This document shows positions 1 to 64,000 of a stretch of 64,000 nucleotides of DNA, one piece after another. The number at the start of each line of letters is the position of its first letter. Positions within the stretch are counted from its first letter, which is position 1. The translations under genes were made by a program, and so were the position numbers. The stretch is from Eledone cirrhosa (lineage: Eukaryota): the NCBI GenBank assembly GCA_964016885.1, contig OZ024743.1, positions 158,348,001 through 158,412,000 on the forward strand. Reading direction: 5' to 3'. The notes under the pieces are model-generated. The model was not told the DNA's origin and did no database searches. It saw only the letters and a list, made by a program, of their open reading frames with translations.

Positions 1-1330
1 CTTTGAGGTAATCGATCCATGCCATGGTCAAGTTGGTTTTCCTCCTCTTGCTATCTTTAAGTATTGTTTTATCAAATGCTGGTCCTTTGTTCCTCTGCAC
101 GTATGCTAGCACCCTTTCTGCTCATTGGACACCATCTAGTCTCGGAGACTTCCAGGAGCTCATCTTTTTGGGGGGCTTCCTTCAATGACTAATTCTGCCT
201 GCTGTGGTCTAACTGTTGTTTGTTTAAGTTCTTCTAACCAGTCAGCATCCTTCTTGCACTCCTTCTCGTTACTCCAAATGTTGCTCCAAAACTTTTGGAT
301 TTCAATGTTATCCAGTATAATCACTTCATCCGTACACTATCCATTTATTTCTCAGTAAAATCTCTTTTGGTCTACTCTGAATAGTTTATTTTGATGATAT
401 TGCTTTATTCTGTGTTTGTATCTAATTATATTTGCTTTTTTTCTGAGACATTGCTTGAGTTCCTCCATTACTACTTTTTGGCCTTTTCTTTCAATACCAT
501 ACTTCCTTTCCAGTGCTCTGTATTTTTGCTTTCATTTCTAAGCTCCCCCTTCTCCATTCAGACTATGATAGAGATGTCCTTCAAGAGGGTATCTATACTG
601 GCCAGTATTCTTCTTTTTTGTCTCCCTTATTGTTTTTCTGTGCCTTGACATCTACATCCATATTTTCTGCTACAACAATGCTTTCTGACTTTATCAAGTC
701 ATTTGTTTCTGTAATGTTATTTTTTTATGCATTTTAGAACTTCATTCACCTTGCAAATATGATTCCTATTGTCCTCCTGTAACATTTCCTTTCTTTTGTC
801 ATACATTGCCTTCTGCTCACCTGTCATGTTTTTGTTAATATCATTGTCTTCCTGACCATCTACATTTCTCTCACCAGACAGATCATCTCTGCCCTGTTTC
901 TATGGGTTACCAGAAATCTCTTCACCCTTGTCCTCTGCTGTAATTTCCCTTTTCTCAGTAAGACCTGCATTTTCACCATTTCTTTCACCGCTGTTTCCTG
1001 ATACCCACCTTTTGATAGCTTCAAATACCACTTCTGTCAACCAGTGATCTTTTCTTATTGCTCTGGCTTGATCACATAACCTCTGCTCAGTGAATTGAAA
1101 TAAGTCTCTTTCTCTCCATTCTTTATGCATTCATTGTTGGTATCCTTTGATAGGGATACCATTTTCATCCACAGGATTGTTCAAGTAGTAACACTCCATG
1201 ATCACAATATTTACTTGTTTACTCCACCTCCATCGTGGTTGCTGATCCATTGCTGAGTAACAATCTGCTGGAGCCAGACCAAGTACTCCAAGTCTGCCGG
1301 GCACGATACTTTCACCATCGAGGGTTCCAG
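1..1330 (-). mobile_element. R4/Dong-clade non-LTR retrotransposon, degenerate 5' ORF part
   Basis: WSKQVNIVIMECYY and EQRLCDQARAIRK N-terminal motifs; WKSP.LDGVQ pre-RT motif near 130-155; stops and frameshifts. Confidence 0.8.
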
Positions 1331-1486
1331 TCCCATTAATGCCATTTTTCTCAAATTTTTTTAATTTAACATAATCACTTATATGAGGTAGAAAAACAAA
1401 TTGATTTAACATATGAGATAGCAATTATTAGGTTTCGCAACTACCAGTGTTTTTATTGTGACACCATCATTATTGTTATTATTATT

Positions 1487-1674
1487 TGGATTGGCAGTAT
1501 CGGTAGAGGGTCGGACGCCATGCTTTGCAGCATAAAGTTACGGCCCTTTATGGTCTGAGTTCAAATCCTGCCAAAGTTAACTTTGCCTTTCATCCTTACG
1601 GGGTCGATAAAATAAAGTACCAGTAATACACCGGGATAATTGCTGGTCTTGTGCCAAAAGTAGAAACAATTATT
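1487..1674 (+). mobile_element. tRNA-derived SINE with Meta-domain core (family A)
   Basis: A box tggcagtatcgg, B box gttcaaatcc, core aactttgcctttcatccttacggggtcgataaaataaagtaccag, ATT tail; >10 copies in window. Confidence 0.9.
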
Positions 1675-1942
1675 AAGAAATCATTATCACAATTGTCACC
1701 ATCGAACTCATCATCACCATCACCTTCACCAGCGTTATTATTACTACAATTATTGTAAACAACTTTTTCGTGGGAGAAAATATATGAAAATATATCTGCA
1801 GCTTTGGGGGAAGTATTTATGCTAAATTTTTTTAAGCTACTTTGATTGGCCAGTAATGAAATTATTATAATATAGTTGTGGTCATTGCTATTGTAGGTTG
1901 TGTTGGCGTTGTAATAATACATATTATTATTATTCTGTTGAC

Positions 1943-2090
1943 GCATAGAGTTACGGCCCTAGGCAATTCTGAGTTCAAATCCCACCGAGGTTAACTTTGC
2001 CTTTCATCCTTACGGGGTCGATAAAATAAAGTACCAGTAATGCACTGGGTAATTGCTGGCCTTGTGCCAAAAGTAGAAACAATTATTATT
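1943..2090 (+). mobile_element. SINE family A, 5'-truncated
   Basis: Near-identical to 3' part of the 1487 copy. Confidence 0.85.
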
Positions 2091-2155
2091 CTGCCCCTGT
2101 CTTTTTGTATTATCCTCTATATGTAGGACCTTGTGGCCATTATTATTATTATTAT

Positions 2156-2200
<45 letters not shown>

Positions 2201-2479
2201 CAGTAGTAGTAGTAGTAATCTTTTTTTCTATATTGTTCCGCCCTCGTATTCACTTAACAAATCACATCACAAAAGTTGATAGGTAAATAAGTCTTAAAAT
2301 AATTGAGAAAATAAGTATAACAGCGTAGGAGTAGGAGGAGGTAAAAAGAAGTATTAAGGACTATAAAAGATATGAATCAATTTTGCATTAAAAATATTTG
2401 AATGGTATTAAATATTAAGTTTACTCTAGAAATTAAACAGGAAAGATATATTACAAAGACAAAAATTCACGAAGTATGT

Positions 2480-3020
2480 GAGTGGTACTTGTTAGAAATA
2501 TATTTTGGATTTCATAGATGTTAAGTTTACTACGTATGCTTTCTAGAAACTTTTGAACACCTTCCTTTATGACACCTAAAGCTCCTATCACTACCGCAAT
2601 AGTTTGTGTTTTAGGGTATCACATTCTGTTTATTTCAATTTCTAAATCTTTATATTTTGCAAGTTTTTCATACTCTTATACTGACATATTTCTATCAGAT
2701 GGTACACTCATGTTAATGAGTAAGCAGGTGTTGCTTTTTAAATCTTTAATAATAATATCTAGGTGGTCTAAATAGCATGATCTGTGTGGATGGTAAAGTC
2801 CCAAAAGATTGTTGCTCCTTCAGTCTGAGTTACTGGTTGTGATTTGTGTTCATAGCAGTTTTCTGCATGTTCTGCATTGTATTTTTTTGTATATTATCCA
2901 GCAGATGTATTGCCCCACCCTATCATGTCTAATCTTATATTCAGTTGCTACTAGTATGGAGCATCCTAGTCAATTGCTTCAAACTGTACGTCACATATCC
3001 TGCATTTGGTCTGCTCCAGT
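2480..3020 (-). mobile_element. R4/Dong 3' fragment (restriction-like endonuclease region)
   Basis: Minus-strand IAVVIGALGVIK and WDF..TD...RP motifs. Confidence 0.7.
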
Positions 3021-3035
3021 GTTTTTATTATTATT

Positions 3036-3182
3036 AATCTTGCCGAGGTTGGCTTTACCTTTCATCCTTATAAGGTTGATAAAATAAAAGCACCAATAAC
3101 ACACTGGGGTCGATTTAATCGAGTATCCCCTCCCAAAACATTGTTGGCTTTGTGCCTAAATCAGAAACCATTATTATTATTA
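3036..3182 (+). mobile_element. SINE family A-related, truncated and diverged
   Basis: ctttcatccttataaggttgataaaataaaagcacca core and ATT tail. Confidence 0.7.
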
Positions 3183-6100
3183 TTTGAAACTTCCTTTGAG
3201 TTCTGCTTCTTTCCCAAATCATGCCAAGTGTCAACCTAACACCTGAGGTAAAATTTGATAATACACATATTTACAATCAATTGTCATACAAATGATGCCA
3301 CAAGGGCACAAACAACAGTAAATGTCTTTGCAAGGTTTTTAAACTGATAATGGCCCTTCTCAGAACATGGACAGTGCCAGTCAGCACTATTTTCTGTATT
3401 TCTTGCAGAGATATTTTTCCAGGTATCCAATCCAAATATTTTTCAGTTCCCTTATTTTATCACTCCAAGTGTGCCGGCTATTATTATTATTATTATTGTT
3501 ATTATTATTATTATTGTTGTTATTTCATCAAACTGAGACAGATCTTATGTCGTCAAATTTTACATACAGAAGTGAGTCATAACAAATGATCAAGGGTCCC
3601 ACAATTCATCCTTCTTTCTACATTTGTGATGCTCTTCTCAAAGTTTTAGTTGTTTCTAAGAGCACTGTTTATTGCAACAAATCAGTCTGAATTTCCACAC
3701 TAATCCTTGAAATTCAATTTTGGATTTTCTTCATTACCACACCAAGGACCTCAACAACTGGAATAAATTCCACTCTGTCCATTTGCCAAATCTGCATTAT
3801 TTCAAATTTAAGTGGCTGATATTTATCTCCCTTCTCAACAACTCTGTCATCTCCTGGCACTGCTATGTCAATCAAGAGGCAGTGTTTTCTTTCTTTATTG
3901 ACCAGTATCAGATCTTGTCCTCTTGCTGTGGATACTGAAGTCCCAAAGAAGCTTCATATTTGCATTGTACAGCACTGCCTTAGCTTTATGTTTGTACCTC
4001 TTCTCAAACCTCTCCAGTCCCAAATTTTCAAACAATTTACAATGTGCCTTGCATTCACATTGTCATGCCCCATTTTGTAATCCTTCAGTGCATTAACTAT
4101 GTGGCTCACCGTTTTCCTGTTAAACCATGCATCCACACAGATCAAGGCCTCTGTTCCAATTTTCAAATCTAATTTCTTCACCCAGACTTGAGTATCTTCT
4201 CCGTTAATCTTTTTTCCATATGCTGCACTGATTAGCCATGTATCCTTTTCTCTTTCCATACTCTTATTGTTTTCTCTTGCATATTTATGTGTCTATTATC
4301 CTGACTTGTCTCATTCCATTCAAAAATTAGTTTTCACTGTTTTTATACACCACCCTCATTCATTTTCCTCACTTTTAATGCAATCCTCACATTCAATGAA
4401 TCTCCTCCCTCCTTTGTTGGTATATACAGTTTATTTACATAATTCTTCAAATGATTAAAAGCTCCAGACATTGTCATTTTCTTACTAGTTTTCCTGTCTA
4501 ATTCTTTGACCTCATCCTATGTCTATTTCAGTATGCCTGCTCCATATCACAAAACTGCAGCAGCCAATGTGTTTATTGTTGTGATCTTGTTCCTGCCATT
4601 CAATTTTGTTTTCAACACCAGCCCAGTCTTCTGTACTACTTGGTTGTACCTTCTTCCTCCATTTCAACCTCCTTTATTTTGTCCATCTCCAAAATCCCAA
4701 GATGCTTGTATCCATTCTATAGCCTTCATCACCTGTTCATTGGGAAGCTCTGTCCCATCAGTTGCAATTGCCTTCCTTCTTTGTATCACCATTACACCAC
4801 ATTTCCTGATGTCCAACTCCATACCCATATCACTGTTGTAGAGATACACTGTATTCACCGATGAATCAGTTTGATTCTGGTTCTAGCCAAACAGCTTGAA
4901 ATCATCCATGAAATATAAATCATTGATTTTCAGTTGTTTATCACACCATTCATATCCCATACTAGTTCTTCTCAGCAATAGTGACAGCTGTATCAAGCAT
5001 AAATCAAAAAGAAGAGGTGAAAGGCTATAACAATGAACAATTCCTCTTTTTATATTCAACCCTCCCAGCAATATCCCTGCAAGGCTCAGTTGATTTCTCT
5101 GTTTCCACACCTCTCTTTATAAATTCAGTTACATTCTTAGCAATTCCAAATATCTTTATGCACTCCAATTTCCAACTGCGAGGGACAAAGTCAGATACCT
5201 TCCTATAATCCACCCACAGCATGACCAATTTTTTTTGTCTCTTCTTACAACACCACAGTATTACTTTATCTATCAGCAGTTGGTCCTCTATAAAGCTGAT
5301 CCTACATTCCTTTTGATCTTCTGATAATATACATTCAGTGTCCATAAATGTGTACATGCTCTTAACTGTAATCTCTGTCATTAATTTCCACAGAAATGGT
5401 AGACATGAGATCAACTGAAAATTGTCCACTGCATTCATTTTTGGGTGGATCCTTCAGATACAGGACAGTTCTGCTATGAGTCATCCAACTTTGTATTGGT
5501 CTCACACTATTTAAGATATCATTGAGTTCAATTGATATTTTTCTGGTCTGTCCTGAATGTCTAATTGTAACTATATTGAACTATTCTCTGGTCAAACTTT
5601 TTGTTTTTTGATGCTTTAGTTGTCAGTCTCTGTTTTAGCTCTTCTAAACACAACCAAACCCTTCCTCTCAATTATGTATTTTCAGTTTAGTTTGTAGCGG
5701 AACTACTTGCATGGCATGTATCCATAATCTATCTGTGCGTGATTTGGCTAAGTTAGACCAATCATAAGCCATGCACGGATATATATTTCAATTTCAGCCC
5801 AAACAAAGATTTTCCCGCTTTTTTTGTCTTCACCAAAAAAGTCTTTTCCCGCTTCTTTTGTCTTCACAAAACACCATTTTTGTCCTTAACGTTCGACCAC
5901 TAGCCATTATGTAATGACAACAACTCAACTTAGGCCTGGCCGGCACCTTGGCCAGAAACTGTGCCTTCTTCTGCTTAAAACTTTTAATTTTGTTTGTTCT
6001 TTGTTTGACATGTCAACCCAGCTTAACTTTTGTAATCAGTTGTAAATAAAACTTGTAAAATATTATAAGGTCTTGTGATATTTTTACCATAGCCATAGCC

Positions 6101-6840
6101 TTTAAATGTGATATGGAAAAATCCTTTCCAGAGTTCTTAACACTACAGCAACAGATGTACTTCTTTCGTGGCTGCAAAACCTACAACCAAACTACAACTT
6201 CTTACATTCCTCTCTAATTCAAACATACATTTACTTTCAACTGTTACGTTACATTTCTTGCTATAACAATTACCTGGACAACTCCTCGTGTGCTATCAAC
6301 AAAACAACAATAATAACTTTAATTCCTTTCTTATTAGTACTATGCCAATACAGCATAATATTATCTTTCTGCTAAAAGTTCTTTGTACTTCCTTTCATTT
6401 TACAGGCGATCCGTGTCTTTCTTTTAAGTATAATTACATCTCGTCTTAAAATCTTTATGTCCTCTTGAATCCTTCTCTTCCACGATGGCTCTGCTTTTTC
6501 CTTCAATTTACTCTTCAGTCCCAATGTCTTTGCCCCTTATGTTGCATCAACCATGGTTAAATCATTTATTTCTGTGATATTTCCTTCCTTCTTCTATGTA
6601 CCAAATTAATCTAGTCACTTTACCTGTCATATTTTTCAGCCTACTAATATTCACCTTTTTTTAAATTTTTATAATCTATGAATTCTCTCTTTTTCATCAT
6701 TTCCAAAATTTCTCTAACAGTGTTTTGATCTTCCATGCTTAATTCTTCCATATTTCCTGTATCATTTTCTTTCTTCATTATCTGTAGGCTCACCATCATT
6801 CCTTTTAAAGCACTTATTTTTATCAATTTCTTCAATTATA
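3183..6840 (-). mobile_element. Fragmented R4/Dong element(s): RT and endonuclease, with an insert at ~5690-6370
   Basis: DQLLIDK, WVDYRK, SLSPLLF, YFMDDFKLF RT motifs; (TAA)n-type tails at ~3170 and ~3480-3520. Confidence 0.8.
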
Positions 6841-7086
6841 CTTTCCTTTTGCACATCACACAAAAATGAAAACTGACAATCAATAAGTAAGAACATCAAT
6901 GGAATAAGCATATACCCAGAAAGGTTTATTGATACTCATTTTTTTTAAATCAAAGAAGAAAAACATTCCAGGTATGCTGACAGCTATTTCTTGCAGGGTG
7001 GGAATCAACCAAAAGGGATTCACTCAGTGCGTTAGTTGTCAATGATCATGTTTCACGGCCAGCATCTCTGATTTGAACGCTGGTTT

Positions 7087-7228
<142 letters not shown>

Positions 7229-9008
7229 ATATATATACCTTTAATCATTTTACTTTTATTAACATCATTTTCCATACATAGTAGTTGGAAATCATTCAAC
7301 TACTCTAAAAAGAATATTAGACTCCTGATTTTTCCATAACAAGAATTTCTTCTTCTCACTCCACATAATGACGTAATATACTAATTTCACTTACAATTGT
7401 ATAAATAACATTACAAATGGGGAAGGGGTAAAGAAGGGCAGAGAATGATGGGTTCTAGGCCCAGGATACAGCGGTGTTGGGACTGTGCCCTGTGGACAAA
7501 ACTGCAGAAGCATTTCCACGGACACTGGCCAGTGACACTACTGCAACTACTCGCACCTCATGGGGCTCCTGATGTTCCTATCTATATCATCATCATCATC
7601 ACCGTTTTACGTCCGTTCTTCCATGCTAGCATGGGTTGGATATATAATATAAAAGATTGGAACTCCCATCATCCTTTTGAGAAACCAGCCATGTTTATGC
7701 AATGGCACATGCTTAACAGTCAGGGGGAAGATGAACCATCTCCTAGAAGGTCACTATTCTTGACAGCAATCATCAAGGAGAAAATGAATTTATTCCCAAC
7801 TTTCCTCTACTGGGCTGCCGTTCAAATTCTCAAGACTTCAGTTCCCTGTTAGAGCCAGTTTTGCTATAACCATAAATAAAGCTCAAAGTTTGAAAGTGAT
7901 AGGATTGAATACAAGAGAATCCTTTTTTGACCTCATACTGTAAACTAAACAAAGCATCCAATACAGTTGTTTTCTCTTCTACCAGCCATCTCTTATCATT
8001 TACCCAGGTAAAGCTTGGTACACCAGCTAGTATTTTATAGATCTTGGAAGCAAACGTTTTAAGACCATTTTCTCTGCTGTAAGGGGGGTTAGACTTGTGG
8101 GCCCAATGAGTTTTCTAATCTTACTTACCATAGCTCCCTTTTTAAGGCTATGTTTTACTACCAGATGCTCATCCTGATACCAGTTCATTCAGTTGACTCT
8201 TATGGCACACAGGGATAATGTAAACCTATTATAAAACTTGGATACATATGACCAAAAATACCCTTATTAAACAAAAATACTTCTGCAAACATGGGTATTT
8301 TTTATTTATAAAACAAGTAACTTTCCACTAATTTCATCCCTTTAACATAAACACACCCTATGTTAGCTCTCTTGACACATTTTATCATAATTCCACTCAC
8401 ACTGTTTTACTTTCACCTATACAGTGGTTGGTAGTAGAAAGGACATCAACTGTAGAAACCATGACAAAAAAAGGGATGAAAGGACCCTTCAGTTCTGTCA
8501 AGGTCACAACAATCTCTCTGGTGTTGGTGACACAATTAAATGCACTCAGTACAATCTGTAGTGGTTGGTAATATAAAGAACATCAAGCCATTGAAAGCTT
8601 ACCAAACAAACGGTCACAAGGACCCTTCAATTGTGTCAAAGACATGACAACCTATCTCGTGCTAGTGCCATGATAAAGTGTCCCTTTAGAAATTCAATTC
8701 CAACAATTTTAGTGGTATTTTTATGGGTTAATTCTTGGCTAGAAACTCCCAGCTGTATTTGGATACACAACGAAGGTGTGTCTATTTTCCTGAGGTGGAT
8801 GAGTATCTGTTATTTGATTATTAACTAACTTACATTGGCAGTCAACCTCAAAATTTCACTTATATACCAATTAAGATAGAAGACAGAAAAAATAACAATA
8901 CAAATAATAATAATAATAACAACCTTTAGTAGAATTCAGCTTTCTGTTAAACACTGATAAAGGTCACCCTGTTTAAAGACCAGAATCTGGTCTTTGAGCT
9001 CTGAGAAA

Positions 9009-9590
9009 AATCTTAATTGGTTAATTCACTAAGAAGGAAGTTGCCAATCTAAGATGTCCTATTCTACAGATAAATAAATATAACAAGAGACAGACTGATG
9101 ATAGCAATAAATAACAAATGTACAATGTCAAACAATCCCCCCTCTCTGCCTAATCTTAATTGGTTAATTTACTGAGAAGGAAGTTGTCAATCTAAGATGT
9201 CCTATTCCACAGATAAACAAATATAATAAGCTACAGACTGATGATAGGATCACCATCATCATCATCATCATCAACATTATCATCACTGTCTAACATCCAT
9301 TTTCCAAGCTAGCATGGGTTAGACGAGCTGTCCCATTGTGAGACAAGCCAGATCAGATGACTGTGCCATGCTCATACAGAATGACTTGGGCTTGGTTTCT
9401 ATGGCTGGATGCCCTTCCTAATGCCAACCACATTTACAGTGTGTACTGGGTGCTTTTTGTTGTGACACCAAAACAACTACTTGACAGTGTGGGCTGGAAA
9501 CTTGGGTGGGGGCAGGGCATGGGGATTGAGGTGGGGGTGTGGCAAATAACAAATGTATAATGTCAATCAATCCCCATCTCTGTCTAATGA
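9009..9590. repeat. ~142-bp tandem duplication; second unit split by an RTE 3'-end insertion (~9248-9542, minus)
   Basis: aatcttaattggttaatt..ctgatgatag at 9009 and 9152; unit resumes as aaataacaaatgtataatgtcaa at 9544. Confidence 0.8.
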
Positions 9591-9779
9591 ACAGTGGATG
9601 AGGTTGTTGGAGAAGCACTACAATTGATAGACAACTGCCATTACAGTAAGTGGGGTGATGATTGTTATCTTCCACACATATACAGAGGCATACATACATA
9701 CATACATACATACATACATACATACATACATACATACATACATACATACACACACATACATGCATACATACACACATGA

Positions 9780-10560
9780 TCTGTGCGGTTTATGACACAG
9801 GTGACAGAAGAGAGTTATGCTTTCCACAGGACCGGTGGTGTCACCGAGTGGGACACACTCTTTATGTACCATCATGTGTCTTTTTAGTCTGGAACTGGTT
9901 CTACACACTTTGTGCATATCACACGCATTGTTTCGCCAGGTCTTTGTTGAGTGGTGTTGTGGGTGGTTATCCTTTCATGTGACTTCAGGTGATTAACATA
10001 ACCAGCCTTTGAGAGGAGTACACTCTGACAGAAATTGCATGACCAACTACTGATGACTTCATCAAAACTGTGAGCACAGCCCTTCCGGTGCTGACGCTTC
10101 AGTTGTTTAAGTTCTAGACAACATTCCTCAAAAGTTTTGCAACTGCCCTTTATGTACTTTCTCCACTCAGCCCTATTTAGAGCTATCTCCTCCCAGTTGT
10201 CTATATCAAATGCCAGCTCTTTGAGGTTGTTTGTGATGCTGTCCTTGAACCTCATTTTTGGTTTGTGTTGAGGCCTTTTTCCAAGATGGAGCTCACCATA
10301 AAACAGTTTCTTTAGGATCCTGCTTTCTTTCATGCGGACGATATGCCCTGTCCAGTGCATTTGAGAAATGTTACTTGGGACTCAATGCTTGGGCATTCTG
10401 CTTTGATAAGAACATGGATATCAGGAGTTCTGTCTTGCCACTTGATGTTGAATATGTGCCTTAAACATTTCTGCTGAAAACGCTCAAACTATTTGATGTG
10501 TTTGTGGAATAGCATCCAGGTTTCGGAGGAGTATAAAAGAGCAGACAGAACACATGATCT
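9780..10560 (-). mobile_element. RTE/BovB-like LINE 3' part with C-terminal C2H2 fingers
   Basis: WTGHIVRM, LFYGEL, RFKDS motifs; CNFC..NHLKSH and CRTSSRLKRHMMVH; (TACA)n tract 9690-9775. Confidence 0.8.
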
Positions 10561-11119
10561 ATACACACACGCATACATACATACAGGCAGACAGACATTT
10601 ACATCTATACATACAGATATATGAAGATTCAAGCTCTGTGACAAACATACAGTTAAATATACATACACACATGTTTACACAGACATTAGTATGCACATAG
10701 TAATCCAATTTTTAACAACTGATGATTACAAAAGAAAGGAAATAGCCTTACAGCAAGTCAACTGACCAATGAATATTTATTTATAATATTCCTTTCCATT
10801 CTGATTTCAAATCCCATTAGTGCCAACTTTGTATTTCATCTTTTAAGGGATAATCTTAATTGCCTACTATAACTCAATTTACACTTAGAGTGCTTTATAG
10901 GAATATGAAATTGATCCTAATATTTTCCTGGAATTTTATTTCATCAAAACGGGAAGGTTGAATTGCTAAGTTAACTTTGGCACCATTTTAAGTACTGTAA
11001 AACACTGGCAGTTGACACAGTGAGTATATTTACTGTGTACATATATGAGTCTCATTACCAAATAAGAAACCAATATTTCATAAAATCATAATAAATCGAA
11101 GCGTTAGAGATAATCTTAA

Positions 11120-12735
11120 TGTCAAATGTCAATTATTTGAGTAGAAAAGGATTTGAGAATGGGTTTGCAGGTGGCAAATAGTGATACAGTTACCAGATAT
11201 GATGGTTCGTTGTAATATAAGTGGGCACCTGTCAAATGAATAAGCAACACTGAGGCTACATAAAACCAAGGAAGCCCACAAAACTGGCAGGTCCAGGCCG
11301 AGCTACAGAACAATGTGAGAAACTTTGGTGAATAAAGAAGTAAGGGCCAGGTATGCAGATACTATTGTATCTAAATTCAGAGAACTCCCTGAGCAAACTG
11401 AGGATGTTGAAACAGATTGGAAACTGTTTAAATCAGCAGTTTCTGCTTCAGTTCTTAAATGTTGCAGATGAAGGTGGCTTGGTGTGATGCCAGGTGACAG
11501 GAGGACTCCTTTTTTCAATCAAGAAGTCAAAGATGCCATCCGAGCAAAAAAGGCCTACAAAGCTTGGTTTTGAAATAAGTCCTCCTTCTTGCAAATGTGG
11601 TACAAGCAGGCATGAAAAATTGCAGCAGAGACAGTAAAAGCATCCAAAGTTAAGACATGGGAGGGCTCTGGGTTTAAGCTGAAATTTGACTTCAGATCAG
11701 CAAATAATGTGTTCTGGCAGACCATCTGCTGATTTCGTAATAAGTCCACTTCCACACATGCTATTAGGAATATGTCTGGGGTTCTCCTATCTTCTGAGAG
11801 GTGCATCCTCATGAGGTTGAGAAAATACTTTGCTGATCTCTTAAACCTAATCACAACAGTATATTCTGATATACATTAGAGGCATCTGGGAGTGGTGACT
11901 AATCTCTTGGAGGCTGAGGTCACAAAAGCAGTTAAAAAGCTCAAATGTAGCAAGGCCACTGGGGAGGATGAAATTTGGCTCAAGATATTAAAAGTCTTAA
12001 ATAGAGAAAGTAGTCTCTTGTTGACTCATGTGTGCCAGGTGGCCTGGAGCTCTGTAAAGGCACCTAAGCAATAACAATTGGAAGTGATAATCCCAATTTT
12101 CAAAAAGAAAGAGAAGAGAGACTACTCCAATTATACTCCTTGTTAATCCTCCCTTGTAAAGGCTATGTTAAGTGTTTGGCAAGGAAATGCCAGACACTGT
12201 CGAGTCCAAGTTAGCTGATAAACAGTTTGGTTTTTGCTGTTGATGCAGCACAGCCAACCAAATATTCACACTGTGGTAAGTCTTTGAGAAAAGATGGGTG
12301 TATTGCCAAGAGGTATATTCTTGTTTTGTCAATTTTGAAAAGGCATATGACCACGTTCCTCGGAACCTGGTGTGGAAGGTTGTGCAGGAGTATGGAATCA
12401 ATGAACAGCTTCTCGTTTCCCAGGTGCCTCTATACAAATGCCTTAGTATTTGTATACAGATAAATGGTGCTAAATTGAAGCCATTCAATGTGGGATTCAG
12501 ACTCCACCAAGAGTGTGTACTTTCACCTCTCCTGTTCTTCAGAAACTGAATTGACATGTGCAGCCAGATTGGAAGTGGTATCGTGATTGGCAGGTGTAGG
12601 ATCAGTTGGAATTTGCAGAATACATGATACTACTTAACTCATCAGAAAGTGATCTCCAACATGTACTTGATAGGTTTGATGCCGAGTGTTGCACGCCTGG
12701 AATGAAAATAATGCTGCAAAGACTGAGATTCTCAG
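11120..12735 (+). mobile_element. Expander/Rex3-like RTE LINE, degenerate
   Basis: KATGEDEI, CFVNFEKAYDHVPR, HQECVLSPLLF motifs. Confidence 0.8.
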
Positions 12736-12739
12736 CATG

Positions 12740-14050
12740 GTACCCTGCCAAAAGCCTTCTAGATCAATAAATGCTTGTCACAGAGACTTGTCCATTCCAC
12801 CAACAACTGTGTACTTTTGCAGCTGTTTCACTAGGAAGAGAGCATTGCTAGTACCCCTTCCTGGCACAAAACCAAACTGTATCTCATCTGGCTGAATCTA
12901 TTCCCTAATTAGTAGCCCTCTTTCAGTTACTTTCTTAATGTGGTCCTGTGGTCCATCAACTTTCTAGTGCAGAGGTATGCACCAGGCAGTCTGCGGGTCA
13001 CAATCCGGCCCGCCAGACCAGTTAGAGTGGCCCGCAATGACCGTTTTTAATTTTAACCTTGTAGGCTTATTTAGAATTATTTTTGTAACCGTAATACAAT
13101 TTTCTGTTAGTTGACCTGATACAATTTTCTGTTGATGTAATACAATTTTCTGTTAGAGCTTCACTGATAGGGTTATGTGTGTTATAATTTCCCCGTTCCA
13201 TGTTATGGAAAGAAGTTGTGGTGAATCTTTGGAATAGTGCTTAATAAATATTAATAACCCTAATGTTCCAATGTTCAAAAGTGGTCCACCAATGGAATAT
13301 GTTACACACCTCTGTTCTAGTGTATCTCTTGTGTCCTTGTAACAGTTTACAATGATACTGCTGCACCAGACATTGGGTCTGGCACTATCCTGTATTACTT
13401 GATTGATTAGAAATCTGACTGGCATGTAACCTACCCTACAAGATATTTTTTTAGTATTTCTGCAACTATACCATAGCTGACTTCCTACCTTTATATTCTT
13501 AATCATTTTGTCTCCCATACTGGTATCTACTTTGATGGCTAGTCCCTTAGTTAGGTCTACTCCCATTCATTCTCTTCATTCAGCAATTTCTTATAACACT
13601 TCTAGTACTCTTTCTTTTCAGTATCGGTAAGAGCAATAGTGTAGTATCTTTCCAAATGCACTTCTCTCCAACAACATCTTTATTTTCTCTTAACACAATG
13701 TCTTATAATTTGGAATGCCTTGTTCCTTTGATATTTACATTGTAGAACATGTGTAAACTTCTTATTTTCTGTTTCTTCCCCGGCTAAGTATACTTGATAC
13801 CTAGCCTTACTTTTAGTTATTTGGTATTGCTCTCTGCTTCCTGTAGTTTTTTAGTCTTTCAAAGCCTGTCTCTTAGTTTTTATGGCTCTTTCTACCCTTT
13901 CATTCCACCAACATGTAACCTTCTAACTTGCTGCAACCTTTCATCAACTCCAGATGTGGTTCATAACCTTCAGCAGGTCATCTCATAAAAAGTCTTAATT
14001 ATACTCTGTTATAAATCTCTTTCTCCTCTTCTGTGATAAGTGTTAATTAG
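12740..14050 (-). mobile_element. Degenerate RTE LINE interrupted by hAT MITE
   Basis: WCSSIIVNCYK and QFGFVPGRG on minus strand. Confidence 0.75.
12970..13314. mobile_element. hAT (Charlie-like) MITE
   Basis: TIRs cagaggtatg / acacctctg, subterminal ggcccgc motifs, exact 8-bp TSD ttctagtg at 12962-12969 and 13315-13322. Confidence 0.9.
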
Positions 14051-14099
14051 AACTTATGGGAATTTGAAGGTTCTTTCAACTCCTATGTCTATATCATTA

Positions 14100-15175
14100 T
14101 CATCATCATCAACATCATCATAATCATCATTCGACATCCATTTTTCCATGCTTGCATGGGTTAGATGGGTTGTCACATTATGAGACAAGTCAGGTCCAAA
14201 GAACATGCTCATACGGTTCAATATTTTGGCTTGGTTTCTATGGCTGGATACCCTTCTTAACACCAACCACGTTACGGGATGGACTGAGTGCTTTTTATCA
14301 TGGCACCAAAATTGCCATCTAACAGGGTGGACTAGGTGTTTTTGTCATGTCACCAGTACGACCACCTTACAATGGTGACTGGGTCACTTTTTTCATGTCA
14401 CCAACATGGCCACCTTAAAGGTTGGATTGGGGGGCTTTTCTTGTTGTGGAATTGGATCAGTATACAGGGTGAACTTAATGCTTTTTGTCATGGCAACATC
14501 ATTATGGGAGATCAGATGTAGAGTGTGTCCAGCTTTCATGATTATATATGTAGGTTGAGGAGGTGAGGTGTATCAGAGGTGAGGGTTTGGAGGGTGGAGT
14601 CAGGTAAGCAAGTTCAACATCAACAAGGTGCATGGGATATTTAGTAGGTGAGGGCAGGGTAATATGATTTGGAAAAGTAAATGAGTAGGGGTGAAAAGAA
14701 GTTGCATACAGACCGGTGTGTCCTCTCCATGTTTGTTTCATTTCATTTGTGCACATGGGAAGGTGAGTCTTTCGCATGACACCAGAGATCTCAATTCTGT
14801 GTTATCTCCTTTATGAGGTTTAATTGGGCAAAGTCAGCTTTTATCACTTCATCCCAAGCTTTCCAATGTCTTCTTCTTTCATAGTTACTGTTGACTTTGA
14901 GTGCCCTGCACCTTTTTATGCAGTTATCCTTCTCCATACATATCATATGTCCAAACAACTGCAATCTCCTCTCCTGTACATTGCATCTAGCCCCTCTTAT
15001 GCTCAGTTTCTCTCTCAGTTCATTGATGCTTTGTCATTCATGCACATTACTATTACACATCTACCAGAGTATGTAAGCTTCGTTTTTTCACAATCTTTGT
15101 AGGTCCTCTGACCATATTGCCCATGTCTCACTTCCATGCAGTGTTGCTGTTCATACATTGTTTTTTGCCTACTAG
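14100..15175 (-). mobile_element. RTE 3' end with ~42-bp tandem repeats in 3' UTR
   Basis: (CAT)n tail + ttccatgcttgcatgggtt; FGHMI motif; repeated ggactg..ttttgtcatg.cacca units 14270-14500. Confidence 0.75.
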
Positions 15176-16451
15176 GAATCTAGCTGATAGTCTCTTGTAC
15201 ACAACATACATTAACTTTCTTTCCTTCTAGCATCTTTAAAATTTCTCCTGGTCTTCCTTTGTGCATACATTGATGTTGGCAGCCCTGAAGTTTTAAATTT
15301 ACCATAAGAGGTAAAAGAAGAGGATGATGAGTTCTTAGGGAGGATGATAAATTGATGTTGGCTTTCCATGTGTATGTTGGTCAGAAAACAGAGAAAATAC
15401 TGGGTTAGGGTTGTTATGTATTTTGTATATATAAGTCCTTGTGTATCTCAGTTTTTAGAATAGATTCAACATACCCCTGCATGTCATAAAAGGTGACTAA
15501 AAGATTTGGCCTGAGGAAGGATATCTGCTTGGAAAACATTGTCTCAAAACATGCTAGCCAACAAATGCCACATGGAAAAGTGGATGCAAAAAGAAATATG
15601 TATATATTTGGTCAGGTTGCTCTCAAGTGCTACTGGTAACTTGTAACCTAAGCAACCTTGTTGCAAACCAAAATGGTGTTCGGCAAGGTTGTTCCATCAC
15701 ACTCCACATACTTGCTCTTCACCATATGGTATAACTCACGTCCACTTTTTCATACTTGCATGGGTTGAACGGGTTCTTCTCAGCACAGCATCTCTCCACA
15801 CATCGCAATCCTTTGTCACTGCCTTTGTAAATCAAGGGTGTTTCTGGCCTATATAGAAATGATCCTTCTGTATGGTTTGGAGTTGTGGATATTGAATGCT
15901 GTTCACTGCAAGAGACTCGATAATAGATAGACCAGAATGCTATACTCAGCATACAACACCTGGAGATGTCTTCCAACAAACAAGTCTCTGTATGGATCTC
16001 TGCCTTGCATTTCTGATGTTGTGAGGCCAGCCATGTCACTTGCCTTGATGAACTCATTCAAATATTGCATCTCTGGACTCCAGATGTCAGTGACCAGGCT
16101 GTAGTATTTATGGTCTTAGCTTTGACAGGCCAGAGTCTTCTCAACCTACATAGCGGGCATGAACCTACAGTTATTATCAAATGAATATATTCCATGGACT
16201 ACTCCTGTTTTGCTCACTCAGGTTTTCTAACAAAAATAACAATTACAAATTAAACACATCTAAGATTTAACTCTATTAATGTAGTGCACAACAGTAAAGG
16301 AAAAATAAAACTGGTAAATTAAAGCTAATTTCTCAAGACATTGTCACTGTAATTATCATTCCAACTTCACTTTTTGTATCAGCCTCCAGACGTAGGCTGG
16401 CATTTACGTCAAATATAAGTTAACAACTAAAGAAGGTAGCATGTGTTTGCA

Positions 16452-16500
<49 letters not shown>

Positions 16501-16547
16501 CCAAACCCATGCAAGTGTGGAAGATGGACGTTAAATGATGATGATGA

Positions 16548-16585
<38 letters not shown>

Positions 16586-16676
16586 TTTTGAGTACAGGAA
16601 CTGGGCATATCAGAGTATTGACAATATTATACACCTCAACAACATATGTACTTGTCTATACCACACTAATTCGGAC

Positions 16677-16727
16677 TGCCTGAAGAGGTCACAGCCAAAG
16701 ATGGCTGTCACTGAAATATATATAGCA
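16677..16727 (+). ncRNA. Minimal type-I hammerhead ribozyme (Penelope-type)
   Basis: tgc|CTGAAGA|g gtcacagcca aaga tggctgtcac t|GAAA|tatat ATA|gca; palindromic stem III; AATAAA downstream. Confidence 0.75.
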
Positions 16728-16799
16728 CTGAAATATATATAGCAAATAAACGAAGCTAAATTTTAAACATTTGACTTTTTATTTAACTTTATTTTATTT

Positions 16800-16845
<46 letters not shown>

Positions 16846-16852
16846 ACATACA

Positions 16853-17299
16853 TTAGCTGCCGAGATGCTGAAGGCATCTGGGTCTGTAGGTCACACTATA
16901 ACCACACGTATTGTTAACCAGGTAATACTAGAAGGTGTCATACCAAAAGATTGGTGCAGTAGCATCATTGTCAACTGCTACAAAGGTAAAGGTGATGCAC
17001 TCGATAGAGGAAACTATAGAGGTATAAAGCTGATGGACCAGGTCATGAAAGTAACAAAAAGAGTTATAGCACAGTTGATTAGGGACTGGGTGAAAATAGA
17101 TGAGATGCAATTTGGGTTTGTACCAGGAAGAGGCACCACTGATGCCCTCTTCCTTGTGAGGCAGTTACAGGAAAAGTACCTAGCTAAAAGTAAGCCACTC
17201 AACCTGGCATTCGTCGATCTCGAGAAAGCCTTTGACAGAGTTCCACGTGCTGTAATCTGGTGGGCTCTTAGAAAACTAGGAGTAGATGAATGGCTTGTG
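16853..17299 (+). mobile_element. RTE RT internal fragment, open frame
   Basis: NYRGIKL, QFGFVPGRGTTDA, FVDLEKAFDRVPR. Confidence 0.9.
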
Positions 17300-17677
17300 G
17301 GAGATTATTGCATATAAAAGTTTACATATATATATACATACACATACATATATACATACATACATATATACATATATATGTATGTATGTTCACATGCATA
17401 TACATATATATGTATATATAAATATATATATAAAGACACAGAAGCGAAAACCAACCAAACAGTGAGTGTGTTCTGTTATTAATTCTGGCAATATTATTAC
17501 ACAAATATGACCCTCCCCAAGTATAACAATATGTATATATATACATTATTGCATATAAAAGTTTACATATATATATACATACACATACATATATACATAC
17601 ATACATACATACATATATATGTATGTATGTTCCCATGCATATACATATGTATGTATATGTATATATAAATATATATA

Positions 17678-20330
17678 TCATCATCATCATTGTTTTTACA
17701 CCTGTTTATCCAAGCTTGCATGGGTTGGGCAGGTCCTTCTCGGCATGCTATTTCTCCACACATTATGATCATTTGTCATCGCATCTGTGATTCACAGTGA
17801 TTTGAGGCCAGCTCTCACAACCTCTGCCCAGGTTTTTTGGGGTCTACCTCTACAGTGGCTTCCTTCCACTGACATTTCCTGGCACTTCTTCACCCAACAA
17901 TCATTGTCCATGCACATCACATGTCCAAACCAACACAATCTTCTCTTCTGTACACCATCTCAGATTTCTCTTAAACCCAGCTCCTCCCTCAACTCATCCA
18001 AGCTCTGACTTTCTCTCACACATACATTGCACATCCAACAGAGCATGGCTGCTTCATTTCTCTCCTGTCTACTTCCTCTGTAGCTTCAGTCCATGTTTCA
18101 CTACCATGCAGCAATGTAGCATTGTACTTCGCACACAGACACCATGCAGTTATCCTTTTTTCCTCCTATCCTTATTCTAGTTGTTGTGCTCTCAGAGCAC
18201 TCTCCTTCATTTCTAATTATGTCACCTAGATAGCATAAGCTATCAACCACTTCCTGTAACTGAAATAGGTTTACATCATTGGCTATTTTCCTCTCAGTTC
18301 TGCTGTGCATCTTCAACAAACAAAATCTTCCCTTCCTGTTAGTCTACCCATTATCCCACTACATCGCTTGTGTACCAAAGATTTACATTGTGTACATCGT
18401 ATTGAGTTTATGCCTACTCCCTTTCTACATATTGAGCAGGGCCACTTCCCCGAAGGAATCTGGATCCTATCTTCTCTCCTACTCACTAAAACTTAAGTTT
18501 TGGCTAAGTTTACTCTCGGGCCTTTTGATTCTAAATTCTGTTTCCATAGTCAGAATTTATTTTCTAGTTCTTTAATGAATTTGGCTATAAGGACCAGATC
18601 ATCTGCATGGAGAAGTTCCCATGGGCAGCCCATTTTAAACTCCTCTGTTATGGTCAGAAGAACTATAATGAATAGTTGTGGGTTAAGAACTGAACTTTGA
18701 TGAACTCCTACCTGTACCTTGAATTCCTCGCTAAACTCTTTTCCTTCTCTCACTTTGATGACAGCTCCTCTGTACATAGCTTGCACTACTCTTACCAACC
18801 ATTCTTCTACACCTAATTTTCTTAGGGACCACCAGATTATAGAGTGGGGTGCACTGCCTAATGCTTTTTCTAGGTCAACGAAAGCTAGGTATAGTGGCTT
18901 ATTTTTGGCTAAGAACTTCTCTTGTAGTTGCCTCACTAAAAAGAAGGTGCCTGTAGTATTTATCCAGGCATGAGACCAAACTGCATTTCATCTAATCTGA
19001 CTCTTTCTCTAATCAACACTTTCCATCACTTTCATAACTTGATCCATTAGTTTTATTCCTCTATAGTTGCTCCAATGGCTGGCCCTTCTGTTTGACAAGT
19101 TAGGGGTAGTTTTTTTTCCCCTCCCATTCATTCTCTACATTTATCAGTCTCTCATAGTAACATTTCCAAGCCTCTTTCTTTTGAACATTAATGGTTCTAA
19201 ATACACCGGTGTCATTTCTAACACACTTTTCCCCAACAATATACCAATTTACACTGACACACTACCTTGCAATGCAGAACACTTTGTGTCTCTGATCCTC
19301 ATGTCTCAGAACATTGGCAAACTTTCTTTCTTAAGCCTCTCTCTGAGTTGTGTATACTTTTTACCTAGCTTCCCTCTTAGCCACTGGTACTGGTCTCTGC
19401 TACCCCCATTTTTCAAGCCTGTTTCCACTGAACTGTTCCACCACCAGGTCTCCCTCAGACTGACTGGTGTTCTACTCCAGCCACAAATCTCGTCAGTAGT
19501 TTGCAAAAGATTGTCACATAAGAATTTACAGTTGTCCCCTACATCATAGATGTCTACCTTGTCAATTCTCTAATCAAATGCATCCTGTAGGGCCTTTCTA
19601 AACTTATATTTAACCAAGAGGTCTTTTAGCTTCCAGATCCTCCATCTCCATATTTTTCTGCATGTCTTTTTCTGCCTCATGCTTATTTTGATGTCACTAA
19701 TAACAAACTTGTACTGAGCAGTGCATTCATCCACAGGGAAGGCCTTAGTATTTATTACAGTTAGTTTGTCTAGTTGTTTAACAAATAAATAATCAATTTG
19801 GCTTTTGTGTTTGCCAGATTGATATGAGATCAGGTGGCTAGCAGATTTCCTGAAATTTGTGTTGCAAATGGTTAGTTCATTTGAATCACAGAATTCTAGG
19901 AGTCTCAATCTCTCTTCATTTCTTGAGCCATAACCATAGCCACCGTGAATTCGTCCTGGTACTGTCCCGCATGTCCATTGAAGTCACCCGTCAGGAAGAT
20001 GAGGTCACCTTTATCAGTACTTGAAGTTGTCTGTAAAAGTTCTTCATAAAATCTGTGTTTTTGTTCATTATTCAGTCCTACCTATGGGGCATAGGTAGAT
20101 GTAATTGTCAGCATTCTATTTCCTACTGCTAATCTAAGCGTGATAATTCTGTCACTTACTCTAACTACTTCTATCACTTTATCCATTTCTCAGCTTGTAA
20201 AACCCCTACACCTCCTACCCCATCATCATTTCCTATCCAGTAAAGTTTATATCCATGCTGTTTGCCTGTCAATCATCTTGCTGAGGCACCCCGCTATCTC
20301 ACCTTTTGTACACACAAATGTCCACTTCTC
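17678..20330 (-). mobile_element. Near full-length degenerate RTE LINE (APE + RT with PHD insert)
   Basis: LLEFCDSNELTICNT..SQIDY (APE), FVDLEKA, GVHQSSVLNP, HADDLVL; (CAT)n tail at 17678. Confidence 0.9.
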
Positions 20331-20489
20331 TCCTCTCTAGCAGTTCCACAATTTCACCCGATTTACCTTTCAGGGTGCCAACATTGAAGGTGTCAGTTGT
20401 TATTTCCTTTGGTAAAAGTTTTATATATCTGAAAGGGAAAAGGGTTATGCCATTGCTTAAACATGGTCAAGGGGTTCTCACACATATAG

Positions 20490-22710
20490 TGCTTGAATTT
20501 GAGCAGCGCATAGCAACCAACCCTGACAGTAAGGTGTTCTGGAAGTATGTTCACTCAAAGCAGAGGCCTCACTCTCCAGTTGGTCCTCTTTACAATCCCC
20601 ACACAAGCCAGGTTACTGACAACCCCAAGGAATGCACAGAACTCATTGCTGAATGCTATGCAGGCATTTCAATGTTGAAGACCAGAATGTACCATCTCCA
20701 CCACTTCTTACATCGGATTCTATTACAACTATGGAATTTACACCTGCAGTGTTACAACGTCACTTTAAAAATAAATCCAACCATGCCTCTCCTGGTCTTG
20801 ATGGTGTTATGTACCTGCTTCTCAAACATGGTTGGTACTTCCTTCTGCACCAGCTATCACGCTTCTTCCAATTCTGTCTGAACAACGGTGTTACTCCAAA
20901 ACAGTGGAAAACTGCCAGTGTCATTCCTCTGTTCAAAAAGAGTGACCACACATCACCATGAACTATCGTCCAGTCTTACTAGCTGCATTGCCAAACTGAT
21001 GGAATCCTGTGTCAGAGAAACACTTTGGAACTTCTGGAACTCTCAGTCTTATCCAGCCCTCGCAATTTGGATTTATCCCTAACTCTAGTTGCTGTGATCA
21101 ACTTATCGAGTTTCTTGAAGACATCACTCAGATCACTGATGGCGGCTCATGGGTGGATATTGTTTACCTTGACTTTGCTAAAGCTTTCAATTCTGTGCCA
21201 CACAAAAGATTTATGGCAAAACTCTCTGCAATGGGTGTGAAGGATGATCTTTTTAACTGGTTGAAATCCTTCATTCTCAGTCGAAGAGAGGTAGTCACAG
21301 TTCTAGGACAGCATTCCTCACCATATGAGATGTCATCTGATGTACCACAGGGATCTGTTCTTGGCCCATTTTTGTTTGTGGCATATATTAATGACATAGA
21401 TGCCAACTTAAAGAATACCACAGCACTGAAATATGCAAATGACATCAAGCTGTACCTTGAGATAAAAAGGACAGATCCTGAACACTACAGATCTGCAATC
21501 TGACCTGGACACAATGCAACAATGGATCACGGACTGGCAACTGAAGCTGGCTGTGGACAAGTGTACCACTATGCATTTTGGAAGTAAAAACCCACTGGCC
21601 ATATACTCCCTCCACAACACTAATATCAAGAAGTCTTCTTGTGAATGTGACCTGGGCATTACTGTCAGCAGCGATTTGTGTTGGACGAAACATGTCTCTA
21701 AAATTGTCAAGAAAGCCGAGGGTGTCTTAGCATCATTCAGCAAGACCTTTGTCAGCCGCTCTCCAGCTATCTATTTAAAGTTGTATATGGAGGCACATGG
21801 CTTAGTGTTTAGAGCATTGGCCTTACAATCGAAAGGTTGTGAGTTCAATACTCAGACCGGGTGATGTGTTGTTTCCTTGAGCAAGACACTTTATTTCACA
21901 TTGCTCCAGTTTACTCAGCTGTAGAAATGAGATAATAGGGACTCCAGTCCCTATCATTCCACTGTAAAGTGGTCGTGGAGGTGCCATGGCAAAAAAGCAC
22001 CCAGCACTCACTGTAAATGAGGTTGGTGTTAGGAAGGGCATCCAGCTGTAGAAATCAAGCCAGCATCAGTTCCCGTCCCACCCTTGCAAGCAGGGAAAAA
22101 GCGGACGTAAAATGAAATGATAGCTATGGTGCGGCCACACTTAGAATTTGCAACACCAGTCTGGAAACCCCTATCTTGCTCAGAACATTGACCTCCTGGA
22201 AACTGTTCAGAAACGTGCATCCAAGCGAATACACTCCATCAGGCATCTACCATACTCTGAACGCCTTGCTTCCCTGGGCATGGGTACATTGAAGCTCCAA
22301 CGTCTGGCAACTGACTTGGTAAACACCCACAAAATTATTAACCATCTTGCCAACAACAACCCGAGTACCTCTTTGACTTCCATGTGTCTAACACACATGG
22401 GCATCCCAACAAAGTCAGAAAACAGCACAGCTCCCATGACTTTCGGAAACATTTTTTCACGCTCAGAGTTGCTGAAGCATGGAACAAACTACCTGCATCA
22501 GTTATTAGCTGTCCTTTAAAACCTCCATGCTTCCTGAGATTCGCCAACACTACACCTAATATTCCCCCTCCATTCACATGCACACATGTATATCATGATT
22601 CATACACTATTCACTTCCCTGACATTTGTATATTATTCTATGTACTATACATGCACCTTTGATGAGTTGTAGTGCACCTGAACACTGTACACAATAATTT
22701 CATTATTATA
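20490..22710 (+). mobile_element. CR1-clade LINE, 5'-truncated, with SINE insertion
   Basis: YLDFAKAFNSVPH, VPQGSVLGP, YANDIKLY, VRPHLEFA, FFTLRVAEAWNKLP; ATT tail at ~22702. Confidence 0.9.
21789..22120 (+). mobile_element. tRNA-head SINE with RTE-derived 3' tail (family B)
   Basis: tggcttagtg A box, gagttcaatac B box, ccttgagcaagacactt body, RTE end cccttgcaagcagggaaaaagcggacgtaaaatga; interrupts CR1 between LY and AMVRPH codons. Confidence 0.85.
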
Positions 22711-23240
22711 GATATGTATGTATATAAGTATGTATATAAGTATGTATATATCTATATATAACTCTGTGATTGTGTGCTTGTCTGTAATTTAATACAGCCA
22801 AAACAGTGCATAATGGGAAAATACTTTAAAAGGAAGTTGCCCCTGAAATGGGAATAGAAATGGAATAAAACAAGTTTCACATAAGTCAGAGCATGGGTTC
22901 CTGAGATATGGGTTTTTTTCCGGGTATCGTCATAGAGAGACAGAAAGATAGAGAGAAAGAGATAGTGGTTATAAAAGAGTAGATTGAAAGAGAGACATTG
23001 TGAGAGACAGAGAAGGAAAATGGAAGAGAGAGAAAGCTAGTGGTGTTGTTGAATGAAATTATAACCGGTGACTTCAAAAATCAAATATTTAGTATCCTGC
23101 TAAATAGAAAGGGTTTATAAGTCTGTGTGTTTATGTGTGTGTGTGTCTGTGACCAGTGTATATAGATCACAGACACCCACATATATATATATATATATAC
23201 ACACACACATATATATGCATACACACTCACACACACACAT

Positions 23241-23302
<62 letters not shown>

Positions 23303-23454
23303 GCACACACACACACATATATATATGGGCCTTCCAATTTCATTTTACATTATATACATATCTGTATATTTTAATTATTTTAAAATTATTTTTAAATGAA
23401 CATGATTTTGAAAAAATATTTTCAAGTGAATGTGACCCAACAGATCATGAGTGG

Positions 23455-24248
23455 TCTAGTATATATATATATATGTGTATATATATAAAATTAAGTATGT
23501 GTGTGTGTGTGTGTGTCTGTGTATTACCTATAGGGGCCTACATCTTACGACTGATTTTCATGAAACTTTACAGGCTCATAGATTAGTTATCGGGGAGTGT
23601 TTTCTATATATCAGCGTATCGTTTTTTTTTATTCCGGGGTCATTCTGCAGATAAAAATCGATAGGGGGGGGGGGGGGGGGGCGATCACCTTATTTTAGGA
23701 ATCGAAAAATATGATTTTTGCCCCTAGCTCCCACATATTGTCACCGATTTCGTTCAAATTTTAAAGCAAAATAGAATTTATCATTGCAAAACCTATAATA
23801 GCTTTATATTTTGAATTTGTTGGTCAGGGACGGCGTGGCAGCCGCTTAAATATTCAAAAGTGCCACATTTAGACTCGAATTTCCACTTTTTCGGCTCTAG
23901 CTCCCACATTAATCAACCTACTTTGTTCAAATTTTACACTACGCTAGATCTGATTATTTCACGTCTTAAAATGGGAAAATACCACCACCTTTTCGCTCAA
24001 ATTTCTGCTTTTCGGCTCTAGCTCCCACATTTTTCAACCGATGTTGTTCAAATTCGAAACTCCCTCCCCAGCATGCCCTTTCGTCAGTCACCCGCGTTTC
24101 TCAGTGATAGAGGTCATCACCACCCTCCCCCACATGGCCTGTGTGTGGCCATAGATGAGTCATCGAGAAGCAGTCGCTAAGATAAACACCTTTTCATTAA
24201 AGCAGATATTTTTTTACCTACCCAAGCAACGCTGGGTACTGCTGCTAG
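23455..24248 (+). mobile_element. Non-autonomous Helitron
   Basis: 3' hairpin taccca-agcaacgc-tgggta (24219-24238) then CTAG|T at 24245-24249; 5' tatatataaaattaag + (TG)n; three internal ctagctcccacat..gttcaaatt repeats; 5' boundary approximate. Confidence 0.75.
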
Positions 24249-24259
24249 TATATATATAT

Positions 24260-25862
24260 ATAATAATGAAATAATAATAATGAAATTATTGTGTACAGTG
24301 CTCAGGAGCACTACAACTCATCAAAGGTGCATGTATAGTACATAGAATAATGTACAAATGTCAGGAAAATTAACAGTGTATGAGTCATGATATAATAATA
24401 ATAATAATAATAATAATGAAATATTGTGTACAGTGCCCAGGTGCACCACAACTCATCAAAAAGTGCATGTACAGTACATAGGGCAATGCACAAACATCAG
24501 GAAAATGAACAGTAAACGAGTCATGATACACACATGTGTGCATGTGTATGGAAGGGGTACACCAGGTGTAGTTTTGGCATATTTCGGGAAGCATGAGTGT
24601 CTTAAAAGATGCAGTGTCTCGGCAGCTAACAACTGACGCAGGCAGTTTGTTCCATGCTTCAGCAACTATAAGCGTGAAAAAATGTTTCCGAAAGTCATGG
24701 GAACTGTGCTGTTTTCTGATTTTGTAGGCATGTCCACGTGTGTTAAACACATGGAGATCAAAAAGGTGCTCAGGGTTGTTGTTGGCGAGATGGTTAATAA
24801 CTTTGTGGGTATTTACCAAGTCTATTGCCAGATGTCTGAGCTTCAATGAATCCATGCCCAGGAAAGCAAGGCGTTCAGAGTATGGTAGGTGTCTGATTGA
24901 GGTTATGCAGTTGGCTGCACGTCTCTGAACAGTTTCCAGGAGGTCAATGTTCTGAGCAAGATAGGGGTTCCAGACTGATGATGCGAATTCCAAGTGTGGT
25001 CGCACCATAGCTGTATACAGTTTTAAATAGATGGCTGGAGAGCGGCTAACAAAGGTCTTGCTGAGTGATGCCAAGACACCCTCGGCCTTCTTGACAATCT
25101 TAGAGATATGCTTTGTCCAACGCAAATCGCTGCTGACAGTAATGCCCAGGTCACATTCACAAGAGGACTTCTTGATATCAGTGTTATGGAAGGAGTATGT
25201 GGACGCTGGATTTTTCCTCCCAAAATGCATGGTGGTACACTTGTCCACAGCCAGCTTCAGTTGCCAGTCTGTGATCCATTGCTGCATTGTGTCCAGGTCT
25301 GATTGTAAGAAAGAGTTGTAAATTTCAGGATCAGTCCTTTTGATTTCAAGGTACAGCTTGATGTCATCTGCATATTTCAGTACCGTGGCATTCTGTAAGT
25401 TGACATCTATGTCATTAATATATGCCACAAACAAAAGGGGACCAAGAACAGATCCCTGTGGTACACCAAATGACATCTCATATGGTGAAGAATGCTGTCC
25501 TAGAACCGTGACTACTTCTTTTCGGCTGAGAATGAAGGATTTCAACCAGTCGAAAAGATCATCCCTCACACCCATTGCAGAGAGTTTTGCCATAAGTCTT
25601 TTGTGTGGCACAGAATTAAAAGCATTAGCAAAGTCAAGGTAAACAATATCCACCCATGAGCCGCTGTCAGTGATCCGGGTGATGTCTTCAAGGAACTCGA
25701 TAAGCTGATCACAGCAGCTGGAGTTAGGGATAAATACAAACTGTGAGGGCCGGATGAGGCTGTGAGAGCTCCAGAAGTTCCAAAGTGTTTCTCTGACACA
25801 GGATTCCATCAGTTTGGCCATACAGCTAGTAAGACTGACTGGACGATAGTTGACAGGTGACA
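24260..25862 (-). mobile_element. Young CR1 LINE with uninterrupted RT frame, plus extra 3' end copy at 24260-24390
   Basis: 512-aa ORF with NYRPVSLTS, GVPQGSVLGPLLF, YADDIKLY; (ATT)n tail; ORF start lies in flanking microsatellite, so 5'-truncated. Confidence 0.95.
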
Positions 25863-25921
25863 TGCGGTTGCCCTTTATGTTACACACAGATGTATGTATA
25901 TATATATATATATATATACAC

Positions 25922-27155
25922 ACTTAAAATTAACCTGGCTAAGACTAAAGTTCTAGTTTGTAGGAAAGAAAATAAAGCGGCGGTCCCTTCTGGGAAATGG
26001 TCATGCTCGGTGTGTAGGAAAGGCGTAGGTAGAAACTCCATTTTATGTCCTAAATGCAAAGTATGGATGCATAAAAGATGTAGTGGGATCACAGGTAAGC
26101 TAACTAAGAACATAGATTTTACATGTGGCCAGTGCTCTGGTGCAATAAGTAGCAGCAAGTGCCCACAAAATACTAGCTCTTTCAATTGCGCAGAGGGTTC
26201 TATAGAAATAGTGGACAGCTTCCATTACCTGGGTGATAAAATCAACAGTGGGGGAGGGTGCTCTGAAAGTACAGTAGCTAGAGTCAGAACTGGTTGGAAA
26301 AAGTTCAGAGAGCTTATACCACTATTAGCTGCTAAAGGGTTCTCCCTAAAAATGAAAGGCAGGTTGTACGATGCCTGCATACGAACAGCAATGTTGCATG
26401 GCAGTGAGACCTGGGCATTGTGTGCAGAGGATATACGCTGGATGTGTAACAGTAATATACGTGAACGGCAAAGCATAAACGAACTAAGGAAAAAATTAGA
26501 AATAAGAGGGATCAGATGTTGTTTACTCAAGAGAAGGCTACGTTGGTATGGACACGTGATGCGCATGAAAGTCGATAGCTGTATAACAAAGTGCAGGGCA
26601 ATAAAGATAGACGGTAGCCACGGAATAGGCAGACCTAGAAAAACCTGGGACGAGCTGATAAACTCCGACCTCACACACTTACACCTCTCCAAAACAATGT
26701 CACTGGACCGAGACCTTTGGCGGTACTCAGTAACAGAGAAGACCCGCCTTACCTAAATACATAGTAAAACCTACTACAGCCAGTAGGCATCTCTAACAAA
26801 ATACCCCCCCGTCCCACCACCACCACCCCCACCCCATCCACACCACCCCGTTCTATGTAAAGTTATGTTGGTGCCACACCATCCAGGCCGAAACAAATGA
26901 GATCGTGTAGGTGTCACGACAAAAAAAACACACAGTCCACGCTGTAATGTGGCCGTGTAGGCAACACGGTAAAAACCTCCCAGACCCACACTGTAAATGT
27001 GGTTGGTGTTAGGAAGGGCATCCAACTGTAGAAAACCTGCCAGACAGTCCTATGCGAGCAAGACAATCACTCTTGCCTCAAGTGGGACTACCCCCGTCCA
27101 AACCCATGCAAGCGTGGAACACGGACGTTAAACGTTGATGATGATGATGATGATG
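25922..27155 (+). mobile_element. Young RTE LINE 3' half (PHD + RT C-terminus + 3' UTR + (GAT)n tail)
   Basis: CSVC..CPKC..HKRC..CGQC, FHYLGD, LHGSETW, RLRWYGHVMR, GRPRKTW. Confidence 0.95.
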
Positions 27156-27372
27156 ACACACACAGTTATATGTATATCACCATCATCATCAATATATATG
27201 TATATGTCTATATATATATGTATATATATATATATATAATAGGTATAAATTGAAATTGTAGCCACAGTTTAGCAGATTTTACAAAACTATTCTGATTTCC
27301 TGTGATTATATATGCCATATGGGTAAAATAAAATACTTGATAGAGAGGGAAAATATGAGATCGCCATAACTA

Positions 27373-27470
27373 CAGGGTGTCCCAAAAATGTATACACACT
27401 TTGATTACTTGTACAGGCAATATAAGAATGCTGTATACATTGTCTGTATACATTGTTTGGGGACATCCTG
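27373..27470. mobile_element. Tc1/mariner-type MITE
   Basis: TA-cagggtgtccca ... tggggacatcctg-TA. Confidence 0.75.
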
Positions 27471-28132
27471 TATATATGAATGTATAAATGCTACAATTAA
27501 CTTCTTTTATTACTAAACAGTAGAACATAGAAAAACTGGAACAGACTCTTTTGCTTCTGAAAATGAAAGAGTTATTATAGAGTAATATTAGTTCAACATT
27601 ATCAATTCAGTAAGATTTTATGATGTAAAATTACAAACATTTCTTTAGATAAACAGTAATTCAAAACCATAGAAACAGTATCTAGAAAAATCTGATTAGT
27701 AGTTCTTTCTTATTTTGCTATCATTTAAGATTTCCTCAATCTATTGAGTTAATTGATGCTGTTGTTTAGTCCAAAGTTATCCCTAGACCTGCAAACCTAT
27801 GCTCAAAGGCATTCCAATTGTGACCATCCTGCTTTCTGTAATAGGCTTTGACTGGGCTGCTATTTCTTGCAGATCAATCAACCTCATAAAAGACTCCCCA
27901 CTGGCATATTGTGTGTTAATTAGTGTTGTTATCGGCCTTCTGTTATATCATGACCCCTGCAAATATCTAATTGAATGCTTTAATATAAATTCTAGTATTT
28001 TAGGATACTAGAGGTAGATGATCTATCTCTACCTACATTTATTAGCTAGATATAATTCAGTAAAAACCTATACATTTAGAAATGTTATTATGACTTGATG
28101 AAAAAATATTTTTTTTAATATCCCTGGCAAAT

Positions 28133-28710
28133 CTTCTTCTTCTTCTTCTTCTTCTTCTTCTTCTTCTTCTTCTTCTTCTTCTTCTTCTTCTTCTTCTTCT
28201 TCTTCTTCTTCTTCTTCTTCTTCTTCTCCTCCTCCTCACTTATTCCTGAGAGGGTTGTTGCAGCAGAGTCTTCAAACGCTCTAGCAAGTCCTGTCAGAAG
28301 CAACAGTTTCCAACTGATCTGGCAGGATCCCCGAGCAAGACCAGCTAATCCCAAGGATGTTATCCAACCATCTTGCTCAGGGTCTACTCCTGGGTTTCCT
28401 GTCTGTTGGTTTTGCCTGTAAATTCTGTCCAGCAATTCTTTCCTGAGACATTTTAACCACATGCACATAGTACCGGAGCTGTGATCTCTCAATTTGGAGA
28501 AGTAGTGGCTCTTCCTGGAGTGACTCTCCACGAGTGGATCTCCAAGCTATGCACTCTTTTGCGTAACATTACTCCAAAGACCCTTTCCATTTTAGCTGCT
28601 TGTATTCATGATTGTTTCTTTTAGTCATTACCCAAGATACATGACTATAAGTAAGGGTTGATACGAATACTGAATTGAAGACAGCAACTTTGGCTTTTAC
28701 ACCTACATCC
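28133..28710 (-). mobile_element. Expander-like RTE 3' end with (GAA)n tail
   Basis: (CTT)n 28133-28227 abutting cttattcctgag; sister copy at 45005-45500. Confidence 0.75.
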
Positions 28711-30026
28711 CTGGCAAGTCCTCTTAATGGTTGATATTTCATCATAAGTAAGCTAGTTAATTTTGGAAAAATTTGAACCCTAATCTAGATAACAGTCAAG
28801 TTAGATCATGTATTACAAGTAAAAGGTAAAGAGAGGAGTCGATCATCAGATTGGACCAATGAAACTATGTGTTCATTTTTCTTTCCATTGTTCATTCTAT
28901 CTAATACTATTCTAGTCACAACAGCTGACAGAAGGACATGGGATTTGAAATTAGTATGGACAAAGTTGGGTCAGATAGCACAAAACATCCTGTCCAACTC
29001 TTTAGCACCCTGGACTGGAACTTTATTTCTATTGAGCCCAAAAGGATGAAAGACAAAGTTGACTTTGGATCATACTTTTAAATCCATTATATCCAATTAA
29101 TGTGTGCATTATACTTTGGGTGTATAAGGTATCCCAAGGCAAGTTTTAGCCTACCTCAGCCATCACCCATACATCAGGGAATTTATAGCTGGAGTATTAG
29201 ACAACCTCCTATTTAGGTGGAAAAGTAAGGTTAAACGATTATCTTATATGACAGCATATATATATGTATGTGTATGTATGAATACATATGCGCGTTTGTG
29301 TGTATATGCAATATATATTGACATAAAACTGGGTGTATAAGATATATTGGTAGGTATTGAGGCAAAAGTTTAGCCCTAACATACCCCACAGTATTTAAGG
29401 TTCACATTTTCAAGCTAGAAGGATTTTTTTTTAAGGTTAGAAGGTTGTTTTATACAATAGCATATACAGTAAGTAGAATGATAATGTTTCTTTGGATTTT
29501 CAACTCATATTTCTTGAGTTTTCTTATTTCTAACTCTGAGAAGTTTATCTAAAGTAAGACATATTGGGTTATACTTTGTATCTTAAAGTGGTTCTGGAAG
29601 TTAGCAGAGATTAGTTTGAGAAAAGACTAACAACTACAGATATACAAAGAGAGATAATCTAATTGTTTATGTCATTCCATGTCATTTCATGTCATTCCAT
29701 GAGCCATCAATGATAATCGTTTTGTGTGGTCATTAAATAGACAATGTGAGCGATCTTTCCTCAGGTAAATTTTGACAGTAGTTGATTATAACTTTAACAT
29801 GTTTGTATCATCTTGCAGCACACTAATTAGGTGACAGAATGCTACTTAACTTTTAGTCCTATGACATGAACGTATGTTTTCAGTGTCAGTGTCATATGAT
29901 TTACAATGGAATCAGCTTCAAGATATTGCTAATATTTATCTGAGTCAACAAGAGAAAACTTACATGGTCGCTCAACCTGCTAATAATAGCAGCCACATTT
30001 TACTCAAATCACATTCTACTGTCTTA

Positions 30027-30235
30027 CCCCTTTAGCATTTACATTATTCTATATATTCTATTGTATGTTCATGGTATAGGCTTTATCTCACATAATATTG
30101 AATCTAAGAGATTTCGATATTATTTACTTTGAGAACAATACCTTGACATCAGTATAGGTGGCCAGTAATGGCCGGTTTAAACAGAAAGAGGTGAGAAAAT
30201 TTTGGCTTTATACAGATGGTTTAAATGCTAAAGGG
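30027..30235. mobile_element. piggyBac-like MITE
   Basis: ccctttagcattta ... taaatgctaaaggg TIRs, TTAA on right. Confidence 0.8.
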
Positions 30236-30669
30236 TTAAATAAAGAAAATAAAACACATTAGATAATCTAATTCTACATATCCCTAACAGCTATTAATTA
30301 TAGACTTGGAGCTAAACAACAACAGCTACAACAATTAGTATTTATTTTATTGACCTGTGAAGGAATAAGAACCAATGTCATTTGTGAAAGAATTTGATTC
30401 CAGACTGTATGGGTATGAGATAAAGAAATATTGTAGGGAATTTAGTATGGCATTCTATCATTTCTGCTAATTAGCTAATTGTGTTTGTTTGTATTTTTGG
30501 AACCAGTTGTATCTACTACACTTTTCCTACTGTACAATATCGGCCTCACCTACTATGCAACTAAAAATCCCAGTCACTACAAATCAGACACATTGCCAGT
30601 CTGTTACCCTTGCTTGAGTTTCATTAATTTTAGTGGGGATTCATATTTTTATTATAATAATATTTTAAT

Positions 30670-31030
30670 CACCATCATCATCATCGTCACGGTTTTTACA
30701 TCCATTTTTCCATGCTTGCATAGGTTGAACTGAACATGTCCTTTTCAGCACAGCATCTCTCCACTCTACACATTTCTTTGTCATGTCCTCTGTGAGTCTC
30801 AGCGATTTGAGGCCAGCTCTCACTACCTCTACCCAAGTCTTTCACGGTCTACCTCTGCTGCAGCTTTCTTCCACTGGCCTTTGCTGGCACTTCTTCACCC
30901 ATCAATCACCATCTGTGTGCATCCCATGTCCGTACCAATGCAGCCTTCTCTCCTGCACACCACCTCGGATTCCTCTTAAACCCAGCTTCTCCCTCAATTC
31001 ATCTAAGCTTTGCCTTTCTCTCATATTTAA
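30670..31030 (-). mobile_element. RTE 3' fragment
   Basis: (CAT)n tail, WYGHG, GRP*KTW on minus. Confidence 0.8.
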
Positions 31031-32510
31031 TATACATTATATATAAATAATTGGATGGGCTTACACTCTTTTTGGAATGGTTAAGCCACTCCTGGTCCTT
31101 CTTTGTAAGTAGCTATGCAATAAATGCAAAGTCTCACTATATGATAATCTTATATAACATTGTTAAAACTGCACTACAAAGACTATGCTTGTACTTTACA
31201 GCTAAAAATAATTGCATCCTGATCAACTGCTGATCATCCATGAGGCCCAAGTAAGACCCATACAGGAGTATTTCTGGAATACTTGAGATCATGTTGCTAC
31301 TACACACATAAATATCCTGAACAATTTCTATACTTGACAGCTTAGCAAAAATTCACACACAAACATACTTCTACCATTATCTCCAAACTAATTATCTCAG
31401 TATGTCTAAACTAATTAGCTGCATATGTCCATCCAACATGCCCATCTATTTCAGCTACTAAAATATCAGGGAACTTGGAGGTTGGGTGAGTAGCTCTGAT
31501 ACTGTTATCAAAACCAGAAAACTCAAGTATGGGCAGTATGCCATAAACTGCAGAAAATCTGGAAGTTAAGATTTAGAAGAGGAACAAAGATTAAGATTAC
31601 TATTGGTTCCCTATTCTTGTATAGCAGCAAGGATATAGACTCACAAAATGAGTAGAAAATTGTCTTGGTGTTTGTGAAGTGGCAGCAGCTCATAAAAAAT
31701 GAATGCCTGTACAAAAACCTCCCATCTAAATGGACATTGTGAATTGAGGAAGCACAGGGATTGGTCCTGTGGGATTCATGGCACAGATGAGGAAGCGTGG
31801 GGTGTGTCATATAACATACATTGACAACCTGAAGCAGAATATTGACCTGGAATCCACCCAAGAACTGTAGATAACAATGATGGACAGAGAAGTGTAGAAT
31901 GGGAACTTCTAGGGCTTAGCCTAGCCAAGAGCTTCGCCCAACTAACTTATTGTTTGGATGAACTTTATAATTGCAATGCAAATTTCTTAATCATTGGACC
32001 ATGTCTGCATCTACATATATTTCTTTGACAACCAGTGTGTTTGCCAATCTAGTTGATATGTAGTATTGAGGTTAAACCACTAAAGAAAGTGTAAAGCAGG
32101 GGAGATAAGTCTTCAAAGTTGGATGAGTTCAGATCGATTCAAAACAAGGCATGAAAACAGAAAAATGATATTCAAGAATATATTAATCACAGTTTAGTAC
32201 ACACAAACAAGGAGTTTAATAGAGTAGTTTACTAACCACATATTCTTGACTTTAATCTATTATATAAGTTTAAACTTTATAAACAATGTAGATAGTTGTG
32301 AAAATTATAGTTTTCAATGTTTGCCTCTGTTAATCTATTCTAAATTGAGATTTCAATAAAAGGCAATTACATTAATGGGCCTTATTATGTTTTTAAACAA
32401 AAGTTCATACAAAGCTTATTACCTGAATTTAAACCTATTACATAAGTTTAAACCTTATTATGAGTTTCAACATTATTGCATGAATTTAAGCCTTATTATT
32501 GTTATTTCCT

Positions 32511-32693
32511 GCGGTGGATTGGCAGTATCGGTAGAAGGTCGGACGCCATGCTTTCCAGCATAGTTACGTCCCTTTACGATCTGAGCTCAAATCCCGCCGA
32601 GGTTGACTTTGCCTTTCATCCTTACGGGGTCGATAAAATAAAGTACCAGTAATGCACTGGGTAATTGCTGGCCTTGTGCCTAAAGTAGAAACA
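32511..32693 (+). mobile_element. SINE family A, full length
   Basis: 16-bp TSD attattgttatttcct (32495-32510, 32694-32709). Confidence 0.95.
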
Positions 32694-32961
32694 ATTATTG
32701 TTATTTCCTTCAATAAAAACTCTGCTTGTCTCAGTTTGCCTAACTGAAAAACTTCCAGTCCTACATCATAGTTAATTTACAAATAACAGAAAGAACAATT
32801 GACTGTAAATACAATTGCTTAAATAAGATCTATCCAACTTAATTTCGTATAGAAAAATTGATGCAAATCAGCAAAAAACTGAAACAAAATAAAAATGATG
32901 TTATGCAAAACTTTTTCCTAATCCTTGCTCAGAAATCTTTCTTCTTTTTTTTTTTTTACAG

Positions 32962-33129
32962 GTTTGTGAAGATCTTTCTGGAGAGCTGTGCACTTTAAAA
33001 GCATCTTATGAAGAAAAAATGGAAAACCTTAACTTACTAGAGAGTAACACCTCTTTAGTTATTCAAGAACACCAACTGATTCAGAAGGAACGATGGAACC
33101 TTGAAGAAACAGTGAAACAGTTAAATGAG
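32962..33129 (+). CDS. Internal exon of host coiled-coil protein gene (VCEDLSGELCTLKASYEEKMENLNLLESNTSLVIQEHQLIQKERWNLEETVKQLNE)
   Basis: Long poly-T tract + acAG acceptor ending 32961, GAG|GTAATG donor at 33130, 168 nt open phase-0 frame, heptad-like E/K/L/Q-rich peptide, non-repeat sequence. Confidence 0.8.
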
Positions 33130-33684
33130 GTAATGGTGTTCACATTATATATTTACACTTAAGGGTAGTGGATTGGTAGAGTCGTTAGAGCATTAGAAAA
33201 AAAAGCTTTGCAGCATTTCCTTATGGCCCTTTACCTTCTGTGTTCAAATTCTACCATGGTCAACTTTGCTTTTCATCCTTCCAGAGTCAATAAAGTACCA
33301 GTAAAGTACTTTTTTCTTCCCCAAATTACTAGATTTGTGCCTAAATTACAAATCACACTTAAGCAAACACTAATAGAGAAAACAGCATATAGAGCACTAG
33401 ATGAAACAAAGTACATAATGTAGTCTCCTCAATTGATGGCAGCCATTTCCCATAACTTATGCTACAAACATCTTTAGGAAGGGCATGAACAGCAGGACTT
33501 GTCCTACAAAACATATGGTTATTATTCCTCATGGAAAGAAACCTCTATTTATTCATATCTTCTTTATTTTACATTGTCTATGCGTGCTCATATTTGCGTA
33601 TATCTATCTCTCTCTATATATATATACTGAAACAGAAAATAGACTTGATTCAGAGGCAGCTCACAATTTGGTGTTATTATTGCA

Positions 33685-33859
33685 TTGGCAGTATCGGTAG
33701 AGGGTCGGACGCCATGCTTTGCAGCATAGTTACGTCCCTTTACGGACTGAGTTCAAATCCCACCGAGGTTAACTTTGCCTTTCATCCTTACGGGGTCGAT
33801 AAAATAAAGTACCAGTAATGCACTGGGTAATTGCTGGCCTTGTGCCTAAAGTAGAAACA
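33685..33859 (+). mobile_element. SINE family A inserted into a fold-back palindrome
   Basis: 9-bp TSD attattgca (33676-33684, 33860-33868). Confidence 0.9.
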
Positions 33860-33987
33860 ATTATTGCAATGAACCAGGCAGTTCATCACAACAATAACAC
33901 CAAATTGTAGGCTATCTTCAAATGAAGTCTATTCTCTGTTTATGTTTGCTACAATTCTGTAATTGATTACCTAATCTTTGCAATTTA

Positions 33988-34059
33988 CACCTGATGATGT
34001 AATCAAAGTCTTACATCATGATTTGATGATGTAACCAGGTCATAGAAATACGTATTGTG
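33988..34059 (+). ncRNA. Hammerhead motif with extended stem II
   Basis: cac|CTGATGA|..ttacatcat..atgatgtaa..|GAAA|tacgt ATT|gtg; palindromic AATACGTATT. Confidence 0.55.
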
Positions 34060-34289
34060 ATATTGTGATTTTACAACATTAAAAGAATATTTGGAATATG
34101 GTCTTATGTTGTATTTTAAATATTTAACTCCATTTTTGCACCAGCTACCTGATAGTACATCTACGACGGTTGATTTGCATAACATTGAGTGTTTTATCCT
34201 ATTACATCAAGGTTTGCTAACCTGAATGACTAGATCTACCCATTAGTTAAGCCATCCAATATAAATGGTATATATATATATATGTGTGT

Positions 34290-34912
34290 GTCATCATCAT
34301 CATCATCATCACCGTTTTACGTCCGTTCTTCCACGCTAGCATGGGTTAGACGGGTTGTCCTGTTGTGGGCAGTGTCTGGTCGGCTGACCATGCCATGCTC
34401 ATACAGGAACTGATTTGGCTTGATTTCTACAGCTGGATGCCCTTCCTAACACCAACCTCATTTACAGTGAGTGCTGGGTACTTTTTCGTGGTGCCTACAT
34501 GTCCACTTTACAGTGTGGGCTGGGTGCTTTTTTGCCGTGGCACCTCCACGACCACCTTGCGGTGGGGGGTGTGGGGGCATATTGTCTATATGCTTCAGCT
34601 TGTACCCATGGGAGGTCGGGTACTCTGTATTACTGCGTGACGCCAGAGGTCACGGGCATGTGTCATTGCCTTTGAGAGGTGTAATTGGGTAAGGTCGACT
34701 TTTATCACCTCATCCCAGGTCATCTTGGGTCTCCCCACTCCGTGGTTTCCATCGACTTCTAGTGCTCTGCACCTTTTTATGCAGCTGTCATCCTTCATAC
34801 GCATCACATGTCCATACCAGCGCAACCGCCTCTACTGCCCACAGCATTTGATTCCTCTTATGCTCAGTCTCTCTCTCAATTCATTTATGCTTTGTCGTTC
34901 ACGTATATTACT
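34290..34912 (-). mobile_element. RTE 3' fragment
   Basis: RWYGHVMRM, GRPKMTW, (CAT)n tail. Confidence 0.9.
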
Positions 34913-35709
34913 ATGTATCTATATATACAACATAGCTTAACTAATGCCAGGGGATAAAAACTAGAGAAACCAATATTACTATCCTGATATTATCTTTGGG
35001 TACTTTTTAAATATTTTTTTCTCCTTGCTTTTGATTTTTGTTTGTTTATTTTTTTTAGTTTTGTTCTTTAATATTTATTTTTTAATAACTTCTTGAGTTT
35101 TATGGTTGTTGATGTTTTCTATTGTTAAAGAAGAACATATTATGGACTATATCTCTCTGTGAGTGTGTGTGTATCTGTGTATGTGTGTGTGTGTGTGTGT
35201 GCATGTTTCTGTATGTGTACATGTGTTTCTATTTGTGTGTGCATATGTGCCTATCTGTCTGAGCATATATATGTATGTGCAGATGTTTGTGTATGTGTGC
35301 ACATTTGCATATATAAGTGTCTGAATATATATGTGTGTCTGTATATCAGCATATGTGTATATATATATATATATAAATGTAAACATAATTAGAAGTGAGC
35401 ATGTGAATATGTAGAAGTATGGGTGTATTCGTGTATGTGTATATATGCATATTTGAATATGGTGTGTGTGTCTGTTTGTGTGTGTGTTTCCTTCCTAGCA
35501 TAGATTGATGTTTAGCTTCAAGTCATCCCTGATAGAGCAGACCTGATATTTCTGTTGTAACCATCCCATAATTTATTCCTATATAGTATTTCAATGATTA
35601 CAGTATCCAATGTATATTTCAAACAGAAGAAAATTATCGATAACTTGGTCTCGATACTCAACCAACTATCATTGTCTTTTGCATGGGTTAACAAGGGATG
35701 CATTCAGGC

Positions 35710-35930
35710 CTTAGGTAGAAAATATATTGCAGTCCCTATTCCCTGGCGTAAAAACTGGTGATAGGCCTGCAACTTGCCTGGGAGGCATGGGGTAGATGCA
35801 CAAATATTGCACATCCTGAAACCCCAAAGAGAGTTCAGAAGGGAGCAAAACTTGACGATTGGAACCTGGAACATCACAACCCGTAAAGGTAAGGAGCAGG
35901 AACTAGTGGAGGAGGCTAGATGTTATATCT
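35710..35930 (+). mobile_element. RTE 5' fragment (APE start)
   Basis: LTIGTWNITTRKGKEQELVEEARCY. Confidence 0.7.
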
Positions 35931-37267
35931 CAATACATAATGTATGAAGGATCTATTTTGATAATGCAGTCCTAGATACACTATGAATCAAATACTGAAT
36001 GTTATGGCTGGAGTACCGTCCGTCGATCATGTCTGCAGGATTGTGACTGCATTGTAGATTACAAAAATAGGGAGAGCGATACAGAGAAAGAAACATAGTG
36101 TTCTCTTTTTTTCCCCCAGGGCAATATAATTTCCAATAGCCACTTATTTTGCGTATCTGTAGATATATGGTATTCTGCAGTTGTCTGTATATTATTGAAC
36201 AGCCATCCAGGCCACCATACTTACATCAGCCTACAGTTGAATATACCAAACTTATTTTATCAACCGCAGCTTGATGAAAGACAAAGGCAACATCGACGAT
36301 ATTTGAACTTTGAATGGAAAAGGCTGTAATTAAATATAGAAGGCATTTTTATGCGATGCTTTGCTAATCTTGCAAATCCCTTACCTTTAGTGATATGCCC
36401 TTTTGAGAATACATTTAATGTTACATGTAGATAAAGCATATTAACCAGAACAGAGTATAGGAGCAGGGGAAAATAAATCCAGGGTACTTTTTGCATACTA
36501 AATATAATTACGATCGGGTCTTACATATGTAAGTTGAAAAACTTCGATAAAATGAGATTATCTGAACATTTGGTCTGCAAATATTCATATTGGTGTTTAA
36601 AATTTAAAACAACAATGGAGATAACACGAATAAGATTTGTTGAACGAAATTTTTGGCAAATGCAACTTTTCTACAGTAAAATCCTTCAACTTCTTGTTCT
36701 TGGGTCTACAGCTAAATTGAGAGTCCAGTTAATGATTTTTTTACACTACAACATGTGTATACTGTATATAAATTTGATTGAGGAAATATTCTCACTTTCG
36801 TAGTAACGTCGTGAAAGGGTCGATAACTCTAGTTTATGAGAGTTACTTCCCTTGCATCTAAGTACATATTTACTTCAAAAATTAATTCAGAGGATTGTTC
36901 TGTATATTAAATATATATATTTATTTATTTCATCAAATTATATGTCCGTGTAGGGTTAGTAAGCTATGACCGAGTAAGGGAAGTATCTAGTAATTCTTAC
37001 TGTTGAGAAACGAAAAAATAAGAGATACAGAAATAAGTGAATATAAAAATAAAAATTAAATTCAAAAATAATTTAAATAGGGAAGGCCAACTGAAGTCAA
37101 AATAACAATAAAAAAAATAAAACAAAAATAGGAAGCAAGGGAAGCTGTAAAGCAGCTAGAAGATTCTGTTGTTGATTCTTTTCAAAATCTCCATGTACTC
37201 AAAGATTTTCTTTATAGTTGGTAGATCCTTTACAATATATTGTATCTCTAATCTTGGTACTTTTTAA

Positions 37268-39900
37268 TAATGGAAATTATTGTGCACTACATCTCATCAA
37301 AGGTGCATGTATAGTACATAGAATAATGTAAAAAGGTTAGGAAAGTGAACAATGTATGAGTCATGATACACACACACTCACTCACACACACACATGCTTG
37401 CTTGCGTGTGTATGGAGGAAGAATATTAGGTGTAGTGATGGTGAATTTCAAGAAGCACTGAAGTTTTGAAGGCTGCAGTGTCCTGACAGCTAACAACTGA
37501 TACAAGTAGTTTGTTCCATGCTTCAGCAACTCTGAGCATGAAAAAATGTTTCTGAAAGTCATGGGAGCTGTACTGCTTTCTGATTTTGTAAGCATGTCCA
37601 TGGGTGTTAGACATGGAATTCCAAAAGGTGCTCAGGGTTGTTGTTGGAAAGATGCTTAATAATCTTGTGGGTGACTACCAAGTCAGTTGCCAGATGTTGG
37701 AACAAGGTGTTTGGTGTATGGTAGATGCCTGGGTGGGAGGTATTTGCTTAGCTGCAGGCCTCTAAACAGTTTTCAGGAGATGAATATTCTGAGCAAGATA
37801 GGAGTTCCAGACTGCTGATGCAAATTCTAAGTGTGGATGCACCAAAGCTATATACAGCATTAAATAGATAGCTGGAGAGCTGTTGATAAAGGTCTTACTG
37901 AATGATGCAAAGACACCCTTGGTCTTCTTGACAATTTTAGAGATGTGCTTTATCCAATGCAAATGACTGTTGACAATAATGCCCAGGTCACGTTCACAAG
38001 AAGTCTTCTTGAGAGTGGTGTTGTAGACGGTGTATGTGAAAGCTGAGTTTTTCCTCCCAAAATTCATGGTGGTGCACTTTTCCACAGCTAGCTTGAGTTG
38101 CCCGTCTGTAATCCATTGCTGCAGTGTGTCCAGGTCTGATTCAGGAAAGATCTATAGCATACAGGATCTGTACTTTTCATCTCAAGGTACAGCTTGACAT
38201 CATCTGCATATTTCAGCACTGTGGCATTCTTCAAGTTGGCATATATGTCATTAATATATACAACAAACAAAAGGGAACCAAGAACAGATCCCTGTAGTAC
38301 ACCAGATGTTATCTCATATGGTGAAGAATGCTGTCCAAGAACCGGGACTACCTCTTTTCGACTGAGAATGAAGGACTTCAACCAGTTATAAAGATCATCT
38401 CTCACACTCATTGCAGAGAGTTTGCCATAAAGTCTTTTGTGTGTCACAGAATTAAAAGCTTTAGCAAAGTCAAGATAAATAACATTGAGCCATGAGCTAC
38501 CATCAGTGATTTTGGGTAATGTCTGCAAGAGACTCGATGAGTTGACCACAGCAGCTGGAGTTAGGGATAAATCCAAACTGCAAGGGCCAGATAAGGCTAT
38601 GAGAGTTCCAAAAGTTCTAGAATGTCTCTTTGATACAGGACTCCATCAGTTTAGTGATGCACCTAGTAAGAGTGACTGGACGATAATTGACAGGCGATGT
38701 GCGATCACCCTTTTTTAAATAGAGGAATGACACTGGCAGTTTTCCACTGCTCTGGGGTAACACCGTTGTTAAGGCAAAATTGGAAGAAGAGTGAAAGCTA
38801 GTGTGGAAGAAAGTACCCACCACGTTTGAGAAGCAGGTATGTAACACCATCAAGACCAGGAGAGGCATAGTTGCACTTATTCCTAAGGTGGTGTTGCAGC
38901 ATTACCAGTGTAAATTCCACAGTTGCTATGGAATTTGATGTCAGAAGTGCCTGACATCAAAAATGCCTGCATAGCATTCAGCCAATAAGTTCTGCATATT
39001 CTTTCGGATCATCAGTAATCCAGCCTGAATGGGGATTGTGAAGAGGACCAACTGCAGAGTGAGGTCTCTGCTTTGAATGTACATATTTCAAGAACACTTT
39101 GCTGCCAGGGTTGGTTGCTATATGCTGATCATTTTCAAATACTGCCTTTTTTGCCATCAGCTTGAGATGGTTAGATGATCTATTGTGCTTTTTCTATTAA
39201 TCTCTGATCTATGTAGTCTGTATTCCAGTTCAGTATCACAACGTTCTTTCCTGGCAAGTCGGACTGCTGCAATCTCCCAGCTTGCACTTTTGGGATGTTT
39301 TTTGTGCTTACATGGTACTGATGCTGCACATGCTGTCCATATTGAATTCAGAATGTTCTGAAGTGTAGTATTCACATCTCCAGAGTCGTAAAATTCAAGC
39401 CAGTTTAGGTGCTGTAGCTCAGTGGTGTAAGAATTCCAGATCCAAAGTATTGTTGGGGAGGTGGCTACTTGAGACCAGTTTGGATCCAGAGTGATTAAAG
39501 TCACCTGCAATGAAGGCATAAGTAGCTGTTTTCCTAGCAGCAACTCTGAGGATCTCAAAAAGCTGTGTGTATTGATGGTAATGGGGGGGGGGGCAACCCC
39601 AAGTAGAAGTGTTGACATGGTCTTACGTATATCGCAGGAAAATACTTCTTGTGATTGGTTCAAATCATTGCAAAGAATTGCTGAAAAGTTTGAATGAATG
39701 ATGACCATCACACCACCACCACCATAATTAATGCAGTCTTTGTGAAACAAGTTGTAACCAGCTATGCTAAAAACACTATCACAGAGTAAAGAATGCACCC
39801 ATGTTTCTGTGACTGCAATGAAATCAGGGTTGATACTTTTGACGTAATAATCAAAAAGATGGATCTTGTTGCCTAAACTACAAGCATTTAAGGACAATAA
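37268..39900 (-). mobile_element. CR1 LINE, near-complete ORF2, degenerate
   Basis: SLNACSL..IAVTETW..GGGV (APE), YLDFAKAF, QGSVLG, YADDVKLY, same 3' UTR as other CR1 copies. Confidence 0.9.
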
Positions 39901-40169
39901 TTTGTATCTGGATTTCAGCTTATGATGGTATATAGGGGATGGCAGGTTGTTCTTGGTTAGTTTCCCACAGCTTTTGCATTGCCAGCTATTTTGGGTACAA
40001 TATGCTCAGACCAGCTGATATCCATTTTCCATGTCTCACCAGACTTAACAAATTTCCATATCTGCCATCGTTGCATAGGTTAAAATGATCAGCTTCAAGC
40101 TGTCCTCACTCTCAGACTGATAACTTTTACACTGGAACAAATAGTGCCAAAGAGTTTCTTGGAAGTCAC

Positions 40170-42000
40170 CACAAGTACATAGGGAGGATTATCTATGACC
40201 AGTTCATGATAAAATGTCATTCAATGGTATATGTCCAGTTTGAAGCCAGCATAGTCTTTTTTTATTAACATTTCTCAGTGTCTGATATGGTTTAAATGTT
40301 GTCAGATCTCGTTGATAAAGTGGAAGATTCAAATTTGAGAGCTTGTCACTAGATGCTTCCCAATATTTTTCCCATTCTTATTCACTTGTGATAGATTTGG
40401 AATGTAGTCTATATCTATAGATTCCCTTTGTACTCCCTCCTTTGCTAATTCCTCTTTCCTTTGATATCTGTATGGCTTGGTATCTAAATCAATGTTATTT
40501 GTCTATTATTCTTTGAGAGCACTCTCAATATCTCTAACCCAAACCCATTTTTCTTGATTAAAACAGTTCTAGTTTTGATAAACTATCAGTAAATAGAAAA
40601 CCGTTTTCCCCATGGCATTTCTTTAGCTGAATCTGTAGATAATATAATTCCCCATGACTCTGCATCATGTGATGTGAAATCACAATGTAATCTGAAGCTC
40701 ATATCTCTAGTACTATTTTTAAAGACCAAGTAGCTCCACACCCAACTCTCTTGTCTGGATGTGCTCCATCTGTGTAACTGACCCAGTTGCTAAAACTGAT
40801 TGACTGTGATAATGTTATAGAATTCTTTTGCTTCCTCTTTTGAGTTTTTAATTATTTTTATTTAATGGGGAAGCCAAATATTATATTGTTTTCTTTTGCA
40901 TTTAAACTGCGCAGTTAGCAGTTTGCATTTCCGAGAATCAACTAAAAATAGTTATCTTAGGAGTAGATCTTAGATATCCCAATATAGTTTTGCCAATTAG
41001 GGTTCAAAATCTAGTAATTGCTTGAAGATAGCTAGCTGCCATACAAAAATTAAGTATCGATGACTCTCTTAGTAAATAATCTCAAGTGTTTATGTTAGGC
41101 AGTGGAATTTCTTTGAAATAATTTTGATTACATGCCATTTTGAGGTCATTTGTTTCAGTGAGTGGTTGAGATGAGTTTCCAATTTCAAGTCAGTTTGTAA
41201 CCAAATACCCAGGATCTTTAAGTATCACATTAATAATTGATAGGTTCAGTGGATCAATTGTGTTTTAGAGGGATAATTTTCTTTTGCCTATTCAGTTGCA
41301 GTTGATAGGGCTGTGATTTTATTGATGAAGATGATACTAGATGAAGTATATAAGTTGACATCATCTACAAAACCTGATACTGCTACAATTTTATTTAGAG
41401 ATGTAAACAAGTTCATTGTGTAGTATAGAAAAGACTGCGAACCCTGTGGGAGGCCCTTTAGAGGGTAAATAATTTAGCATTTTTCATTTCCAACAATCAG
41501 ACTTATACAATGATTAGGCAGTAAGTTTTCAACCAAGTTACAAAGATAGTCGGGAATTTGAAATTGATGTAATTGTTTAACTAAAGTGTCATGAACTACG
41601 TTATTATAAACTCCCTTTATGTCTAGTGGGATCAAACTGGTTGATTTTTTCAAGAGTTTTGAGTTTCTGGTTAATGTTGTTATTTCATGTACACAATTCT
41701 CAGGGTTTTTATTAACTAGAAATCCAAACTTGGATTTGGGGGAAATGTTCATTGTCTCTCTTAGGTAAGATAAACTATTGCTTATTATTTTTTCTAACAT
41801 TTTAGATAGATTACTTAATAGAGCTATTGAACAATATAATCTTGTAGGGTGATAGTAGTCCTTAGGTGTTGCAAGTGGTAGATAGTATTAGTAATGGAAA
41901 GACCAATGGAAACATTCCTTCATTCAATTTGACGAGTTCCAGCCTTCTCAGTAAGTGAATGAGGTCTGGAATCTTGTCAATTGATTCAATCAATTGATTA
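40170..42000 (-). mobile_element. Old I/Nimb-like LINE with RT and RNase H
   Basis: FGF, LDIKGVYNNV, GLPQGS motifs; TDGA and HDAE RNase-H-like motifs near 40640-40790. Confidence 0.6.
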
Positions 42001-42622
42001 CAAAGTTATTTGTTTGTAGTGAGTAGAGTTGGTTTGATTTGGTATTGTGGTTCATTGTTCACTTTTGTGTGGTAGAATTTGTGGTAGTAATAGTTGACTT
42101 GATGGGTGATTCTGTGAATTGCTCTCTCCCATATAAGCACTGCTGAAATGTTTGCGACTTATAGCAAATGAAATTTGTGCATATGTCTCAGTGAGTCAAG
42201 ACGTGTGGCTGTTTTCGTTGCTATAGTCTGTAGTTGAAGGCTGAATGAGCTGCCATTAGCAATATCCGATGAATAATAACAAACATTGTTACCTTAATAT
42301 TTTTTATTAAGAAATAACTTATGTCGAAGCTATTTTGACAATACAGGAAAATAACAAGGAATCAAGTGAATTATATGTTATGTTTGTGTGTTTGGTTTAT
42401 GTGTGGATGCCGTAATAATCTGACAAGATGCATGAAACTCACTTTAATCAAAGTGCCAACTCTGTCGAGAGGGCTAGAGTTTTTTTTTTGCTAAGTGCTA
42501 CATCCCTCTGCTTGCTGGAGCAAACTAGGTGTGATGTGTCTCTTTTGCATGATGAGAGCAGAATGGTTTGAAGAATGTCTTATCTTAAATAAACTGCCAA
42601 TGACCTTAAATGTTTTCTCCAG

Positions 42623-42724
42623 ACTAACTGGCAACAATTCAACATGAAGGAAAATGAACATCGTCGTGCCCAGAGGTCAGCATATGTGGAAACACAGACC
42701 TACTTTGCTAACATCAGTACATGA
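42623..42724 (+). CDS. Candidate alternative terminal exon (TNWQQFNMKENEHRRAQRSAYVETQTYFANIST*)
   Basis: tgttttctccAG acceptor, phase-0 open frame to TGA; no independent support. Confidence 0.3.
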   Translation, partial: TNWQQFNMKENEHRRAQRSAYVETQTYFANIST

Positions 42725-43344
42725 GTTCAAATTACTGATACAAATTTCTATAAATCTGAATGATGTTGAAATTTAATTATACTGTTAAATAATTTTAACA
42801 TTATTACTTGATTACACTCAATGTTTCAATTATGATTAAATTAGAAATTTCATCTAGACCTGTGGTCATTTCCTTTTTTAACTCATCCTTAACTGTTAGT
42901 ACCCTTGTTCAATAATAGGGTGAAAGTCTACATTTGGAGAGAGTGGAGTAGGGGTTTTGTAATTAGTATTGCTTTGTTAAAAAATTTATTCTGCAAATAG
43001 CAATGAAAATTTGGAAGTGTCTCAGACTACCTCACTATAAATATGATAGGGTATTAAATAATTTAAAACATGACACTAGAGCCCTTGCCTTTCCCTTCCT
43101 TTTCCATTGTCATAACCACAAAAGACACTTGAATTTTTTTACTATAATTCACTTTTATTTCATTCTTAACTAAATGCATCAACTATCATTTAAAACATAT
43201 TATATTTCTTATTTCAAAAGCACATTAGTCAATGGTGTGATCTGATATAAAGATCAACATCAGACAGGATTAACATTCAGAATAAATTTGTAACAAGAAA
43301 AAACATATTACAAATTAAACAGGAATTTTAACAAACATGAAGGT

Positions 43345-43705
43345 TATAATAATGATAATGAAAATTATTGTGTACAGTGCTCAGGTGCACTACAACTCAT
43401 CAAAGGTGCATAGAATAATGTATATAAAGTAATGTACAAATGTCAGGAAAGTGAACAGTGTAAAAGTCATGATATATGCACAGACACTCATACACACATG
43501 CGTGTATGTGTATGGAGGCGGAATATCAGGTGTAGGGTTGGCGAAGCATGGAAGTTTCGAAGGATGCAGTGTCAACTAACAACTGATGCAAGTAGTTTGT
43601 TCCATGCTTCAGCAACTCTGAGTATGAAAAAATCTTTCTGAAAGTCATGGGAGCTGTACCGTTTTCTGATTTTATAAGTATGTCCACAGGTATTCGACAT
43701 ATCGA
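43345..43705 (-). mobile_element. CR1 3' end
   Basis: Homologous to 24390-24750. Confidence 0.85.
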
Positions 43706-45004
43706 ATGAGAAACTTTGAAAATGTGAATGGTTTTTAAGAAGAATCTGTAAACTTTAAAATATAATTGATGTAAAATGCTGGTATATGAATAAAATTTAA
43801 AAACATTTATAAGTGAATAAATGAAAGGAATTATGTAGCTAAGTTTAAAAAGCACATAGAAGAGAAGAAAATAATCTAACTGATGATATTTAAGCTTAAC
43901 AGATAAAAATAAAGAGAGAATCAATATATAAAAAAAAAGAGAAATTATAATGAAAATTGGTTTGGAAGATCCATTCTAATTTGAGCTGTTTCTTCATCTG
44001 TTGTTTTTTATGTTTTTGCTCTTTATGTTTTTTTTTCTTTCTTTTTGTGTTTTTCTTTTCCTTCCTGCCATTAGTCCCAGCAAATTTACTAATAGTTCAT
44101 TAAAACCTCAACAACAAAAGAGCAAATCGGTGGTGGTAATTTAATCTTTTGTTTTAAACTATATTTGCAATCATTTTCCAAAACATATATGGAAATTCAT
44201 TGTCCCACAAATACAGCTATTGGTTAAAAATGCAGAAATCAATAGACTATATATACTAGATATGTTGTTGTTGTTGTCTTCTTCATTGATTTACTCACAA
44301 AATTCCTCTCCTAATCCTCTTTTTCACAAATTGCCTATTTCCCCTCACTTCCTTGACTTTTTATATCTCTTTCCACCAACAATTTTATCATTATCATCAT
44401 CATATCTTTGAACATAATAGTTTCTATGTCCTCATCATGATCATCATCCTCATTATCTTCATCACTATGATCATCATCATCATTATTCTCACCTCCAGCA
44501 ACACCATTGTTATTTCCATCACTATCACCTCTGCCATCTTTCTGGTCCTTACCACTATGTCAATGCCAATGATGCCATTATAATCATCCTTACTACTGCC
44601 ATTAATTCTGGTACCCCCTCTACCACTACCATAATTGTGGAGACCATCATCTTCATCATCATCTAATCAATGCATCAATTACCACCATGGTCAGGTCACT
44701 TCCATAATGACCGATCACTATCCATATCTGTAATGTTATATATCATCAGTTGCAGAACCATGCACACCATTTATTCTATGTTCCAATGTTCCATTGGTCA
44801 AATCTTTTAATGATAATATCTATTTAGTAATATCACTGTGTAAGTTAGCAGCCAACTTCATTTAATGTTAGCCAGTAAGTTATCATCATCTAATGCTGCC
44901 CTACATTGTAACATCACTGTGTATGTTGGGATTGAGTTCAGTTTAATTCTTTTATTGCTGTATTTCAATTAATTTTGAAAATAGCCAAATATTTGGAGAT
45001 TTTC

Positions 45005-45500
45005 TTCTTCGCCCACTTATTCCTGAGAAGGTCATGGGGCAGAGCCTTCAAACACTCCTTCTAGCGGGTCCTGTTAAAAGCAGCCATCACCAACTGATTT
45101 GGCTGGATCCCCAAGCAAGACCAGCCAAGGTCATGGATGTTATCCAACTATCTTGCTTCGGATTTACCCCTGGGTCTCTTGCTGGTTGGTTTTGCCTGTA
45201 AAATCTGTCCAACGATTCATTTCTGAGACATTATAACCTAACCACATGCCCATAGTATCGGAGCTGTGATCTCTCAATTTGGAGAAGTAGTGGCTCTACC
45301 TGGAGTGACTCTCTGATCTCCAGGCTATGCACTCTATCGAGTAATGTTACTCCAAAGACCCTTTGGAGGAACCCCCATTTCAGCCACTTATATTCGTGAT
45401 TGTATTCTTTCAGTCATTACCCAAGATTCATTACCATAGGTAAGGGTTGGCATGAATACCTAATTGAAGATAGTGAGTTTGGCTTTTACACCTACTTCCC
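45005..45500 (-). mobile_element. Expander-like RTE 3' end
   Basis: Homologous to 28240-28700. Confidence 0.75.
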
Positions 45501-45583
45501 TTCATCTGATTACCGAATGCTGATATTTGGAGATATTTAATAAAATTATATAAGCTGCTTGAGAAAATGTTCTTAGATGAAAT

Positions 45584-45765
45584 AATAATTGTTTCTACTT
45601 TTGGCACAAGGCCAGCAATTACCCAGTGTATTACTGGTACTTTATTTTATCGACCCCGTAAGGATGAAAGGCAAAGTTAACCTCGGCGGGATTTGAACTC
45701 AGATCGTAAAGGGACGTAACTATGCTGGAAAGCATGTCTGACCCTCTACCAATACTGCCAATTCA
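45584..45765 (-). mobile_element. SINE family A
   Basis: Reverse complement of consensus. Confidence 0.9.
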
Positions 45766-46104
45766 ACGAAATAATAATGAAAGGTTTTAATATAAAAATA
45801 AACATTTTAAAATGAGTAGTTTTGTGTCATAAATCTAGGGTGGTTCCAGTGAGTCTGGTATCAAAAAGGTTAATGTTAGCCAGTAAATTATCATCCATCA
45901 TCTAAAACTATTGTTTTGTAACATCACTCTATAAGTTGACATTGAGTTGAGTTTAGTGTTAGCTGGTGATTTATCATCTGATGATGATGATGTTTTAAAT
46001 AATAACATCACTGTGTAAATTGTACTGTATTGAGTTTAAAAATTTATGTTAGCCAGTGAATTATGAATTCTGTATTTGTTTTAAAATTACTGTATTTGTT
46101 TTAA

Positions 46105-46290
46105 CCCTTTAGCATTTAAACTGGCAGTATGCAGCCAGAATTCTCTCACCTTTTTCTATTTAAACCATCCGTAATTGGCCGCTCATACTTATGTTAAGGT
46201 ATTGTTCTCAAAATAAATAACATCAAAATCTCATAGTTTCGATATTATGTGAGATATTATGTAGATAAAGCCTTTACCATTAAAATCATC
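46105..46290. mobile_element. piggyBac-like MITE, partial, inverted relative to other copies
   Basis: ttaaccctttagcattta end and internal homology to 52905-53124. Confidence 0.75.
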
Positions 46291-48339
46291 TCGTATATAG
46301 GCCCGGTTATGATTGTGTGATTAAGAAATTCTCTTTACAACTGTGTAGGGTTTAATTCTATCATCTGGCACTTTAAGTAAGTGTTTTCTACCAAAACCTT
46401 TGGTTGACTGAAGCCTCATTAGTGAAATTTCGTAGACAAAAACTGTGGAAGACCATTGGAGGGACCATTCTTGTTGTTGTGGTTGTGTCGTTAAGAAATT
46501 AATTATATAACCGCATAGTTCGGGGTCCAATACTACCGTGCAGCACTTTGAGTAAGTGCCTTTTACCATAGCCTTTGGTTGACCTAAGCCTTGTTCGTGA
46601 AATTTGATAGATGAAAACTGTATTCTTGTTGCAGTGTGGGCGCCTTAATCCATTATTTGGTTTAACACCATTACCTGGACCTAGTCCCTTGTGTTGTAAG
46701 AATTTAGGAAAGGTCTCCAATCTGAGAATTACTTTTGCTCTTCTTCCTATATATATTTTTATACATCTAGGACCAAATTATCTAATATGTCCTGCTTGTG
46801 TTAATATGGTAGAGTGTCATTTCAAGGAATTTGGCTACTATTTCTAGCTGGTCAAACTGCCTTGTAGAGTAGAAGTAAGGAACTCTCCACCTATGGGTGA
46901 AATTTTAGCCGCATTCAAATTTGAAACCATCCATTGGTGGTAGTGCCTACTTGTATATAAAATTATAACATGGCCAAATGGTTAAGAGTTCCTTTCACAA
47001 TCATTAGGTCCTAGATTCAATCCTACTCCATGGCCTTGGGTTGACCCATGCCTTGAGAATAAAATTGGTTTAGACAGAAACTGTTTGGAAGCCCATCAGA
47101 TGGACTGTACCTGTAATTCAAAGAGCCAACTTTGACACACGCTGTGTCATGCTAAATCTCCCTGAAAATTATATTGAGTACATGTGTCTGTGGAATGCTC
47201 AGTGACTTACACATTAGTTTCATCAGTGCACTGGAACAATACTTATCAAAACCAATAGAGGTCCATTTTCATTGTCATCACTATTTTTATACTCCAATAG
47301 GCTCTTATGCACTTGAAATTCGTCCGTGGTACTGAAATGTTTCCTCACCTTTCTTGTAGAGACTTCCTTGGATTGTAATTTTTAGTGGGGTCGTGATACT
47401 GAAATGATATAATTGTTGTTTAGCCCTAGGTCAGCTCTCATGTAGCAAATCTATGATGGAAGAGATTCCAGCTACAGCCATTCTGTTTTTTTTTATATAG
47501 CCATAGTGTAACTTGAAATATTTTGTCTAATGTGTTTTTTCCTTTGTCTAATGTGTTTTTTCAATATGAATGAGTAACTATATAGAAGCTCCCTCCTTGG
47601 CTTGTGTTTGTTATTGTTTAACACCAGGACAGCTCTGTAAGATCAAAGGTATTCCAACCATGACTAACACGTCATGCTTTTTTGGAGGGACAATGCATCT
47701 AGGACCACATTATTATAAATTTGGAGGCTACTTTTATTATTGTGTTGTTGGTAGAAGTCACAATGACGTGGTATTGGCATGTTATTAGAGATTTTGTTGT
47801 CAGTGAAGGCATGGGGCTGAATGGTTAGAGAGTTGGATACACAACCATGAGGTTGTGAGATCAATTCCTCAACATATCTTGAGCAAGACGCTTTATTTCA
47901 TGTTGCTCCTTCTGCCAGGAATTGCAACCAGTAGATAATATCAGCAATGAAAATATTGTTTCCTTAGTTTGATCTGATGAGTTCCACCCCACTTGGTAAG
48001 TAAATGAGGTTTGGATATTGTTGATCTTCCGAAGTTGTCAGTATGGTATTTGTTGTTGATTAGTTGCCACATACAGACCTATGGTCAAAGGCAATACAGC
48101 CTTGACCAACCTATCTTTGTTGGGAGATTCTTTTATCTTATATTCTTTTATTTATTTCAGTTAGTGGACTATGGCCATGTTGAGGCATTGACTTAATTTA
48201 GTTCATCATATCGACCCAGTACTTATTTTTTTCAAGTTTGGTACTTATTTTATTGATCGTTTTTTGTTTTGTTTTTTTGTAGATCCACTAAATTACAGAA
48301 CACAAGAACATAAACACAGACATACATATCATTATTATC

Positions 48340-49164
48340 ATACATTTTCCATGCTTGCATGGGTTAGAGGGGTCCACGTCATAAGACAAGTCTGGTCAGA
48401 TTGACCACGCCATATTTTGCTCAGACAGGACTGTAAATATGGCCGGCATTTTTACAGCTGAATGCCCTTCCTAACACCAACCATATTTACAGTGTGGAAC
48501 TGGATGACCCTGTTATGAGGGAAGACAGGCCAGTTGGCCATGCTGAACCCTTCTCACAGCAGAACCATAGTTTGGGAGCTGCAACCTCATACACAGTGTG
48601 AAATTGGATGACCCCGTTATGAGGAGAGACAAGCCAGTTGGCCAAGCTGTACCCTGCTCACAGTGGAACTATAGTTTATGAGGGAGGTGTAGCTTTATTC
48701 ATAAAAGAAGCCACGTTACTGGGCAGGCCTGCCATCAACCGTGTTTACTGTGTGGAGCTGGGGGGGGGGCCATTATGAGCCAAGTGCGGGGTTGAGTTGT
48801 CAACCCGAGTCTTTTGTCATATGTTGTAACACCAGAGGTCTTGGTCTATGTCATTCTCATTGGGAGATTTAGCTGAGCCAGGTCAGCCTTTATTGTTTTA
48901 GCCCATGTCTTCCTGAGTCTTCCTCTTTCAGGGCATCCTACAATCCGTAATGCCCTGCACCTTTTTAAACATCTTTTTAAACAGCATGTTTCACTTCCAT
49001 GTAGTATTGCTGATCACACACAGGCATTGTACAGCTTGCCTTTTATCTTGAGTAAGAGACCTTTTGTAGCTAACAACGGCAGTAGCTCCCTGAACTTTTT
49101 CCATCCCGTTCTTACTTTGGCAATTGTACTTTCTGCGCAACCACCTCCGCAGCTAATTTGGTTA

Positions 49165-49168
<4 letters not shown>
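48340..49168 (-). mobile_element. RTE 3' part with ~105-bp tandem repeat in 3' UTR
   Basis: GWKKFRELLPLL on minus; tacagtgt..ggatgaccc..gccagttggcca units at 48489 and 48591; abuts (TA)n at 49168. Confidence 0.8.
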
Positions 49169-49226
<58 letters not shown>

Positions 49227-49634
49227 GCTGTGCTTCTGCTGTTACCGTCAACCAAATTCTGTTCACAGGGCATTAGTCACCAAAGACTATAGAAGATGTT
49301 TGCCCATGGTGCCATGCTGCAGGACAGGACCAAAAACTGATTTTGAAGCAAACTCCCAAACCCCTTAGCAATGCTTACACCTATACTCCATTATCCAATG
49401 TATCTTTTCCTTTCCTTTTCCAAGATGGTAGGCTGTAATTTGAGGGATATTTGCTTGCTATTTCTAGTAGTTGGAGCAATAACCACATTGACTCATAGTG
49501 ATAGTTGTAAGTACTGGTATATTTTTATTATATTAGTGTAGTAGAAATAATAATAATCTGATAATTAATAATGAGTGTGTTGTTGATATTTTAGCATGTT
49601 TAAGTTGCTGTTGTTACATTCATTGTTATTGCAG

Positions 49635-49666
<32 letters not shown>

Positions 49667-50821
49667 GGTGGTGGAAGCAGTGACAGTAGCAGCAATGGCA
49701 GTAGCGGTAGCAGATGGTGATGGTGTAGCTGTTCTTACTGTTTCTACCTGTTTATTATCGATTTCAATATCCATCAACCATTGCAATCTGAGACAATTAC
49801 ATCAGCTCATGCATGAAAGAAGATTAGGTCTACTGGAAGTGTTGGTGATACAAATTAACCATCCTGGAGGCAATGTTTTTTTGAATTACTCAACTTTTGA
49901 TAGCAACCAACCACCAAAGTGGTTTGATGGTAGAGAGCACACAGAATTATTGGTTGTGTTATTTGAGAGTTTATTTCAATCACTTTCTTGTGATATCAGA
50001 TAACATCTCAGCTATTATGAAGAGAGCCAACAAGGGAGATCTCTATCTTGTTGTTTGCTCTGCTAGAAATAGAGGACAAATCTTCCTCAAATATCATACC
50101 TATCATTTTATATGCTGGATCTCCATCACTTCCAATGATGAGTGCTCTAGTTGGTTCAATCAAAGGAGCTGTTTGCTTGTGAAATTAGCGTGGAAGTGGT
50201 TGAGCATTCTGCAGACATGTGCATTCTTAACATAGTTCTCAGCAAGATTCAACTTCACACAATGTTTGAATTACTGGTATGACTCACTTTTGCTAACTGA
50301 GTTAACTGGAGCAATGTGATATAAGAAGTCTTGCTCAAGAACACAACATACCACCTGTTTCAGGAATCGAACTCATGTCCTTATGATCATGAGCTGAACA
50401 CCCAAACCACTGAGCCACGCACCTTCATATATCTTATATAAAGAAGAATATATCAGACAATGTAGTCTCTGTTATAGAAAAAGATGAGTTGATCCTATTT
50501 GGAACGTCTTTGATCACAGATGTTCTGAATCAGTGTTGAGCTTTTGCTATATAATAACTAGAAAGTTATGCAGAAGCCCATCATATGGACTATACCTGTC
50601 CTCAGATGGTAGACTTAATCAACACCAGGTTTAAACACCACCATTTCACCTTTAGGCGTCTTTAGAAGAGTTCATTTTGTTGCTTGCATGCAGGCTAGGT
50701 CTCCAATTTGAAGATAATTCAATATCTTGATATGGTGCTTCCTATCAAAGCAGCCCAGATGTCCTAATTTCTAGTCCTTATTCCCTCCAAAAGTCTTGAA
50801 CATCTTGAAAAAGGACATAGG

Positions 50822-50878
<57 letters not shown>

Positions 50879-52611
50879 GAAAGAAAAACAAATAACTGAG
50901 ATTTCCTCTTAGAATTTATTTTAGAAACATTATAGTTCCGTATGTGAGTCTTGAAATTAACTAAAATATTTGTCCTGTGCTTCACATCAATTCTCCAGAC
51001 CTTCTACACTACAGCTGCCTTGTATATCTGTCTGAATCCCACCATTTGTTTCATAATTCAGACTTCATTATTTGAAGAAGATTTACATGACTATACAGTT
51101 AATCAACTTGTCATTTTCTATTGATCATTGGTTGATTCATCTAGTTGGTTCATAATCATTGTTTCTTTGGTCTAAAATAGACAATTTTTCTTTCTTTAGA
51201 TCTATTTTACCTGGGCTGTAAAAGTGTTAACTTATGTAAACCCATCAGCTGGTAATATGATAACCAAATCTACTTTAACCTCTTCAACTTTAAGGAAGAA
51301 GTGACTAAACATCAGATTCAATGCACAGTTTTTGTGAGGGTTTTTTTTAGTAATTGTGAGTATCAGAAACTATCTTATCAAGTAAAGCTGAGAAAATTGC
51401 CTTGTTTGTTTTTTAAGTAGTTTAAACTAAAACCGACATGATTCAGAGGGAATGTACTGTGTGGTCCCACTATACTGCATCTATAGATCTTATTTCACTT
51501 TGAATCTTTTAAGCAATCACCTCCATATCAAAGATCTCATTGACCATAACTGACTTAGAGTACCCATTAATAGCAACAGTAACAACATGTTAAAAGTCAA
51601 GGAAAGCTTCTATGTGGTCATATGACTTGAAAGAAATAGCAGTCAGATCTACTTAAAATTACATCATTCCATTTTTAATAAGGAAATGAAACATTAGAAA
51701 ATGTTGTTCTGCATACCCACCAAACAGAAGAAATCACAACCAATTTAAACCACCGAATGTGCAAACATACATGGAATTATCTAACTAAAAGCTATTAAAT
51801 GGGACATAATTGGGGCTTGTGTGTGAGAGTAACTATATGTGAACTAAAGAGGAAATCAGTGTTTAATTTCAATCTACAAATGTAAAAAGAATCTTAAATA
51901 AAATATTCTGACCTTGGACTATTTATTGATACACCTGTATAGTTTCATGAGACACAGGCTAGAAAGCAGCAGTAGTCTACTTGAAGAGAGTTCATCATCA
52001 ACATCAACAACAGCAATGGCAACATTTTGATGTAAATATCATATAGTTTAAAATAACATCACTATTGAGTTAAATTTCAACTATTGGGAGAGGGAAGAAG
52101 CTTTAAAATTTTGTCTGCCATAACTTGGGACATGACCTTTTGAGTAGGAATTATGTCATTAGTTGATTAAGTTATTAAACCTTGTTGAGAATGTGAACAG
52201 TATTAACTGATTAATGAAGCTTACCAGATATATAATTGGATTAAATACTTGCATTGAATCTAAAATTGAACATAGTATTTTTATTGTAATTCCCTAGAGT
52301 TATTTTTTATACACTTTAAGTTGACAATAAATTTATCAGTCATGAAAGGTAGTGGATTGCCAGAATTGGTAAAATGGGAGACAAAATGCCACACAGTATA
52401 TATTATTGTTAGTAGAGAAAAGTAGTGGGCAGAAGTAATGAAGGATCAACCATATGAAGGAGACGATTAAAGATTGTGACAAGTGGTAAGACACTATCCT
52501 GGTCTAACTCATGCAAACAGAAAAATGGGTAAAAAGATACAGTGTATGCCATTTTGTGATTACTGCTACATTTATAAGGTTTTATGTCATCAATCACATA
52601 TATCCTTGTCG

Positions 52612-52735
52612 TTTCAAATCCCGTCGAGGTTAACTTTGCCTTTCATCCTTACGGGGTCGATAAAATAAAGTACCAGTAATGCACTGGGTAATTGCCAAAA
52701 AGTAGAAACTTGTGCCAAAAAGTAGAAACAGTTAT
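52612..52735 (+). mobile_element. SINE family A, truncated
   Basis: Core match; duplicated tgccaaaaagtagaaac end. Confidence 0.85.
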
Positions 52736-52744
52736 TAGACGTAC

Positions 52745-52794
52745 ATATTCTCTGATGAGAACTCCAATTAAGGTCGAAAATTGTTTAAGAATAT
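52745..52794 (+). ncRNA. Minimal hammerhead ribozyme
   Basis: atattct|CTGATGA|gaact..aggtc|GAAA|attgt TTA|agaatat; 7-bp stem I. Confidence 0.75.
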
Positions 52795-52904
52795 TCATAA
52801 CTTACAGGGAAATACATAAATTTGACATGTTTACACAATTTGCCTAACTCATACAAGTATGGAAAATAGACATGAAATGGTAATGATGATAATGACAATA
52901 TTAA

Positions 52905-53124
52905 CCCTTTAGCATTTACATTGCTCTATATTTACTATAATATTTTCATGGTAAAGGCTTTATCTCACATAATTAACTCACATAATATTGAATCTATGAG
53001 ATTTTAATGTTATTTATTTTGAGAACAATACCTTAACATCAGTATGAGTGGCGAATTTGACCAGCTTGAACAGAAAGAAGAAAGAGAATTCTGGCTGGAT
53101 ATGGCCGGTTTAAATGCTAAAGGG
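52905..53124. mobile_element. piggyBac-like MITE, complete
   Basis: 14-bp TIR ccctttagcattta, TTAA on both sides. Confidence 0.9.
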
Positions 53125-53411
53125 TTAAATTGCGCACTAAGCAGCCAAAGTATATGATCAATTTTTATTTGTACATATACAGCACAGAGTTTAACTGAGA
53201 CTGCATAAATCTGTATATAAATATATAAACATATGTAGACATGTAAACATCAAATTTACATAATTCCCTGTAGATTGAAAGAATTATGAATATTCTTAAT
53301 TGACTTTAAACCCTATTTAGGGTCTCCATCGGGGTATATGTACATCAAAATAATCATAAGGAAATAGGTAACTGAAAGGCTTGTAAATGTAATCATGAAA
53401 ATTAATAATTA

Positions 53412-53827
53412 TGAGGGTTGGCTGAAAAGTTCATAGGCTGAAAAGTTAATAGGCTGATCAAGATACCCCCCCATGGAATGACCAAATGAGGTTTATTATT
53501 TTTCAGGGCGGTGGATTGGCAGTATCGGTAGAGGGTCGGGGGCTATGCTTTCCAGTATAGTTACGTCCCTTTACGATCTGAGTTCAAATCCTGCCGAGGT
53601 TGACTTTGCCTTTCATCCTTACGGGGTCGATAAAATAAAGTACCAGTAATGCACTGGGTAATTTGCTGGCCTTGTGCCTAAAGTAGAAACAATTATTTTT
53701 CAATATAGTCCCTGGAAAGAAACAATGCAGTTATTAATAAGAAGGGTTGAAATTAATGCATACAAGATTTCACAGCTCCAGCATCACTCCCACATAGTCA
53801 GCCTATAAACTTTTCAGCCGACCATTG
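53412..53827. mobile_element. Mariner-like MITE containing a SINE
   Basis: TIR ggttggctgaaaagttcataggctga / tcagcctataaacttttcagccgacc, TA flanks. Confidence 0.75.
53506..53691 (+). mobile_element. SINE family A, full length
   Basis: 11-bp TSD attatttttca. Confidence 0.95.
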
Positions 53828-54731
53828 TAATTTTCATATTTTTAGTACCTACATTAGTGATTAATTTCAATATATATTAAATTGTGCACTAAGCAGCTGA
53901 AGTATATGTTAGATTTATACCTGTGCATATACAGTAAAGAGTTTAACTGAGACTTTTTAAGGTTTAGAAAGCGATATGCTACAGGGTGCATCAGTGTACA
54001 GGGTGCTTTTTATCATAAAATCAACATTGCCTTGTCAAGGCTAAAGAATCCTCTTTATTCTACATAGCCTCTGCTCCTTCAAGGCAAGCTTGAGCAAGAG
54101 TGTAGTTGGGGGTGGGGAATGAGAGTGATTACCAAGTGGCTGAAAGAGGAGAGAATATGGTTATGAGTATGAAGGGAGAAAACAGAGTGATAAGATGATA
54201 GGAGAGGTAGAGGGACAGTAGTAATTGCATGTTGGGTTTTGGCAGTGAATAGGAGATTGAGAAGAAAATAGCATAAGGACTGTAACTGAATAACAATAGG
54301 GATGTGTTAAGGTAGGAGAGAGGGATGGATAGCAACAAAGAAGGACGGTGGTGAGTATGTCAATTAAGAGCCTCATAGGGGAGAGAGATTAATGGTTAGC
54401 AGTTGAGGATGTTGCTATTGGATATAGACACAAGCGATAGATATTAACATATATGTGCATGTGGTATATGTTAACTAAGAATATCATGAAACAGGTAAAA
54501 GTGTAAAAGTGTAAAATATATATATATATTGTTATACTTGGGGAGGGTTATATTGTTGTAATAATATTGCCAGAAATAATAACAGAACACATTCACTGTT
54601 TGGTTGGTTTTCGCTTCTGTATCTTTTATATCTCCACAGTTAATTCATTTGTTTATCATTTGTTTATCATTGACTGACCAATGGTCAAAAATACAGATAT
54701 AATATAGATATAAACACATATATATATAGTC

Positions 54732-54775
54732 TAACAAAGTTCTTTCGTTGCACATCTGCAACATCATCAGTGGTA
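54732..54775 (-). ncRNA. Minimal hammerhead ribozyme
   Basis: Minus: tacca|CTGATGA|t gttgca gatg tgcaac|GAAA|gaa CTT|tgtta. Confidence 0.75.
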
Positions 54776-55094
54776 CTATTATGTCCCTCCTGTTGTATTG
54801 TATGTCTACGTCATTTTTATTTTATCTGCTTATTTATTTATTTATTTTTGTCTTCTTCTCTGTGCATGCGTTTGCGTGTATAGTGTTTCGTGTGTGTTCC
54901 CCAAATATAACAATAGTTGTTTCGACACACACTTTCATATCAAAAACCTCGCAAAACAAATATATATATATATATATATTAATAAAAGGAATTCCAACTT
55001 TGTCTGATTTACTCGTTTTATTTACAATCCTTTAAAATTTATAATGGTATTAGAATGAAATAGTATGGTAGAATATTAAATGTTAAGTGTTAAT

Positions 55095-55133
55095 TGAACA
55101 AGTACTTTCATGCTTTCACAATCTTCAGGTTCA
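55095..55133 (-). ncRNA. Mirror hammerhead in left arm of palindrome
   Basis: Exact reverse complement of 55207-55245. Confidence 0.7.
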
Positions 55134-55206
55134 TATTGTGTGGTGACAGTAAAGTTTGCAATTTTCAACTGTTGAAAATTGCAAACTTTACTGTCACCAC
55201 ACAATA

Positions 55207-55245
55207 TGAACCTGAAGATTGTGAAAGCATGAAAGTACTTGTTCA
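55207..55245 (+). ncRNA. Minimal hammerhead in right arm of palindrome
   Basis: tgaac|CTGAAGA|t tgt gaaa gca t|GAAA|gta CTT|gttca; palindromic AAGTACTT. Confidence 0.7.
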
Positions 55246-55406
55246 ATTAACACTTAACATTTAATATTCTACCATACTATTTCATTCTAATACCATTATA
55301 AATTTTAAAGGATTGTAAATAAAACGAGTAAATCAGACAAAGTTGGAATTCCTTTTATTAATATAATCTTCTATACACAATCATACACACCCGTGTATTC
55401 CTTTTA

Positions 55407-55442
<36 letters not shown>

Positions 55443-55552
55443 TATATATATAATTATATATATAAACAAAATTTATTTTTGCTCTAACATAGCAGATACA
55501 TAAATGCATTCATGAGTGAATAATAATAATATTGTAATAATATTATTAATAT

Positions 55553-55660
55553 ATCCCGCCGAGGTTAAGTTTGCCTTTCATCCTTACGGGGTCGATAAAA
55601 TAAAGTACCAGTAATGCACTGGGTAATTGCTGGCCTTGTGCCAAAAGTAGAAACAATTAT
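55553..55660 (+). mobile_element. SINE family A, truncated
   Basis: Core match. Confidence 0.85.
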
Positions 55661-55744
55661 TAATATTCGATTTGTTTGCAAGCAAACAGCCTCTCAATGC
55701 CAAGTGTTCTAGACAACTAACGTCATCCTTTTCTAAAACATACA

Positions 55745-55788
55745 GTGACTGATGAAGGGTAATCACCCAGAAACATTAGTGTCTGCAG
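55745..55788 (+). ncRNA. Hammerhead-like motif, weak stem I
   Basis: CTGATGA|a gggt aatc accc a|GAAA|cattagt GTC. Confidence 0.6.
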
Positions 55789-55938
55789 TTCTGTTTGCAT
55801 GCCAACACAAGAGCAAGAATGAGGGACTCATTCTACTACATGGCTTTAAAGAGGCTGTTTGCATAATTGCAAACAAATTAAATATTATTATTGATATAAA
55901 CTCAGATTACATTTATATATATATACATATATATATAT

Positions 55939-56088
55939 ATAGGAAAATGTTTAACCCCGACAGCAGAGCTCAAGCCTTTTCGACGGCTATTTCTGGACTA
56001 AATTAGAATTTAGAAAAATTCTAATTTAGTCCAGAAATAGCCGTCGAAACAGCTTGAACTCTGCCGTCGGGGTTAAACATTTTCCTAT
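55939..56088. repeat. Fold-back palindrome, 73-bp arms, 4-nt loop
   Basis: ataggaaaatgtttaaccccgac.. / ..gtcggggttaaacattttcctat, few mismatches, abuts (TA)n. Confidence 0.95.
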
Positions 56089-56196
56089 TACCCACGTATT
56101 CCTACTACCCTAAGTATTGAGTACTCTGCTGTGTTATGGTCCGTCTGGTCCCTTACCACACCTCCTTCGTTTTATATATATATATATATATATATA

Positions 56197-56768
56197 TCAT
56201 CATCATCATCATCATCACCGTTTAACGTCCATGTTCCACGCTTATATCATCATCATCATCATCATCAACGTTTAACGTCCGTGTTCCACGCTTGCATGGG
56301 TTTGGACGGGGGTAGTCCCACTTGAGGCAAGAGTGATTGTCTTGCTCGCATAGGACTGTCTGGCAGGTTTTCTACAGTTGGATGCCCTTCCTAACACCAA
56401 CCACATTTACAGTGTGGGTCTGGGAGGTTTTTACCGTGTTGCCTACACGGCCACATTACAGCGTGGACTGTGTGTTTTTTTGTCGTGACACCTACACGAT
56501 CTCATTTGTTTCGGCCCGGATGGCGCGGCACCAACATAACTTTACATAGGACGGGGTGGTGTGGATGGGGTGGGGGTGGTGGTGGTGGGACGGGGTGTAT
56601 TTTGTTAGAGATGCCTACTGGCAAGGCGGGTCTTCTCTGTTACTGAGTACCGCCAAAGGTCTCGGTCCAGTGACATTGTCTTGGAGAGGTGTAAGTGTGT
56701 GAGGTCGGAGTTTATCAGCTCGTCCCAGGTTTTTCTAGGTCTGCCTATTCCGTGGCTACCGTCTATCT
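56197..56768 (-). mobile_element. Young RTE 3' end, near-identical to 26603-27155
   Basis: Direct alignment by eye; extra terminal copy at 56197-56243; (TA)n on both sides. Confidence 0.95.
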
Positions 56769-57021
56769 TATATATATATATATATATATATTATAAAGAA
56801 GAGAGGTGGTTTTATACAATAAACAGAGGATGTACATTTAAATTTAAAACCATCTCTCTTCTTTTATAATATTGACACTCCAGTTGATACCTTATTGATA
56901 ATACTTTAAGGAACACAAGTCGTAGAGTGCTTATATCTTTTTACGACTAAAGTCGGTGGATTATTTGATCAACCAACTTTCTTCACTTGAATAATATATA
57001 TATATATACAATATATATATA

Positions 57022-57068
<47 letters not shown>

Positions 57069-57071
57069 ACA

Positions 57072-57180
57072 TACTCTGATGTGTTGACCATAGGTGAATA
57101 ATGTATTGGAGATCAAATAACGCAACATCAAACGATTAGCGAACTCTAGACCCACATGATCAACGAAACAATTGTCAGTA
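57072..57180 (+). ncRNA. Hammerhead motif with ~80-nt stem II and variant core
   Basis: tact|CTGATGT|gttgaccat..atgatcaac|GAAA|caatt GTC|agta, then AATAAA; palindromic CAATTG. Confidence 0.65.
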
Positions 57181-57256
57181 CTTTAAATAAAGCCCTTATT
57201 GTACAGCCAACCATGTTAATCTTCATTCTTTAACTATATATATATATACACACACA

Positions 57257-59004
57257 AGGAGGCCTGGAAATGTCATTATGAGACACTGATAAATGTGGAG
57301 AATGAATGGGACAGAGAGAAGTTACCCCCAGTAGATCCGACAGAGGGACCAGCTATTGAGATTGACGAATATAGGGTACAAGAGGCAATTAAGGAAAGGA
57401 AGAATGGTAAGGCTGCTGGACCATCGGGGATAGTTGCTGAGATGCTGAAGGCATCAGGAGAAGTAGGCACTAAACTGGTTGCACGCATCATCAATCAAGC
57501 TGTATATGGTGGTGTCACACCCAAAGACTGGTGCAGCAGTATTCTCATAAATTGCTACAAAGGTAAAGGGGATGCTCTGGAGAGGAGCAATTATAGGGGC
57601 ATAAAGCTGATGAATAAGGTTATGAAAGTGGCAGAGAGAATATTAGCGCAACTGATTAGAGAAATGGTCAAATTAGATGAGATGCAGTTTGGTTTTGTTG
57701 CTTCGGAAAAGTACAACAGATACCCTCTTCTTAGTGAGACAACTACAAGAGAGGTTCTTAGAGAAGAATAAGCCACTATACTTAGCTTTTGTTGACCTAG
57801 AGAAGGCCTTTGATAAGGTACCTGGATCTGTCATCTGGAGGTCCCTAAGGAAACTAGGTGTAGAGGAATGGCTTGTGAGGACAGTGCAAGCTATGTACAA
57901 GCTATGTCAGTAAAGTGAGAGTAGGAATGGAGTTTAGTGAGGAATTCCAGATACAAGTAGGTGTACATCAGGGTTCGGTCCTCAGCCTGCTCTTATTCAT
58001 TATAGTGTCTCCAAGCTATAACAGAGGAGTTTAAGACTGGATACCCATGGGAACTTCTCTACGCTGATGATCTGGTTCTAATAGCAGAATCAGTAGAGGA
58101 GCTAGAGAATAAATTCTGGCTATGGAAACAGCAGTTGAAATCAAAAGGACTGAGAGTGAACATAGCTAAGACAAAAGTGTTGATAAGTAGAAGAGAGGAC
58201 AATACTCTGATTCTATCAGAGAAATGGCCATGTTCGATATGTAGAAAAGGAACTGGCATAAATTCCATAAAATGTACGCAATGCAGATCTTAGGTACACA
58301 AGAGATGTAGTGGGATAGCAGGCAAACTAACAGGTAGGGAAAACTACGTATGCAGTAGTAATTGCAGTGATAGACACATTTTTCCAATGCAGGTGGGTTC
58401 TATAGAAATGGTTGATAACTTCCAGTACCTAGGTGATCAGATTAGTATGGGAGGGAGGTGTTCCGAGGCCATAGTATCTAGAATAAGGACGGTTTGGAAG
58501 AAGTTTAGGGAGCTGCTTCCTCTGTTGACAAAGAAGGGTTTCTCCCTGCGTACGAAAGGCCGGTTATATGATGCCTATGGGCAGCAACTGCAGAGAATAT
58601 GCAACGGCTGGAGAGAAATGAAGCAAGCATGCTCCGTTGGAGGTGCAATGTCAATGTGCGTGAACGACCAAGCATAGATGAGTTGAGAAAGAAACTGGGT
58701 ATCAAGGTATAAGAGGGATAAGTTGTGGTGTGCAGGAAAGAAGGCTGAGATGGTATGGACATGTGATGTGCATGGAGGATGACCGCTGGGTAAAGAAGTG
58801 CCAAGAAATCCTGGTAGAAGGAAGAGACAGTAGAGGAAGACCACGGAAAACATGGGCGGAGGTGGTGAGAGCAGACCTCAGATCGCTGAAACTCACGGAG
58901 GAGATGACGAAGGACCGTGACAAGTGGAGAGACACTGTGCTGAATAGGACCCGTCCAACCCTTGCAAGCAGGGAAAAGCAGACATAAAATGATGATGATG
59001 ATGA
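57257..59004 (+). mobile_element. RTE LINE, 5'-truncated, RT with PHD insert, frameshifted
   Basis: KAAGPSGI, QFGFV, FVDLEKAFDKVP, YADDLVL, RLRWYGHV; (GAT)n tail. Confidence 0.95.
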
Positions 59005-59019
59005 TATATATATAATATA

Positions 59020-59200
59020 TCATCATAATCATCATTTAACGTTTATTTTCCACGCTTGCATGGGTTAGACAGGTTGTCATGTTATGAGACAAGTCAGGTC
59101 AGGAGACCAGCATGCTCATATGAATCTGTATTTTGGCTTGGTTTCTATCGCTAGATGCCCTTCCTAACACCAAACACATTACAGTGTAGACTGGGGGCTT
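59020..59200 (-). mobile_element. RTE-type 3' end, tail-to-tail with previous element
   Basis: catcatttaacgtttattttccacgcttgcatgggtt. Confidence 0.8.
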
Positions 59201-59437
59201 TTTGATTCTCTGACTCAAGCACACTAGTCATATTGGTCTGTCCTACCATTGGAACCAGTTCCTACCTATGATCAAAAACTGTAGCTCATTGTTGATGGAC
59301 AAGGGGACCACCACCACCACCACTACTATCACCAGGTGGATATCTTTTATTACCACAAGGTATCAGCACTATTATTATTGTTGATATCAACTGTTGCTGT
59401 TGTTGTTAATTTCTTGCATCTCCTATATTGATTTCAG

Positions 59438-59509
59438 AGTTTGGAACATAAGAAACAAGACCATTTGAGTGAGCAAGAGAAACAGAATGAGATTATAGAG
59501 AATCTGAAG
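59438..59509 (+). CDS. Internal exon, probably same gene (SLEHKKQDHLSEQEKQNEIIENLK)
   Basis: Pyrimidine-rich tract + tttcAG acceptor, AAG|GTAAGA donor, 72 nt phase 0/0; joins in frame to the 32962 exon as continuous coiled coil. Confidence 0.75.
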
Positions 59510-60923
59510 GTAAGACACATTTTTTGTATATAATAAACAGGAAAAATATGTGAATCTCTTCATTACACTACACTCTGGATAGGATGCTATTCTATTGTGG
59601 TTGATTTTTCTCTCTGCGGATTTGTTATTGCTATTGTTGATTAGCCCCCAGTTAGCTATAGTCAAACGGATCTATGAGGAAAGGCATTCAAGTCAAGACA
59701 CCATCCCATCTTATTTTCAAAGACCATACATCTAGGACTGTATAATCCAGTATTTTATTCCTTTATTAAAGGTAGGGTATAACTTAAAGACAATTTTGCA
59801 TGGTTGCTATTTCTAGCAGATTAAGTAACCATCGTGTATTGCCTACCATCAATATTCTGAGGTTAATTTAATCAAAACTTCACCTTGTTACCTTCAGACA
59901 TCAACTATGTGTTTTGTCTAAAGAAAGAAATATATTTAATGGCATGTTTCTTGTTGCTGTTGTTATTGCTGCTAGTGTCCTTGTTATATTTCTTATTTGA
60001 TTAGGGCTTATTCAATTGAGGGACATCCCTGAAAATATGAGATGCCTCCAAGCTTCCTTTTATTTGGTTTTCTAGTTTCTTCCCTGTGTACAAAAATAAT
60101 TTGACTACTGAATTAGCCAATGGGAAAAAATATGTAGCTGAAAAAATTTGAGGTACTTACTCTCAGATCACAAATAAAAGGGTGGGGTGGAATAAGCGGG
60201 GGATCAGTATTTTTCTAGGTTGTGTCCCTTGATGTTTTTAAAAACAAGATTTAGTCGTTTAGTTTACATTTTGAGACCCACAACCCATCCTATTTATTTT
60301 ATATGGGATTTCTTGTAATGTTTTTTTTTGTCATGTATAATGTTTTTTAATGTCTAAAAATAATTAATGGATGATTATTTGAGACCCGAGAGTTGTTAAA
60401 AAATGTCAAGAAAGAAATTTCAGGATATCAAGATAAAACAAATAATATACAGATAAATAAAAGCAAAGCCAGACAGATATGTTTCATGGTGAATATATTC
60501 TTAAGGTACAAGACACACTGAATATATTCTTAAGGTACAAGACACGCCTTTTTTTTTTCAAGTGCATGCTTAACAAATATTTAAAAGAGCCAAATAGAAC
60601 AATATATAACTTGGCAAGTGAAATATGATAACCATAGAAAATATCTGAATGAAAATATAAGTAATACTGAAAGATAATACTGAAAGATAATACTGAAAGA
60701 ACACACTTTTCACCTGAAGATCGCAGTGGTGTCAAATTTGTGAGAAAAAGAATTCAGTTTAAATAAACAATACATCAAGTATTGAGTACACCTTTCCTCT
60801 TTTATTGACAAACAATACTACATACATAAACACACACACATATAAGCTTGAAACTAATAAGACTTTGTATTTTTGCATCTCTGTGTTTAGTTTGTCTATT
60901 CTTGAACTATATATAAAAATATA

Positions 60924-61135
60924 CATCATCATCATCATCATCACCGTTTTACGTCCATTGTTCCGCACTAGCATGGGTTAGACGGGTTGTCCTATTGTGG
61001 ACAATGCCAGGTCAGATGACCATGTCTTGCTCATACAAAACTGATTTTGGCTTGATTTCTACAGCTAGATGCCCTTCTTAACACCAGCATCATTTACAGT
61101 GAGTACTGAATGTTTTTTTACCATGGCACCTACAT
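60924..61135 (-). mobile_element. RTE-type 3' end
   Basis: (CAT)n + ccgttttacgtcc..gcatgggttagacggg. Confidence 0.8.
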
Positions 61136-61149
61136 ACACACACACACAG

Positions 61150-61181
<32 letters not shown>

Positions 61182-61463
61182 CAAAAATATATGTTGAGTA
61201 AAAACTCACAATAGTCCCTTATAATCAAATTAGCTCAAGGAAAAAATGTTCAGAGCCTTATAACACAGTAAAGAGAGACAAATACAGATATATATATATG
61301 TGTGTGTGTGTTCATATACAAGGGACAGAAACAACCAGGGTGAAGAAATACTGACTAAAGATGTACAGTTCACAGAACTCAAATAAAATGAAAAATCAAG
61401 ATATACAAACCTACTATGGCGGTTTGAATCCCCTGTGATATGAACACATATATATAAATATAT

Positions 61464-61656
61464 ATATTTATTAAAATAACAGATTAAAGTTTAAGCAAAG
61501 AATCGTTGCTTTCACCCTGTTTTCCTTCGGTTGCAATGTTTTTCAAAATATTTACTTCTGCGTTCACAGATTGATTTTTTTAGTTTCAGAAGATCCCTTT
61601 AAGGGTGAAAACAGCGTTTTTTTGCTTAAACTTTAATCTGTTATTTTAATAAATAT
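61464..61656. repeat. Inverted repeat (~55-bp arms) containing degenerate hammerhead at 61587-61620
   Basis: atatttattaaaataacagattaaagtttaagcaaa / tttgcttaaactttaatctgttattttaataaatat; CAGAAGA t ccct tta aggg t GAAA. Confidence 0.85.
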
Positions 61657-61742
61657 TTGCTCTAGGGCTCTTACATATTTCATATATATTTATCCTTATC
61701 GAGCCCTCTTTGGATTTTAGTCTTCGAATTTATTATTATTAC

Positions 61743-61793
<51 letters not shown>

Positions 61794-61849
61794 AGAAGAA
61801 GAAGAAGAAGAAGAAGAAGAAGAAGAAGAAGAAGAAGAAGAAGAAGAAG

Positions 61850-61878
<29 letters not shown>
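61743..61878. repeat. Compound (TA)n(GA)n(GAA)n microsatellite
   Basis: Direct inspection. Confidence 0.95.
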
Positions 61879-61880
<2 letters not shown>

Positions 61881-61911
61881 CCCAACTGTGGTTGAAAGGA
61901 GTTTTGGCTTA

Positions 61912-63312
61912 TGAGAGAAAACCTTTGATAGAGTACCCCGATCTGTCATCTGGTGGTCCCTAAGGAAGCTAAGTGTAGAGGAATGGCTTGTGAGGACAGT
62001 GCAAGCCATGTACAGAGGTTCTGTCAGTAAAGTGAGAGAATGAATGGAGTTTAGGGAAAAATTCCAGATACATGTAGAAGTTCATCAGGTTCTGTCCTCA
62101 GCCCACTCTTATTCATTATAGTTCTCCAAGCCTTAACAGGGGATTTTAAGACTGGCTGCCCATGGGAACTTATGTATACTAATAGCAGAATCAGTAGAGG
62201 AACTAGAGAAGAAATTCTGGCTGTGGAAACATCAGTTGGAATCAAGGGGACTGAGAGTGAATCTAGCAAAGACTAAAGAATTGATAAGTAGGAAAGTGGA
62301 CAAGACTCTGATTCCATCAGGGAAATGACCATGCTCGATATATAGAAAAGGAGTTGGCATAAACTCTATAGAATGTACACAATGTAGATCTTGGGTACAC
62401 AAGAGTTGTAGTGGGATAGCAGGCAAACCTAACAGGAAAAGAAAACTTCCTATGTAGTAGATGTTCAGGGAAAATTGATAGTAGAGGTGTCAGTGATAGC
62501 TTCTGATATCTAGGTGATCAAGGTGATCAAGGTAGCAAGGGAGGAGGATGCTCCGAGGCCATATTATTTAGAATAATTGTTTCTACTTTAGGCACAAGGC
62601 CAGCAATTACCCAGTGCATTACTGGTACTTTATTTTATCGACCCCGTAAGGATGAAAGGCAAAGTCAACCTCGGCGGGATTTGAACTCAGATCGTAAAGG
62701 GACGTAACTATGCTGGAAAGCATGGCGTCCGACCCTCTACCGATACTGCCAATCCACCGCCCTTTATTTAGAATAATGACAGAATGGAAGAAGTTTAGGG
62801 AGCTGCTTCGTCTGTTGACAATGACAGATTTCTCCCTATGAACAAAAGGTCGGTTGTATGATGCGTGTGAGATGTACAATGCTGCATGGTAGTGAGACAT
62901 GGGCAGTAACTGCAGATGATATGCAATGGCTGGAGAGAAATGAAGCAAGTATGCTATGATGGATGTGCAGTGTCAATGTGTGGGAATGACCAAGCATGGA
63001 CCAGTTGAGAGTGAAACTGTGTATAAGAGGAATAAATTGTAGCGTGCAGGAGAGAAGACTGCATTGGTATGGCCAAGTGATGTGCATAGAAGATGCCCAC
63101 TGGGTGACGAAGTGTCAAGAAATCCCGGTGGAATTAAGACACAGTAGAGGAAGACCACAAAAAACATGGGTGGAGGGGGTGAGAGCAGGCCTCCAATTGC
63201 TGAAGTTCACAGAGGAGATGACAAAGGGCTGTGACGAATGGAGAGATGCTGTGCTGAAGCGGATTTGTCCCACCCTAGCAAACAAGGAAAAGCAGACATA
63301 AAATGATGATGA
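61912..63312 (+). mobile_element. RTE LINE fragment, degenerate, SINE-interrupted
   Basis: Homologous to 57800-59000. Confidence 0.9.
62578..62763 (-). mobile_element. SINE family A, full length
   Basis: 14-bp TSD ttatttagaataat (62564-62577, 62764-62777). Confidence 0.95.
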
Positions 63313-63563
63313 TATATATATATTATGTGTGTGTGTGTGTATATATATTATATATATATATATATATATACACATATGTATGTATTATGTATGTATGTAT
63401 GTATATATGTATATATGCATGTATGTATGAAATGTATGTAGGTATGTATGAATGTATGTATAAATGTGTGTGTACATGTGTGTATATATATATATACATA
63501 TATGTATCGTTCTTTCACGAGATGCTAGCTGATGCTGCAACTTCGATTTTACTCCCATTATTG

Positions 63564-63621
<58 letters not shown>

Positions 63622-63832
63622 GTGAAGTTTTTTACAAAATGAAAAAAAAACGAGGTGTCCTACACAAGTGAAAGTATAAGGAAAAAAGATGAAATCGAAA
63701 ATTCAACTGGAGTCTTTTTTTTTTTAAATATATATTTATTTGGTTCCTTTACCAGTTTCGCAGTTCTGCTTTTCAAAAGTAGAATTGAGATGGGGGGTTT
63801 GTGGATTTTCTCACATCTGTGTCATACACAAG

Positions 63833-64000
63833 CATTGTCAACTGCTACAAAGGCAAAGGAAATGCTCTAGACATAGAAAACTATAGAGGGATCAAGTTGG
63901 TTGACCAGGTCATGAAGTTCGCAGAAAGGGCTATCACACAGCAGATTAGGGACTGAGTTAACCTAGATGAAATATAGTTAAGATTTGTGCCAAGTAAAAG
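63833..64000 (+). mobile_element. RTE RT fragment running off window
   Basis: IVNCYKGKGNALDIENYRGIKLVDQVMK. Confidence 0.85.

What the first reader, a model, noticed from the sequence alone, without database searches (positions are those of the whole stretch)
16677..63780. About 11 distinct minimal hammerheads in one putative gene, with different stem III sequences
Seen: motifs at 16677(+), 33988(+), 52745(+), 54732(-), 55095(-), 55207(+), 55745(+), 57072(+), degenerate 60714(+), 61587(+), 63745(-). Flanks look unrelated and stem III differs (TATATA, TACGTA, GTAC, CAATTG, CATTAGTG, CTGG). Known: minimal PLE hammerheads are thought to cleave efficiently as dimers via palindromic stem III. Inference: many independent non-autonomous ribozyme retroelement families, with stem III acting as a family-specific dimerisation code that would leave lone intronic copies harmless. 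No PLE ORF is recognisable here.
Basis: partly seen in the sequence, partly recalled or inferred. Interest (0 to 1): 0.75.

Follow-up and report, generated by a model that had tools for sequence, protein, structure and literature searches.

The report
Hammerhead tails of Penelope-like jumping genes
The eleven small hammerhead-shaped RNA motifs are real, but they are mostly damaged end-pieces of ten families of repeats, six of them protein-coding Penelope-like jumping genes, at a density ordinary for this genome; their palindromes would let two copies pair, a known design, and are not unique enough to be a family code.

Summary
All 11 motifs lie at the stated places and each belongs to a dispersed repeat family. 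They are 10 insertions, because two are the arms of one 391-nt palindrome, and 8 of 11 carry lesions. Six of the 10 families are 3' pseudo-LTRs of Penelope-like elements (PLEs) with reverse transcriptase and GIY-YIG endonuclease: three Hydra-type and three with a CX4CxxC linker. One is a 436-nt ORF-less tandem unit (retrozyme-like); three old families are unresolved. The cluster is not special: one core pattern occurs 198,827 times genome-wide (control 28,147), or 4.2 per 64 kb against 6 here. A single host gene is not established (one good candidate exon, no RNA data). Self-complementary stem III is real (10 of 12 families when not required) and published. It is not a family code: different families share TATATA, CTAG, CAATTG and GAAC, and two window families lack a palindrome. 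In a crude dimer model stem I excludes more cross-pairs than stem III. Earlier notes of this scan reached the same verdict on other DNA, including in this genome. Side results: short copies with a fixed start behind a pLTR promoter, and core variants U4A and A9U fixed in whole families.

The parts
16595..16796 (+). 5'-truncated 3' end of a Hydra-type PLE (family F16680); hammerhead 16677-16727, stem III ATATATAT, stem I cut to 3 bp by a 17-nt duplication
   Evidence: (L049: inverted pLTR, RT, EN, pLTR)
33868..34283 (+). 3' end of an old repeat family (72-80% identity, F33991); hammerhead 33988-34059, 47-nt stem II region, stem III ATACGTAT; >1.2 kb shared upstream in other copies, no ORF found
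52730..52836 (+). Old family F52752; hammerhead 52745-52794, 7-bp stem I, stem III decayed from ATCGAT; no ORF found
53214..53375 (-).
54526..54979 (-). 3' end of a PLE with CX4CxxC linker (F54770): 54526-54899 on the minus strand plus an oppositely oriented end and tail 54898-54979; hammerhead 54726-54781, stem III AGAACT (central mismatch), same as family majority
   Evidence: (L149)
54975..55398 (.). Two-armed insertion of PLE family F55212 in (TA)n: perfect 195-bp arms 54975-55169 and 55171-55365 plus a tail of about 35 nt; hammerheads 55095-55133(-) and 55207-55245(+), stem III AGTACT
55740..55941 (+). Fragment of a 436-nt ORF-less tandem unit (F55749, retrozyme-like); hammerhead 55743-55789, stem III ACATTAGTGT, 5' strand of stem I lost at a fold-back junction
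57056..57237 (+). 3' end of a Hydra-type PLE (F57075); hammerhead 57072-57180, core CTGATGT (A9U in 11 of 13 copies), 82-nt stem II region, stem III ACAATTGT
   Evidence: (L140, L142, L143)
60690..60813 (+). Old, low-copy family F60714; dead hammerhead (stem III, family CTCGAG, deleted here); no ORF found
61444..61760 (+). 3' end and tail of a Hydra-type PLE (F61590) with a short inverted copy 61444-61518; hammerhead 61582-61632, core CAGAAGA (U4A in 36 of 39 copies), stem III a 5-bp hairpin rather than a palindrome
63578..63819 (-). 3' end of a PLE with CX4CxxC linker (F63777); hammerhead 63745-63782, U3-A8 core TTGAAAA, family stem III ACCGGT
59438..59509 (+). Candidate host exon (72 nt, AG/GT, open frame, single copy in the genome); host gene not established

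Best explanation
The motifs are type I hammerheads left at the ends of ten independent repeat insertions, six of them 5'-truncated copies of protein-coding Penelope-like retrotransposons and one a piece of an ORF-less tandem derivative, and in their source elements they likely cut only weakly, as pairs or with protein help, while most copies here are likely inert. Shown: family membership, RT plus GIY-YIG ORFs upstream in long copies, inverted 5' copies, tails, insertion next to (TA)n, and the lesions. Inferred: each copy arose by endonuclease nicking of AT-rich DNA and reverse transcription that started in the tail and stopped early. The hammerhead lies close to the 3' end, so almost every truncated copy keeps it and loses the ORF; this is why no ORF is seen in the window. 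Inferred from published work: self-complementary stem III lets two copies of one family form a double hammerhead. Stem III differs between families because families diverge under the single constraint of self-complementarity; partner choice would depend on stems I and III together.
For: ORF linkage: F16680 L049, L047, L048 (GIY-YIG E=1.3e-4); F54770 8 of 11 non-window loci with PLE ORF hits and L149; F57075 L140, L142, L143, L147; F61590 21 of 29 endonuclease copies have the motif 340-1243 nt downstream on the same strand; F55212 5 of 5 extended loci (RVT_1 5.4e-6, GIY-YIG 5.2e-6); F63777 3 of 5 extended loci (RVT_1 2.6e-7). Variable 5' truncation with common 3' ends. F55749: same-strand motif pairs about 436 nt apart in 6 of 25 loci and no shared upstream ORF, also L138. 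Genome-wide excess 198,827 against 28,147. Stem III self-complementary in 10 of 12 families when not required, 135 hits against 1 in reversed sequence. Shared stem III across families. Published match: PMC4209133, PMC8557442, PMC11167929.
Against: No ORF was found for F33991, F52752 or F60714, so 3 of 10 families could be non-autonomous. Homodimers are favoured over heterodimers in 9 of 10 window families in my model, as a code would predict. Related families that keep stem I TTTAT/ATAAA have switched stem III between TATATA/TATGTA and TGCGCA. No cleavage or expression was measured. I did not build a tree to test whether families sharing a stem III are relatives.
Confidence: 0.88

Rival explanations
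1. Stem III is a selected, family-specific dimerisation code among many non-autonomous ribozyme retroelements, and it keeps lone intronic copies harmless.
For: Ten window families have ten different stem III sequences; homodimer best in 9 of 10; compensatory palindrome switch TATATA to TGCGCA in related families with the same stem I.
Against: 6 of 10 families are autonomous PLE ends. Stem III is shared by families with different stems I and II. F54770 (AGAACT) pairs better with F55212 than with itself in the model. F61590 has a monomer-type hairpin. 31 of 90 ordered hetero pairs pass stem III (>=2 bp) but only 6 of 90 pass stem I (>=3 bp). Two different palindromes cannot pair fully in any case, so some orthogonality comes free.
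Confidence: 0.05
2. The hammerheads are passengers: cleavage is not needed for transposition, the uncut RNA is the template, and the fold serves as a protein-binding or folding element, so cores can drift.
For: U4A is in 36 of 39 F61590 copies and A9U in 11 of 13 F57075 copies, in families with copies 93-98% alike. All insertions keep sequence on both sides of the cut site. In PMC11167929 catalytic mutants did not affect insertion in vitro. This is compatible with the best explanation on origin and differs only on function.
Against: Core, stem I and self-complementary stem III are kept across many unrelated families, including the compensated U3-A8 core, which points to selection on the catalytic fold.
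Confidence: 0.3
3. The motifs are chance matches in AT-rich repetitive DNA.
For: No Rfam match; the loosest descriptor gives 37 hits in shuffles.
Against: Strict descriptors give 4-5 against 0.1; 7-fold genome-wide excess over control; family majorities restore broken pairs.
Confidence: 0.01

Closest known systems
Minimal and small-palindromic-helix-III type I hammerheads in pLTRs of metazoan PLEs (Cervera and De la Pena 2014, PMC4209133; parts 1-2 of 4 read)
   Same: Thousands of heterogeneous motifs in consensus families, mostly single and from truncated PLEs; opposite-strand pairs 100-700 bp apart; palindromic stem III; unpaired base at the 5' end of stem II; U3-A8 core variant; proposed dimer action.
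   Different: These families are from another genome. U4A and A9U cores fixed in whole families, an 82-nt stem II region and a hairpin stem III in an animal PLE were not in the parts I read.
Hydra clade PLEs (Craig et al. 2021, PMC8557442; section 11 and passages read)
   Same: C-terminal GIY-YIG, CxCX5C linker, RW[K/R] and DKT motifs (L137), canonical hammerheads, insertion in (TA)n, inverted 5' copy and 30-40 bp tail: F16680, F57075, F61590.
   Different: The section speaks of a small number of families outside cnidarians; here three abundant families occur in one window. No tree was built.
C-terminal EN+ PLEs with CX2-5CxxC linker (Neptune and Nematis clades, as described in PMC8557442)
   Same: DKG, YxDD, CX4CxxC linker and GIY-YIG in F55212 and F63777; linker, YVDD and GIY-YIG in F54770.
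   Different: Clade not resolved by phylogeny here.
Metazoan non-LTR retrozymes (PMC7229834, passages read; Li, Clavereau and Pollet 2026, bioRxiv 10.64898/2026.07.22.740005, part 1 of 5 and passages read)
   Same: F55749: ORF-less tandem unit with one type I hammerhead per unit and PLE-like ends.
   Different: 436 nt, slightly above the 170-400 nt quoted; applies to 1 of 10 families only; circular RNA not tested.
Poseidon element PAc of Anolis (Frangieh et al. 2024, PMC11167929; parts 1-2 of 4 read)
   Same: Tail marks internal starts of reverse transcription at the pLTR-ORF junction (the F61590 tail runs into the ORF in L137); uncut RNA as template.
   Different: In vitro work on another clade; protein assistance of the ribozymes here is untested.

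Membership tests
Type I minimal hammerhead of PLEs | CUGANGA and GAAA-UH core in type I order | tested here: met
   Exact in 7 of 10 family majorities; U3-A8 in F63777, U4A in F61590, A9U in F57075
Type I minimal hammerhead of PLEs | Stems I and II pair | tested here: met
   Family representatives have 2-7 contiguous stem I pairs; window copy 55749 has lost stem I
Type I minimal hammerhead of PLEs | Short self-complementary stem III | tested here: met
   8 of 10 window families; not F54770 (AGAACT) or F61590 (hairpin); 10 of 12 sampled families
Type I minimal hammerhead of PLEs | Self-cleavage as a dimer | not testable with these tools
   Needs an assay
Type I minimal hammerhead of PLEs | Match to Rfam hammerhead models | tested here: not met
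   No match at E<=10
EN+ Penelope-like element | RT plus GIY-YIG ORF upstream of the terminal repeat | tested here: met
   6 of 10 families; not found for F33991, F52752, F60714, F55749
EN+ Penelope-like element | 5' truncation, inverted 5' copy, tail, (TA)n target | tested here: met
EN+ Penelope-like element | RT groups with PLE RTs in a phylogeny | not tested
   No reference PLE set on hand; one homologue search was blank
Hydra clade | CxCX5C linker before a C-terminal GIY-YIG | tested here: met
   L049, L140, L137, L183
Hydra clade | RWK and DKT motifs | tested here: inconclusive
   RWR in L137 and DKT read across a frameshift; N-termini of F16680 and F57075 not recovered
Non-LTR retrozyme (F55749) | ORF-less tandem units, one type I hammerhead each | tested here: met
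   about 436-nt spacing in 6 of 25 loci and L138
Non-LTR retrozyme (F55749) | Expressed as linear and circular RNA | not testable with these tools
   Needs RNA data of this organism
Family-specific stem III code (proposed) | Each family has its own stem III | tested here: not met
   TATATA, CTAG, CAATTG, GAAC each occur with different stems I and II
Family-specific stem III code (proposed) | Carriers are non-autonomous | tested here: not met
   6 of 10 have protein-coding parents

The most novel reading that the evidence does not exclude
Dozens of co-resident PLE families use stem I and stem III together as a selected pairing key: where related families keep the same stem I (TTTAT/ATAAA), stem III has switched by compensatory palindromic change (TATATA to TGCGCA) so that their RNAs do not cut one another or stray intronic copies in trans. 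This genome would then be a natural library of orthogonal dimeric ribozymes, including working U4A and A9U cores.
Probability: 0.07. Interest if true: 0.65.

Novelty: new member of a known kind. Interest (0 to 1): 0.2.

Why it matters
As found, it is annotation: PLE ends put hammerhead motifs about every 15-20 kb of this 3-Gb genome, so any long intron will hold several, and clusters like this need no special explanation. The family set is useful material for an open question, what PLE hammerheads do, because it offers matched homo- and heterodimer pairs, a monomer-type variant and two core variants fixed in whole families. If a selected pairing key were shown, it would be a new form of self/non-self discrimination among mobile elements.

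Tried and rejected
Rfam scan: no hammerhead family matched. RNA evidence: no RNA holder listed; the three runs are Logan contigs of one sample, of unrecorded kind, and laying them showed only high copy depth and G at 55118 in other copies. Host gene: splice-site scans of the window and its flanks gave one good candidate exon; Pfam blank; the protein database could not be searched with 24 aa, so the gene's identity is open. Homologue search with the F16680 endonuclease among longer proteins was blank. Walking upstream of F33991, F52752 and F60714 found no PLE ORF; old age may hide it. I first read F55212 and F63777 as non-autonomous because of their fixed 5' ends and rejected this after finding ORFs upstream. 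ORFs downstream of motifs in L136, L138 and L141 were judged separate insertions. Extra descriptor hits at 11398, 15511, 48385, 49805 and 3234 had no family support as hammerheads. Lunse et al. (title seen in a reference list) was not available, so whether it lists U4A, A9U or tests heterodimers is unknown. Paper searches listed no paper that proposes a stem III family code; one search listed none on these families. No supplements were read; supplementary files of PMC8557442 and PMC4209133 may list these families or variants.
Full report
Setting. The window is G000:C4:158348001-158412000 of a 3.0-Gb genome. It is 37% G+C, rich in microsatellites and broken LINE-type frames, and about half is masked by the repeats I fetched. 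I did not identify the organism; earlier notes call it octopus-type.

Observation. All eleven cores are present within a few bases of the given places. Descriptors with an exact core and stems recover 4-5 of them against 0.07-0.1 per shuffle (30 shuffles). A descriptor loose enough for all 11 gives 65 hits against 36.9 (20 shuffles), so the weak motifs rest on family evidence. Rfam gave no hammerhead match. Each motif was searched in G000. First-look candidate numbers, which are not copy numbers and include adjoining repeats, were 900, 1646, 284, 1505, 2019, 3097, 2270, 9, 2877 and 4022; only the best 40 were scored (9 of 9 for 60714). Alignments of these copies restore the pairs that are broken here. 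The motifs at 55128- and 55212+ are arms of one perfect 195-bp inverted repeat, so there are ten insertions. Eight of eleven copies carry lesions relative to their family; 54770 and 57076 match the majority; 33991 is an old copy.

Not a special cluster. The pattern CTGANGA-N10-26-GAAA-N4-TH matches 198,827 times in G000 against 28,147 for the reversed control; the six-base version gives 116,797 against 29,097 (the two sets overlap). That is 4.2 expected per 64 kb. By hand, a Poisson count of 6 or more has probability about 0.25. A single host gene is not shown: one good candidate exon on the plus strand (59438-59509, single copy) and a weaker one at 44075-44135. If a plus-strand gene spans the region, three of the eleven motifs would be antisense, and 55212 would sit in a 195-bp hairpin (-307 kcal/mol predicted) that would block the ribozyme fold.

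What the carriers are. Six families lead upstream into a reverse transcriptase and GIY-YIG endonuclease frame. F16680: L049 reads inverted end, RT, EN, end. F54770: 8 of 11 non-window loci have ORF hits and L149 has the same layout. F57075: L140, L142, L143, L147. F61590: the tail runs into a full, frameshifted ORF in L137, and 21 of 29 endonuclease copies have the motif 340-1243 nt downstream on the same strand. F55212: 5 of 5 extended long copies; these five were chosen for long shared upstream sequence. F63777: 3 of 5, chosen likewise. F16680, F57075 and F61590 have the CxCX5C linker of the Hydra clade; the other three have CX4CxxC (definitions from PMC8557442). No tree was built. F55749 is an ORF-less unit repeated at about 436 nt in 6 of 25 loci and in L138, with octamer-like ATGCAAAT motifs upstream of the hammerhead (the motif name is recalled). 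F33991 shares more than 1.2 kb upstream among old copies without a detectable ORF; F52752 and F60714 are old and short. 5' ends vary, 3' ends and tails are common, inverted 5' copies and (TA)n flanks are frequent. The window itself holds no PLE ORF remnant.

Stem III. With stem III left free, a descriptor finds 135 distinct hits in 1.37 Mb of fetched loci against 1 in reversed sequence, and 10 of 12 multi-locus families have a fully self-complementary stem III, G-U allowed. These loci are enriched for my query families. The palindrome is therefore real, as published (PMC4209133; review PMC6765202; PMC3088659 legend S8). It is not unique to a family: TATATA is the top form in 2 of 12 families with different stems I and II, and the first 100 listed matches show CTAG, GAAC, TATATA and CAATTG each with two or more different stem II sequences. 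Some of these may be relatives; I did not test that. F54770 has AGAACT in 12 of 19 copies and F61590 a hairpin in place of a palindrome. In a double hammerhead stem I should also form between the two RNAs (my inference from the geometry). In a crude model of ten family representatives, one a composite and one a decayed copy, the homodimer was the most stable pairing for 9 of 10; F54770 preferred F55212. Of 90 ordered hetero pairs, 31 kept at least 2 stem III pairs, 6 kept at least 3 stem I pairs, and 3 kept both. Orthogonality exists, but it follows from divergence and stem I does more of it. One result favours a modified code: related families with stem I TTTAT/ATAAA differ as TATATA/TATGTA against TGCGCA.

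Mechanism. Shown: what the pieces are and where they break. Inferred: PLE protein nicks AT-rich DNA, reverse transcription starts in the tail and stops early, and a second, inverted copy is often added; the hammerhead lies near the 3' end and so survives truncation. Dimer cleavage in tandem source transcripts is taken from the literature. PMC11167929 reports for another PLE that the ribozyme needs protein, that cleavage is not needed for insertion and that uncut RNA is the main template. That, the lesions and antisense orientation explain harmless lone copies without a code. Li et al. 2026 report 42-44% of Xenopus retrozyme copies in introns, with a normalised depletion.

Side results. F55212: of the first 30 of 195 copies matching a pattern at the short form's 5' end, 28 have no native sequence upstream, and 2 continue into CCAAT-, CCAAT- and TATA-like motifs, which lie in the parent's 3' region. 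The short form likely records a transcript from the pLTR promoter, copied uncut from the tail to its start. In 13 two-armed copies, of 40 examined, arms differ by 1.1% within and 2.7% between copies, with 18 variants shared by both arms and 22 not; this fits one source per insertion or conversion between arms. U4A (36 of 39) and A9U (11 of 13) are fixed in abundant families.

Earlier notes. No note lies near this window. Notes on other windows of this and other genomes reach the same verdict on the code or describe retrozyme arrays and fixed starts. They are unchecked AI notes. My reading was recorded before I saw them, and the tests above are my own.

Verdict. Real motifs, known kind, ordinary density; mostly ends of autonomous PLEs; no stem III code. 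Interest 0.2.

Noticed in passing
window 54975-55398; L152-L181, L246-L275, L331-L335: Family F55212 has a short form of about 250 nt with a fixed 5' end (28 of 30 copies) just behind CCAAT- and TATA-like motifs in the parent's pLTR; likely a pLTR-promoter transcript copied uncut. F63777 and F52752 also show clustered 5' ends.
   Followed up: partly
window 61582-61632 and 57072-57180: Core variants fixed in abundant autonomous families: U4A with a monomer-type hairpin stem III (F61590), and A9U with an 82-nt stem II region whose base covaries in older relatives (F57075).
   Followed up: partly
window 53214-53375 (-): A second, decayed F52752 hammerhead about 500 nt from the first, on the opposite strand.
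   Followed up: yes
window 59438-59509 (+); weaker 44075-44135 (+): Single-copy candidate exon with a charged, coiled-coil-like 24-aa frame; gene unidentified.
   Followed up: partly
window 54500-56200: Nested pile-up of several repeat insertions in (TA)n tracts: F54770 end, F55212 palindrome, a common short repeat (D8-D10), F55749 and another palindromic element.
   Followed up: partly
window 55939-56088: Imperfect 150-nt palindrome with a perfect core at 55980-56047; a repeat family with 62 local hits among fetched loci and a variable centre; no hammerhead core seen.
   Followed up: partly
window 26922-27156 and 56247-56481: Two inverted copies of a 235-nt stretch, 100% identical, 29 kb apart (I7), with a 150-nt 99% pair nearby (I21); a young repeat or an assembly feature.
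   Followed up: no
L095, L214, L156, L113 and others: A group of related families keeps stem I TTTAT/ATAAA while stem II varies widely and stem III switches between TATATA/TATGTA and TGCGCA.
   Followed up: partly
G000:C1:1239857-1244284: Two-armed tandem array of 311-nt units, each with a hammerhead (stem III CGCG), in the list.
   Followed up: no
window 24385-25923 (-), 21000-21864 (+), 37762-38645: Decayed LINE-type reverse transcriptase frames unrelated to the hammerheads (class recalled, not tested).
   Followed up: no
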